Assembly (NCBI GenBank): GCA_030616425.1 | Contig: JAUWXJ010000002.1 | Location: 1 to 38,991, forward strand | Source of the DNA: Desulfobacterales bacterium | GTDB taxonomy: Bacteria > Desulfobacterota > Desulfobacteria > Desulfobacterales > C00003060 | Reading direction: 5' to 3' | Length of the DNA: 38,991 nt | Shown: in pieces, positions 1 through 38,991 of the stretch | Numbering within the stretch: position 1 is the first letter of the stretch | Layout: each line of letters starts with the position of its first letter | Notes under the pieces: generated by a model | Database searches by the model: none | Seen by the model: only the letters and a program-made list of their open reading frames with translations | What the model was told of the DNA's origin: nothing | Position numbers and translations under genes: made by a program

Positions 1-518
1 AAAAAGACCACGGGGGGATGGATAACCATCCAAGGGTCTTGCAAGAGCATGTTTAGCCCCTGGCCGTCGGGGGGCGGAAAGGAAAGCATCCTAAAAGGGC
101 TTTGCTTGATCAACAGCAGCGCGAGGAAGATGCTATTCAGGTTGTAAATGAGCATCACCTGGGGCTCCATGTCCTTTGCCTTGAACATAAGCAAGGCACC
201 AAGCCAGGAAGCTATCAACACCCAGAGAAGGAAGCTCCCTTCCTGGCCTGCCCAGAAGGAGCTAATCAGGTATTCTAAAGGCAAATCACGGGATGAATAT
301 CGGGCCACATAGCTGTAAACAAACTCGTGGTTGAGTATAAAATGCATCAAAAGCATTGAGGCGATGGTCACAAAGAGAGCAAAGCAGGCAAAACTCAGGC
401 GGGCGGCATTTCGGGCGAGGACAATCCCTTTTCTTAAACACAGCACAAGATAACATATTGATGATATGCATATAGCAATCAGTCCCAACCACATCATCAC
501 TTGACCGAGGTTGTTCAT
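1..518 (-). CDS. ccmF: Cytochrome c-type biogenesis protein CcmF (heme lyase), N-terminal part. The gene runs off the left edge of the window.
   Basis: Absent from the ORF track because there is no stop in the window. Manual minus-strand translation from the ATG at 518-516 gives MNNLGQVMMWLGLIAICISS...SSFWAGQEGSFLLWVL...LQDPWMVIHPPVVF. This shows hydrophobic helices and the Trp-rich WWD-type motif of CcmF/CcmC-family heme handlers. The ATG overlaps the ccmE stop as ATGA. Confidence 0.85.
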   Translation of the reverse strand, partial: MNNLGQVMMWLGLIAICISSICYLVLCLRKGIVLARNAARLSFACFALFVTIASMLLMHFILNHEFVYSYVARYSSRDLPLEYLISSFWAGQEGSFLLWVLIASWLGALLMFKAKDMEPQVMLIYNLNSIFLALLLIKQSPFRMLSFPPPDGQGLNMLLQDPWMVIHPPVVF

Positions 519-898
519 TCTCCCTTGACCCGCTGTTCGTATTTTGTGGGACACTTAACCAGCAATTCTTTGGCAACAAACACCTCCCTTTTTGTGTTGT
601 ATTTGCCTGTGGAAACAATCTTGGTGACATCGTCAAAATTTGCAGGTTGGTACCCATCATATTCAACTGCCATCTCGTCGCCACTATCTTCTCGTAAGGT
701 AAAGATTAATTTGTTGTTTTCGAGGTCATATTGCTTGCTCCCCTTAACTACAATCCCGGCTACCTGCACAGGTCGAGGACTAACCTTGGCCTCGCTGACA
801 CTCACATAAGTGGTCAGGGTTGATTTAAAGGAATACATCGCCATTATCATAGCCAAAACAACTATGATGGCGCCAATAATGTAAGATTTTTTTGACAT
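515..898 (-). CDS. ccmE: Cytochrome c maturation heme chaperone CcmE, variant with Cys in place of the heme-binding His (CxxxY)
   Basis: 127 aa with an N-terminal membrane anchor (IIGAIIVVLAMIMAMY). The OB-fold-like body and position between ccmD and ccmF fit CcmE. The C-terminal motif is LVKCPTKYE, where canonical CcmE has HxxxY. Confidence 0.85.
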   Translation of the reverse strand: MSKKSYIIGAIIVVLAMIMAMYSFKSTLTTYVSVSEAKVSPRPVQVAGIVVKGSKQYDLENNKLIFTLREDSGDEMAVEYDGYQPANFDDVTKIVSTGKYNTKREVFVAKELLVKCPTKYEQRVKGE

Positions 899-935
899 GT
901 TTTATCTTTCAGTTCTTTATTGCGACTTCTTGTTC

Positions 936-993
936 TGACCGGCTCGCTCCCCGCAAGCCCCGTCCTTCAGGGCGGGGTCAAGGGGAGCTATAC
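936..993. repeat. GC-rich palindromic (REP-like) element, copy 1
   Basis: Sequence is tgaccggctcGCTCCCCgcaagCCCCGtccttcagggCGGGGtcaaGGGGAGC, a set of nested stems. The first ~30 nt are near-identical to 35395-35425. Confidence 0.7.
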
Positions 994-1017
994 AAAAACA
1001 TTTATCTTCCTTACCGG

Positions 1018-1051
1018 GAAGCCTCCCCGCCCTTCAGGGCGGGGAGGCTTC
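1018..1051. repeat. Perfect 15-bp stem / 4-nt loop hairpin (REP-like element, copy 2) just after the ccmD stop
   Basis: GAAGCCTCCCCGCCC-TTCA-GGGCGGGGAGGCTTC. It shares the ...ttcagggcgggg... core and the trailing GCTTCAC with the other copies. No adjacent T-run on either strand, so it is not a classical terminator. Confidence 0.75.
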
Positions 1052-1058
1052 ACATCTG

Positions 1059-1190
1059 TCATTCTTTGCCCTTGTCCTCGGCAGGCTCCTCCAATCTCTT
1101 GATCCTGCGATCCAAGATGAATAGGTAAAAAGCTATTCCACACCATATAACGAGATTAACCCCCATAACAAAACTCAAACCTTCTTTCAT
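1059..1190 (-). CDS. ccmD: CcmD-family small membrane protein (heme exporter subunit D)
   Basis: Absent from the ORF track (43 aa). Manual translation gives MKEGLSFVMGVNLVIWCGIAFYLFILDRRIKRLEEPAEDKGKE. It has one TM helix followed by a basic/acidic tail and lies between ccmC and ccmE, as in System I operons. Confidence 0.7.
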   Translation of the reverse strand: MKEGLSFVMGVNLVIWCGIAFYLFILDRRIKRLEEPAEDKGKE

Positions 1191-1230
1191 GATGCATCTC
1201 CGCCTTCAGGTGTCAGTTAATGGTTATATG

Positions 1231-1902
1231 TTATTCGTTGTCCGGTTCATGATATAGATCCCGTACCCTCAAGCCCTTCAATCTTAATAGTCTTATCCTT
1301 AATCGGAGCATCCAGATAAACAGGCCTGTGTACGCAAGGAGTGAGCCTAAAAATACCTTCAAGGTTTTTGGATCCATACCGGGATTGACCGGACTCATGG
1401 TATCTTCAGGGTGGAGGGAGGCTGTGATCCGCGGTACAATAAAGACCAAAAAGGGTACTGTAGCAAAGGCAAGAATTGAATATACCCCTGCAAATACCCG
1501 GCTTCTCTCAGGGTCGCTGACTGCCGAACGAAGCGCAAAATACGCCCCGTAGATCATAAGGAGTATTACGATCGAGGTCTGCCTGGGGTCCCAATTCCAA
1601 AATGATCCCCATGTAGCCTTTGCGAATATAGAACCGGTCACCGTGGCAAGGACGCAGAACAAAAAGCCCAACTCTGCAGCAGATTGGGCTACATAGTCTG
1701 TCTCAACCTTTCGTTTGGCCAGATAGAGAGCGCTGGCTATCATCGAGATCAAAAACGCCAGTGTTGCAATCCATGCCTGGGGCACGTGAAAAAACAGGAT
1801 GCGGGATGTCTGGCCGGGAAACCCAGCGGCTGTCCCTGCATAAAAAAAGGCAGCAACGATGATAACAGCCATCCACATTGTCAATAACAATTTAAAAATC
1901 AT
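1231..1902 (-). CDS. ccmC: Heme exporter / heme-handling protein CcmC
   Basis: 223-aa polytopic membrane protein with the WWD motif WGSFWNWDPRQT and flanking conserved His residues. Operon context supports the call. Confidence 0.9.
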   Translation of the reverse strand: MIFKLLLTMWMAVIIVAAFFYAGTAAGFPGQTSRILFFHVPQAWIATLAFLISMIASALYLAKRKVETDYVAQSAAELGFLFCVLATVTGSIFAKATWGSFWNWDPRQTSIVILLMIYGAYFALRSAVSDPERSRVFAGVYSILAFATVPFLVFIVPRITASLHPEDTMSPVNPGMDPKTLKVFLGSLLAYTGLFIWMLRLRIRLLRLKGLRVRDLYHEPDNE

Positions 1903-1953
1903 ATTTTAATTAATCCCTTTATCCCTGAACCCCTCGATTCCTGAATCCTTGTC

Positions 1954-2676
1954 CTATTCTTCCCAGATCAAAGGAAATAGAAATAATGACATAACGACCA
2001 TTATGATTACATACGCCACAGCAATCTTGACCTCAGGCCAACCAGCACTATGTATGCCAATAGCAGCCCTCTCGCATCCTTTGATACACGTAATCATAAG
2101 GGGCAACAGCAGCGGAAGAGACAGGACAGAGAACAACGCACCTCGGGTACTAGCCCTGGCTATCATGGCAGCGATTATTGTTGTGCCGGCCCCCAAACCA
2201 AGCCCTCCACTGATGATCATGGCAACAAAAAAGCCGGGAAAGTTTATCTGATAGGCCATTAAAAAAATAAACGATGGCACGATGATGAGTTCCAGGGCCC
2301 CTAACAGCGTCAAATTAAATAACAGCTTTCCAAAGAATACAGCCTGGGGACGGGCAGAAAGTTTCAACACATCTATGGTCCCGGCCTCTTCTTCCTTGAC
2401 AAAAGACCGGGAAAGGCCCGATAGGGCGGAGAAGGTCAGAATTATCCACAACAACACCGAGTACAAAAAGGGCCTTTCAGCTTCTTCGATACGGAAAGAT
2501 CCAATAGAAAAACTCACGGCTATAAGGGTGGTCACAGCAAACATCAGGATAGCATTCAGGGCGTAGCGGGTCCTGAATTCGCTGCGTAGATCACGAAACC
2601 AAATAGCGACGGCCTCATTCAGATAGGTTGATGACCGTGTCTGCATAGTCTGCCTCCCGTTTTTCATTTGATGCAA
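1954..2676 (-). CDS. ccmB: Heme exporter permease CcmB
   Basis: Six-helix hydrophobic protein of about 230 aa lying between ccmA and ccmC. The start may be the internal Met at 2646. Either start overlaps the ccmA stop. Confidence 0.85.
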   Translation of the reverse strand: MHQMKNGRQTMQTRSSTYLNEAVAIWFRDLRSEFRTRYALNAILMFAVTTLIAVSFSIGSFRIEEAERPFLYSVLLWIILTFSALSGLSRSFVKEEEAGTIDVLKLSARPQAVFFGKLLFNLTLLGALELIIVPSFIFLMAYQINFPGFFVAMIISGGLGLGAGTTIIAAMIARASTRGALFSVLSLPLLLPLMITCIKGCERAAIGIHSAGWPEVKIAVAYVIIMVVMSLFLFPLIWEE

Positions 2677-3235
2677 TGACGGTCATCCCTGACTGCCTCT
2701 GGTTTGAAATAATCTGTTCCAGAACATCAATCCCTTTGCTGTCAAGGTTGGTTGCTGGTTCGTCCAACAATAGCAGCGGTGGCTTATGAAGCAACGCCTG
2801 AGCAAGTTTCAGCCTCTGCTTCATCCCGGAAGAGTATTCCCTTCCCATTTTTGTTGCATGTTCTGCCAGTCCCACGAGCTCAATTATATTGAGACAATCG
2901 TTGCGATTGCAAGCAAGGCCCCTTACCCTGCAAAAAAATTCTATGCTCTCAAGGCCCGTCAATTCATCATACAAAGACAAGGCAGGCGCAACCATCCCTA
3001 TAAACCGTCGCCGCGATTCTTTTGGTATGGGATCAGCGTTGAAAAACATCTCAACCCGACCAGTAGATGGCTTTACAAGACCAGCAATGATCCGAAGGAG
3101 GGTGCTCTTGCCTGACCCGTTCCATCCAGTAATGGCAAGAACATCTCCTTGATTTAACTGGAAGGAGATGTTTTTGAACACGAGAGTTTCTCCGTAATGC
3201 TTGCCTATGCCGGATACCTTTAGCGTAAACATCAC
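2615..3235 (-). CDS. ccmA: Heme exporter ABC ATPase CcmA
   Basis: Walker A is GWNGSGKST, the ABC signature is YSSGMKQR, and Walker B is LLLLDEP. It is the first gene of the ccm operon. Confidence 0.9.
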   Translation of the reverse strand: MMFTLKVSGIGKHYGETLVFKNISFQLNQGDVLAITGWNGSGKSTLLRIIAGLVKPSTGRVEMFFNADPIPKESRRRFIGMVAPALSLYDELTGLESIEFFCRVRGLACNRNDCLNIIELVGLAEHATKMGREYSSGMKQRLKLAQALLHKPPLLLLDEPATNLDSKGIDVLEQIISNQRQSGMTVIASNEKREADYADTVINLSE

Positions 3236-3334
3236 CTTAAATTTCTATCATTGCATGGTATATCTTGTCAATATTTCACTAAGGCGCTGAGTGAAGCTCA
3301 AATATTGCTAAGGTATAGCGAATTCGAAATATCA

Positions 3335-3365
3335 TTGACACTTGGCTCATACGATATGTTATACT
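3335..3365 (+). promoter_or_regulatory. Candidate sigma70-type promoter for the plus-strand envelope cluster
   Basis: TTGACA at 3335-3340 and an extended -10 TGtTATACT at 3357-3365. It sits in the 215-bp AT-rich divergent region between ccmA and the 3451 gene. Recognised by eye only. Confidence 0.35.
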
Positions 3366-3450
3366 ATATACGTATATTTTTATGCTTATGTAGCACAACA
3401 TGTTGTGGGCGTCACGTCTCGACGCATAACCGAAACAAATCTGCGACAGT

Positions 3451-5373
3451 ATGACCGAAAAACTCAAATCCAGAAAATGGCAATATCCAACCATCATAGG
3501 TATTGTCGCCTTATTATTGATGATTTTCGATGTTTCCTTACAACCCGGACAGATGCATTTACTCTACGCCCGGGAAGCCGTGGATAGCTCGGATCGATTC
3601 TCTTCTGATGTCAGTGCCGCCAACTTCGTACCCTCAAAAATCACTTGTCTTCAGATTATCCAAGAGGATTATGAAGGTTTACGGCTATCTTACCCATCTA
3701 AGGTATTCGTTGATTTTGTAAAGAACGAAATCTATGTCAACGATTCTGGAAACAACACTATATTGGTCTATACCCACGACTTCTATCCGCTTCTTTCTAT
3801 AAGCAAATCGGACGGCGTTGAAGTACCTGTGGGGGTAGCAGTTGATCCCAAAGGATACGTATTTATTACCCAGGCACCTACGAAACAGAAAAAGGGAAGG
3901 ATTTCTGTCTTGGATCCTTGTTTAAAATGGAAAAAGGATATTTTTTTTCAGGGATTTGAAGGCGCTGATGATTTTCAACCAACCAATATTGCAATTAACG
4001 ACAAAGGTCATTTCTATGTAACTGCCAGTTCCTATACTGGGGTGGTGGTTTTGGATAAGGACGGAACATTTTCCCATCTGTTGACACCAACCGACAGCCT
4101 CGGAAAAGCGCCGGTCCAAAAGGCTAAAATACACGACGTGGAGATAGACAGCCAGGGCAACATATACCTTTTGAGTGAAGATATGGGCCGTATTTATGTG
4201 TATGATTCCCAGGAGCGCTTTCTGTTTAAGTTTGGGGAAAAGGGGGGCAGTACCGGGAAACTGAGCCGACCCCGGGGTGTGGCGGTGGACAGTCGCAACA
4301 AACGGATCTACGTGATCGACTATATGCGCCATACAGCAAGTGCTTATTCAACCGACGGACGCTTTTTGTTCGAGTTCGGCGGTAAGGGATGGGGAAGGGG
4401 CTGGTTCCAGTATCCTACCGACATAGCCGTAGACGCCCTGGGTAACGTCCTGGTCGCAGACACGTTCAACAATAGAGTGCAGGTTCTTTCAATACAAGGA
4501 GGTCCACCCGTTACTGTTGCAAAGGTTGAAGAGGCCAAACCCGAAGCTCCTGTTACAGAACACTTGGTTGAAGAAGCCAAACTCAAGGTTCCTGTCAAAG
4601 AACGATTAGTTGCAGAGGCTAAACCGAGCCCCCCTGTCAAAGAAGAAACTATCAAAGAAGAAATAGTTGAAGAGGTTAAGCCCAAGGCTCCTGTCAAAAA
4701 AGAATTAGCAGAGCCAAAACCTGCAAAGTATTATGTCCTGACGGCAAACATGAACCTGCGTGAAAAAAGCACCACCAAGAGCAGGATCATTCAGTTGCTG
4801 AAAAAGGGCGAAGAGTTTCATATCCTGGATCAATATAAACATGATGACTTCAATTCTTGGTTTCTCGTAAAAACCAGATCCGGGCTCACAGGCTGGTTCT
4901 GTGGAATCTATAGCGGAAAAGACATGTTCGTGGAAAAGGAACGAAAACGGATTCCAGCCGTTGCAAAGGCTGAAAAGGCTGAGCCCAAAGTGCCCGTCAA
5001 AAAAAAATTGGTTGAAGAGGTTAAACCCAAAGCTCTTGTGATTAAAAAATTGATTAAGCCAAAACCTGCAAAGTATTATGTCTTGACGGCAGACATGCAA
5101 GATGTGGCAACACTGAAGCTCAAAGTGCTCAGTGGAGACGGCGATTTGAACTCTGCCAAGCGGATGGCAAAAAAGCTTGGAAATATGGGTTATAAGATAA
5201 AATTGGTCGATCGCGCTCCGCGATCCAACTTTTTGCGAAATACAGTCTACTTTGCATCAGGATTTCAGGACGAAGCAAAACGTCTTGTGTCCAGTCTGGG
5301 CAATAATACGATTCTGAAACCTTTAACCTGGTCTTCAAAATTTGATATTATTGTTGTAACAGGCAAGAAATGA
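3451..5373 (+). CDS. Membrane-anchored NHL-repeat beta-propeller protein with Pro/Lys/Glu-rich linkers, an SH3b domain and a C-terminal LytR_C-like domain
   Basis: N-terminal TM segment IIGIVALLLMIFDV. Repeated NHL-type blades are present (YVNDSGNNTILVY, GVAVDPKGYVFIT, IYVIDYMRHTASAY, VLVADTFNNRVQVL). An SH3b-like segment reads YYVLTANMNLREKSTTKSRIIQLLKKGEEFHILD...WFLVKTRSGLTGWF. The terminal LKVLSGDGDLNSAKRMAKKLGNMGYKIKLVDRAP...IIVVTG resembles LytR_C. Confidence 0.7.
   Translation: MTEKLKSRKWQYPTIIGIVALLLMIFDVSLQPGQMHLLYAREAVDSSDRFSSDVSAANFVPSKITCLQIIQEDYEGLRLSYPSKVFVDFVKNEIYVNDSGNNTILVYTHDFYPLLSISKSDGVEVPVGVAVDPKGYVFITQAPTKQKKGRISVLDPCLKWKKDIFFQGFEGADDFQPTNIAINDKGHFYVTASSYTGVVVLDKDGTFSHLLTPTDSLGKAPVQKAKIHDVEIDSQGNIYLLSEDMGRIYVYDSQERFLFKFGEKGGSTGKLSRPRGVAVDSRNKRIYVIDYMRHTASAYSTDGRFLFEFGGKGWGRGWFQYPTDIAVDALGNVLVADTFNNRVQVLSIQGGPPVTVAKVEEAKPEAPVTEHLVEEAKLKVPVKERLVAEAKPSPPVKEETIKEEIVEEVKPKAPVKKELAEPKPAKYYVLTANMNLREKSTTKSRIIQLLKKGEEFHILDQYKHDDFNSWFLVKTRSGLTGWFCGIYSGKDMFVEKERKRIPAVAKAEKAEPKVPVKKKLVEEVKPKALVIKKLIKPKPAKYYVLTADMQDVATLKLKVLSGDGDLNSAKRMAKKLGNMGYKIKLVDRAPRSNFLRNTVYFASGFQDEAKRLVSSLGNNTILKPLTWSSKFDIIVVTGKK
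4666..4752 (+). repeat. Intragenic 87-bp direct repeat, copy 1 (linker plus KPKPAKYYVLTA module start)
   Basis: Aligns without gaps to 5011-5097 at roughly 84 percent identity by eye. It includes an identical 32-nt run, gccaaaacctgcaaagtattatgtc. Confidence 0.85.
5011..5097 (+). repeat. Intragenic 87-bp direct repeat, copy 2
   Basis: See 4666-4752. This copy encodes VEEVKPKALVIKKLIKPKPAKYYVLTADM, against VEEVKPKAPVKKELAEPKPAKYYVLTANM in copy 1. Confidence 0.85.
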
Positions 5374-5495
5374 GGTGGGGCTTTCCGCTTCACAAGCGAT
5401 CTGCACATATCATAAACAGGCAGATCCATCTAGGTTCCCTGCAATCTTGAACGGACAAACCAATTTTATAGAAAAGAAACACAAATAGAGGAGTC

Positions 5496-6899
5496 ATGAA
5501 AAAAATAATCTATCGTTTGATAATAGTTGTATTTGCTGGAATCTGGGCCCTGTCATGTACTTTCAAGCAACCCTCCAAACGCCCTCGATCAACCAACCAG
5601 GGTCAGGTCTTTTTCTATCTTTCCTGCCCCAAGAAACCTACGTTTGATATCTCTTTTTCTCTTTCCGGCATGAGCTTCATGAACAAGGACGGCGAGTGGA
5701 TCGACGTGGCGTTGGATAAACGCATTCGTTCTGCGGAAATTGCGGAAAGGCAGGTCAAATTGCTGGAGTTTTATATGCCTGCTGGAAGGTATAAACGGAT
5801 CAAGTGGACTATTTCAGAAGCAACGGTAAAAAAGGACAAGAAAAGCTTTACCTTGGCCTTGCCCCAGCCCAAGGGTGAGCACCTTATGGATATCGAGTTT
5901 TCTGTGTTAGGCCGGGAAAGCCTGTGTCTATTTGGAGACTGGGATCCAGAGGAATCTATATTCGACAAATATCTCTTTAGGCCTAAGCTAAATATTCGGA
6001 AACAGGGTGCAGAAATCACAAACACTTTAGTCTATGTAACAAACACCGACTCTGACTGCGTTACGTTGATAGACAGGCAACGCGATGCGGTAGTAGCCAC
6101 CATAGCAGTGGGCAGAGCGCCTATTGGAATTGTGGCAACCACGGATGGACATAAGCTCTATGTGGCCAATTCCGGCTCAGACACCATTTCAGTCATCGAT
6201 ACTGCCACGAACAGGGTAACCTATACGATCAGGAACTTCGGTTACAGCCCTGCCGAGCTTGCCCTCTCCTCAGATGACGAAACCCTTTATGCAACCAACC
6301 CCGATTCAGACAATGTATCTGTTATAGACACTGTTTCCCGCACGGTAACCAGCAGAATATCTGTCGGCAAGCGCCCTTGCTGCATACTCATCGATCATGA
6401 CAGGCGCAAGGTCTATGTAACAAACACGGAGTCGCATACCATATCCGTTATTGATATCTCCACGCAATCTGTGGAAGATACGATCACGGTTGGTCTGAAT
6501 CCTACTGGTATGCTTATCCACGAGGACGACCTGTACGTGGCTAATTCGGGCTCAAACAGTATCTACATATTGGACCTTCCTTCTCACACAACAACAAAGA
6601 CGATATCTGTTGGACAAAAGCCTACCTGGCTCCTCTCCGGTCTGCGAGAACGTGTCTATGTGTCTAATACAAATAGCAACCAGATTTCTTTTGTGTACCC
6701 GGATATGGATTTGGTGACCAGGAACGTGTCTGTAGGCGCCCTCCCTTCAAAGATGGCCATGGACGAATTGAGAAGAAAACTCTATGTCGTAAATTCGATG
6801 TCAGAGGACGTGTCTGTTATAGACCTGCCAACATACAATGTGAAAAGGGTGATTCAGGTGGGAAGAACCCCTCACGGCATTGCCCTGATTGAGGAATGA
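5496..6899 (+). CDS. Probable lipoprotein with a DUF4382-like N-terminal domain and a YVTN-family beta-propeller
   Basis: Signal peptide ending in ...IWALSC. There are about eight 40-residue repeats of the YVTN type (LVYVTNTDSDCVTLID, LYVANSGSDTISVID, LYATNPDSDNVSVID, VYVTNTESHTISVID, LYVANSGSNSIYILD, VYVSNTNSNQISFV, LYVVNSMSEDVSVID). Confidence 0.75.
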   Translation: MKKIIYRLIIVVFAGIWALSCTFKQPSKRPRSTNQGQVFFYLSCPKKPTFDISFSLSGMSFMNKDGEWIDVALDKRIRSAEIAERQVKLLEFYMPAGRYKRIKWTISEATVKKDKKSFTLALPQPKGEHLMDIEFSVLGRESLCLFGDWDPEESIFDKYLFRPKLNIRKQGAEITNTLVYVTNTDSDCVTLIDRQRDAVVATIAVGRAPIGIVATTDGHKLYVANSGSDTISVIDTATNRVTYTIRNFGYSPAELALSSDDETLYATNPDSDNVSVIDTVSRTVTSRISVGKRPCCILIDHDRRKVYVTNTESHTISVIDISTQSVEDTITVGLNPTGMLIHEDDLYVANSGSNSIYILDLPSHTTTKTISVGQKPTWLLSGLRERVYVSNTNSNQISFVYPDMDLVTRNVSVGALPSKMAMDELRRKLYVVNSMSEDVSVIDLPTYNVKRVIQVGRTPHGIALIEE

Positions 6900-6943
6900 T
6901 TCCGAAACCACCTTTTTGTGTGAAAGATGCCAACTGAAGTTAT

Positions 6944-9070
6944 ATGAAGCGCTGGACTGCTGTTTTTCTACTGATCTTGGTCTGGTTCCGGGGGGTCTAT
7001 GCCGGAGATGATATACATGGTTCGGCCAGCCTTTCTTATCGCTCCACCGAAACAAAGACTGCCCAAGAAAAAAAGAGCAGCTGGAGCTTCAACCAAACAT
7101 ATAACATAGGCCTTACCAAGGAGTTTACGCCTAAAGTAAATTTCACTGCCAACCTTGGCGTCAATGTCACAGAAACAGATGATACAAAGACCACGCGGCT
7201 CTATCCGGATATGAGGCTGAATCTGTCAAATGAATATTTTAGGGCCGATACCGGGTATCAGTTGATCGAAAGGGGCCTTGACATCTTGACCATGGTCTCA
7301 GACGAGGAGCGGTTCACCACTGAATCCTGGAATACCAATTTTTCCACAAAACTCGAAAAATATCCGAAGCTCCGACTCCGTTACAACCAAGACAAATCTT
7401 ATGACCACCTGTCGGTTCACAAGACAAATACCCAAACAAACAGGTTTTCCGGAAGCGCTGATTATGCCTTCCGTTTCTTGAATCTTTACTATGACTATAC
7501 CAATAACATTTCAGAGGATTATGTTGCAGACAGTACCCAGGAGACTAATACCCATGACGGGAGAGTAAATTTCAGAAAGTCTTTTTGGAGGAACAAGGTA
7601 ACATCGTCCGGAAGCTATTCGCTAAGGGAGAGCAAGACGGAGACAACAACAAGGGGACAGGATGTCGAGGTTGCCGAACAAAAGAGCCCCACTGCAGGAT
7701 TGTATTCTGGCGACCCTCCTAATGTTTTGATCATAGAGCTTGACCCTGAAGCCGAGCTCATAGATGGCGACAAGGCCAATAGTACGGATTCGGACATAAA
7801 CATCGGTGTTGACACCAACCAGAACATCGGGCTGGAGCTCACGTTTTCCGCAGAGATTAATAAGATATATCTTTATACGACCACGCCAATTGACGGTTTT
7901 AACGAGGACGCCTTCACCTGGGCCGTGTATAGTAGCAGTGACAACATTACCTGGGCATCGATAACCTCTTCGGAAGATTATAACGCGAACCAGGAGAGGT
8001 TTGAGTTCTCTGTTACCGAAACGGCCCGCTATTTTAAGGTGGTAAACACGGCAAACGACAATCACGCCCTCGAGGTAACAGAGATCGAGGCTTACGGCAC
8101 TACCACCCAGACATCTTATACCTCAAGCGAGACGGTGAGCACCACGGAAACCGTCAATGCCAATCTTGGTTTTCGGCCCTTTACGTGGCTCTCCTTTACA
8201 TATGACGTCAAGCAAGACATGCAGAAGGACGACGAGAGTGGGGCCGACGCAACTAAAACCAGGCGGTCGACCCAGAATATAAGCGGTCTTCTTGGAAAAG
8301 GATTTCAGGTTCACAAGTATCTGATGGTCCGGCCCCAGTATCAAAAGTGGTTGGAATTTAAAGATGAACCTGATGCAGAGACAAGGAGTTCGACCGATAC
8401 GTACAGGGTACATTTTCTTTCATCCCCGTTAAAAACGCTTGATACCGACCTTTCCCTGAACCACAGCGTATCAAAAGATGAGGATGTAACACAATCAAGG
8501 AACTCATCCGCTCTGCTGCATATAGCGGCCAAACTCCGTGAAGGGGCGGATCTGGACATAGACGCCAACATGTCCCGGACTGAGAATCTTTCAAGTGAAA
8601 CCGTGTCAACAACCAGAACTCTTGATTCAAACCTCCGCCTTAAGCTTACCAGCGCGTTGACAACTGAGATAGAGTATAATAAAACCTGGACCGAAACTCA
8701 AAATATCGCCCCAGGCCCGAGCGAGGGTACCAGCGGGCGTAATTCCTCTGCTAAGGCCACCATTTACTGGCGGCCCTCACACGATTTCTATTTCAGAGGA
8801 TCATACAGCGTTGACCGGGACGAAGAGGCAGGGGATGAAACCTCTCAGCAGGACTATGACCTGAACTGGTTGATTACCGAGAAGATACAGCTCAGTATGG
8901 GCTATGACATAGACAGGAATGATACGGTCCAGACAACCTATTCCTCTGACCTTTCGTGGGGCCTGAGCCGGACGTTCACGCTCAGGTTCGGATTTAACTG
9001 GACTCGGAAAGAGGCCGATACGGAAACAGAAACGCAAGTCGCAACCGTAGATCTCTCAGCACGGTTTTAG
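6944..9070 (+). CDS. Predicted outer-membrane beta-barrel protein with an inserted F5/8-type-C (discoidin)-like domain
   Basis: Signal peptide ending VYAGDD. Long runs of alternating hydrophobic/polar residues rich in T/S/N/Y are typical of OM barrels, and the C-terminus ends ...VDLSARF. Residues ~255-385 (nt 7706-8098) read ...LIDGDKANST...FTWAVYSSSDNITWASI...ARYFKVVNTANDNHALEVTEIEAYG, which is a discoidin-like signature. Confidence 0.6.
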   Translation: MKRWTAVFLLILVWFRGVYAGDDIHGSASLSYRSTETKTAQEKKSSWSFNQTYNIGLTKEFTPKVNFTANLGVNVTETDDTKTTRLYPDMRLNLSNEYFRADTGYQLIERGLDILTMVSDEERFTTESWNTNFSTKLEKYPKLRLRYNQDKSYDHLSVHKTNTQTNRFSGSADYAFRFLNLYYDYTNNISEDYVADSTQETNTHDGRVNFRKSFWRNKVTSSGSYSLRESKTETTTRGQDVEVAEQKSPTAGLYSGDPPNVLIIELDPEAELIDGDKANSTDSDINIGVDTNQNIGLELTFSAEINKIYLYTTTPIDGFNEDAFTWAVYSSSDNITWASITSSEDYNANQERFEFSVTETARYFKVVNTANDNHALEVTEIEAYGTTTQTSYTSSETVSTTETVNANLGFRPFTWLSFTYDVKQDMQKDDESGADATKTRRSTQNISGLLGKGFQVHKYLMVRPQYQKWLEFKDEPDAETRSSTDTYRVHFLSSPLKTLDTDLSLNHSVSKDEDVTQSRNSSALLHIAAKLREGADLDIDANMSRTENLSSETVSTTRTLDSNLRLKLTSALTTEIEYNKTWTETQNIAPGPSEGTSGRNSSAKATIYWRPSHDFYFRGSYSVDRDEEAGDETSQQDYDLNWLITEKIQLSMGYDIDRNDTVQTTYSSDLSWGLSRTFTLRFGFNWTRKEADTETETQVATVDLSARF

Positions 9071-9083
9071 AGGTACAAAAACA

Positions 9084-9653
9084 ATGAAAAATTCCAAGTA
9101 TCTATTTCTTGCCCTGTTGTTCGTCGTCTTCTTTTCAGGATGCAGTGTCCCCATAAGTTATATCCATCCCACAGCAGACCTTACATATATCAAGACAGTC
9201 GCTATTGTACCTTTTCAAAATCTTACTCAGCAAAAAGGGGCGGAAGGCAAGGTAATGAATGTCGTGGCCTCAGAGGTGTTAAGGCGGGGTGTGTTTGATG
9301 TTGTTGAATTCGGAGAGGTCACCAAGGTGCTGAAGGAGGAAGGTTTAAAAAGCGACGGCTCAATCAGCAAACGTGTGGCAGAAAGAGCGGCAAAGCGCTT
9401 GAATGTTGAGGCTTTCATAGTAGGCGCGGTTGAAGAGTACGGTGTCTCGCAAATAGGCGAAAGCTCATATCCAGAAGTCTCGGTCTCCTTAAAGTTGTTA
9501 GATGCAAAATCTTATAAGATCCTATGGGAAACGACGCACAGCGTAAAAGGGACAACGGTCCTAGATCGGCTCTTTGGTATCAGCAAGAAAAGCACGAGCG
9601 ATCTTGCAAAAGAGCTTGTTGCCGAGATGTTTGATACGTTGTTTGGGGGATAG
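9084..9653 (+). CDS. Lipoprotein, DUF799/GNA1162-like (TolB-N/LpoB-like fold), paralog 1
   Basis: Lipobox FFSGC. The pattern VAIVPFQNLT...VLRRGVFDVVE...VEAFIVGAVEEYG...LKLLDAKSYKILWE is shared with the two following genes. Confidence 0.55.
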   Translation: MKNSKYLFLALLFVVFFSGCSVPISYIHPTADLTYIKTVAIVPFQNLTQQKGAEGKVMNVVASEVLRRGVFDVVEFGEVTKVLKEEGLKSDGSISKRVAERAAKRLNVEAFIVGAVEEYGVSQIGESSYPEVSVSLKLLDAKSYKILWETTHSVKGTTVLDRLFGISKKSTSDLAKELVAEMFDTLFGG

Positions 9654-9661
9654 TATCAATC

Positions 9662-9686
9662 AATAAGCTGGATATCTTATTTTTTC
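9662..9686 (+). terminator. Weak AT-rich hairpin plus T-run after the 9084 gene
   Basis: AATAAG-ctggatat-CTTATT followed by TTTTT. The stem is only 6 bp and AT-rich. Confidence 0.2.
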
Positions 9687-9811
9687 TAAGTACATGTTTT
9701 CATAGGCAAAAGCAGGAAAATACGTGATCGAATTTATGAGTTAGAGCACTAAGTCCCTAAGTCTGGGCCCACCATTTTTGAAAACGTATCTGGACGTAAA
9801 AGATTCATTTA

Positions 9812-11335
9812 TTGAAAAAAGATACACTCATCATTGTTGTATTGATCCTTTTTGTTTGTCTACCGATTCATAGCTATGGGAAAAAGGAGTGGCCTATCAA
9901 GAAAAATAATGTTGCGGTCATGCCCTTTGGAGCCTTCACCATTGGTTCCCTCTCCTTTGATTTTACTCATCTGGTCAGAGATCGCCTGATGGATGACAAA
10001 TTCAGCCTTATTTCTCAGGACACGTTGGAAGCATTCCTTGTGGAAAAAAGAGTCCGGAGGACAGATTTCTTAGACCGGGCAACTATCAGGGAGATGGGTA
10101 TGGCCTTGAACGCAGATGCCTTGATAATCGGTTCTGTGGATGTCCTTGCTGGTGGTGAAAATCCCCGGATCGCCATGAGCGCCCAGATGATAGACTGTGT
10201 AGAGTCCTCTGTTGTATGGGCTAACTCCATTTCGTATACCGGGGAAGACTTTGCCGGCTTTCTTGGCATAGGTAAGATAAATTCCCTTCAAAGGCTGGCA
10301 GAAATAGCAGTAAGAGATCTTCTTAAGGGCTTACCCACTGAGGTCCGTGTAGATGATGGGCTGGCAAGGCCATTTGAAATTGTACAAGCGAGCTTCTTCC
10401 CCAAGGTGCTGAAAGGTGGCCAGACAACCAACGTGTCAATTGAGGTAAGGGAGATTACAGGAAAGCCCAAGGATATTAAGGCCTTTGTCCTTGACACCGA
10501 GGTCGTCCTTAAAACAGAGGCCGGAGAATGGTATGCTGGAACGTTAACTGCCCCGACCATTGAAGGGGTATACCCCTTGAGAGTTTATGTAACAAACCAG
10601 GATAATACGCTTTTCAGCATGGATGATTTGGCTGAACTGACAGTCGACAACACCCCGCCCGAGTTTTTCGTTTCATTCCGCCAAAGGCTTATATCGCCTA
10701 ATAACGATGGTAAAATGGACGACATAATGTTCTTCCCCGAAATCCTGAAGGCAGATACCATAAGAAACTGGAGGGTTGAGATTACTGATGAAGCCGGAAC
10801 GGTTATGAGATCAGAAGAGAGTATTGGGAGCTTGCCAGGGGGGTTTATCTGGCGGGGTGAGAACAATAAGTATAAGCGGGTTAAAGATGGAACTTATTTT
10901 TGCCGGTTGATGTTGGAAGACAAGGCTGGTAACAGGTCGGTTTCACCAAAAGAGGCTATAGTAGTCGACTCAACACCGCCTGAAGTGGATGTGGTCCTTG
11001 CTGCTGAAGATGATGAAGGGATAACCATAGAGGTAAAAACCAAAGATATTGACAAAATGGGGGGCTGGGAGTTAATCATATATGATAGAAAAGGGAATGA
11101 GGCAGGCAAGTTTGAGGGCAAAGGGGATATACCAACGACACTAAACTGTACATTGAAGCAGAATCAGGAAGGCCCAAGCCTGGAAAAAGAGGGCTTCTTG
11201 GCCTATTCACTTGAAATTAGCGACATTGCGGGAAACAGGTTAGAAAGAGAAAAAGAACCTCTGAAGCCACCCCGACCAGAGGAACCTGAGAGAGAACCGT
11301 CTGAGAAAAAAGAAGTATGGGTGGAGGATTTTTGA
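9812..11335 (+). CDS. Exported protein: N-terminal DUF799/LpoB-like module (paralog 2) fused to FlgD-Ig-like beta-sandwich domains and an acidic Pro/Glu tail
   Basis: TTG start as called by the ORF track, followed by a signal peptide. The N-terminal module reads VAVMPFGAF...ADALIIGSVDVL...MIDCVESSVVWAN. The Ig-like segment reads VDNTPPEF...ISPNNDGKMDDIMFFPE...WRVEITDEAGTVMRS...WRGENNKYKRVKDGTYFCRLMLEDKAGNRS...VDSTPPEV. Confidence 0.6.
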   Translation: MKKDTLIIVVLILFVCLPIHSYGKKEWPIKKNNVAVMPFGAFTIGSLSFDFTHLVRDRLMDDKFSLISQDTLEAFLVEKRVRRTDFLDRATIREMGMALNADALIIGSVDVLAGGENPRIAMSAQMIDCVESSVVWANSISYTGEDFAGFLGIGKINSLQRLAEIAVRDLLKGLPTEVRVDDGLARPFEIVQASFFPKVLKGGQTTNVSIEVREITGKPKDIKAFVLDTEVVLKTEAGEWYAGTLTAPTIEGVYPLRVYVTNQDNTLFSMDDLAELTVDNTPPEFFVSFRQRLISPNNDGKMDDIMFFPEILKADTIRNWRVEITDEAGTVMRSEESIGSLPGGFIWRGENNKYKRVKDGTYFCRLMLEDKAGNRSVSPKEAIVVDSTPPEVDVVLAAEDDEGITIEVKTKDIDKMGGWELIIYDRKGNEAGKFEGKGDIPTTLNCTLKQNQEGPSLEKEGFLAYSLEISDIAGNRLEREKEPLKPPRPEEPEREPSEKKEVWVEDF

Positions 11336-11344
11336 CATGAGGCT

Positions 11345-11929
11345 TTGATTCTTATGCAAGGCCGGCTTTTTTTTCTATTGATCAGCCTGTTCTTAGTTGT
11401 CTGTCCCGGATGTTATTCTCGTCCAGGCCCAAATAGTTACCTGAGACCTGGTACCGACCAGTCAAAGATCGACAAGGTTGCGGTCTTTCCGTTCCACAAC
11501 AACACTCAAGTGTCTGAGGCCAGCAGTATTGTGACCAAGGCCTTTATCACAGAGCTGTTTGAAAGGAAAAAGCTTAAGGTCGAATTTCCGGGTAATATAA
11601 GAAGCTTCCTTGTCAGTAAGCGAATTATTGTAAGGACAGGCGTCGATCTTGAAACCATAAAAGTAATGGCCAAAAGACTGGGAGTCGACGCCGTTATCTT
11701 AGGGGAGGTAGATGAATACATAGGTGTGGATGACAGAAAAAAAGCTGTCATTCCTGTTGTTTCTATCAGGTCCAGGATGGTGGACGGCCGGAGCGGCAAG
11801 ATCCTGTGGATGGCGCAACACAGGAGAATAGGTAATGATTATATAAAAGTTCTCGATTTTGGAAAGGTAAGGTCGGTAGCCGCATTGACTCGAAGGGTTG
11901 TCAAGGAAATGATCCAGACCATGCCGTGA
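11345..11929 (+). CDS. Lipoprotein, DUF799/GNA1162-like, paralog 3
   Basis: TTG start and a Cys-containing signal end, LVVCPGC. The pattern VAVFPFHNNT...VDAVILGEVDEY...MVDGRSGKILWMAQH parallels 9084-9653. Confidence 0.55.
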   Translation: MILMQGRLFFLLISLFLVVCPGCYSRPGPNSYLRPGTDQSKIDKVAVFPFHNNTQVSEASSIVTKAFITELFERKKLKVEFPGNIRSFLVSKRIIVRTGVDLETIKVMAKRLGVDAVILGEVDEYIGVDDRKKAVIPVVSIRSRMVDGRSGKILWMAQHRRIGNDYIKVLDFGKVRSVAALTRRVVKEMIQTMP

Positions 11930-12001
11930 GGGTGGCATTCGTTATTTGATATTTGATAATGGTCAATATCAATCGTCAATCATCAATCGATAAGTATCAT
12001 T

Positions 12002-13450
12002 ATGAGAAAACTGTCAGTATTCGCCTTTATACCTCTTCTGTGGTTTGTGGCCGCAGATAATAAGGCCCTTTATTGTGCTTCCGAGCATACAGCGGTCCTT
12101 GCTGAAGTAAAAGGTGAGATTATAGATGAAAGGGGGCTTCAGGACAGAATCGATACCATCCACAAGTTTAAGCCGCTGATCAAACCTGATGGGGGGGTGG
12201 GCGGTATCAATATCTTAGACCTTCTTGAACAGATGATCAACGAGCGCCTTATGATCCAGGAAGCTTACAGGGTCGAACTGGACAAGGATCCTGATTTTGA
12301 AAAAAGGCTTCAATCCTCCATAAGAAACCAATCTGTTACCAGATTGAGAAAAGAAGAGGTGCTTGACAAGATCAATATAAGCGAGGAAGACCTGCTTGGC
12401 TACTTCAAAAAACATTATAAAAAAGACGGGCCTGTATCAGATGAAGAGTTTCAGAAAAAGAAAAGGCGAATCCGCAAGAAGCTAAAAAGGGAAAGAGAGA
12501 AAGAGCTGTCTGACAACTTTGTTGCGATGTTAAGAAAGGAATCAGATATCTGGATCGACAGGGAGCTGCTTAATTCACTTGACACTGAAAAGGATTATAC
12601 TGCGAAAAACCCAATAATAGCACGCGTCAATGGCGAACCAATCCCCCTGAATGACATGCTGCACGATATGAGACAGGCATTTCAAAAAAGGGGCAGGATG
12701 TACAGCAGGTTAAAAGATAATAGCGAGCAAGAGAGGCTGCGTGAAGAGTTAAAGCAACAGACGCTGGATGCCCTGATCACCTACAAGTTGATCGAGCAGG
12801 AGGCATTAAGGCGTAATTACCTTAGAGACCCGGCCTTCATGGAAATTATTAGAAAGCGAAAAGAGCGTTTGCTCATTGATCAATTTAAGGAAAAAATAGT
12901 CTATCCCCTTGCTATTCCAACAAAAAAAGAGTTGACAAAGTACTATGAAGAACATATAGACAACTTCAGAAAAGGTTATCAGGTTTGGTTTAGCGAGATG
13001 ACCTTTCGAGCCCGGGAGGATGCTGAAAAGGCCCTGAAGGAATTAAAGCAAGGGGCAAACTTTGAATACTTGGCTACCCATGTGTCAGAAAGGTGGACAC
13101 CGAAGCAAGCGCGCGTATGGGTCAATACTGATAGGTTTCCTCTTGGGATCAGAAAAGAGCTGAATCGGCTGGAGGTCGGACAAACAAGCGATGTCCTCGC
13201 TGATGGCAGACAATACAAGATCATAAAATTAAAGGGGAAAAGAGGGGGGGCGCCCGAGGAATTTTCCCGTGTGGCTCGGAGCTTGAAGAAAATAGTTGCA
13301 CAGCAAAAATTCAACACCGCGCTTTCCGATTACTTGGCCAAATTGCGCAAAGAATCCAACATCAAGATCGATAAAAAAGCCCTGAACAGGATAGAAGAAA
13401 AGTACAAGGCTGGGCCTGCTGAAGAAACTGAAACCACGTCTACAGAATAA
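12002..13450 (+). CDS. SurA/PpiD-like periplasmic chaperone with a degenerate parvulin (PPIC-type) domain
   Basis: Signal peptide, then a SurA_N-like helical N-terminus (LLEQMINERLMIQEA). A central charged coiled region follows. A parvulin-like block reads YQVWFSEMTFRAREDAEKALKELKQGANFEYLA...GQTSDVLADGRQYKIIKL. The usual HxSHIL His residues are not evident. Confidence 0.5.
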   Translation: MRKLSVFAFIPLLWFVAADNKALYCASEHTAVLAEVKGEIIDERGLQDRIDTIHKFKPLIKPDGGVGGINILDLLEQMINERLMIQEAYRVELDKDPDFEKRLQSSIRNQSVTRLRKEEVLDKINISEEDLLGYFKKHYKKDGPVSDEEFQKKKRRIRKKLKREREKELSDNFVAMLRKESDIWIDRELLNSLDTEKDYTAKNPIIARVNGEPIPLNDMLHDMRQAFQKRGRMYSRLKDNSEQERLREELKQQTLDALITYKLIEQEALRRNYLRDPAFMEIIRKRKERLLIDQFKEKIVYPLAIPTKKELTKYYEEHIDNFRKGYQVWFSEMTFRAREDAEKALKELKQGANFEYLATHVSERWTPKQARVWVNTDRFPLGIRKELNRLEVGQTSDVLADGRQYKIIKLKGKRGGAPEEFSRVARSLKKIVAQQKFNTALSDYLAKLRKESNIKIDKKALNRIEEKYKAGPAEETETTSTE

Positions 13451-13453
13451 TAT

Positions 13454-15403
13454 ATGAAACTAACAAAGGCAGCATCATATTCATTGTTACTCCTGGGAAT
13501 AATCCTTATCGCTTCCACTTCTTGTGAGAAAAGGGTCCCCGGGTTTGTCAAAAAGAAGTGTGTTGACTGTCACCAAAAAGAGGCCAAGCAATTTAAAGCG
13601 GCAAAGGTAGTGCATTCTCCTGTTTCCAAGGATGAGTGTGATGCCTGCCACAGGCCTCACGGGGTCATAGGCGGCGTTTATTTGAAGACCAGCCCACAGC
13701 AGCTTTGCTTTACCTGTCATACGGATAGCAAAGCCATGCTTGACAAAAAACATGTCCACACGCCGGTAAGTGAGAAAAAATGTGTCGGCTGCCACAATCC
13801 CCACTCCTCCATGAACAAAGACCTATTAATAGGGAAGGGAAATGAGTTCTGTTTTATCTGCCATAAGCAAGGTCCTTATACCAGAGAGACAACTCATGTT
13901 CCTCTATCTAAAAAGGGATGTTTGGTTTGTCATGATGCCCATGCCTCTGACTATGAGCAATACCTGTTTGACACAAAAAACAATGTGTGCGCAAAATGCC
14001 ATGACTTCAAAAAATCTGGGTTTATCACACGGCACACAGGCTATAACGTAGAACAGAGCAGCTGTGTCTCTTGCCATACATCACATTCATCTTCCAACCC
14101 CAAATTGCTGCGCGAATTCATTCATGCGCCCCTTGACAAGAACCAGTGCGCCGCCTGCCACCACCCTGCGGAATCTGCGGAAGCCTTGCAGCCCAAAGTA
14201 GAAGGGGCTGAACTCTGCTACGGGTGCCACAGGGAAAACGAGATCGCTTTCACAAAGGCCCACATCCATGATCCGGTCAACGAAGGCGATTGTCTGTCGT
14301 GCCACAGCCCCCATGCCACGGGCAACAAATATGTAACCATTCTTCCTGATGGGAAGCTTTGCTACTCGTGCCATGAAGAGACAGAGGAGTTGTCTAAGAA
14401 GCAGCATGTGCACAAGCCGATAACGGAGAACAACTGTACCGCCTGCCATAATCCCCATGCATCAAGCAACGAATATGAATTGAAAGACCTTGGCAAAACG
14501 TTATGCTTCCGATGTCACACAAAAGATGGTTTTACCCATTCAAATATTCACGAGCCTATTAAGAAAGGAAACTGTATCGTCTGCCACGACCCGCATGCAT
14601 CGGATAACAAATTTGAGCTTAAGTTGGTTGAGATCCAGCAGTGTTACACTTGTCACCAGAAAGAACAAATGCTCTTTGACCGGGTAAACGTCCACACGCC
14701 CATAAGGATTGGCAGGTGTGTCGCTTGCCACAACCCCCACTCAATTGACAGGGAAAAACTCTTGGTTCAGGCAAGGGAGAAGCTCTGCTTTAACTGCCAT
14801 CAGGGCATGCTAGATGAGGTGAAGGGGGGAACCATCCATCCCTCTTTTGAAAAAGGAGAGTGCCTGAGATGCCATAACGAACATGCCAGTGACCATGATT
14901 TTCAACTGATCGAAACAAGAGGAGAGAATTGTTACCGGTGTCATGCCAGGATTCAAGCCTCTTCTAACACGAGTAAATACAACCATGCCCCGCTCAAACA
15001 GGGAGAATGCACAGCCTGTCATAATCCCCACGGGAGCAAGATAAAGGGGCAATTGTACCGACCCGTGGGAAGCCTGTGCCTGTCATGTCATACAGATCTG
15101 GGCACACACATTAAAAAAGACAAACACAAGCACAGCCCCGCAAAGAAAGGGGACTGTCTGAAGTGCCATGCTCCCCACTATGCAAACATTGAAGGCCTGC
15201 TTGCAGCTCAGGGGGCCAGTCTATGCAAGGGTTGTCATGATCTGGAGGCTTCAGCCCTTGTAACTTCCCACAGTAGGATCGCGATAACGGGCTCTGATTG
15301 TATCGGCTGTCATGAATCACATACTTCGGAAAACAAAAGACTGTTGCACAAGGTTTTGCATCGCCCGTTTGAGGAGGGCCACTGCACAGCATGTCATGAG
15401 TAG
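13454..15403 (+). CDS. Multiheme c-type cytochrome with 26 CXXCH motifs (13 tandem di-heme modules)
   Basis: I count 26 CXXCH motifs in 649 aa. A regular unit recurs: LCxxCH, about 12 aa, H-x-P, about 5 aa, CxxCHxPH[AS]S. This is the doubled-CXXCH / c7-polymer style. The protein has an N-terminal signal with ...ASTSC. Its start lies 3 nt after the stop of the chaperone gene. Confidence 0.9.
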   Translation: MKLTKAASYSLLLLGIILIASTSCEKRVPGFVKKKCVDCHQKEAKQFKAAKVVHSPVSKDECDACHRPHGVIGGVYLKTSPQQLCFTCHTDSKAMLDKKHVHTPVSEKKCVGCHNPHSSMNKDLLIGKGNEFCFICHKQGPYTRETTHVPLSKKGCLVCHDAHASDYEQYLFDTKNNVCAKCHDFKKSGFITRHTGYNVEQSSCVSCHTSHSSSNPKLLREFIHAPLDKNQCAACHHPAESAEALQPKVEGAELCYGCHRENEIAFTKAHIHDPVNEGDCLSCHSPHATGNKYVTILPDGKLCYSCHEETEELSKKQHVHKPITENNCTACHNPHASSNEYELKDLGKTLCFRCHTKDGFTHSNIHEPIKKGNCIVCHDPHASDNKFELKLVEIQQCYTCHQKEQMLFDRVNVHTPIRIGRCVACHNPHSIDREKLLVQAREKLCFNCHQGMLDEVKGGTIHPSFEKGECLRCHNEHASDHDFQLIETRGENCYRCHARIQASSNTSKYNHAPLKQGECTACHNPHGSKIKGQLYRPVGSLCLSCHTDLGTHIKKDKHKHSPAKKGDCLKCHAPHYANIEGLLAAQGASLCKGCHDLEASALVTSHSRIAITGSDCIGCHESHTSENKRLLHKVLHRPFEEGHCTACHE

Positions 15404-15486
15404 GTGAGCCATTACTCAAGGGTTATATATTTTTAGTGAACTTATAAATTCAAATATCTGAAGAAACCGATTCTGTAGGAATAAAG

Positions 15487-16743
15487 ATGGTCGTGGTTCA
15501 AAGAAACATATACCGGGCTTTTCTTCTATTTGCCTGCGCCTTCACAGGTTTCATATCGGTGACAAACTCGGCCTATGCCAAGGGTACGCAGGTCAGTGCA
15601 GAGAAATGTCTAAAATGCCACCCTGATCTGCGCCAGGAAATGGCATCCAGGGGTGCCCATGCGCCTTTTAAGAGACTTGAATGTTCAAGTTGCCATAATC
15701 CTCACACCTCAAATTACGAACACCTGGTCAAAGAGCAGATCAGCAAACTGTGCAAGAACTGTCACAAGGGCAAGAAGGGGGTTTTTGGCAAAAAGTACGG
15801 CCACTCCCCATTTGAGGAAGGGGCGTGCCTGAAGTGCCACAGGCCTCATTCTTCCAAGAACCGAAAACTGTTGCTCGCTGCAGGGGGAAAACTCTGCTTT
15901 ACCTGCCATGCCAAGAAAGAAATCCTTTCAAAGAAATACAAGCACGACCCGGTGAAGAAAGGCAAGTGCCTAACCTGCCACAGTCCCCACACGTCTGACC
16001 ATGAAAGGATGCTGAAAAGGGGTCTTTCACAAGCGTGCGTCTCGTGCCATTCAATTAAGAGTAAGGCAGCCAAAGCGTCGCACAGTCATTACCCGGTGCA
16101 GGACTCGAAATGCACATCCTGCCATAACCCCCATGCATCAAGCCACAGCAATTTGATCAAGGAAAGTTCTCATAAGCCATTTGCCGAGAGGAAATGTACT
16201 CAATGTCATAATTCTGTCCGGTCACGTGATCCCTTGGGTGTGAAAGGTGAAGGCATGTCAGTCTGTGTTGCTTGCCACCCGTCAACCAAGGAGGATTTCA
16301 GGAAGGTCAATACCCACGTAGGGCAAGGTGTTTTTTGCATAAACTGCCATAGCCCGCATGCCTCAGATGAAGCCCACATGAAAAAGGCAAAAGAGACAAG
16401 AATATGCACAAGCTGTCATCGGGATACAAAAGAGCATTTAAGAGACAAGAAGAATAAGTACAAGCACCCGTCGGTTATGGAAGGAAAGTGCAGCGAGTGT
16501 CATCGTCCCCATGGGTCTAACTTCAGGCTACTTTATCCCACTGATGAAATCGGCGCCTGCGCTGAATGCCACAAAAGACACGTCTCGTTCACCCATCCCA
16601 TAGGAAAAGATGCTATTGACCCTAGGTCCAAGGGGGAGATTACGTGTGTCACATGTCACAACCTGATGGGAAGCCGTCACGATTTTGCATTGAGATTTGA
16701 TCGGAAAAAGGAATTGTGTATTCAGTGCCATAAGGGGTACTAG
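15487..16743 (+). CDS. Multiheme c-type cytochrome with 16 CXXCH motifs
   Basis: I count 16 CXXCH motifs in 418 aa, with the same paired-module pattern (CSSCHNPHTS, CLKCHRPHSS, CLTCHSPHTS ...). The signal peptide ends SAYAKG. Confidence 0.9.
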   Translation: MVVVQRNIYRAFLLFACAFTGFISVTNSAYAKGTQVSAEKCLKCHPDLRQEMASRGAHAPFKRLECSSCHNPHTSNYEHLVKEQISKLCKNCHKGKKGVFGKKYGHSPFEEGACLKCHRPHSSKNRKLLLAAGGKLCFTCHAKKEILSKKYKHDPVKKGKCLTCHSPHTSDHERMLKRGLSQACVSCHSIKSKAAKASHSHYPVQDSKCTSCHNPHASSHSNLIKESSHKPFAERKCTQCHNSVRSRDPLGVKGEGMSVCVACHPSTKEDFRKVNTHVGQGVFCINCHSPHASDEAHMKKAKETRICTSCHRDTKEHLRDKKNKYKHPSVMEGKCSECHRPHGSNFRLLYPTDEIGACAECHKRHVSFTHPIGKDAIDPRSKGEITCVTCHNLMGSRHDFALRFDRKKELCIQCHKGY

Positions 16744-16767
16744 TTTGTCATTGGCATACCCATGTCG

Positions 16768-16912
16768 TCAAATGGTTGCGGTTACGCGGCTCGTTTAGCG
16801 CAAGCTTCACTTCGTGTCGGTGCTCGGTTTACGTCAAACGGCTTTAAAAGACGACTGAACCGATAGACGATAGCCGTAACGAGCAGCGCAACCGATAAAC
16901 GATAGCCGTTCT
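16768..16912. repeat. Structured intergenic repeat, family member A. It also contains an 18-bp direct repeat and long-range inverted complementarity.
   Basis: The core tcGTTTAGCGCaAGCTTCACTtCGTG at 16791-16816 matches 18087-18112 and, with an insertion, 30246-30296. ccgatagacgatagccgt (16860-16877) and ccgataaacgatagccgt (16892-16909) form a direct repeat. ggttgcg...gctcgtt (16774-16795) is partly complementary to ccgtaacgagcagcgcaacc (16874-16893). Confidence 0.6.
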
Positions 16913-16998
16913 TTCATAAACCTCAATTTGTGGCCGTGTTAAGTATATAAATACAAGATATGAGTGCGCAGAAAAATGACAGGTATATAGGGAGTATT

Positions 16999-17898
16999 AT
17001 GTCTAGAAAGATCAATTTCGTTATCCTGTTTTTGACCTTCTTCCTGATCATACCGGCAACCGCACTTTGCGCGGGAAAAGGGATTAAGCACCTTACATCG
17101 ATTACCAGAGACACGGAAACAGGCCGTTTGGGCCTGCTAGGCGGTGTCTTTTTTGATGAAAACAGGAATAGATTATATGTGACCGATACCACAAACAAAC
17201 GGATCCTCGCCTTTGATGTTGACATGAAGTTTGTGTCTGAATTCAATGCGGGCGGAGCCTTAGAGGCTCCAACCTTTCTGGTAAGAAACAGCAAAGGTCA
17301 GTTTTTTGTTGCTGAGCCAACAAAAGGTAACATTCTGTTTATTGATATTAGACAAAAGTCTGTTAAGCCAATCGATTTTTCAGGCGTTCCCAAGGCCAAC
17401 ATCATTTATCCCGGCAAGATGACCTTGGATTCGTCAGATAATCTATATATCGTTGATAAAGCCAACCAGAGGATTCTTATTTTTGATCCAGATCTACGGT
17501 TCGACAGGCAAGTCCTTGTCAAAGACGGCAAAGGCCTAAGCGATGTAAAGGTTGACTCAAGTGGTAATATTTATGCGTTAAATACAATAGGCGGATCTAT
17601 TAGCGTTTTTGACAGCCGGGGAAATCTCCTCCAAACATTTGGAAAAAAGGGCAAAGAAAAACAGGAATTCGATTTCCCCGTGAGCCTCGCCATACACCCA
17701 AAAGGGGTGATCTATGTGGTCGATCAACACAAGCATAAGGTCTTGGCCTTCAACAAAAAAGGCGAATTTCTGCTATACTTCTCAGAGTTAGGCTGGAGAG
17801 AAGGGCGCCTCCACTATCCCTCCTTTATCTGTGTAAACAAGGCTGGTAGGATCTTCATCGTCGACAGAGGGAACAGCCGCATCAGCGTTTTTGAATAA
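16999..17898 (+). CDS. Secreted NHL-repeat beta-propeller protein
   Basis: The ORF opens at 16960. The ATG at 16999 has an AGGGAG RBS and yields signal peptide MSRKINFVILFLTFFLIIPATALCAG. Six NHL-type blades are present (LYVTDTTNKRILAFD, FFVAEPTKGNILFID, LYIVDKANQRILIFD, IYALNTIGGSISVFD, IYVVDQHKHKVLAFN, IFIVDRGNSRISVFE). Confidence 0.8.
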   Translation: MSRKINFVILFLTFFLIIPATALCAGKGIKHLTSITRDTETGRLGLLGGVFFDENRNRLYVTDTTNKRILAFDVDMKFVSEFNAGGALEAPTFLVRNSKGQFFVAEPTKGNILFIDIRQKSVKPIDFSGVPKANIIYPGKMTLDSSDNLYIVDKANQRILIFDPDLRFDRQVLVKDGKGLSDVKVDSSGNIYALNTIGGSISVFDSRGNLLQTFGKKGKEKQEFDFPVSLAIHPKGVIYVVDQHKHKVLAFNKKGEFLLYFSELGWREGRLHYPSFICVNKAGRIFIVDRGNSRISVFE

Positions 17899-17965
17899 GA
17901 TCGGCTGATCTGTTCTGCCTCCTTTCCGTTGTGCAAACTGCTCGCAAGGCCATGCCATAGGCACA

Positions 17966-18188
17966 AGACCTTTGCATAACTCCTTTGATCGGCCTTTATG
18001 AACTTTTTGGGGCACCCATCCGGGCGAAGCGAACGGCCCACGCCAGTGGGCAAATTCCAAACTGTTTGAGGCGGCCCTTGGGCCGAGTTTAGCGCAGAGC
18101 TTCACTACGTGCTGGGATTTAGTGAGCAAGTCCGTGGATGGGTCAAAAAGTTCATACGAAAGGTAAAAAGGGGGTTATGCAAAGGTCT
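17966..18188. repeat. Element bounded by inverted repeats in the convergent intergenic region. It contains intergenic repeat family member B (about 18058-18178).
   Basis: agacctttgcataac (17966-17980) is the exact reverse complement of gttatgcaaaggtct (18174-18188). The interior aactgtttgaggcgg...ccGAGTTTAGCGCagAGCTTCACTACGTGCTgggaTTTAGtGAGc...tcaaaaag...cgaaagg...aaaggggg aligns with 30223-30358. Confidence 0.6.
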
Positions 18189-18205
18189 CGGCGCATCGTG
18201 GGCAC

Positions 18206-19213
18206 TTACATGACTTCTATGCCCTCAGGGGGGCAAACCAGGGCCACCTGTTCTCCTGTCAGGATCGGGGCCTGTTTGTACTCTTCTTGCCCAAGGAGGA
18301 CGCTGACAGGAATCCCGATATCTATAAGGGCTCTCACGTCGCCCCCTTCGTCAGTAAGCTGCATCACCCGGCCGACGAATCTGTGATCTCCAGCAGGGTT
18401 ATCCATGGCTGGAAAGACTTTGATCATCCTGGGATCGATCGATACTTTCACATATCCGCTTTTATCGGTCCTCACCGCAAGCCTTACCTTGTTATGAATC
18501 AAGCAATACGTATCCCCATCGACATCTGTCCTGATGAGTCCGCTGAAAATATTCTCATAAATGGATGAGGCAGGCTTTCCGTTAAAGAGAAAGATGATAC
18601 AATCAGAGAGCCTGGCCGCCTGTATCCTGTCGTGGGTAGTAAATATAACTGAAATCCCTTTTTGAATGTTGATATCCCTTAGTATGCCTTCAATGGCGAC
18701 CTGGTTTTCAATATCCACACTGGAGGTCGGCTCATCGAATTAAATCACCCTGGGAGAGCAGGCAAGGGCTCGGGCAATGGCTATTCTCTGAGTCTCTCCA
18801 CCTGAGAGCTTATGGGCGCTCGCATCAGCAAAATCACGCATTGCTACTAAATCAAGCACTTCCAGGATGATTCTTTTTCTGCGCTTTTTTGGAACCTTCC
18901 TGACTTTCAGCCCGAACTCCACATTCTTATACGCGCTTGTGGTAAACAGAATCGGCTGCTGTTCAACCATGACCACTTCCCTTCTCAGCTCTTGAAGAAG
19001 AGTCTCTGAGAAACCGACTTTTCTCGAGTCATAAACGATTTCGCCTGTGGTGGGCCGCAGCAAAAAACTCAGGGTTTCCAGCAGGGTTGTCTTGCCCGAC
19101 CCGTTTGGGCCGAGGAGGCCGCATACCTTCCCCTTTTCGAGACAAAGTTCTGAGATGTCCAGAACCTTGCGGTTTCCATAGATCTTGGTAAGATTCTTGA
19201 CCTCGAAAAGCAT
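18206..19213 (-). pseudogene. tupC: Tungstate/molybdate-type ABC transporter ATPase (TupC-like, with a C-terminal TOBE-like domain), interrupted by one in-frame TAA
   Basis: The two track ORFs (18740-19213 and 18206-18718) are in the same frame. Reading through gives ...[34 protein letters not shown].... The TAA at 18742-18740 replaces the hydrophobic residue of Walker B (hhhhDE) and is one base away from TTA (Leu). Walker A is GPNGSGKTT. Confidence 0.75.
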
Positions 19214-19908
19214 TAGACGCGGGTTCTCCCTTGTAAGTAATTGAAAAACAGATTCAGTGCAAAGCTTATGGACAGAAGGATCAAGCCTAAGGCTACAGCC
19301 AAAGCAAATTCTCCTTTATCGTACTCCAAAGCCATGGCTGTTGTCATGGTCCGGGTAAACCCCTTAGCGTTGCCACCCAGCATCATGCTGATCCCCACTT
19401 CCGCAATAACACGCCCAAAGGATGCGATGATTGCGGCCAAGATGCCAAACCTTGCCTCCCGAAAGATTACAACTGCTGTTTGCAATGTGGTGGCCCCCAA
19501 GGTCATGGCACTCTTTCTGTAACGGTCATCAATGCGGCTGATAGCCGCAATGGTAAAGGTAGTGACAATCGGAACTATGAGTATCACCTGCCCGATGACG
19601 ATCGCCTTTTGCGTGTAAAGAAGGTCTAGAGGGCCAAAGATCCCCCTCCTTGAAATAAATGCGTAGACAAACAGACCGATGGCGACTGTGGGAAGGGCCA
19701 GGAGGGTATTGAGGATGGTGATCGTGATTCTCTTGCCGGGAAACTCTCTAAAGGCTATTGCAAAACCAGCCGGGATGCCAATGAGGCTCGCGATCAGGGT
19801 TGAGGAAGAACTCACCTTCAAAGAGACCAGGACGATCGTACACAGCTCTGCATCTAAGGATTTCAAGAGCAGAATGGCCGAAACAAAACTGTCAAAAAGA
19901 AAGTCCAT
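19213..19908 (-). CDS. tupB: Tungstate ABC transporter permease (TupB-like)
   Basis: 231-aa, five- to six-helix BPD-type permease located between the binding-protein and ATPase genes. Its stop overlaps the tupC start (TAATG). Confidence 0.7.
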   Translation of the reverse strand: MDFLFDSFVSAILLLKSLDAELCTIVLVSLKVSSSSTLIASLIGIPAGFAIAFREFPGKRITITILNTLLALPTVAIGLFVYAFISRRGIFGPLDLLYTQKAIVIGQVILIVPIVTTFTIAAISRIDDRYRKSAMTLGATTLQTAVVIFREARFGILAAIIASFGRVIAEVGISMMLGGNAKGFTRTMTTAMALEYDKGEFALAVALGLILLSISFALNLFFNYLQGRTRV

Positions 19909-20030
19909 TGGGGTCAGTAGTCACTAGTCATTGGTCAATAACGGAGTCTAAGGTGTGATAATCCACCATATGGGGCAAGGAAAATCGCTGAACATAGGCA
20001 TCCAGCCATTTCCACACACACTAATTGTCA

Positions 20031-20954
20031 CTATTTTCCACCTGGGATTGCGTCGGGGTAAAAGAGCTGCTTTCCAAGGAGCTTATAATTGGCAATCAAG
20101 ACCTGGCCCCTTGGCGATACAAGCCACCTAGCAAATCGGTCTGCTAAGTCGAATTTCACGTGAGGGTATTTTCTGGGATTCACTGGAATCACACCATAGG
20201 GATTATGTAACATCTCATCACCTTCGCAAAGTATTTCCAGGTCCAGACCTTTCCTCCTGCCGAATTTGTACTTGATATATGTACCGCGATCCGAAAGTGT
20301 ATAAGCCCTTTTTTCATCTGCATAGGTTATCGTCTTGCCCATCCCTTGGCCAATGGAAAGATACCACTCCCCCAGCCCTATGGGGTTGTTGAAGGTGAGT
20401 TGGGTCTCTCTCCCCTTTTTTACCAAGGTCGTAGTCTCGGCAACCAACTGGAGCCCGGTAGCCCCCCAGAGCCCTTGCTCTTTGGTGTGGGTACCGCTGT
20501 CATCACCACGAGAGATGAATTTCGTCCCCGCTATAGCAATCTTTTTTAGGGCAGCGGCAGCATCCTCCATGCCCCTTATGCCAGCAGGATCACTCGACGG
20601 ACCGAGGATCACAAAATCATTGTGCATGACCGCATACCGCTTTGTCCCGTGGCCCTCGGCCACAAACTTTTCTTCCCGGGCTTTTGCATGAACGAATATC
20701 AGGTCCACATTTCCATCCATGCCGTCGTTGATGGCAGCACCGGTCCCTTTCGCGAATACCTTGACCTCTATCCCGGTATCGTTGGTGAATTCAGGAAGAA
20801 GCACATCCAGAAGGCCTGATGCCTGTGTGCTGGTCGTTGTAGAGACCTTGATCACTTTTTCTGCCCCAAGGCTAACAACAGGTATCACCACAACCCCCAA
20901 CACCCCACCCAGTAATGCAGCTATGAGCTTTCTCGTATTACCCGTGTCTTTCAA
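20031..20954 (-). CDS. tupA: Periplasmic tungstate-binding protein (TupA-like, PBP2 family)
   Basis: The motif VSTTTSTQASGLLDVLLPEF... is characteristic of the TupA family. The track ORF extends to 21113, but those 53 N-terminal codons lack a signal peptide. A TTG at 20954, with a GGAG about 11 nt upstream, gives MKDTGNTRKLIAALLGGVLGVVVIPVVSLGAEK, a plausible signal peptide. Confidence 0.7.
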   Translation of the reverse strand: MKDTGNTRKLIAALLGGVLGVVVIPVVSLGAEKVIKVSTTTSTQASGLLDVLLPEFTNDTGIEVKVFAKGTGAAINDGMDGNVDLIFVHAKAREEKFVAEGHGTKRYAVMHNDFVILGPSSDPAGIRGMEDAAAALKKIAIAGTKFISRGDDSGTHTKEQGLWGATGLQLVAETTTLVKKGRETQLTFNNPIGLGEWYLSIGQGMGKTITYADEKRAYTLSDRGTYIKYKFGRRKGLDLEILCEGDEMLHNPYGVIPVNPRKYPHVKFDLADRFARWLVSPRGQVLIANYKLLGKQLFYPDAIPGGK

Positions 20955-21080
20955 AAAAATTCTTTCTCCAAGAAAAGAGTTGTTCACAAAGGCAGACTGC
21001 GCATTGGTTCGTGCACACCCCCAACAATACCTCAGGGCCTGACTAGCAGCGCCTTCCGTAACCAGGCATGTCGATGTCGA

Positions 21081-21109
21081 CATATATGCCGAAGCGGACA
21101 TAATGTCAA
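21081..21109 (-). promoter_or_regulatory. Candidate sigma70-type promoter of the tup operon
   Basis: On the minus strand, TTGACA (21109-21104), a 17-nt spacer, then TATATG (21086-21081). This would leave a leader of about 125 nt before the TTG start. Recognised by eye only. Confidence 0.3.
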
Positions 21110-21156
21110 CCAAAAAAATTTTCTGTTCCGTTGTTTCATGTAATGTACATTGACCG

Positions 21157-21187
21157 CGAAATCAAAGCTATCCGAAATCAAAGCTAT
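21157..21187. promoter_or_regulatory. Tandem 15-nt perfect direct repeat upstream of the tup promoter (possible regulator binding site)
   Basis: CGAAATCAAAGCTAT occurs at 21157-21171 and again at 21173-21187, a period of 16 nt. An ATGTACAT palindrome lies at 21143-21150. Confidence 0.3.
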
Positions 21188-21340
21188 CATAGATTCTCAA
21201 TATGAAGTGCCCAAGGAAATCCTCACCAGGCACGGGAAGGTCCTGATGAAGGAGCTGCCCTTGTCCTAAAAGAAGAGAATGTTGAAGGAGGCCAACTCAA
21301 GAAGCTACTTGAAACCGATGACGGGGCTTGGCAATCTTCC

Positions 21341-22093
21341 TTATGCAGGAGGCACCCACCTTTTTCTTGAGGCGTCGTAGCACCAGCTATCCGGAAGAGC
21401 TGTTCTGGAATGGAATCTGGGATTTTCGGCCCAGCTGAGAAGTTGCGCATGGGCCTCATTGATCTCGATAAACTTGTTGCTCGAATCGCCTTTGTCGGGA
21501 TGAAACCGCTTTGCCTTGCTTCTATAAGCCGATTTAAGACACCGCATACCATCTTTGGACAGAATTTGATCCTTGGTCAGCTCAAGAAGCTTAAGCGCGT
21601 TCTTCTGTTTGTGGTTCAACTGTGGCGTCTTCTTTGAAATAGGGACGATTCTGCTCACAGGAATGTCTCTTCGCAATGCCTTGTCCAACAAATGTTGCGA
21701 TGCCCACCACCTTGAACCGGTTTCTCCCTCTCTCTTGTACCACTCGCGTCCTGCCTGCTTAATCATATCTAGAAGGTCTTCGGCCACTTTTTTATGTTCG
21801 CCCCTCTGCCAGACAAACCTCGATATAATATTTGCACCCACGGGGAGTATGTCTAGGATGAGGTTCTTTTCCGTGTAGGAAAATGCAGCATAACGTGCAC
21901 GCAAAGTCTGAACCAATCCTGTAGCGATATAAAGAGCAAACTCAAGCCTTGTTCTGCACTTGTCACTGCAGTAGCGCCGCCTTTGCTTTGGAAGCTCGCT
22001 TTCCCCGCAGGCAAGACAAAGCTTTTTTCCCTCATTTGCACACGCTACGGGTTGACACTGCTGTGATCTCATATGTGAACTGTCAACGGTCAC
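21341..22093 (-). CDS. Protein of unknown function with an N-terminal Cys-rich zinc-finger-like motif and a C-terminal J domain (HPD)
   Basis: The N-terminus has CQPVACANEGKKLCLACGESELPKQRRRYCSDKCR. The C-terminus has KSAYRSKAKRFHPDKGDSSNKFIEINEAHAQLL, which is J-domain helix II, the HPD loop and helix III. Confidence 0.6.
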   Translation of the reverse strand: MTVDSSHMRSQQCQPVACANEGKKLCLACGESELPKQRRRYCSDKCRTRLEFALYIATGLVQTLRARYAAFSYTEKNLILDILPVGANIISRFVWQRGEHKKVAEDLLDMIKQAGREWYKREGETGSRWWASQHLLDKALRRDIPVSRIVPISKKTPQLNHKQKNALKLLELTKDQILSKDGMRCLKSAYRSKAKRFHPDKGDSSNKFIEINEAHAQLLSWAENPRFHSRTALPDSWCYDASRKRWVPPA

Positions 22094-22111
22094 TGTGATA
22101 CTGCTTTAGGC

Positions 22112-22261
22112 TTATTTACAAACAAGTTGCATTGGGCTGGCCCATCCTGTCAAATCAAATCCCTGCAAGTATCTAATGCGGCGTGAGGCCAGTTTATAAA
22201 TCGGTTCTTTGCTGTACATAAACGGCCTTTCGTAAAGCATATTTATAAGCTCTTCCTTCAT
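22112..22261 (-). CDS. Small hypothetical protein (49 aa from the internal Met) immediately upstream of the J-domain gene
   Basis: The track ORF is 22112-22348. The Met at 22261 is preceded by AGGGGGG. Its stop lies 19 nt before the J-domain gene start. No recognisable motif. Confidence 0.3.
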   Translation of the reverse strand: MKEELINMLYERPFMYSKEPIYKLASRRIRYLQGFDLTGWASPMQLVCK

Positions 22262-22579
22262 GGTGGCCCCCCTGCTTTCAAGTGAACCAGCCGCATTGAG
22301 CCAGAGACGCATCATGGCGCGCAGATAGAGAGAACGAACGCCCCTCATCTACAAGAACCCTTTTTGTTGAGATCAATACAATTCGCATAGATATGTGTTG
22401 AAATTGTCTGGCTATGATATTAAACAAAAGAGTTTAATGAAGAAAAAAACCTCCACTGAACTGGAAGAAGCCCTAGTTTGCTTGTCCAGTGGAGGCCCTT
22501 TGAGCAAAGAAAACCGTAGCCGGCACCCCTTGCCTGCATTCCCATATATCAAGGCCATCCCAGTCGGTCAATAGTAAAC

Positions 22580-22762
22580 TTACTAAGGGGAGCATAATAT
22601 TGTTTGCAATAAATAGTGCTTTCACCCCCAAGGGGGATCTCTTTTTGAGTCAGCTCAAATCTCATCCTGCTCCTTGGCGGCAGAATGCGGGGCTATCAGA
22701 TGCCGGGCTGTTTTGGTAACAGACTGTTTCAATGTAAACTATTATATGCTCCCCTTAGTAAA
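22580..22762. mobile_element. MITE-like non-coding element of about 183 bp with imperfect terminal inverted repeats
   Basis: The left end is TTACTAAGGGGAGCATAatattgttt and the right end is aaactattaTATGCTCCCCTTAGTAA, giving 17 perfect bases of inverted repeat (longer with one indel). Its interior modules recur at 38782-38884. Confidence 0.6.
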
Positions 22763-22869
22763 TGGGGTTTTCTGGTCTCTCTGGAACAAGCAAAGACACC
22801 AATATTGGCAGATGAATTCTTGAACTCCCTATAGACCGCTGGCACTTTAATAGAGGAGGTAACTAGGCT

Positions 22870-24222
22870 ATGCGACATTATCACACTTTCACGGAACCTG
22901 TAAGCTCTGTTTGGATGGCCCTCTCTTTTCTTGTCTTCAGCCTCGTTAGCTCCCCTTGGCCCTGTCAGGCTGAAGGAGCTACGCAAATATTTACACTGAA
23001 GTCGAGTGTCGAGTATGCCCTCAAGCATAGCACTCAAATCCTTTCATCCAAAGAAGAGGTTCTTGCTGCCGAGGCCAACAAGAAAAAAGAGTTCTCAGAA
23101 TTTCTCCCCAAGCTAAGCGCCAATTACGCATATACGCGGCAGGACGAAGAGAAAAAAGGTTTCACAGGCGCTGTCACAAGCCCTGAAAATTTATACGGCT
23201 TTACTGCAACCGTTGATCAGCCGGTCTTCTCGGGCTTTTCCAGATTAACACAGTACGAAATCTCATCCCTAGGCCTGGATGTTGCGAGGCTCCTCGAACG
23301 GCAAGCCCGCCAGGACCTAATCTTGAAGGTCAAGAAGGCCTACTTTGAACTCCTTCAGATGGAAAAACTCGAAAAGGTTGCCCAGCAGGCAGTCACCCAG
23401 TTGACAGCCCATGCGGAGGTTGCCAGAAACTTCTATGAGGTCGGGATGATACCCAGAAACGATCTCCTCAAAGCAGAGGTGGAACTGGCAAATGCCAAGC
23501 AAGGGCTTGTAGTGGCAAAGAATAATGTTCTGGTGGCTGTGTCCCGGTTCAACATGCTCCTAAGGCGTCCTATTGATGACCCTGTCGCCGTGGAAGACGT
23601 AATGACCTATGGGCCCTTCACGCAGGCATACGAGGGCTGTGTCGAAACTGCACTGAAGCAACGAGACGAGATACAAGTTGCCGATCAGGAATTGAAGATA
23701 GCGGAAAAGGATGTGAGGTTGACCAGACAGGATTACTATCCGTCGATAGACCTTCAGGCAAACTATTACAAGAAGGGCGACAACGCTGGGTTGGACGGAG
23801 GAGACGGCATATCCAATAGGGACGAATGGGATGTGGTGGCCACTGCTTCATGGACTCTCTGGGATTGGAGAAAGACTCATTACAACGTTAGGGAAAAATT
23901 TAGTCGGCTGGCACAGGCGAGGCATAAACGGGCAGAAATTATCGACTCCATACAGCAGGAGGTCAAAGAGGCGTATCTCAGGGTAAAAGAATCAGAGAAA
24001 AACATTCTAACTGTACAAAAGGCGGTAGAACAGGCCCAGGAAAACTTCAGAATCAGCGAAGAACGGTATAAAGAACAAGTAGCCACATCCACTGAGGTCA
24101 TAGACGCCCAGACCCTTCTCACCAAGACACAGACAAATTATTTCAATGCCTTGAGCGCATTTAACGTATCAAAGGCGCGGCTTAACAGGGCAATCGGAAT
24201 CGAGTTCGTGGCCAAACCATAG
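22870..24222 (+). CDS. tolC: TolC-family outer membrane efflux protein
   Basis: About 440 aa with a signal peptide (the Met at ~22915 gives MALSFLVFSLVSSPWPCQA). It shows the two-repeat OEP architecture, with coiled segments and motifs such as LTLKSSVEYALKHS, YYPSIDLQANYY and the terminal FNVSKARLNRAIG. No adjacent MFP or pump genes. Confidence 0.8.
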   Translation: MRHYHTFTEPVSSVWMALSFLVFSLVSSPWPCQAEGATQIFTLKSSVEYALKHSTQILSSKEEVLAAEANKKKEFSEFLPKLSANYAYTRQDEEKKGFTGAVTSPENLYGFTATVDQPVFSGFSRLTQYEISSLGLDVARLLERQARQDLILKVKKAYFELLQMEKLEKVAQQAVTQLTAHAEVARNFYEVGMIPRNDLLKAEVELANAKQGLVVAKNNVLVAVSRFNMLLRRPIDDPVAVEDVMTYGPFTQAYEGCVETALKQRDEIQVADQELKIAEKDVRLTRQDYYPSIDLQANYYKKGDNAGLDGGDGISNRDEWDVVATASWTLWDWRKTHYNVREKFSRLAQARHKRAEIIDSIQQEVKEAYLRVKESEKNILTVQKAVEQAQENFRISEERYKEQVATSTEVIDAQTLLTKTQTNYFNALSAFNVSKARLNRAIGIEFVAKP

Positions 24223-24571
24223 CGGCAGAGACCAGATGCGTGTGACTCCTTTAATAAAGGGTGGCTTACCTGGAAAAAGCCCCTTTAATCGGGTCTGGGA
24301 TTGTAATCTTTGTGATCTGTGATATGTTTTATAAACAACTATTCACTGATAACTCTATATTCTCGATCGGTCTTGTGTTTTGCCCTTTTCTGTTCGGGCT
24401 TGAAATGCGAGATAAATATTCTCTCTTGTTAACTAAGGTTGGCTTTGCCGGCCTTAGGAAAGCCGTTTTTGGCGGGATGGTCCCCCTCAAGGCTGTTTCC
24501 CAATGCGGGTAAAGCGCTAGGAAGGGGCCGACAGGTTGCAAGGGGTTCACGAATTCAGCTACGGAGGGCTC

Positions 24572-25930
24572 ATGACAGAATTACTGAAACGATACAAGGC
24601 AATACTTGGGGTGTTGTTGATTCTCTTCCCGGTCGTTTGGATAGGAATCGGCGGGGTTCGTCAACACCTGTTGGCTGGTACGGATAAAACGTATGAAGAA
24701 CTCAAGGTGTTCAGTGACGTTCTTGACATCATAGAAAAAAATTTCGTGGATCCTGTCGACTCAAGAAAGCTTATCAGGGGTGCAATCCGGGGCATGATAA
24801 GCTCTCTTGACCCCCACTCTGCATTTCTATTGCCGGAATCATACAAAGATCTTCAGATAGAGACCAAGGGCGAGTTCAGCGGTATCGGTATTGTTATTAC
24901 TATGCAAGAGAACGTGATCACGGTTATCTCTCCGATTGAGGGGGCGCCTGCTTATAAGGCAGGAATAAGGGCCGGAGATCAGATCATCAAGGTAGACGGA
25001 GAAGAGACCCAGGCCATGGTGTTGTGGGAAGCGGTGCAGAAGATACGTGGTAAGAAGGGTACCTCTGTGGTGATTACGATCCGGCGAAAAGGGCTGCCTG
25101 AGCTCACTGATTTTACCATTGTGCGGGATATAATTCCGCTGGAGAGTGTGCGATCTTATCTACTTAAACCCGGCTACGGCTATATTCGAATTACGAACTT
25201 CAGAGAGAATACCGCCGATGATGTCAAGGCAGCCCTGAAGAAGCTTGAAACAGGCACCCCCCCCTTGAAAGGATTGATATTGGACCTTCGTGATAACCCG
25301 GGAGGTCTCCTTGATCAGGCAGTTAAGGTCGCAGACATCTTTCTGGACAAAGGGCGAATCGTTTCAATCAAAGGCAGGCTAAAAAGCCATACTAAGGTCT
25401 ACGCGGCCCATCCTGATAAGAATAAACATCCGCATCAGATCGTGCTGCTAATTAATGAAGGAAGCGCCAGCGCATCGGAGATTGTAGCTGGGGCATTGCA
25501 GGATCATGGGCGCGCCCTGGTGCTAGGTGGTACTTCATTTGGAAAAGGCTCGGTTCAAACCGTTGAGTCATTGCGAGACGGCTCGGGCCTAAAACTAACC
25601 ATAGCACGGTATTATACCCCTAATGGCAACGCGATACAGGCCCAGGGGATTGTCCCAGATGTCGTGGTCGAGCAAAGATATGTCTCCAAGCGCGAGGTAA
25701 AAAAACACCCCCATGTAAAGGAAAAGGATCTGAAAGATCATATTTCGGCTGAACCCAAAGAGGGGCTATCCGAGGAAATGAGACAGAAGATCCAAGAAGT
25801 GAGGGGCGTGAAGGTGCCAGGTGAAGAGCCTTCAGATGTTGCAAAACGACTCGTTACAGAGGATAATCAGGTACGACGAGCTCTTGATATTCTCACAAGC
25901 TGGCAAGTATTTTCAAGAATGTCCCCTTAA
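24572..25930 (+). CDS. ctpA: S41-family carboxy-terminal processing peptidase
   Basis: PDZ segment GIGIVITMQENVITVISPIEGAPAYKAGIRAGDQIIKVDG. Catalytic motifs are LDLRDNPGGLL, INEGSASASEIVAGALQD and GKGSVQT. The ATG at 24572 has a GGAGGG RBS, while the track ORF starts at a TTG at 24536. Confidence 0.85.
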   Translation: MTELLKRYKAILGVLLILFPVVWIGIGGVRQHLLAGTDKTYEELKVFSDVLDIIEKNFVDPVDSRKLIRGAIRGMISSLDPHSAFLLPESYKDLQIETKGEFSGIGIVITMQENVITVISPIEGAPAYKAGIRAGDQIIKVDGEETQAMVLWEAVQKIRGKKGTSVVITIRRKGLPELTDFTIVRDIIPLESVRSYLLKPGYGYIRITNFRENTADDVKAALKKLETGTPPLKGLILDLRDNPGGLLDQAVKVADIFLDKGRIVSIKGRLKSHTKVYAAHPDKNKHPHQIVLLINEGSASASEIVAGALQDHGRALVLGGTSFGKGSVQTVESLRDGSGLKLTIARYYTPNGNAIQAQGIVPDVVVEQRYVSKREVKKHPHVKEKDLKDHISAEPKEGLSEEMRQKIQEVRGVKVPGEEPSDVAKRLVTEDNQVRRALDILTSWQVFSRMSP

Positions 25931-25991
25931 CCCTGTTAAATATAATGCCTCAATCGTTGTAGCAGCATTTCAAACGTCTTATTTAACAGGG
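25931..25991. repeat. Perfect 12-bp inverted repeat with a 37-nt spacer between ctpA and the next gene
   Basis: CCCTGTTAAATA (25931-25942) pairs with TATTTAACAGGG (25980-25991). A TATAAT hexamer lies at 25941-25946. Confidence 0.5.
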
Positions 25992-26004
25992 TAAAGACGA
26001 TACC

Positions 26005-27222
26005 GTGACTAGCCGGACAAGGGCCACGACTAAAAAGAGACGGCGCGTCGGCAATAAAAAAGCCGCTAAAAAAAAATCCGCCCGGGCGGTATTTCTTATA
26101 ATTGGCCTTGTCTTTGTGGGGGCTCTCAGCTACGCCCTTTATCGGTTATTCACCTCAGGCGAAGCACGCCCACCCTTTTTACCCGTCTTTGAAGTCGAAG
26201 CCCCCGAAACAATAGAAACCAAAATTAAACAGATCGATCGGTCCATCTGCGATGCGCTGGTGGCCCTGAATATACTTGCTTCAGACGTAACATTCAAAAC
26301 AGTCCAACCAAAGAGCGACAGTAAAGGGCCTTGGACCTTTTCAGAGCTCGAAATATGTCTACCAGCAACCATTGCCCACAGCAATATTAAGGAGGCTTTT
26401 CTAGCTCGACTGCCTGAGCAGATACCAAAGAAGGCCCTCCGATTTATCTCCGGACCCCAACAAGATCTAATCCTTGATCTCTTTATCAATGGACACCGCA
26501 CCCATCGTCTTGTCTTTATAAAACCCAAGGAGAAGAAGAGCATAGCACCTCCACCCGCGCGAGTCCCCAGGGTTGCAATTATCATTGATGATTTAGGATA
26601 TGACGAAAGGGTTGCCTCAACGTTTCTATCCCTCAATGGTCTAATCTCTTTTTCCGTGCTTCCACACAGCCCCTTTCAAGAAAGCATCGCCACTGCTGTT
26701 TACGAAAGCGGCCGAGATCTTCTTCTGCACCTTCCTATGGAGCCCGTGGAGTATCCCCAGGTCGATCCAGGGGTCGGCGCCCTTCTTTCCTCAATGACTC
26801 CCGACGATTTCTTGGATCAACTTCAAAAAAACCTGGATGCAGTCCCTTTTGCCGTAGGTGTGAATAACCACATGGGTTCCAAGCTCACCCAAGACCCGGC
26901 AAGAATGCGTCTGCTGTTCACTATTCTGAAAAAACGGAACCTGTTCTTCGTAGACAGCCTTACCGGCCCCGGGTCTTATTGCCAGCAGGCAGCCCGTCTG
27001 CTGCAAGTGAAATTTGCACAAAGACAGGTCTTCCTGGACCACGTTCAGGACCCAGCTGCAATCCGTTTCCAGATAAAACGCCTCGTTAGTATAGCCAAGG
27101 AACACGGCCAAGCAATAGGAATCGGGCACCCTTATCCTGCCACATGGGAGGTGCTCAACGAAGAGCTACCAGGCATTAAGGATCAGGTTGAACTTGTCGG
27201 GGTTTCTGGGCTTGTGGAATAG
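26005..27222 (+). CDS. Divergent polysaccharide deacetylase family protein (YibQ-like) with a basic N-terminus and a TM anchor
   Basis: GTG start. The N-terminus reads KKRRRVGNKKAAKKK followed by TM segment VFLIIGLVFVGALSYALY. Core motifs are VAIIIDDLGYD, SVLPHSP, LLHLPMEP, NNHMGS and IGHPY. Confidence 0.7.
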   Translation: MTSRTRATTKKRRRVGNKKAAKKKSARAVFLIIGLVFVGALSYALYRLFTSGEARPPFLPVFEVEAPETIETKIKQIDRSICDALVALNILASDVTFKTVQPKSDSKGPWTFSELEICLPATIAHSNIKEAFLARLPEQIPKKALRFISGPQQDLILDLFINGHRTHRLVFIKPKEKKSIAPPPARVPRVAIIIDDLGYDERVASTFLSLNGLISFSVLPHSPFQESIATAVYESGRDLLLHLPMEPVEYPQVDPGVGALLSSMTPDDFLDQLQKNLDAVPFAVGVNNHMGSKLTQDPARMRLLFTILKKRNLFFVDSLTGPGSYCQQAARLLQVKFAQRQVFLDHVQDPAAIRFQIKRLVSIAKEHGQAIGIGHPYPATWEVLNEELPGIKDQVELVGVSGLVE

Positions 27223-27293
27223 CGCAAAAGACCACTATTTGTAGGAGGGAAACCAAGGCCTTTTCGATCTCTGGACAGCTCTGGCGAACAGCC

Positions 27294-28394
27294 CTACGAG
27301 CTGGAGGATCCGGCCTTGCCAGCAACCGCATTCATCAGTTTCTCAAAAGAGGCCCTGAAAGCATTTACGCCTTCCTGCTGGATCTCATCACATATCTTGT
27401 CCAGGTCAATCCCGTGTTGCTGTAACAGATCCAGGTCTTCTCTTGCCTTCTCCAGATCTTCTTCGATCGTCAACCTAGGGGTGCCGTGGTCCAAAAACGC
27501 CTCAAGTGTACTGTGCGGAAGGGTGTTAACAGTATCCTTGCCTATCAATTCATCCACATATTTTACATCGCTATATGCAGGGTTCTTGGTACTCGTGCTT
27601 CCCCAAAGCACCCGCTGTATGCGCGCCCCGCTTGAAGCCAAATCGCCAAAGGCCCCGTCGCAAAACAACTCTTTGAATTTCTGGTAAATCATCTTGGCAT
27701 TTGCTACAGCGATCCCACCTTTAAGTTGGTCCATCTTAAGGCCCTCAAGTATCTTATCGGTTTTGGTGTCTACCCTGCTGATAAAGACACTTGCAACCGA
27801 ACAAACATTGCCAACAGAATTATCATCCTCAAGCCTTTCTCTTGTGCCCTCTATATAAGCTATGGCACTCGCTTCATAGTGCTTCAAGGAAAACAGAAGG
27901 GTAACGTTAACGTTGACACCCTCTCGTGTAAGGCCCTTTATCGCCTCACAACCCTCCTTGGTACCAGGCACCTTAATCAAGAGGTTCGGTCTAGCCACAT
28001 CCTTATGGATTTTCTTGGCGTGATAAATGGTCTTCTCTGGATCATAAGCATAATTCGGGTCCACCTCAAGGCTTACATAACCATCCAGCCCCTTGGTGGC
28101 TTTATATGTCTCGTACAGGAAATCAGCAGCAGATTGAATGTCGTGTACGGTAACCAGGTTGCAAATCTCATCAGGCGATTTGCCTGCTTCGGCCAGCTCT
28201 TGTATTGAAGAATCATATACCGAAGACCCCTTCAGTGCCTTTTCAAAAATACTCGGATTCGAAGTGACCCCTGTAACGCCTAAACGGAACAACTCTTCGA
28301 TCTTGCCGTTCTCTATTAATCTCCTGTCGATGTTGTCATACCAGGGGCTCTGCCCGATTGCTAACAAGGCCTTTAGATTGTTGTCGGTCGCCAT
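27294..28394 (-). CDS. tal: Transaldolase
   Basis: MATDNNLKALLAIGQSPWYDNIDR...GVTGVTSNPSIFEKAL...NLLIKVPGT contains the active-site Lys region. The ATG at 28394 has a GGAGG RBS. The 42 extra codons in the track ORF are judged spurious. Confidence 0.85.
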   Translation of the reverse strand: MATDNNLKALLAIGQSPWYDNIDRRLIENGKIEELFRLGVTGVTSNPSIFEKALKGSSVYDSSIQELAEAGKSPDEICNLVTVHDIQSAADFLYETYKATKGLDGYVSLEVDPNYAYDPEKTIYHAKKIHKDVARPNLLIKVPGTKEGCEAIKGLTREGVNVNVTLLFSLKHYEASAIAYIEGTRERLEDDNSVGNVCSVASVFISRVDTKTDKILEGLKMDQLKGGIAVANAKMIYQKFKELFCDGAFGDLASSGARIQRVLWGSTSTKNPAYSDVKYVDELIGKDTVNTLPHSTLEAFLDHGTPRLTIEEDLEKAREDLDLLQQHGIDLDKICDEIQQEGVNAFRASFEKLMNAVAGKAGSSSS

Positions 28395-28740
28395 ATTACC
28401 TCCTCGCTTGTTCAGGCAAAACGCCTTTCCGTTGGTTGGTTGCGAGACGTGTAAAAAAGAAAATCGAAACTGCCAGGAAGCCCAACAAACAGAGCAAATA
28501 TCCACAACGTCACCTTGCAAAAGTCTTGTTTCTTCTTGCCTGCACCCCGTTCTATGATTTAAAAATGGTATTCAACGCACCACAAAGAGTCAAGCACAGA
28601 ATAAACGACCACCCGCACAGAGGTGGTTTTGTTTTGCGGAACGTCAGTTTCCATCGATTAAGTTTGCTCCCCGTGCAAGGCACGGGGTTTCATTGCAAAC
28701 AATAAAGGGTGGTGCGCCGGGTGAGTTTATAACGCTGAAA

Positions 28741-28769
28741 TTGATTTCCTGTTCCGAATTTGGTATCAT
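28741..28769 (+). promoter_or_regulatory. Candidate sigma70-type promoter upstream of thiC
   Basis: TTGATT (28741-28746), a 17-nt spacer, then an extended -10 TGgTATCAT (28761-28769). Recognised by eye only. Confidence 0.35.
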
Positions 28770-28824
28770 GTTTTGATACACGGTGAATCTAACCCAGAGA
28801 TTATCTATCCAACGAGGCAGTATT

Positions 28825-30108
28825 ATGACGCAGCTGGAGTCCGCCCGCGTGGGTGTTGTCACAGAAGCCATGCATCTGGTTGCCCGGACTGAAGGGGTGC
28901 CCCCTGAAGCCCTTCGGGCCTCCGTTGCAGAGGGAACCGCAGTCGTCCCGCTAAACATCAAACACAAGAACGTTCACCCCGTTGGCATCGGAAGGGGGCT
29001 CACTATTAAGGTGAATGCCAACATCGGCACATCCGAAGACCAGGTCGATATAGATGTAGAACTCGCAAAGCTCCGGGCGGCCATTGATGCTAAAGCTCAT
29101 ACTATTATGGACTTAAGCACCGGCGGAGACATTACGCAAGCACGACGGGCTATAATAAAGAACTGTTCGGTTCCAGTCGGAACCGTTCCAATCTATCAGG
29201 CTGTTATAGAAGCTGTTAGGGCCCACGGCGGTATCATACATCTTACGCCGGACCTTATCTTCGGTGCCGTGGAGGCCCATGCTCGTGATGGCGTAGATTT
29301 CATGACAATCCATGCTGGGGTTACTTTAAAAGCCCTTGAGTTGCTGCGCGCCCAGGGGCGAATAACAGACATCGTCAGCAGGGGGGGCGCCTTTCTTGCA
29401 ACCTGGATGCTTCACCACAAGAGAGAAAACCCTTTCTTTGAGGAGTTTGATCGACTTCTCTCTGTCGCTAGAGAGTACGATATAACCTTGAGTCTCGGCG
29501 ACGGGCTTCGGCCTGGGTCGATAGCAGATGCAACAGACCGCGCTCAAATTCACGAGCTTCTTACCCTAGGAGAACTGACTCAGAAAGCGTGGGACGCTGG
29601 CGTTCAAGTTATAATAGAGGGTCCGGGACACATCCCCCTTGATCAAGTCGAAGCCCAAGTGATCCTGGAAAAGAAATTGTGCGGGGGGGCTCCCTTTTAT
29701 GTGCTCGGACCGCTGGTGACTGATGTCGCAGCTGGCTATGACCACATTGCCGGTGCTATTGGTGGAGCCCTTGCCGGAATGGCTGGCGCAGACTTTCTAT
29801 GCTATGTGACCCCAGCAGAACACCTGAAATTACCATCGATAGAAGACGTAAAAGAAGGTGTTATTGCAACTAGGATAGCAGCACATGCAGGCGACATTGC
29901 AAGAGGACACAAGGGTGCTATAGAGAGGGACCTTGAGATGTCAAAGGCACGAAAAAACTTAGATTGGAACAAACAAATATCTCTTTCTATCGACCCTTCT
30001 AAGGCCAGGGCATATAGATCCAGTAGCAAGCCAAGTTCAGAAGATGCCTGCACAATGTGTGGAAAATTCTGCGCTATAAAGATAGTCCGAGACTATTTTC
30101 GTTCATAA
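28825..30108 (+). CDS. thiC: Phosphomethylpyrimidine synthase ThiC (radical SAM)
   Basis: MTQLESARVGVVTEAM...KVNANIGTS...TIMDLSTGG...VPIYQA...DFMTIHAG...GPGH...YVLGPLVTDVAAGYDHI...CTMCGKFCAIK carries the C-terminal CX2CX4C motif. The ATG at 28825 has a GAGG RBS, while the track ORF starts at a GTG at 28783. Confidence 0.9.
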   Translation: MTQLESARVGVVTEAMHLVARTEGVPPEALRASVAEGTAVVPLNIKHKNVHPVGIGRGLTIKVNANIGTSEDQVDIDVELAKLRAAIDAKAHTIMDLSTGGDITQARRAIIKNCSVPVGTVPIYQAVIEAVRAHGGIIHLTPDLIFGAVEAHARDGVDFMTIHAGVTLKALELLRAQGRITDIVSRGGAFLATWMLHHKRENPFFEEFDRLLSVAREYDITLSLGDGLRPGSIADATDRAQIHELLTLGELTQKAWDAGVQVIIEGPGHIPLDQVEAQVILEKKLCGGAPFYVLGPLVTDVAAGYDHIAGAIGGALAGMAGADFLCYVTPAEHLKLPSIEDVKEGVIATRIAAHAGDIARGHKGAIERDLEMSKARKNLDWNKQISLSIDPSKARAYRSSSKPSSEDACTMCGKFCAIKIVRDYFRS

Positions 30109-30222
30109 TTTACAACAAAACTTCTTAAAGTAGTCTTCTACAAGCTGTTTCAAAACCTTTTAACGAGTCCATTTTAGCCTTTTTTGCCAAAAGTTTTTAG
30201 TGATGTGGTGTGTTAAAATTGT

Positions 30223-30358
30223 AACTATTTGAGGGGGTTAGCCCGAGTTAGCGCCTGGGTTGCGGCTGACGCCCAGAATAGAGGCACTACGTGCTACGGT
30301 TTTAGCGAGGCGAGTTTAGAATTTTCAAAAAAGGCCAACCAGGCGAGGAAAGGGGTTT
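30223..30358. repeat. Intergenic repeat family member C, downstream of thiC
   Basis: taactatttgaggggg..cccGAGTTAGCGC[ctgggttgcggctgacgcccag hairpin insertion]..CACTACGTGCTacggtTTTAGCGAGg...tcaaaaaagg...cgaggaaagggg aligns with 18058-18178. Confidence 0.55.
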
Positions 30359-30360
30359 TA

Positions 30361-30628
30361 AATAACTTCTAATAAGTTAGGGCAATATTGATTGATCTTT
30401 TTGTCTATATTTAAGTTGATATTTTTTTGATAATTCATTACCTTGCTAAAGTGTATATATTGTTTAAGTTATTAATCTGTTTTGTTGTGTGCTTATCAAC
30501 ATAACATTAACAATATTTAGTTGTTATTTCAATAGATTGTTTTCTTTATAAACAAATTCGACATGCCTTATTATTACTATTCTTTTTATTTATATATATA
30601 TAAAATAGAACAACCAAAGGAGTGAGCC
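30361..30628. other. Strongly AT-rich non-coding region directly upstream of dnaN (candidate oriC / DNA-unwinding region or a strong promoter region)
   Basis: About 270 bp that is visibly AT-rich, with a (TA)n run at 30591-30602 and one near-consensus DnaA box, TTATCAACA (30492-30500). Its position next to dnaN-gyrB fits an origin. Confidence 0.35.
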
Positions 30629-34143
<3,515 letters not shown>

Positions 34144-34247
34144 CTAGGTGTGCAGCAAGCCGGGCCGCCCTCTGCCGCGTGATGTGCGGGTACAAGACAC
34201 GATCATCGTTCTGTGGGCGGAGGCTCGCACCCGGATAGAACACGGTT

Positions 34248-34982
34248 ATGCGGTTGGTTTCAATAGAGGCTAGGGATTTGCCGGATGCTTGGTTTCAGTG
34301 CGTCTATGAGATCATGGACAAGGGCCATGAATATGTAATTGATCATGGCAGCTATGCCGGACAGAAGCGTCTTGAGTTTGACTATGTTACGGCTCATATC
34401 AGATATCCTGGTGTGCGGCCCCTAATACCTGATATTCCTCCATCTCTGGGTATACCTAATCCGGTTGCTAATGGGTATATTGAAGAGTACCTTCCTTATT
34501 TGATGACCCCGAAAAAGGAGCCGAATGAGGACTATACGTATGGAGAGCGCCTTGCGGGCTGGTCGTATCTTGCACTAGCGGACGGAGGGAGCCCAGGGGG
34601 TGGCCCCTTAGACGGAAAGGTCGAAAGGCGCGTGGTAAACCAGATCGAGGAGGTCGTCAGGATGTACAGAACCAAGGGGTATGGTACAAATCAGGCGGCC
34701 ATGACCGTTTCGGTTCCATCCGATATTGTCCTTGGTGACCCGCCCTGCCTACGCCACATCGATACACGCATCCAGGAGGGGAAGCTTCATTTCATGGTCT
34801 ATTTCAGATCTTGGGATTTGTGGAATGGATTTCCAGCCAACCTAGGCGGAATTCAGCTCCTGAAGGAATACATGGCAGCAGAGATTGGTGTGGAAGACGG
34901 CGAGATAATTGCAGCCAGCAAAGGGCTTCACCTGTATGACTATGTCTGGGAGCTGGCCCGCCTTCGCACGATGCGTACCTGA
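34248..34982 (+). CDS. Thymidylate synthase (ThyA) family protein, short archaeal-type
   Basis: 244 aa. The motif GDPPCLRHIDTRIQEGKLHFMVYFRSWDLWNGFPANLGGIQLL matches the ThyA catalytic-Cys block (PPC...RS.D...G.P.N). The N-terminus ARDLPDAWFQCVYEIMDKG resembles ThyA-family helix 1. Confidence 0.6.
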   Translation: MRLVSIEARDLPDAWFQCVYEIMDKGHEYVIDHGSYAGQKRLEFDYVTAHIRYPGVRPLIPDIPPSLGIPNPVANGYIEEYLPYLMTPKKEPNEDYTYGERLAGWSYLALADGGSPGGGPLDGKVERRVVNQIEEVVRMYRTKGYGTNQAAMTVSVPSDIVLGDPPCLRHIDTRIQEGKLHFMVYFRSWDLWNGFPANLGGIQLLKEYMAAEIGVEDGEIIAASKGLHLYDYVWELARLRTMRT

Positions 34983-35025
34983 GGACCCCTCAAATCCGTG
35001 ATCTTGAGATATCAGGGACCTGTTA

Positions 35026-35274
35026 TCAGATTATCACGCGGACCTGCTCGGCTCCCCGGACCACCTTGGTTCCTACGGTCGTTGCGCAGAGAGTGCATAG
35101 ATACTCGTACTTATCCCCCTCAGGAAGGACCAAAAGCAAGCGCTTGCGCACAGGAACAGCGCGACTGCATTTGGGACAAAAAAGCTCAGTTGCGTCAAAT
35201 TCCCTGAACGTTTCGCGGTTTGCAGGCCCTGTTGAAGCTGGTTGGCGTTGATTTACAAAAAAGCTGTGTTGCAT
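35026..35274 (-). CDS. Small zinc-ribbon protein (CxxC...CxxC), hypothetical
   Basis: From the internal Met at 35274 the product is MQHSFFVNQRQ...FCPKCSRAVPVRKRLLLVLPEGDKYEYLCTLCATTVG.... The longer track ORF (to 35415) would read through the palindromic repeat at 35395-35444. Confidence 0.4.
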   Translation of the reverse strand: MQHSFFVNQRQPASTGPANRETFREFDATELFCPKCSRAVPVRKRLLLVLPEGDKYEYLCTLCATTVGTKVVRGAEQVRVII

Positions 35275-35394
35275 GTTTGTGGACTCCAGGGATTCGACCA
35301 CTTTTTTGAAAATATAGTTGTTTGGTCGAATATTGTCAACCAGCGACCAGTTGCTGAGCCTTCTGGACCTTTGACTTGAGCAGCTGAGCTGTGT

Positions 35395-35444
35395 TGACCG
35401 GCCTGCTCCCCGCAAGCCCCGCCTGGAAGGGCGGGGAGCTTCAC
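35395..35444. repeat. GC-rich palindromic (REP-like) element, copy 3
   Basis: tgaccggcctGCTCCCCGCaagCCCCGCCtggaagGGCGGGGAGCttcac. The left 30 nt are near-identical to 936-965, and the right end ggggagcttcac resembles 1041-1053. Confidence 0.7.
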
Positions 35445-35617
35445 TATTTTTTTCAAAGATGGGGGGTTGATGGCTCTAAAGAAGACGGTGTAAAAGGCTT
35501 GACATGATGAGCACATTATGTGTAAAAAACAAAGCTTTAGTCGATTTGACCATGGTCGCTGTCGCACGCCAGGGAAAGGAAAAAGTGTCAATCAGGCCGG
35601 CACAAAGGTAACAGGCA

Positions 35618-35752
35618 ATGAAACGAACCTATCAGCCGAGCAGAATTAAGCGTCGCAGAGACCACGGATTCCTGTCGAGGATGTCCACCAAGCAGGGAAG
35701 AAAAATCATAAGACGCCGTCGCGCGAAAGGGAGAAAACGCTTGACTGTATGA
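35618..35752 (+). CDS. rpmH: 50S ribosomal protein L34
   Basis: Absent from the ORF track (44 aa). Manual translation gives [44 protein letters not shown]. It lies immediately upstream of rnpA, as is usual. Confidence 0.95.
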
Positions 35753-35767
35753 GGGGTTAGAGACGCT

Positions 35768-36148
35768 GTGAAGGCTTTTTCCTTAAGAAAGTCAGAGCGA
35801 CTTTTGAGACCTGCTGATTTTGGGAAGCTCTTCAAACACGGCAGCAGGATTGACAGCGACTATTTTACTGTAGTTTACGCCCCGAATGGTCTTGGGAAAT
35901 TGCGCTTGGGGGTTACGGTAGGCAGGAGAGTTGGGGGTGCCGTGATACGGAATCGTGTCAAGCGGCTGGTGCGAGAGCATTTTCGTCTCCACAAGGCATT
36001 GTTTGGTGACAGCTATGATGTGAATGTCATAGCAAAAGGTGGCTCTTCTGGTCTGTCATCTCAGCAGATTAGGGGGGCGCTGGAAGCTATAGTTCGGGAT
36101 ATATTAAGGGATTGCAAGGATGAGGCCGTTTCTGCTTGCACTCATTAG
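35768..36148 (+). CDS. rnpA: Ribonuclease P protein component
   Basis: GTG start. [20 protein letters not shown]...[29 protein letters not shown] contains the RNR motif. Synteny is rpmH-rnpA-yidD-yidC. Confidence 0.9.
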
Positions 36149-36329
36149 AGTCTATCAATACATCCTATCACCACTCTTCACACCGGCATGTCGCTTTTAC
36201 CCAACCTGCTCGGAGTATGCATTCCAGGCTGTAAGACGATATGGTACATTGAGAGGGTCCTGGATGACTCTGAGGAGGGTCTTGCGGTGCCACCCCTTTC
36301 ACACAGGCGGGGTTGATCCTGTTCCATAG
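36120..36329 (+). CDS. yidD: Membrane protein insertion efficiency factor YidD
   Basis: [62 protein letters not shown]. It overlaps the rnpA 3-prime end by 29 nt. Confidence 0.9.
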
Positions 36330-36400
36330 AAAAGAGCGGGTTCAGCCGTATTGCCCAAGCTGTTCTTGAGGACCCCATTTCGTTCAAGGAGAAGCGATCC

Positions 36401-38062
36401 ATGTCAATGGAATTGAGGATGTTGTTGGCAATAGTTATGTCATTTATTGTATTCTTCTTGTACCAGGCGCTCTTTGTAAAAGAGGCCCCGTTGGAAAAGA
36501 AGAAGATAGCCGAAAGAGCACAAGATGCAGAAACCCAGCCCCCTGTATGGGACAAAGACACGAGGGCTATTGATAAAAAGCCCTTGGAAGTAGAAGTGGC
36601 GATCCCGAAGCCGGTGCGACAAGCGAGAATCGTAACAGTTTCAACCCCCCTTTATGTGGCAGAATTTACGGAAAATAATGGAACCCTAAAAGGGTTTAAG
36701 TTAAGAAACTATAAGGAATCTTTCGCACCCGGAGCCCCCATGAAGGAACTCATCCAATTGCCGGATGAGCACGGACCAAGCCTGGGAGTCTCTTTCATGG
36801 GAGAACCCGTAAAGGGGTTGAATGAAGCGGTTTTTGATGCAGGCACCGAAGCCAGTGTTATTAATGTCACCGAAAGGCCCAAACAGCTGACCTTTCAGTG
36901 GAGATCGGCAGATGGGGTTACTATTTTCAAAACCTATACCTTTTTACCAGAGACTTATGAAATCGGATTGGAGATTAAGGTTAGAAACCTTTCACCTCGG
37001 GCTATAGATGAGAATTTGACTATTTCGCTAAGGAATAGCCTCAAAGAGGCTGACAAATCGAGATATGTCTTCTCCGGTCCTGCGGCTTTGATCGACGGAG
37101 AGCTTAAGGAGATCAAGATTAAGAAAATTGCCGATCAAGACAAATATACGGGCCGCATAACGTGGGTGGCTTATGAGGGCCAGTATTTTGTGTCAGCTAT
37201 TATTCCCAAAGAGGATCGGGAAGCGGCAATGAGGCTTGCAACACCGGCGGAGGTCCTCGAGACCACATATATAGATCCATCAGGACCTGTACTGCCCCAA
37301 ACAGAGCGGACTTACCAGTACGGTGTCTATTTTGGACCCAAGAGCCTTGAAGCGCTCGGTGCGGTGGACACGGACTTTGCAAAAATTGTAGATTTTGGAT
37401 TCTTTGACATCATCGCAAAGCCGTTGATGCATGCCATGAACTTCCTGTATCGGTTCGTTCCCAACTATGGCCTTGTCATCATGATTATCACGATAGTTGT
37501 AAAGGGGCTCTTCTGGCCGCTGAGCAACAAAAGCTATCAGTCCATGAGCCAGATGAAAAAGTTGCAGCCAAAGATGGCAGAGATTCGGGCCAAGTACAAG
37601 GACGACAAGAAGAAGATGAACCAGGAAATAATGAACCTTTACAAGCTGTATAAGATTAACCCCTTGGGTGGCTGTCTCCCGATGGTTTTGCAGATACCTG
37701 TATTTTTTGCGTTTTACAAGATGTTGTACCAGGCCATTGAACTGAGACATGCGCCGTTCTTTTTATGGATCAATGATCTGTCTGCCCCTGACCGGTTGTT
37801 TAGCTTTAACTTCAAAATACCGTTGATGGCACCACCCTACGGGATCCCCGTGTTAACCGTTATTATGGGTGCATCGATGTTTTTGCAACAGAAGATGTCT
37901 CCGCCACCAGGGGATCCCACACAGGCAAAGATGATGATGTTGATGCCGATTTTTTTCACGGTAATATTTGTAAACTTCCCGTCAGGGCTTGTCTTGTACT
38001 GGCTGGTAAACAACCTTCTTTCTATGGTTCAGCAGCGCTATGTTACCAAGAGAACAGGTTAA
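36401..38062 (+). CDS. yidC: Membrane protein insertase YidC
   Basis: 553 aa with an N-terminal TM helix, a large periplasmic P1 domain and the conserved C-terminal 5-TM core (NYGLVIMIITIVVKGLFWPL, KINPLGGCLPMVLQIPVFFAFY, PSGLVLYWLVNNLLSMVQQ). Confidence 0.95.
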   Translation: MSMELRMLLAIVMSFIVFFLYQALFVKEAPLEKKKIAERAQDAETQPPVWDKDTRAIDKKPLEVEVAIPKPVRQARIVTVSTPLYVAEFTENNGTLKGFKLRNYKESFAPGAPMKELIQLPDEHGPSLGVSFMGEPVKGLNEAVFDAGTEASVINVTERPKQLTFQWRSADGVTIFKTYTFLPETYEIGLEIKVRNLSPRAIDENLTISLRNSLKEADKSRYVFSGPAALIDGELKEIKIKKIADQDKYTGRITWVAYEGQYFVSAIIPKEDREAAMRLATPAEVLETTYIDPSGPVLPQTERTYQYGVYFGPKSLEALGAVDTDFAKIVDFGFFDIIAKPLMHAMNFLYRFVPNYGLVIMIITIVVKGLFWPLSNKSYQSMSQMKKLQPKMAEIRAKYKDDKKKMNQEIMNLYKLYKINPLGGCLPMVLQIPVFFAFYKMLYQAIELRHAPFFLWINDLSAPDRLFSFNFKIPLMAPPYGIPVLTVIMGASMFLQQKMSPPPGDPTQAKMMMLMPIFFTVIFVNFPSGLVLYWLVNNLLSMVQQRYVTKRTG

Positions 38063-38081
38063 TGACGGAGGTGTTAATCGA

Positions 38082-38801
38082 ATGTCGGCTAGCTATGAAT
38101 TTGAGGGAAAAACAAAAGAAGGGGCAGTGAGGAAGGCATGCGAGGAGTTGGGCGTTTCTGAGGAGCAACTTGAAATTGAGATGCTTTCGTATGGCTCCAC
38201 AGGAATATTCGGACTAGTAGGTGCTAAGAAGGCAAAAATAAGGGTGACCCTGCGGGAAACTCCGGAAGTCAAGATTGATGAAGAGAAAGCCGACACAAGG
38301 GATGAGACAGAAGAGGTGGCAGAGATAGCTCAAAGAACCTTGGAAGAGATAATCTCTTTTATAGTAGATGATGCTAGCGTTACCGTTGCTAAACACTCTG
38401 ATAGTATTAGGCTTAGAATGGTGGCGAGCAACGCCGCTATCCTGATCGGTAGACATGGCAGGACGCTGGATGCCCTTCAGTATGTAGTTCGTAAGATTGT
38501 AAGGAAAAAGAAGGAAACACAAGTCAGGATCTCCTTTGATGTGGAAGGATATCGGGACAGACGAAAGGCGTCACTCACGCAGTTGGCCCTGCGCCTGGGA
38601 GAAAAGGTCAAGCGTTCCGGCAGGCCTGCCACCATTAGTCCTATGAATGCCTATGACCGAAGGATTGTACATATTGCATTGAAAGATGATGACTCGGTGA
38701 GAACCCAGAGCAGGGGTACTGGATTGTTCAGAAAGCTGGTTATATTTCCGCAGAAAAAGCGAGGAGAATCCGCAGCCCAGGTTACGAAGGGGAGCATATA
38801 A
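38082..38801 (+). CDS. jag: Jag/KhpB RNA-binding protein (Jag_N, KH and R3H domains)
   Basis: The ATG at 38082 has a GGAGGTG RBS. MSASYEFEGKTKEGAVRKACEELGVSEEQLEIEML is the Jag_N domain. The R3H region reads ISPMNAYDRRIVHIALKDDDSVRTQSRG. The last about seven codons and the stop lie inside repeat module A (38782 onward). Confidence 0.85.
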   Translation: MSASYEFEGKTKEGAVRKACEELGVSEEQLEIEMLSYGSTGIFGLVGAKKAKIRVTLRETPEVKIDEEKADTRDETEEVAEIAQRTLEEIISFIVDDASVTVAKHSDSIRLRMVASNAAILIGRHGRTLDALQYVVRKIVRKKKETQVRISFDVEGYRDRRKASLTQLALRLGEKVKRSGRPATISPMNAYDRRIVHIALKDDDSVRTQSRGTGLFRKLVIFPQKKRGESAAQVTKGSI

Positions 38802-38884
38802 CAGTTTACATTGAAACAGTCTGTTACCAAAACAGTCTGGCATCTAATAGCCCCCAAGGGGGATCTCTTTTTGAGGTCAGCTCA
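38782..38884. repeat. Second copy of the modules of the 22580-22762 element. Module A is inverted (38782-38855) and module B is direct (38851-38884). The element may continue beyond the window edge.
   Basis: 38782-38854 is about 93 percent identical (5 mismatches in 73 nt by eye) to the reverse complement of 22689-22762. 38851-38884 matches 22625-22657 apart from one extra base. Confidence 0.7.
38851..38880 (+). terminator. Possible weak intrinsic terminator of the rpmH-jag operon (module B)
   Basis: CCCCCAAGGGGG followed by ATCTCTTTTT. The stem is only 4-5 GC pairs around a minimal loop. The same motif at 22625-22650 follows a 45-codon plus-strand ORF. Confidence 0.3.
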
Positions 38885-38991
38885 CTGAATATTGCCTGAC
38901 AAGTCCCTCAACGGCACCATATTCGGCATAAGGTCTTGACCCATTTACAAATGGCTACTGAGCTTGTATCCCACATTGACGTGTGCCTGGT

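Follow-up and report, generated by a model that had tools for sequence, protein, structure and literature searches.

The locus raises two questions: whether ten adjacent genes in a 38,991-nucleotide stretch of Desulfobacterales DNA (the window) form one extracellular electron-transfer system, and whether that system is new, as the earlier note had proposed. An ORF check of the window found all ten envelope genes on the plus strand between positions 3451 and 17898, at the coordinates previously assigned, and export signals together with conservation in orthologs confirmed that every product is an envelope or exported protein. The intergenic gaps from gene 1 to gene 10 measured 122, 44, 13, 158, 9, 72, 3, 83 and 216 bp; the eight shorter values agreed with the earlier list, whereas the last replaced an estimate of about 250 bp. 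On the minus strand, a cytochrome c maturation operon (1..3235; Pfam ABC_tran, CcmB, Cytochrom_C_asm and CcmE) comprises ccmA (2615-3235), ccmB (1954-2676), ccmC (1231-1902), ccmD (1059-1190), ccmE (515-898) and ccmF (1-518), with ccmD and the N-terminus of ccmF read from the translation. The divergent ccmABCDEF neighbour was thereby recovered for ccmA to ccmE, but ccmF exits the window at its left end and only its 5' part is present; a divergent ccm neighbour also occurs at loci L005, L006, L010, L014 and L023. The 215-bp region between ccmA and gene 1 (3236..3450) is AT-rich as described (37% GC compared to 47% for the window). It contains the sequence TTGACA...TATACT with a 19-nt spacer (3335-3365, plus strand), which is only a candidate promoter because promoter-like sites were not enriched in the consensus scan. 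Promoter and terminator scans of the cluster were uninformative. Profile searches returned the expected domain set: NHL, SH3_3, LytR_C (weak), YVTN/YncE, GNA1162/LpoB-like, CHU_C/Big/FlgD_ig, SurA_N with Rotamase_2, Paired_CXXCH and a second NHL.

Genes 1, 2 and 10 encode beta-propellers. Gene 1 (3451..5373, 640 aa), with orthologs at the same position in most loci, carries an N-terminal signal or anchor, a six-blade NHL propeller (about 3628-4500; Pfam NHL, 3e-19), an SH3_3 domain (4747-4896; 1.5e-8) and a weak LytR_C match (5113-5367; E 8e-4); its linkers are repeated and rich in Lys, Pro and Glu, and internal duplications were found there. Gene 2 (5496..6899, 467 aa) encodes a lipoprotein that joins an uncharacterised N-terminal domain, about 150 aa long, to a seven-blade YVTN/YncE propeller (TIGR02276, 7 repeats, E 2.5e-69; YNCE, 3e-19), and its lipobox Cys is kept in all orthologs. 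The DUF4382 domain previously called in gene 2 was rejected by profile search (E 0.28). Gene 10 (16960..17898, 312 aa), a secreted six-blade NHL propeller (NHL, 3.9e-25) paralogous to gene 1 (E 7e-35), closes the block wherever the flank is long enough.

Gene 3 (6944..9070, 708 aa) encodes an outer-membrane beta-barrel whose family comprises 1467 representative clusters. Its AF2 model (pLDDT 88.2, pTM 0.59) has about 28 strands, counted from DSSP. MtrB has 26. A Foldseek search of the model against the PDB gave the highest TM-score to MtrB (6r2q_B, 0.40/0.43), and gene 3 had no MtrB_PioB Pfam match. Between barrel strands 11 and 12 lies a discoidin (F5/8 type C)-like beta-sandwich (7709..8125; Pfam F5_F8_type_C). 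In gene 3 itself this insertion falls just under the Pfam cut-off (26.7 bits against 28.2; E 6.6e-6 on the isolated segment), but it has family support, the domain being matched in 21 of 59 barrel homologs (best E 1.8e-10); residues W326, Y329, W337, R362-Y363 and T379-E380 persist in Desulfuromonadales barrels of 25% identity. Standard OMP topology would make the loop after strand 11 of the model extracellular, and the discoidin domain is probably exposed at the cell surface. Given the barrel pTM of 0.59, the domain might instead plug the lumen rather than sit outside.

The results showed that genes 4-6 are indeed paralogous: gene 4 shares 32% identity with gene 6 (E 2e-21), and the N-terminus of gene 5 matches gene 6 (E 2e-13). 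Gene 4 (9084..9653, 189 aa) is a PelC/GNA1162-like outer-membrane lipoprotein by profile, AF2/Foldseek and a conserved lipobox. Its sequence matched PelC 9h80 among PDB sequences (E 2.8e-4) and its family profile matched 5t11 (E 1.5e-5), while the best Foldseek matches of its AF2 model (pLDDT 79) were PelC structures 5t0z, 5t11 and 5t10 (TM-score on target 0.77-0.83), with GNA1162, LpoB and CsgG ranking lower; for the PelC fold overall, the TM-score on target was 0.75-0.83 and E about 1e-10 to 4e-12. Gene 6 (11345..11929, 194 aa) is a second PelC/GNA1162-like lipoprotein with a conserved lipobox, and its family profile also matched PelC 5t11 (E 8e-5). Gene 5 (9812..11335, 507 aa) is a secreted, non-lipidated paralog with a PelC-like N-domain assigned by paralogy to gene 6 (9899-10336) and Ig/Fn3-like domains (about 10649-11179; C5a peptidase Fn3, E 3.6e-7; CHU_C/FlgD_ig). 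It has a signal peptide only and no Cys conserved in orthologs, which reduces the lipoprotein triad of the earlier note to genes 4 and 6. Gene 7 (12002..13450, 482 aa), a periplasmic SurA/PrsA-like parvulin PPIase (Rotamase_2, 5.6e-14; SurA_N_2, 1e-8), holds the same position in all loci.

Gene 8 (13454..15403, 649 aa) is a lipoprotein cytochrome with exactly 26 CXXCH motifs in 13 paired units (Paired_CXXCH_1, E 7.7e-136), and gene 9 (15487..16743, 418 aa) is a soluble periplasmic cytochrome with exactly 16 (Paired_CXXCH_1, E 2e-80), the same counts as before. The lipobox Cys of gene 8 is conserved in orthologs, as are the lipoboxes of genes 2, 4 and 6; gene 9 has a signal peptidase I type signal peptide without a lipobox. 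The two proteins share 33% identity (E 9e-64) and are built of MtrA/DmsE-type paired-CXXCH units. Gene 8 scored 304 bits with the DmsE-family model, and its only match among PDB sequences was 6r2q chain A, from the Mtr complex (E 2.3e-17). With the MtrC/OmcA-like model, genes 8 and 9 scored 67 and 47 bits, where the cut-off is 209, and neither belongs to that family. CXXCH motifs were limited to genes 8 and 9, and no OmcS-, OmcX- or GSU2501-like subunit gene was found in the 39 kb window, nor any glycosyltransferase or polymerase gene near the cluster.

The arrangement recurs in relatives, as predicted. Wherever a related locus had sufficient flanking sequence, genes 2-10 were collinear, at barrel identities from 77% down to 25%. 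The same order was found in more than 24 loci, spanning Desulfobacterales, Desulfuromonadales and MAGs binned as Nitrospirota and Spirochaetota, which places the clustering far beyond chance. Desulfuromonadales loci, including that of the cultured Geoalkalibacter subterraneus, retain genes 1 and 3-10, and two of them (L031 and L032) are gene-for-gene homologous to the window. Conservation within the block is highest for the two cytochromes, at 40-47% identity in loci whose barrels share only 25-32%. These results support the view that the ten genes behave as one conserved envelope unit, whose cytochromes and barrel are consistent with a role in extracellular electron transfer, as in the published reading. 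The proposal of a single such system is supported in part, but not in its novelty.

The layout is already present, gene for gene, in Murali et al. 2023 (PMC10553843), whose S5 Table gives ccmF-A, NHL, b-propeller, omb, four genes, hmlB and hmlA as OetABI or the putative 'DIET cluster' of syntrophic sulfate reducers from methane seeps. Two entries labelled 'omb', RLB82945.1 and NVL90216.1 (B60-G16 and JABXJX01), share 66-68% identity with gene 3, and both are placed in the published OetI tree, which also includes the Geoalkalibacter barrel (L032) and one G. sulfurreducens protein. The cluster almost certainly belongs to the published Oet module. The window shares with OetABI clusters the series ccm, NHL/SH3 protein, beta-propeller, omb (OetI), DUF799 lipoprotein, CHU_C-type protein, hypothetical protein, PPIase, hmlB (26 heme, lipoprotein) and hmlA (16 heme). 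Gene 1 corresponds to the 'NHL repeat protein / SH3 domain-containing protein', the counterpart of gene 2 is the table's 'b-propeller', gene 3 is 'omb'/OetI, and genes 8 and 9 are the equivalents of hmlB/OetB and hmlA/OetA. Unlike many OetABI versions, the window copy has no inserted extra cytochrome ('omc') and HAMP protein, and unlike extended versions it has no upstream omcX/extA/omcS-like genes. Genes 7-10 are the core four-gene SEEP-SRB1 'cytochrome operon' of Skennerton et al. 2017 (PMC5539420), in which gene 7 is a core gene and gene 10 is the 'six-bladed beta propeller'; there, the core four genes were seen in situ by metaproteomics, whereas the Geobacter, Anaeromyxobacter and Desulfuromonas homologs showed no expression during metal respiration. 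The nearest published relatives of the window copy are labelled Seep-SRB1c-type, a group not known as an ANME partner. The main text of Murali et al. is silent on the propellers and the PPIase, and its supplements on the discoidin domain. In the published accounts consulted we did not find a barrel of about 28 strands with MtrB as top TM-score, a discoidin domain in the loop after strand 11, the PelC-like nature of genes 4-6 (two lipidated, one not) or the conserved lipobox on the 26-heme cytochrome.

The cluster is also, very probably, the osc (omcS companion) block GSU2500-2493 of Geobacter sulfurreducens, a mapping based on gene order, gene sizes, the bridging Desulfuromonadales loci and the published tree. 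According to papers citing Shen et al. 2025 (Cell Chem Biol 32:239), this block is linked to OmcS nanowire maturation or folding and secretion: OscH is assigned to folding, OscE/F/G to secretion and OscD to nanowire morphology. A porin-mounted nanowire model is also cited. As those papers describe it, eight genes, among them OscH for folding and OscE, F and G for secretion, end in GSU2495 (OscI, 26-heme), GSU2494 (OscJ, a large cytochrome) and GSU2493, and their order and sizes match genes 3-10. Gene 3 corresponds by gene order to GSU2500; by position, genes 4, 5, 6 and 7 correspond to OscE, OscF, OscG and OscH, and gene 10 to GSU2493. Genes 8 and 9 would be represented in Geobacter by GSU2495, a 26-heme protein of about 70 kDa, and GSU2494. 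In the same papers, osc always follows an OmcS-like hexaheme gene (GSU2501), often with omcS and omcT, whereas the 39 kb window has none of these; the window instead adds an upstream YVTN lipoprotein and the NHL-SH3-LytR_C protein, beside ccm. The earlier note saw no counterpart of the propellers and lipoproteins in known systems, a view contradicted by the recurrence of the eight-gene block in Desulfuromonadales, by its match in order to osc as far as the citing papers describe it, and by the OmcE clusters of Desulfuromonadia. The latter follow a similar parts list: in its minimal form the cluster has a pair each of multiheme cytochromes and beta-propeller lipoproteins, plus a large beta-barrel with a proposed role in secretion or anchoring (Petersen et al. 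2025 preprint, 10.1101/2025.10.22.684050), but unlike the window it encodes a tetraheme OmcE subunit.

Two structurally characterized systems resemble parts of the cluster. MtrCAB (PDB 6R2Q) shares the large barrel and the MtrA-type heme wires; it differs in its barrel (about 28 strands and no MtrB_PioB match in the window), in having 10 hemes instead of 26 and 16, in its MtrC/OmcA-type surface cytochrome, and in lacking a discoidin insert, PelC-like proteins, a PPIase and propellers. PelBC (PDB 9H80; PelC 5T0Z, 5T10 and 5T11) shares a PelC-fold outer-membrane lipoprotein (gene 4) encoded beside a barrel gene. The window differs from it in having three diverged paralogs, one non-lipidated and Ig-fused, instead of a single PelC, a barrel of about 28 strands without a TPR domain, no Pel synthesis genes and a ring that is only putative.

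On balance, we lean toward a mechanism that combines an outer-membrane port with a heme wire. Against it stand the barrel's TM-score to MtrB of just about 0.4 outside MtrB_PioB, the constant OmcS-like companion reported for the Geobacter block and missing from the window, the dissimilarity of both cytochromes to MtrC/OmcA, and the reported silence of the Geobacter, Anaeromyxobacter and Desulfuromonas homologs in metal respiration (PMC5539420). The model proposed by Murali et al. (PMC10553843), which is purely bioinformatic, is a self-contained porin-cytochrome conduit without a filament, with OetA entering the barrel from the periplasm, OetB on the surface touching a partner or mineral, and the remaining proteins helping assembly. 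We regard it as possible though rather unlikely: the absence of a filament-subunit gene from the window, the superior conservation of the cytochromes, the conserved gene 8 lipobox and the MtrA and MtrB relationships favour it, but extended clusters carry omcX- or omcS-like genes upstream, the Geobacter block always accompanies an OmcS-like hexaheme and, according to the citing papers, is genetically linked to OmcS secretion, the surface location of gene 8 is putative, and a PelC-like trio plus a PPIase would be more assembly help than a simple conduit normally calls for. An export or assembly machine for an extracellular cytochrome polymer, in which the barrel and a PelC-like ring would form a PelBC-like port, the PPIase would act in folding and the 16- and 26-heme proteins would have an accessory or cargo-related part instead of serving as the transmembrane wire, seems improbable. 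The resemblance in fold between PelC and gene 4 with its paralogs, the 12-mer PelC ring on the PelB export barrel (PMC12141448) and the osc phenotypes noted above argue for it, whereas 42 hemes in two MtrA-like wires at every locus are hard to explain in this way, and the window holds no subunit gene, TPR-barrel PelB or pelDEFG. That the genes are chance or loosely co-regulated neighbours, with the barrel, lipoproteins and propellers serving adhesion or polysaccharide export and the cytochromes acting as ordinary periplasmic carriers, is very improbable: discoidin, SH3b, LytR_C and PelC-like domains are of the kind usually seen in adhesion, cell-wall and polysaccharide systems, the 158- and 216-bp gaps could contain internal promoters and the scans were uninformative, but gene order persists down to 25% barrel identity and neither a glycosyltransferase nor a polymerase gene lies nearby.

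For the combined port and wire, we infer a function in which the products would assemble physically into one complex. The very wide gene 3 barrel would be the outer-membrane port, with the products of genes 4-6 at its periplasmic mouth, possibly as a ring, and the gene 7 PPIase would chaperone exported components. The 26-heme lipoprotein and the 16-heme soluble cytochrome, positioned under and through the barrel, would form the heme wire. The propellers (genes 1, 2 and 10) would act as scaffolds, and the SH3b and LytR_C domains of gene 1 may anchor the complex to the cell wall. From periplasmic carriers, the wire would lead either directly to an external partner or mineral or to a cytochrome outside the cell, which may be a filament with its subunit gene at another genomic site; if the host is a sulfate reducer, electron flow would be directed into the cell.

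The ORF list and its translations reproduced the ten plus-strand genes (genes 1-10) at 3451-17898, with gaps of 122, 44, 13, 158, 9, 72, 3 and 83 bp; only the last gap departed from the earlier note, at 216 bp rather than about 250 bp. Pfam and NCBIfam bore out the domain calls: NHL, SH3_3 and a weak LytR_C in gene 1, a seven-repeat YVTN/YncE propeller in gene 2, GNA1162/LpoB-like modules in genes 4 and 6, CHU_C/Big/FlgD_ig in gene 5, SurA_N and Rotamase_2 in gene 7, Paired_CXXCH in genes 8 and 9, and NHL in gene 10. The exception was DUF4382 in gene 2, which was rejected (E 0.28, Pfam). Exact counts gave 26 CXXCH motifs in gene 8 and 16 in gene 9. BLAST revealed paralogy between genes 8 and 9 (E 9e-64), genes 1 and 10 (E 7e-35), genes 4 and 6 (E 2e-21), and the N-terminus of gene 5 and gene 6 (E 2e-13). 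Within gene 1, the DNA at 4516-5097 carries internal duplications in units of 80 and 101 nt (66-82% identity). They give rise to recurring linkers rich in Lys, Pro, Glu and Val and to a recurring KPAKYYVLTA motif, which flank SH3 and LytR_C. The length of gene 1 orthologs was very variable (318-640 aa).

Export signals were assessed by aligning N-termini across the orthologs of about 25 loci. The lipobox cysteine was kept in the orthologs of genes 2, 4, 6 and 8, and ordinary signal peptides were found in genes 3, 7 and 9, that of gene 9 being of the signal peptidase I type. No conserved cysteine was present among the orthologs of gene 5, so that the "lipoprotein triad" of the earlier note consists of two lipoproteins (genes 4 and 6) and one secreted paralog.

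Upstream of the cluster, the divergent cytochrome c maturation (ccm) neighbour was recovered on the minus strand as ccmA, B, C, D and E, with ccmF represented by its start only, across a spacer that indeed measured 215 bp (37% GC). A promoter and terminator scan of 3000-18600 showed no excess over shuffles (24 versus 22.1 and 22 versus 16.3, respectively), and Rfam gave no match in the whole window. The 216-bp gap before gene 10 contains a 19-nt direct repeat at 16859-16909, in two copies (ACCGATAGACGATAGCCGT and ACCGATAAACGATAGCCGT) 13 nt apart with one mismatch, which might either bind a regulator or provide internal control of gene 10. Directly 3' of gene 10, at 17966-18188, two nested inverted repeats enclose 116-181 nt (21-nt arms 90% complementary; 22-nt arms 82% complementary) and could form a long hairpin or a terminator, or represent a small mobile-element remnant. 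The minus strand next encodes an ABC importer at 18206-21113, comprising a permease, a binding protein of the PBP_like_2 family and an ATPase whose ORF, at just 157 aa, ends inside the ABC_tran domain; the next ORF (170 aa) has no family match, and a split or frameshift may therefore have affected the ATPase gene. Farther on, at 30109-34143, a 520-bp gap (32% GC) precedes dnaN and gyrB; the upstream gene is thiC, not dnaA, and yidC and jag come farther along. The cumulative GC skew begins to rise around 29-30 kb, and DnaA boxes showed no enrichment in the window; this region may be a replication-origin neighbourhood with no adjacent dnaA.

Gene order in relatives was compared across three homolog-encoding contigs and 24 loci of species-representative genomes. 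The results demonstrated that genes 2-10 were collinear in every locus with enough flank, at barrel identities from 77% down to 25%. The gene 1 ortholog was found in the closer relatives, and five of the loci had the divergent ccm neighbour. About 110 close homologs of the gene 3 barrel were found, nearly all in MAGs of Desulfobacterales/"Deltaproteobacteria". A library-wide HMM search extended the family to 1467 representative clusters, 728 of them at E ≤ 1e-30, and a third search for homologs, started from a divergent barrel alignment, gave no additional members. The family includes a member from the cultured Geoalkalibacter subterraneus, whose locus reads NHL, small cytochrome, barrel, LpoB/CsgG-like protein, 496 aa, 199 aa, PPIase, 655-aa cytochrome, 393-aa cytochrome and NHL. 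This locus and that of a Desulfuromonadales MAG (L032 and L031) are gene-for-gene homologous to genes 1 and 3-10, a match that extends to the discoidin-like segment of the barrel.

In many relatives (L003, L005, L011, L013, L014, L017, L024 and L027-L029) the block is interrupted by an optional insertion of roughly 2 kb, usually between the orthologs of genes 5 and 6 and between those of genes 6 and 7 in L011; neither the window nor the relatives closest to it have this insertion. Its products in L003 and L005 are an additional cytochrome (about 390-410 aa) and a weakly HAMP-matching protein (about 190 aa), and the S5 Table of Murali et al. 2023 (PMC10553843) labels the insertion genes 'omc' and 'methyl accepting chemotaxis protein'. 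At the Anaeromyxobacter paludicola locus (L030, AP025592.1), a paired-CXXCH cytochrome of 719 aa, a PPIase and an NHL propeller have other neighbours, and proteins of 799 and 575 aa without a family match take the place of the barrel and PelC-like genes. The locus shares only the cytochrome, PPIase and NHL genes and was left out as a full ortholog; evidently, the core genes can combine with different outer-membrane parts.

The cluster, which the earlier note put forward as a candidate undescribed system, proved to be described already. Gene 3 is identical over its full length at 66% to RLB82945.1 and 68% to NVL90216.1, both tabulated as omb in the S5 Table of Murali et al. 2023 (PMC10553843) and labelled Seep-SRB1c-type in its OetI tree, which also holds the Geoalkalibacter barrel and the G. 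sulfurreducens protein WP_010943136.1. That study named the OetABI, or OetI-type, conduit, with periplasmic OetA, the lipoprotein cytochrome OetB and the porin OetI, and modelled electron transport across the outer membrane from genomes and expression data. Gene 8, with its lipobox and 26 hemes, corresponds to OetB (hmlB), and gene 9, with its signal peptide and 16 hemes, to OetA (hmlA); the cytochrome order after the PPIase is the same in the S5 Table and in genes 7-9. The main text of Murali et al. 2023 leaves the propellers and the PPIase unmentioned and uses "lipoprotein" only for OetB, and its supplements nowhere mention a discoidin (PMC10553843). Earlier, Skennerton et al. 2017 (PMC5539420) described a SEEP-SRB1 operon whose four-gene core of six-bladed propeller, 16- and 26-heme cytochromes and PPIase equals genes 7-10; homologs were reported from Geobacter, Anaeromyxobacter and Desulfuromonas, the operon's proteins were observed in situ, and no porin was recognised.

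The osc block of Geobacter sulfurreducens (GSU2500-GSU2493) fits genes 3-10 in gene order, sizes and heme counts by its published descriptions, which were the basis of comparison instead of sequence; GSU2495 is oscI, with 26 hemes and about 70 kDa, and GSU2494 is oscJ. According to papers citing Shen et al. 2025, this "eight gene block" always accompanies a GSU2501-type hexaheme, and its role in cytochrome nanowire assembly or secretion is reported for Geobacter only. These results indicate that the cluster is real, strongly conserved and already described, almost certainly a member of the Oet module and probably equivalent to the osc block, with a function that we infer.

In the AF2 model of gene 3 (pLDDT 88.2, pTM 0.59), 11 long strands are followed by a beta-sandwich (residues 256-394) and 17 further strands, for a total of about 28 strands. 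In Foldseek, MtrB had the highest TM-score (0.40/0.43), while TonB-dependent receptors ranked first by E-value with TM-scores of only 0.2-0.27. Membership of the MtrB_PioB family was rejected, with no Pfam match even at E up to 10. The discoidin proposed for the barrel held at family level, with F5_F8_type_C matched in 21/59 homologs; in gene 3 itself the Pfam match stayed below threshold (26.7 versus 28.2 bits), with E 6.6e-6 on the isolated segment, and the segment had no significant match among PDB sequences. Judging by the model, the insert probably occupies an extracellular loop, since both termini of known outer-membrane proteins are periplasmic; a plug position is the alternative.

Against PDB sequences, gene 8 gave a single match, chain A of the Mtr complex 6r2q (E 2.3e-17), which we take to be MtrA, the entry itself carrying another name for this chain. 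The DmsE-family model scored 304 and 179 bits for the 26- and 16-heme proteins, as repeated segments, and the OmcA/MtrC model, whose cut-off is 209 bits, scored 67 and 47. The cytochromes thus differ from those of MtrCAB, which combines a decaheme MtrA/DmsE with a surface decaheme MtrC/OmcA. The gene 8 homolog search, which yielded L030 and L031, was dominated by cytochromes of other phyla: the top-scoring matches (P0120-P0172) are paired-CXXCH proteins of about 1050-1090 aa from MAGs labelled Zixiibacteriota, Latescibacterota, Krumholzibacteria and FCB group, indicating that very long heme wires of the gene 8 repeat type are widespread outside Desulfobacterota.

Gene 4 matched PelC in PDB sequences, and profiles built from the gene 4 and gene 6 families matched it at E 1.5e-5 and 8e-5. 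The gene 4 AF2 model (pLDDT 79), whose alignment held only gene 4 and its two in-window paralogs, was closest in Foldseek to G. metallireducens PelC and the PelC dodecamer (TM on the target 0.77-0.83), with GNA1162, LpoB, CsgG and TolB-N ranked below. In gene 5, the C-terminal half is similar to Fn3/Ig domains. In the Pel system, twelve PelC lipoprotein subunits form a ring mounted on PelB, the export barrel. By profile, fold (TM on the target 0.75-0.83 across PelC structures) and conserved lipobox, gene 4 supplies a PelC-fold outer-membrane lipoprotein; PelB and the pel biosynthesis genes have no counterpart in the cluster or window, where neither a TPR-barrel protein nor glycosyltransferase genes were found. 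By analogy, we hypothesize that the PelC-like proteins of the cluster form a ring.

With slightly better than even confidence, we favour a combined role of the Oet/Osc module as port and wire. The wide gene 3 barrel and the PelC-like proteins would form an outer-membrane port, and the gene 7 PPIase would act as chaperone for components that are exported. The two MtrA-like wires, one lipidated with 26 hemes and one soluble with 16, would run through the port and link the periplasm with a cytochrome or partner outside the cell, and the propellers would scaffold the assembly, with gene 1 as a possible cell-wall tether. A fairly unlikely alternative is a self-contained conduit with no filament. 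Where the osc block has a GSU2501-type hexaheme directly upstream, the window has ccm instead; no OmcS-like hexaheme occurs in its 39 kb, CXXCH being confined to genes 8 and 9, and a copy may lie elsewhere in the genome. The missing filament-subunit gene sets the window apart from the Geobacter arrangement and keeps the conduit-only explanation alive. A pure export and assembly machine, the role nearest to that reported for osc in Geobacter, is more unlikely still in a cluster that encodes two heme wires of its own. That these are unrelated neighbouring genes is hardly credible beside their collinearity in relatives.

Because the block has no filament-subunit gene nearby, the module might act as a self-sufficient 42-heme wire. 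Such an outer-membrane wire in the Seep-SRB1c-like lineage, jointly with a PelC-like hetero-oligomeric ring and a glycan-docking discoidin, is a tentative and, taken as a whole, unlikely combination. The ring might consist of the three PelC-like paralogs, which would have diverged long ago and of which two are lipidated and one has Ig-like domains, and might sit at the periplasmic mouth of the 28-strand barrel, and a discoidin exposed on the surface might attach the port to glycans on a partner cell or in the matrix. We found no published description of a PelBC-like ring reused for electron transfer, Shen et al. 2025 being represented by the papers citing it.

The barrel of about 28 strands, the loop discoidin, the PelC-like trio and the lipidated 26-heme wire are structural handles testable in cultured Geoalkalibacter and Geobacter. 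The window presents no new kind of system; it presents a minimal version of the module, flanked by ccm and lacking both a neighbouring filament-subunit gene and the insert with the additional cytochrome, in a lineage for which syntrophy is not known. The module bears on how sulfate reducers take up electrons from methane-oxidising archaea or minerals, and on the export and outer-membrane mounting of cytochrome nanowires.

Follow-up and report, generated by a model that had tools for sequence, protein, structure and literature searches.

The window, a 38,991-nucleotide stretch of DNA from a Desulfobacterales bacterium, carries at positions 6944 to 9070 of the plus strand a gene for an outer-membrane beta-barrel protein of the OetI family (708 aa plus stop codon, ATG start), for which we found 114 close homologues. 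An earlier note, made from the letters of the window alone, had described this open reading frame and two motifs in its product, and both motifs were located as described, FTWAVYSSSDNITW at aa 324-337 and ARYFKVVNTANDNHALEVTEIEAYG at aa 361-385. The signal peptide and the terminal aromatic residue that the note had read were found as well. The protein starts with MKRWTAVFLLILVWFRGVYA followed by GDD and ends in DLSARF, with a C-terminal Phe. The signal peptide covers aa 1-20 (6944..7003, plus strand), where cleavage after VYA is inferred from reading the sequence, without a prediction tool, and residues 2-14 of the AlphaFold2 model in this region form a helix with low pLDDT.

The gene lies within an operon on the plus strand. 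Upstream of it are the genes for an NHL beta-propeller / SH3 / LytR_C protein (640 aa, 3451..5373), identified by Pfam and conserved synteny and matching the column headed 'NHL repeat protein' in S5 Table of Murali et al. 2023 (PMC10553843), and for a YncE/YVTN-type beta-propeller lipoprotein with the lipobox ALSC (467 aa, 5496..6899; domain scans and conserved synteny). Downstream follow three envelope genes recognised by conserved synteny (9084..11929), encoding an LpoB/GNA1162-like lipoprotein of 189 aa, an Ig/CHU_C-like protein of 507 aa and a second small lipoprotein-like product of 194 aa, and then a gene for a SurA-like peptidyl-prolyl isomerase (482 aa, 12002..13450; Pfam scan), which is among the four core genes of the operon of Skennerton et al. 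2017 (PMC5539420). Two c-type cytochromes of 649 and 418 aa (13454..16743; Pfam and NCBIfam) contain 26 and 16 CXXCH motifs, bearing out the cytochrome-cluster setting claimed in the note. They correspond to the hmlB and hmlA columns of the same S5 Table, and the haem numbers of 26 and 16 agree with Skennerton et al. 2017 (PMC5539420). The last operon gene encodes a six-bladed NHL beta-propeller protein (312 aa, 16960..17898; Pfam/NCBIfam and synteny). Divergent from the operon, on the minus strand, are the cytochrome c maturation genes ccmC-ccmB-ccmA (1231..3235; Pfam), placed as in the published JABXJX01 cluster. The gene order of the window, from ccmCBA through NHL protein, YncE-type propeller, barrel, lipoproteins, isomerase, 26-haem and 16-haem cytochromes to the final NHL protein, is the layout of S5 Table (PMC10553843), and the order of the operon is conserved in at least 20 loci, down to 25-32% identity.

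Judged by its relatives, the 708-aa protein is orthologous to OetI ('omb'), the porin component of OetABI, a porin-cytochrome conduit, and shares with it both family and operon content. Its homologues include leaves of the published OetI tree, namely NVL90216.1 (68% identity), RLB82945.1/MBW1740403.1 (66%), HID30861.1 (~61-62%) and MBW2739412.1 (53%); a further leaf, NOY40004.1, shares a 90% cluster with P0112, which is 25% identical to the window protein. One homologue is entered as 'omb' in S5 Table (PMC10553843). Murali et al. defined OetI by BLASTP against OEU57520.1 at e-30 or by membership of a curated tree (PMC10553843); our assignment rests on the homologues in that tree, without direct comparison to OEU57520.1. 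The OetABI or 'DIET cluster' operon was first described by Skennerton et al. 2017 (PMC5539420), and that OetABI conducts electrons in ANME-partner sulfate reducers has itself been inferred from genomes and transcriptomes (Murali et al. 2023, PMC10553843). Among cultured carriers of the cluster, the literature names homologues in Dissulfurirhabdus thermomarina and Desulfurivibrio alkaliphilus. The nearest named relatives of the window protein come from Seep-SRB1c and JABXJX01 genomes, and a Seep-SRB1c-like Desulfobacterales host from marine sediment is part of the explanation favoured below. We take GSU2494/2495 of G. sulfurreducens to lie in a related cluster near omcS. Cytochromes at the GSU2494/2495 loci are confirmed by one paper.

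AlphaFold2 predicted the full-length protein with high confidence as the beta-barrel that the note had proposed (mean pLDDT 89, pTM 0.60, nearly all beta-strand), and Foldseek searches with this model returned large outer-membrane barrels exclusively. The best TM-score among solved structures (0.40/0.43) was to MtrB of Shewanella MtrCAB (PDB 6R2Q chain B), which is likewise a large outer-membrane barrel sheathing a multihaem cytochrome. The resemblance is at the level of the fold only: the barrel halves had no match to MtrB/PioB (PF11854) even at E<=10, and a PDB sequence search with the full-length protein gave no match. MtrB has 26 strands, compared with the 28 inferred here, and it lacks a folded domain inserted in a loop, whereas the window barrel has one. 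Strands 1-11 of the predicted barrel span aa 23-236 (7010..7651, plus strand) and were assigned from DSSP, an amphipathic lipid-facing pattern and alternating variable and conserved connections. Strands 12-28 span aa 395-708 and end at the C-terminal Phe (8126..9067, plus strand), on the basis of DSSP and amphipathicity, and here strand parity counted from the C-terminus agrees with loop variability.

Between the two barrel halves lies an inserted segment, which the earlier note had assigned to residues ~255-385 (nt 7706-8098) as a discoidin-like domain. The insertion is real, but it is somewhat wider than proposed. Natural orthologues of 556-568 aa (L024, L025 and L026) lack exactly the segment of aa ~237-394, and alignment to these defines module and stalk together as 7652..8125 of the plus strand. 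Within the insert, segment A (aa 249-292, 7688..7819, plus strand; GLY...LIDGD...INIG, with a short helix at 270-273) was delimited by HMM coordinates and DSSP, and the discoidin/CBM32 core (aa 293-386, 7820..8101, plus strand) by matches to PF00754/PF22633, to PDB profiles and, in Foldseek, to CBM32 modules. Full-length Pfam and NCBIfam scans of the 708-aa protein gave no discoidin match, only a weak one to DUF7840, and the window sequence is therefore marginal on its own. When nt 7706-8098 were scanned alone, PF00754 (F5_F8_type_C) was matched with 29.4 bits against a gathering cut-off of 28.2 (E=9.6e-7), and PF22633 at 25.3 bits, under its cut-off of 27.8. At the level of the family, profile scores indicate that membership of PF00754 is not marginal: 19 of 25 module sequences match it, with a best E of 1.3e-10. 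Further support is provided by a profile built from the family, which finds CBM32 structures in the PDB (YeCBM32 at 8e-5), and by the module modelled alone (pLDDT 93.5, pTM 0.87), whose best Foldseek matches are CBM32 modules with TMt of 0.55-0.66 (7D2A 0.66, 2J1A 0.62, 7BLG 0.61). These predictions and profile matches uphold the discoidin claim and show residues ~237-394 as a complete CBM32/discoidin beta-sandwich, inserted between two neighbouring strands of the predicted barrel.

Known CBM32 or F5/8 type C modules (YeCBM32, 2JD9; C. perfringens NagH CBM32-2, 2W1Q; AlyQ CBM32, 7D2A) share with the window module the beta-sandwich fold, the Pfam and profile similarity and the combination of a conserved core with variable loops. 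In CBM32 a short helix and Ca cap one side of the sandwich and apical variable loops bind the ligand (PMC5291390). Consistent with such a cap, the predicted helix at 270-273 of the window module sits beside the DG motif and adjoins the near-invariant L272 and D274 of 'LIDGD', although metal binding was not addressed. The differences are that known modules are appended to secreted enzymes or adhesins, whereas this one is embedded in the loop of a membrane barrel, that no sugar-binding residues can be assigned in it, and that some OetI module alleles are circularly permuted.

From the strand pattern we infer a barrel of 28 strands whose extracellular loop 6 bears the module, raised on a stalk of two strands where the conduit opens to the outside. 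The number of strands, the outward placement and the equation of variable patches with apical loops are inferences from DSSP, parity and conservation, and no geometry was taken from coordinates. Long hairpins and variable connections are all found on the insert side, in both barrel halves, and a count from the C-terminus puts the strand after the insert on the extracellular side. A naive reading of DSSP yields 12 + 17 = 29 strands, and with it a periplasmic insert or an odd barrel; it was rejected on amphipathicity, conservation and the insert-less orthologues. A module that is periplasmic, or that plugs the lumen in the style of TonB-dependent transporters and gates or seals the pore around the cytochrome, would accord with the 12 strands that the naive count puts ahead of the insert and with the lowest Foldseek E-values, which belong to plugged TonB-dependent receptors. 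The full-length pTM is moreover only 0.60, which makes it uncertain where the module lies with respect to the pore. The TM-scores against those receptors, however, are only 0.21-0.28, the supposed 12th strand (241-256) is non-amphipathic, variable and deleted along with the module in the insert-less orthologues, the C-terminal count points outward, and the strain-level hypervariability described below would be unexpected for a periplasmic or lumenal domain. We regard a periplasmic or lumenal module as very improbable. The loop 6 placement puts the insert on the variable, long-loop side and not in the periplasm, and none of the three outcomes that the note had named as refuting its proposal (no hit to discoidin models, a periplasmic insert, no barrel) has come about.

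The note had called this architecture unusual. Within the family itself it is the rule, seen across more than 700 representative clusters, and some members have been automatically named 'discoidin domain-containing protein' by NCBI. The module core is kept by 138 of 144 distant representatives, and the module is ancestral in the family. Across these representatives identity is 0.37 in the core versus 0.23-0.25 in the barrel, with the fold core and the DG and TEIEAY motifs more strongly conserved than the barrel over long distances. The module has nevertheless been lost at least three times. We looked for an operon partner lost together with it and found none; L024-L026 retain all ten genes. 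Given such recurrent loss with every operon gene retained, the module is dispensable for the conduit itself. Circularly permuted modules, in which segment A is placed after the core, occur in 14 of the 114 homologues, and tandemly duplicated forms, such as that of P0017, also occur. On a neighbour-joining tree of the barrel the permuted forms do not make up a single clade but are interleaved with standard forms. This interleaving fits exchange of modules, and the barrel tree is for that reason silent on the number of permutation events. The OetI publications (PMC10553843, PMC5539420) treat the protein only as a predicted beta-barrel and do not describe the insertion topology, the cassette hypervariability, the permuted and duplicated forms or the recurrent losses; the terms 'discoidin', 'CBM32', 'PF00754' and 'galactose-binding' are absent from their text and 37 supplements. 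Nor did we find, in the searchable literature, a paper joining discoidin with extracellular electron transfer, a multihaem cytochrome or a beta-barrel.

Between near-identical strains the module is replaced as a sharply bounded cassette. In at least eight independent groups, drawn from NCBI, ENA, JGI and Logan assemblies, the barrels are 93-100% identical and the cores 44-82% identical. The DNA of L027 and L028 is 99-100% identical over 5.9 kb except in the part encoding aa ~219-381 (a comparison of flanks that did not cover the cytochrome genes). A second strain pair repeats this pattern, and in both DNA comparisons the breakpoints fall at domain borders. In the lineage of the window itself, the block at 7576..8069 (plus strand) is hypervariable: contigs of other samples (X3, X5 and X7) agree with the window on either side of it but not within it. 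Over the block the depth drops from 13-19 to 0.08-2.6 and contigs break off, and their loose ends translate to other module alleles. Among alleles the fold-core residues are invariant and the surface patches hypervariable.

Because the comparison sequences are all MAGs or metagenome contigs, some chimerism is possible, and the assemblies do break at the module region. Clustering of the database at 90% also inflates the apparent share of divergent-module pairs, since it hides those pairs that share both barrel and module. It is hardly credible, however, that the hypervariability is no more than an artefact of assembly chimeras and protein clustering: it recurs in the eight or more independent barrel groups, every allele is an intact in-frame open reading frame with a complete fold core, the two independent DNA comparisons break at domain borders, and a chimera between strains would still need divergent alleles to exist.

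Hypervariable surface loops in Neisseria porins and Opa proteins, and pilE/pilS gene conversion, are established cases of variation confined to exposed segments or of cassette-type antigenic variation. The likeness to OetI lies in a sharply bounded, exposed segment that diverges between strains near-identical in DNA; the difference is that OetI exchanges a whole folded domain of ~150 aa and not a short loop. Programmed cassette variation, whether by gene conversion from silent donors or by a diversity-generating retroelement, is not supported by the DNA compared. No silent donor cassettes were present in the 29 sources (472 kb), where the gene holds the single core and the single segment A of each source; the borders of the module showed only short, chance-level repeat matches; and no reverse transcriptase was detected among the window ORFs scanned. 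The differences between alleles include indels and a permutation, unlike retroelement mutagenesis. Distant donors are not excluded, but with no donor copies within 472 kb and no border repeats, replacement of one allele by another within the population is a better fit than a programmed switch. The module surface would diversify as alleles undergo homologous recombination, for which the conserved flanks that code for the barrel would serve as homology arms. Such diversification may be driven by frequency-dependent selection on ligand or partner specificity, or by the need to evade phage or predators.

Overall, we favour the reading, with a probability of roughly 0.6 for the whole, that the gene encodes an OetI porin with a surface-exposed binding module in extracellular loop 6 that is under diversifying cassette exchange; ligand binding is inferred, without binding data. 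The module would act as an accessory binding module in the fashion of CBM32, a constant Ca-capped scaffold presenting variable loops, and may fasten the conduit to, or align it with, a ligand outside the cell, for example a glycan of the matrix or of a partner cell, or organics coating a mineral. That its surface is hypervariable between strains adds to the plausibility of some binding role outside the cell. A docking platform or cap for proteins, holding the conduit's extracellular cytochrome or an OmcS/OmcX-type filament at the pore, would also suit the outer mouth of a porin-cytochrome conduit. CBM32 scaffolds can be retargeted through their loops and can bind proteins with them (PMC10404686), filaments have been proposed to dock on such conduits (Murali et al., PMC10553843), and the core is conserved beyond the barrel. 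The insert-less orthologues, though, keep both cytochromes among their ten operon genes, and a hypervariable surface beside flanking genes that are 99-100% identical in DNA (cytochrome genes not covered) is not what a conserved protein partner would lead one to expect, leaving docking possible but unlikely.

Cassette replacement of surface-exposed segments is typical of receptor-escape variation, and recurrent complete loss is likewise a typical escape route. Both are seen here, so the module might be an exposed shield or decoy without a specific ligand, varying only to escape phages, predators or bacteriocins for which OetI is the receptor. We consider this decidedly unlikely, given that 138 of 144 representatives retain the module and that the strong long-range conservation of fold core and motifs argues for a retained scaffold function. 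A shielding role and a binding role are not mutually exclusive.

An outward-facing module of a sugar-binding type that nearly all relatives keep, yet that is swapped between strains, may decide what the electrical contact sticks to. A further and doubtful proposal is that it could be a strain-specific recognition tag at the mouth of an interspecies conduit, its hypervariable, exchangeable surface selecting what the cell is wired to: the surface of a given partner cell, a glycan of S-layer or matrix, or a polymer bound to mineral. Were this so, module alleles would sort with partner or niche, and the obligately syntrophic Seep-SRB1a lineages that have lost the module would be ones whose partnership has become fixed and uses other adhesins.

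With its standard, tandemly duplicated, circularly permuted and deleted states all observed, the family is one of the few natural examples of an entire folded domain set into the loop of a beta-barrel membrane protein, of relevance to protein evolution and to the engineering of surface display on outer-membrane proteins. Much of the sea-floor methane flux is under the control of direct interspecies electron transfer between methane-oxidising archaea and sulfate reducers, and our analysis shows that a porin assigned to this conduit nearly always carries a surface lectin-type module that the searchable literature has left undiscussed. In the alignments compared, no other part of the protein is as well conserved as this module across long evolutionary distances, and none varies as much between strains, which provides a concrete, testable handle on attachment and partner specificity.

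The open reading frame at 6944-9070 (+) encodes a 708-aa protein, at exactly the position the earlier note had given, and its ends are as proposed there: the N-terminus is signal-peptide-like (MKRWTAVFLLILVWFRGVYA followed by GDD) and the C-terminus, reading ...DLSARF, closes on an aromatic residue. A search of 5.8 billion proteins identified 114 relatives, all of them uncultured Desulfobacterales/"Deltaproteobacteria" known from metagenomes or MAGs, some of which are automatically named "discoidin domain-containing protein" by NCBI. The barrel gene is the third member of a ten-gene operon, preceded by genes for an NHL/SH3 protein and a YncE-type beta-propeller lipoprotein and followed by those for a LpoB/GNA1162-like lipoprotein, an Ig/CHU_C-like protein, a second small lipoprotein, a SurA-like PPIase, cytochromes of 649 aa (26 CXXCH motifs) and 418 aa (16 CXXCH motifs), and a six-bladed NHL propeller. 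This order is conserved in relatives at 25-32% identity and at about 20 other loci. The operon in the window is one first described from ANME-partner bacteria, where it encodes cytochromes with 16 and 26 haems, a PPIase and a propeller of six blades (Skennerton et al. 2017, PMC5539420); it has since been renamed the OetABI conduit, whose beta-barrel is OetI (Murali et al. 2023, PMC10553843). Homologues of the window protein include leaves of the published OetI tree (NVL90216.1, RLB82945.1/MBW1740403.1, HID30861.1, MBW2739412.1 and NOY40004.1), and NVL90216.1 is "omb" in S5 Table of Murali et al., in the cluster ccmC-ccmB-ccmA-NHL-beta-propeller-omb-...-hmlB-hmlA. In the window, the system I cytochrome c maturation genes ccmC, ccmB and ccmA (1231-3235, minus strand) run divergently to the conduit operon, an arrangement shared with the published JABXJX01 cluster; the nearest named relatives are Seep-SRB1c/JABXJX01 genomes, and the sequencing runs containing the window sequence are marine-sediment metagenomes. 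The gene is a new member of the published OetI family.

The stretch separating the barrel gene from the PPIase gene (9084-11929) holds three conserved genes, none with a known role: one for the LpoB/GNA1162 (DUF799)-like lipoprotein, one for the Ig/CHU_C-like protein of 507 aa and one for the second protein resembling a small lipoprotein. The corresponding part of the cluster in HotSeep-1 genomes includes a gene annotated as CsgG-like or OmpA-like, a possible sign that the conduit has outer-membrane components beyond the three already named. At nine homologous loci, some 2-3 kb of additional DNA lies between the Ig/CHU_C and PPIase genes, after the second lipoprotein gene in L009 and L022 and before it in L011, L012, L013, L016, L017, L018 and L023. 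The extra DNA of L011 has a cytochrome-like match, and the operon apparently tolerates extra cytochrome genes at either side of the second lipoprotein gene. An intergenic stretch of ~35 nt (9719-9753), located between the genes for the 189-aa and 507-aa proteins, is matched by short contigs of three samples; beyond it, at either end, these contigs run on as unrelated sequence, pointing to a small repeated element. Further along, at 30629-38801 and 13-21 kb from the conduit operon, are dnaN, gyrB, yidC and jag, and among them a thymidylate-synthase-like gene. Since this set is usually found near the chromosomal origin, the conduit operon may be origin-proximal.

A discoidin domain had been proposed to interrupt the barrel, and the corresponding HMM search supports it: the proposed segment, scanned alone, matches PF00754 (F5/8 type C) with E=9.6e-7 and 29.4 bits, where the gathering score is 28.2 bits, and also matches PF22633 slightly under its threshold. 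The two motifs originally quoted for the domain map to aa 324-337 and aa 361-385. A full-length Pfam scan of the 708-aa protein returns a weak DUF7840 match only. The discoidin match of the isolated module is missing from that scan, for which the T/S/N-rich composition of the barrel may be the cause, and precomputed Pfam labels are absent for about two thirds of family members among the 114 homologues. On the window sequence alone the discoidin match is marginal; the doubt is removed by family profile and fold evidence. A profile built from 25 module sequences matched YeCBM32 (2JD9, E=8e-5), the C. perfringens NagH CBM32 (2W1Q, E=1e-3) and galactose oxidase domain 1 in the PDB, and 19 of the 25 sequences match PF00754 themselves (best E 1.3e-10). 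Modelled alone, the module (aa ~237-394) reaches pLDDT 93.5 and pTM 0.87, and its Foldseek matches are nearly all CBM32 modules (TMt up to 0.66). CBM32 modules have a helix-plus-calcium cap and bind their ligand through variable apical loops (PMC5291390); consistent with such a cap, a short helix (270-273) precedes a near-invariant LIDGD motif in the window module.

The barrel itself, also proposed from the sequence, is recovered by structure prediction. An AlphaFold2 model of the full-length protein, built from a 65-sequence alignment, is nearly all beta-strand (mean pLDDT 89, pTM 0.60), and Foldseek against the PDB matched large outer-membrane barrels only, the best TM-score (0.40/0.43) being to MtrB of the Shewanella MtrCAB complex. 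Pfam scans and a PDB sequence search gave no sequence-level match to the MtrB/PioB family. By DSSP, the insert is preceded by 12 strands and followed by 17, an odd total that at face value would make it periplasmic; three independent lines, amphipathicity, variability and insert-less orthologues, argue against this placement. No other strand has a lipid-facing amphipathic pattern as weak as that of segment 241-256; this segment is also variable and gapped, which the wall strands are not, and in strands 219-236 and 395-413 the membrane-like stretch is confined to the ends distant from the insert. Insert-less orthologues of 556-568 aa, found in the same operon in three genomes (L024, L025 and L026, the first and last corresponding to the clusters listed in S5 Table as Seep-SRB1a sp. 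SM14434BFWG172 and CR9063A), have a short T/D/E-rich turn in place of residues ~237-390. We therefore infer, from indirect evidence for both strand number and orientation, that segment 241-256 is not a wall strand and that the protein forms a barrel of 11 + 17 = 28 strands in which the insert and a two-strand stalk fill the loop between strands 11 and 12. If both termini are periplasmic, as in other bacterial outer-membrane proteins, counting from either one makes the insert extracellular loop 6. In both barrel halves, the insert side has long protruding hairpins and variable, indel-bearing connections, and the opposite side has tight, conserved turns. Because strand parity and the long, variable connections indicate the same side, we infer that the module is extracellular, in agreement with the outward-facing insert envisaged earlier; the evidence is consistent and indirect, and the placement is not seen in coordinates. 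A periplasmic or lumenal plug fits less well than this extracellular module.

The module is old and widely kept. When 1.84 billion representatives were searched exhaustively with a profile, 1458 family members passed E<=1e-3 and 732 passed E<=1e-30; Nitrospirota, Zixibacteria, Desulfobulbaceae and Syntrophaceae MAGs are among them. The discoidin core (aa 293-386 in the window protein) is present in 138 of 144 new representatives, only four of which are full-length proteins without it. These four each adjoin different insert-bearing neighbours in the tree, indicating at least three separate losses of the module. Insert-less OetI orthologues (P0128, P0164, P0168 and P0195, together with L024:9998-11668, L025:3371-5077 and L026:9998-11680) are 556-589 aa long, and all ten operon genes are retained at the latter three loci. 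Core and barrel are about equally conserved among close homologues (identity 0.55 vs 0.60-0.61), and the core is the more conserved in distant representatives (0.37 vs 0.23-0.25). As the core is widely kept and conserved, yet lost with the operon intact, the module is ancestral, its scaffold is under purifying selection and the conduit can do without it. A docking platform for an extracellular cytochrome or filament fits less well than an accessory binding module.

Module divergence is decoupled from barrel divergence. Among 64 pairs with barrels at least 95% identical, mean core identity is 68% (minimum 44%), and at least eight independent groups have near-identical barrels but divergent modules; one barrel group of 16 cluster representatives carries about a dozen different modules. 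The protein database was clustered at 90% identity, hiding pairs that share both barrel and module, so the averages are biased and the existence of mosaic pairs is unaffected. The MAG contigs L027 and L028 are 99-100% identical in DNA over 5.9 kb, upstream and three downstream genes included, except in a sharp-edged block of ~490 nt (aa ~219-381) where identity is 60-70% or the sequence is unalignable. L029 and L013, from different archives, have the same block pattern on a 93-97% identity background. For the window lineage, depth of contigs from three other samples is 13-19 in the flanks and falls to 0.08-2.6 over ~7576-8069, where the contigs break and continue into sequence translating to other module alleles. 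An assembly artefact fits less well than true replacement of the module. Contigs of samples X5 and X7 join 7888 to 8069, omitting 180 nt within the module core, which is either a shorter module allele or alignment across divergent sequence. In one group of near-identical barrels, residues of the fold core do not vary, and surface patches (aa 300-307, 315-324 and 330-351) and most of segment A, the N-terminal piece of the module (aa 249-292), are hypervariable; a decoy without a ligand fits less well than a binding module. We found no silent donor module copies in the 472 kb of DNA examined, no border repeats at the module edges and no reverse transcriptase among the window ORFs scanned. The simplest mechanism is therefore inferred to be homologous recombination that replaces one allele by another, the conserved barrel-coding flanks serving as homology arms.

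The order of the module varies as well. In 14 of the 114 homologues (P0041, P0059, P0064, P0069, P0070, P0072, P0074, P0075, P0077, P0078, P0086, P0090, P0102 and P0108; for example L027:785-2875) it is circularly permuted, with the ~40-aa segment A (GLY...LIDGDK...INIG) after the core (HMM scores 24-59 bits). Barrels 96-99% identical carry either the permuted or the standard module. P0017 (837 aa) has the whole module in tandem at residues 242-519 (A-core-A-core), the intermediate expected if the permutation arose by duplication and then trimming of both ends.

The discoidin label is already present in automated annotation. Neither conduit-defining paper (PMC5539420, PMC10553843) mentions a discoidin module, and full-text literature searches returned no papers on discoidin and extracellular electron transfer. 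The extracellular-loop placement and near-universality of the module in the family appear to be undescribed in the searchable literature, as do strain-level cassette exchange, the permuted and duplicated states and the recurrent losses.

Overall, the data establish that the protein is an OetI, that a barrel is predicted, that a CBM32 fold is inserted in it and at which point, and that the module is conserved, has been lost and is replaced as a cassette; its function is inferred, without binding data. The module would sit on its stalk at the outer mouth of the conduit and would most likely act as an accessory binding module, in which a constant scaffold presents variable loops. The same CBM32 scaffold has been made into an antibody mimetic through variation of three loops (PMC10404686). 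Candidate ligands are glycans of the matrix or of a partner cell, or organics bound to minerals, and the drivers of diversification may be specificity for a ligand or partner, evasion of phages or predators using the exposed module, or both.

Follow-up and report, generated by a model that had tools for sequence, protein, structure and literature searches.

What do two neighbouring genes that together encode 42 c-type heme motifs build in the cell envelope of a Desulfobacterales bacterium? The window, i.e. the whole stretch of 38,991 nucleotides of a Desulfobacterales genome that was analysed here, carries such a pair on its forward (+) strand: cytochrome A (13454-15403, 649 aa, 26 CXXCH) and cytochrome B (15487-16743, 418 aa, 16 CXXCH). 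The pair and its cluster have already been described, so that the window extends a known system to a further lineage. Skennerton et al. 2017 (PMC5539420) reported an operon composed of a peptidyl-prolyl isomerase (PPIase), a 26-heme cytochrome, a 16-heme cytochrome and a six-bladed NHL propeller in SEEP-SRB1, Ca. Desulfofervidus, Desulfuromonadales and Geobacter. Murali et al. 2023 (PMC10553843) added the upstream barrel OetI/omb and the names "OetABI", 'OetI-type conduit' and hmlA/hmlB; both papers proposed the operon as a candidate EET/DIET conduit. Cytochrome A is hmlB in their S5 Table and probably OetB, cytochrome B is hmlA and probably OetA; going by the orthology given in the literature, the G. 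sulfurreducens counterparts would be GSU2495 (oscI, 26 hemes) and GSU2494 (oscJ). The original prediction had overlooked the published operon, the lipid anchor of cytochrome A and the candidate barrel upstream of it.

A recount agreed with the 26 and 16 motifs first announced for the adjacent reading frames. Residue shuffles contained on average 0.39 (A) and 0.24 (B) CXXCH, with a maximum of 3, and the only other motifs in the six frames of the window were 5 isolated ones. No tandem repeat was found in the cytochrome genes at the DNA level, so the protein repeats are ancient. Pfam PF09699 (Paired_CXXCH_1, cutoff 20.6 bits) recognised 13 units in A, scoring 442 bits, and 8 in B, scoring 265 bits, and TIGR01905 gave 13 units (425 bits) and 8 units (242 bits), in line with the proposed kinship to the doubled-CXXCH proteins of Geobacter and Desulfuromonadales. 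The predicted repeat unit, LCxxCH...HxP...CxxCHxPH, was recovered, but the modules are not 13 and 8 identical ones. Heme spacings and conserved histidines divide A into 12 full di-heme modules, with a period of about 48 aa per two hemes, and two half modules (HxP-7-CxxCH without the trailing histidine) located after heme 8 and after heme 25. In B, hemes 1-8 are regular, a half module occurs at heme 9 and regularity falls toward the C-terminus.

Alignment of 68 sequences revealed exactly 26 conserved non-motif histidines in A, for 26 hemes, and no conserved methionine. In B, 15 distal-His positions are conserved or have a histidine 2-3 residues away in relatives, and Met394 occupies the remaining one, which is a histidine in 91% of relatives. 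As far as sequence conservation tells, histidines suffice for bis-His ligation of 26/26 hemes in A and 15/16 in B; the claim that all hemes are bis-His ligated thus agrees with A and, in B, with all but one.

Both cytochromes resemble MtrA, the barrel-sheathed decaheme of Shewanella. In phmmer searches of the PDB (E <= 0.001), MtrA (6r2q_A) was the sole significant match of A (E 2e-17) and by far the best match of B (E 1e-24), so that B is nearer to MtrA than A is; four weaker matches of B comprised NrfB, high-molecular-weight cytochrome c and c7-like domain protein chains. The AlphaFold2 model of A, computed without hemes, reached a pLDDT of 92 and a pTM of 0.72, and its only significant Foldseek match in the PDB was again 6r2q_A (E 2.9e-7, probability 1.0, TMt 0.45), indicating a predicted MtrA-like fold. 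Scaled from MtrA, in which 10 hemes span 80 Å (PMC7198977; PDB 6R2Q, Edwards et al. 2020), the chains would measure about 22 nm (A) and 13 nm (B) if they are linear, which bears out the suggested length of tens of nanometres. Assignment to the single ten-heme unit of the DmsE/MtrA family TIGR03508 (cutoff 192.2 bits) was rejected: A collects 304 bits only as six partial stretches of the 258-position model, B stays below cutoff at 178.9 bits, and the proteins have 26 and 16 hemes. The HmcA model reached no more than 33 bits (cutoff 400), in keeping with a 16-CXXCH cytochrome unrelated to HmcA.

The two proteins differ in their export signals. The single non-motif cysteine of A, residue 24, lies within the signal peptide in a lipobox pattern (ASTS-C24), by which A is a predicted lipoprotein; no more than 11 residues separate its lipid-bearing N-terminus from heme motif 1, and its C-terminus lies 1 residue past motif 26. 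The single non-motif cysteine of B, residue 17, also falls within the signal peptide, which is of the ordinary Sec/SPase I type with cleavage between AYA and KG.

Four genes upstream of cytochrome A lies a gene for an OetI/'omb'-type outer-membrane beta-barrel (6944..9070, +, 708 aa) with a signal peptide, a C-terminal Phe and about 28-30 strands. Its AlphaFold2 model (pLDDT 88) is nearly all beta, and the top TM-score among its PDB matches was that of MtrB, 6r2q_B (0.40/0.43; TMq 0.40). It gave no match to the MtrB_PioB family, Pfam returning only a sub-threshold DUF7840, and it contains an F5/8 type C (discoidin) insert at about aa 268-375 (nt ~7745-8068; 29 bits for a cutoff of 28.2); its homologs show OMP_b-brl and F5/8 type C matches. 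One relative (P0225, 'DRH21_04740, partial') is about 55% identical over 67% of the barrel, and DRH21_04740 is given as the omb of a SEEP-SRB1a genome (S5 Table, PMC10553843). This barrel is the likely partner of the cytochromes.

The surrounding genes, all on the + strand, reproduce the published cluster. At its edge, a 640-aa NHL beta-propeller/SH3/LytR_C-like secreted protein (3451..5373; Pfam NHL, SH3_3, LytR_C) holds the position of the 'SH3 domain-containing protein' of SEEP-SRB1a, with orthologs 73-78% identical in two of the loci compared (L004 and L005). It is followed by the beta-propeller lactonase position (5496..6899; Pfam YNCE and Lactonase, TIGR02276 229 bits), whose copies in the same two loci are 73-74% identical. 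Directly after the barrel, an LpoB/GNA1162 (DUF799)-like lipoprotein (9084..9653, 189 aa, lipobox FSGC; Pfam PF05643, PF13036) is conserved in L001-L008. Then come the gliding-motility-C-terminal protein position, of about 500 aa (9812..11335; weak Pfam CHU_C, Big_13 and FlgD_ig), and a probable, distantly GNA1162-like lipoprotein (11345..11929, 194 aa; weak PF05643); both have collinear orthologs in L001-L005, at 26-84% identity for the latter. A periplasmic SurA/PpiD/PrsA-like parvulin PPIase-chaperone (12002..13450, 482 aa; Pfam Rotamase_2, SurA_N_2/3), one of the four core operon genes (PMC5539420), ends with a TAA at 13448-13450, leaving 3 nt before the ATG of cytochrome A at 13454. This confirms the reported gap, and the PPIase linkage is conserved across phyla. 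The fourth core gene encodes an NHL-repeat six-bladed beta-propeller (16960..17898, 312 aa; Pfam NHL 87 bits) and follows the 16-heme gene in L001-L005.

The order barrel, lipoprotein, ~500-aa protein, lipoprotein, PPIase, 26-heme, 16-heme and NHL is kept in five other loci at 23-88% identity. The window thus shares with the Oet operon its heme counts, its four core genes and an upstream barrel homologous to omb. The SEEP-SRB1a order (SH3 protein, beta-propeller lactonase, omb, DUF799 lipoprotein, gliding-motility-C-terminal protein, hypothetical, PPIase, hmlB, hmlA; S5 Table, PMC10553843) is identical here; the lineage is different, and the barrel is about 55% identical to the omb fragment. 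No OmcX/OmcS-like or ExtA-like cytochrome gene adjoins the cluster within the window. Two Desulfobacterales-type MAGs have copies of the pair that are 62-80% identical, and the best genome matches for A were a Desulfobacterales MAG (80%) and a Guaymas MAG (70%).

The relative arrangement of A and B is suggested by natural fusions. Exactly 42 CXXCH occur in each of at least 39 proteins, about 1060 aa long, from phyla other than that of the window (Zixibacteria, Latescibacterota, Krumholzibacteria and other FCB-group MAGs), whose sole annotation is 'cytochrome c3 family protein'. Their heme-spacing fingerprint reads as the A pattern, a junction of 20-27 aa and the B pattern; they are collinear with A + B heme for heme at 30-37% identity, and the best HSP of B fell in the post-junction part in 39/39 and that of A in the N-terminal part in 37/39. 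The fused genes occur in clusters with NHL proteins (in L006 the NHL gene is beside the fused gene), LpoB-like lipoproteins and further cytochromes. They differ from the split pair in that both parts share a single chain, which in most cases starts with a signal peptide of the ordinary type: a lipobox was found in 20-25 of 31 split 26-heme proteins, in 2-3 of 36 fusions and in 0 of 12 16-heme proteins. Their loci also differ, with no PPIase gene nearby and a neighbour of about 550 aa without Pfam match, which may be a barrel smaller than the 708-aa one of the window. The collinearity of these fusions points to end-to-end docking of A and B in one chain of about 36 nm.

On these grounds we propose, with a probability of about 65%, that the two proteins serve as the large cytochrome subunits of an Oet-type (hmlA/hmlB, oscI/oscJ) MtrAB-like porin-cytochrome conduit, by which electrons would cross the outer membrane and much or all of the periplasm. 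In the related cluster of D. ferrophilus, deletion of cytochrome genes caused no phenotype on Fe(III) oxide, which counts against a conduit role. Both proteins would be pure electron-transfer proteins with closely packed His/His c-type hemes, one per ~24 residues, and neither shows any sign of an open catalytic site. A would leave the cytoplasm through Sec, receive its lipid at Cys24 and obtain its 26 hemes from the adjacent Ccm system, while B would be a soluble periplasmic 16-heme protein; the C-terminus of A is expected to dock on the N-terminus of B, giving a 42-heme path of ~36 nm if the chain is linear. As to topology, we tentatively place B like MtrA, with its less regular C-terminal end in the barrel and pointing outward, and A in the periplasm with its lipid-anchored heme-1 end at the inner-membrane side, an arrangement that would hard-wire the envelope and to which we give somewhat less than even odds. 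Inner- versus outer-membrane sorting of lipoproteins is not predictable from sequence for this phylum, which bears on the placement of A. Assembly or scaffolding would be the task of the dedicated PPIase, of the NHL/YVTN propellers and of the LpoB-like lipoproteins. Physiologically, the system is expected to exchange electrons with a mineral or a partner cell, e.g. in direct interspecies electron transfer in seep sediments.

A further step would be that the pair forms a single wire of fixed length that hard-wires the whole envelope, from the lipid-held heme 1 of A at the inner membrane through the C-terminus of A and the N-terminus of B to the OetI barrel, without any diffusible periplasmic shuttle, the 42-heme proteins of the FCB group being its unsplit version. 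We consider this possible but rather doubtful; it is absent from the two papers that describe the operon (PMC5539420, PMC10553843). The published Oet model follows MtrCAB instead, with B (OetA) inside the barrel and A (OetB) as a surface lipoprotein outside the outer membrane, exchanging electrons with OmcS/OmcX-type filaments or a partner cell. The conserved lipobox on A, as in MtrC and OmcB, fits this model, as do the description of OetB as an 'extracellular facing cytochrome c lipoprotein' (Murali et al. 2023, PMC10553843) and the greater proximity of B to MtrA. We nevertheless find it unlikely, given the order of the fusions, A then B: the N-terminus of MtrA is its periplasmic end (PMC7198977), and under the published topology that of B would face outward. 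The majority of fusions lack a lipid anchor, their signal peptides being ordinary, a folded 26-heme part could not pass a barrel that traps MtrA (PMC7198977), and A, at about 22 nm, would need both ends at the membrane surface. A Pfam scan detected no type II secretion or surface-lipoprotein export gene in the cluster.

Two other readings are less likely still. In one, the pair would store or relay electrons in the periplasm, as a 'capacitor' or as a broad-specificity wire linking inner-membrane complexes with soluble partners, with no physical link to the barrel and with neighbouring genes that serve other envelope functions. Skennerton et al. predicted the four core proteins to be periplasmic and membrane-unattached (PMC5539420), 42 low-spin hemes leave room for many electrons and four genes intervene between barrel and A. 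This is nonetheless very improbable in our judgement: the genes for barrel, lipoproteins, PPIase and both cytochromes keep their order between Desulfuromonadales and Desulfobacterales, where identity is down to 23-35%, the fused forms adjoin LpoB-like lipoproteins and the ~550-aa Pfam-less proteins, and the nearest structural relatives, MtrA and MtrB, are a sheathed pair. Least credible of all is the likeness to c7-domain polymers or to extracellular nanowires polymerised like OmcS, OmcE or OmcZ that the original prediction had drawn. Dense hemes in a linear chain, weak Pfam Cytochrome_C7 matches and a marginal match of B to a 'c7-like domain' chain (8k9e, E 2e-4) speak for it, but those Pfam matches are overlain by stronger PF09699 ones, neither 26 nor 16 is divisible by three, the period is of two hemes and A lacks a conserved methionine. 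No homology to OmcS, OmcE or OmcZ appeared in the phmmer searches of the PDB with A and B or in the Foldseek search with A, and neither phmmer (E <= 0.001) nor Foldseek matched A to a dodecaheme c7-polymer structure. A complex of defined length would also fit the lipid anchor and the monomeric 42-heme fusions better than an open-ended polymer.

The conduit reading matters on two counts: for direct electron transfer with methane-oxidising archaea, this operon is the foremost genomic candidate on the side of the sulfate-reducing bacteria that partner them, and it is widespread in metal-cycling Desulfobacterota. To this the present analysis adds the predicted lipoprotein nature of A and solubility of B, their MtrA-like folds, the tally of histidine ligands and the head-to-tail docking predicted from the fusions, whose 42-heme chain would be long enough to cross the periplasm.

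Among known systems, the c7-domain polymers (GSU1996-type dodecaheme of Geobacter) are built from a triheme c7 unit with one His/Met heme per domain. They share with A and B a long linear heme chain made from a small repeated unit, whereas the unit of A is di-heme and all its conserved ligands are histidines. The closer parallel is MtrA-MtrB of Shewanella MtrCAB, with which the pair shares an all bis-His, peptide-poor heme chain and a very large beta-barrel partner. MtrA carries its 10 hemes in one subunit, while A and B would distribute 26 + 16 over two chain-forming subunits, one of them lipidated; the barrel of the window differs from MtrB in its ~28-30 strands, its discoidin insert and the missing MtrB_PioB match, and MtrCAB includes the surface decaheme MtrC, of which the cluster has no counterpart. 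In Shewanella, soluble periplasmic STC and FccA carry electrons from CymA at the inner membrane to MtrA (PMC7198977). In contrast, the whole-envelope wire, if true, would be the first defined-length protein wire running from the inner-membrane surface to the cell exterior.

The 26-heme cytochrome A (649 aa, 13454-15403, + strand) and the adjacent 16-heme cytochrome B (418 aa, 15487-16743, + strand) carry 26 and 16 CXXCH motifs, numbers that the original prediction had given and that lie far beyond chance: residue-shuffled versions of either protein contained on average fewer than 0.4 motifs, with a maximum of 3, and five isolated motifs were found elsewhere in the window in all frames. Each protein has a single additional Cys, located within the signal peptide. 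The proposed doubled-CXXCH architecture was borne out by Pfam PF09699 (13 matches in A, 8 in B) and concordantly by TIGR01905. These counts agree with the predicted 13 and 8 tandem modules, but A really consists of 12 complete di-heme modules (LCxxCH, ~12 residues, HxP, 7 residues, CxxCHxPH), with one half module following heme 8 and another following heme 25. The N-terminal part of B comprises four modules of A's pattern and then the same half module with a 28-residue spacing, but its pattern is irregular toward the C-terminus. From the N-terminus onward the two proteins align collinearly as paralogs (33% identity, E 9e-64). Tandem Repeats Finder detected no DNA-level repeats in either gene, indicating that the repeats are old. 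The gene of A does start 3 nt after the SurA-like peptidyl-prolyl isomerase (PPIase) ORF, which ends at 13450. Promoter and terminator scans of 3000-18300 gave counts equal to the shuffled expectation and were therefore uninformative.

Homologs of A form 606 representative clusters at E <= 1e-30; its exact sequence was not on record in the assembly index. A word-indexed homolog search with A returned no match above 37% identity, though public MAGs hold 70-80% identical orthologs. With such highly repetitive queries candidate pre-selection favours longer repeat proteins, so that a result of 'no close homolog' is unreliable. These orthologs were recovered by a barrel-based genome scan (loci L004 and L005), which rules out that A is an orphan.

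To assess the axial ligands, we aligned 67 relatives with A, most of them sharing about 30-37% identity with it. In these 68 sequences the 26 CXXCH motifs of A are all invariant, no Met is conserved, and the conserved non-motif His number exactly 26, of which 24 are invariant and the other two are kept at 93% and 87%. The corresponding distal candidates are of the HxP type (fourteen) or the CxxCHxxH type (twelve). The His count matches the 26 hemes and suffices for all-bis-His ligation, as in MtrA (PMC7198977), so that the predicted ligation holds for A. This fit, with no obvious open site, indicates that the proteins are electron carriers and not enzymes. In B, aligned with 54 relatives, thirteen non-motif His are conserved, and relatives have a His within 2-3 residues of H277 and H365. 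Residue 394 (window 16666-16668), part of the CxxCHxxH motif that follows heme 15, is a Met in B and in its two closest relatives, those of L004 and L005, but a His in 91% of the 55 homologs. Because Met394 stands where most homologs have His, one heme near the C-terminal end of B may be His/Met-ligated in this clade, and this candidate heme would probably be of higher potential.

The AlphaFold2 model of A, built from the 68-sequence alignment (pLDDT 92, pTM 0.72), consists mostly of loops and short helices. Its single significant Foldseek match in the PDB was 6R2Q chain A (E 2.9e-7, probability 1.0), which was also the sole PDB match of the A sequence (E 2e-17) and by far the best of the B sequence (E 1e-24). 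Four weaker matches of B corresponded to NrfB, a high-molecular-weight cytochrome c and a c7-like domain protein. We identified 6R2Q chain A as MtrA from the Foldseek description and PMC7198977, the label in the sequence file being wrong. In this Shewanella baltica Mtr complex, MtrA holds 10 hemes over 80 Å (PMC7198977). Scaling from the MtrA heme pitch and assuming linear chains, we estimated lengths of ~22 nm for A, ~13 nm for B and ~36 nm for the 42 hemes of both. The long linear path of the original prediction thus stands, with linearity assumed; its comparisons with c7 polymers and nanowires do not. Neither a c7 polymer nor OmcS, OmcE or OmcZ appeared among the PDB matches of A or B, and both memberships were rejected.

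A and B belong to a co-directional block of ten genes (3451-17898), which encodes successively an NHL/SH3 protein, a YVTN beta-propeller, a 708-aa protein, an LpoB/DUF799-like lipoprotein, a 507-aa Ig-like/CHU_C protein, a 194-aa lipoprotein, the PPIase (12002-13450, +), A, B and an NHL propeller. The 708-aa protein (6944-9070, +) begins with a signal peptide and ends in Phe, and its predicted structure (pLDDT 88, about 28-30 long strands in the DSSP strings) is that of an outer-membrane barrel; the top TM-score among hundreds of barrel matches, 0.40, was obtained with MtrB (6r2q_B). An F5/8 type C (discoidin) domain, a carbohydrate- or surface-binding domain, is inserted mid-barrel (~nt 7745-8068, aa ~268-375), on a side, periplasm, lumen or outside, that is ambiguous from the DSSP string alone. 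Many barrel homologs are annotated merely as 'discoidin domain-containing protein'. Two MAGs, one of Desulfobacterales and one Guaymas Basin 'Deltaproteobacteria', keep the full gene order at 62-88% identity. Three distant contigs, one of them from Desulfuromonadales, retain at 23-35% identity a core order of barrel, lipoprotein, ~500-aa protein, lipoprotein, PPIase, 26-heme cytochrome, 16-heme cytochrome and NHL protein. On the whole, we consider that A and B are MtrA-like chains of a porin-cytochrome conduit belonging to the Oet type already described (Skennerton et al. 2017, PMC5539420; Murali et al. 2023, PMC10553843), with a probability of roughly 0.65.

Other features of the window were recorded alongside. 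Between barrel and PPIase (9084-11929), two LpoB/DUF799 (GNA1162)-like lipoproteins flank the ~500-aa Ig-like protein, which other genomes annotate as CHU_C, OmpA or CsgG-like. This trio is kept at the same place across very distant clusters (L001-L008) and lies outside the published 'core'. The ccmC, ccmB and ccmA genes (1231-3235, -) are divergent and directly upstream of the cluster, a location that fits a locus needing the attachment of 42 hemes; ccmA is also listed at the edge of one published SEEP-SRB1g cluster. A TupA/TupB-like tungstate ABC transporter has its ATPase gene (18206-19213, -) broken by one in-frame TAA (18740-18742), which stands where the Walker B motif (…SPRVI*FDEPTSS…) should have Leu; possible explanations are an error of sequencing, a one-base change from TTA, or that the gene is a pseudogene. 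Finally, 28783-38801 is a chromosomal origin-type neighbourhood with dnaN (30629-31744), gyrB (31681-34143), yidC (36401-38062) and jag (38040-38801). No dnaA ORF precedes dnaN in the window; a 520-bp stretch (30108-30629) lies within the lowest-GC region of the window (about 39-43%), and consensus DnaA boxes are not enriched near dnaN.

The relationship between the two cytochromes was further defined by natural fusions. We found at least 39 homologs of A of ~1060 aa with exactly 42 CXXCH (for example P0002, P0007, P0023, P0027 and P0047 among the related proteins P0001-P0054), the named sources being Zixibacteria, Latescibacterota, Krumholzibacteria and one FCB-group MAG; fused genes occupy 10001-13198 in locus L006, 10001-13147 in L007 and 10001-13174 in L008. 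Their inter-motif spacing follows the A fingerprint up to a junction of 20-27 residues, which is an ordinary inter-heme spacing, and the B fingerprint beyond it. In BLASTP, B matched best, end to end, the segment after the junction in 39/39 fusions, and A the N-terminal segment in 37/39. Split A proteins end one to five residues past heme motif 26 and mature B in the window begins about nine residues ahead of its first motif; the split therefore falls exactly at a module boundary. Since such collinear fusions exist, classical gene-fusion evidence suggests that the C-terminus of A meets the N-terminus of B, with a heme chain that would be continuous across the interface. In a neighbour-joining tree most fusions group in one clade, but three lipobox-bearing fusions fall elsewhere, so that fusion or fission probably occurred more than once. 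The neighbourhoods of the fusions are analogous, with NHL propellers, LpoB-like lipoproteins and further cytochromes, and a ~550-aa protein without Pfam match beside them may be the barrel. The searched literature contained no mention of 42-heme fusions, which is weak evidence of novelty; the architecture deduced from them is the addition of this study and the part worth following up.

A carries a lipobox (IASTS-C24) in which C24 is its sole non-heme Cys, 11 residues ahead of the first heme motif. Under a strict pattern 20/31 split 26-heme relatives have a lipobox Cys, a number that visual inspection raises to about 25; it was found in 0/12 16-heme relatives and in 2-3/36 fused relatives, which mostly have an ordinary signal peptide. 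B, like its orthologs, has an ordinary AXA cleavage site (between AYA and KG). A published alternative places the lipoprotein cytochrome, here A, on the cell surface like MtrC (PMC10553843). This arrangement is conceivable, but it accommodates the 42-heme fusions poorly. We tentatively favour a topology in which B would lie within the barrel with its C-terminus facing out and A would be periplasmic, its lipidated heme-1 end, ~30 nm from the outer membrane, being at the inner membrane. In MtrA the N-terminus is periplasmic and the C-terminus faces outward, and the protein cannot pass through its own barrel (PMC7198977). This orientation and trapping argue for the favoured topology, as do the closer relationship of B to MtrA, with its specialised irregular C-terminus, the fusion order A then B, and the lack of a lipid anchor in most fusions. 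Within the conduit reading we give this topology slightly less than even odds; taken overall, it is doubtful. The parvulin PPIase may act in the folding of the modules, each of which has two conserved prolines.

The A/B pair is another member of a known system, bioinformatically described and experimentally uncharacterised. Skennerton et al. defined its core as a six-bladed beta-propeller, two cytochromes and a peptidyl-prolyl isomerase, and reported the operon also in Ca. Desulfofervidus, Desulfuromonadales, Geobacter, Anaeromyxobacter and Desulfurivibrio (PMC5539420). In G. sulfurreducens, GSU2495 (oscI) is a ~70 kDa 26-heme protein with GSU2494 (oscJ) as neighbour, a pair that would, going by the literature, be the counterparts of A and B. 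The same gene order as in the window is found in a D. ferrophilus cluster (lipoprotein, OmpA-family protein, lipoprotein, PPIase, two cytochromes, six-bladed propeller), where the first cytochrome has a lipoprotein signal and the second a Sec signal; cytochrome deletions in that cluster gave no Fe(III) oxide phenotype. An assignment of DFE_0464/0465 as the D. ferrophilus 16/26-heme pair was dropped, as the papers did not confirm it. Murali et al. added the barrel, named the set OetABI or OetI-type conduit and listed the two big cytochromes as hmlA and hmlB in their S5 Table (PMC10553843). The barrel homolog P0225 ('DRH21_04740') is the entry given there as omb, and the SEEP-SRB1a gene order in this table is exactly that of the window (PMC10553843).
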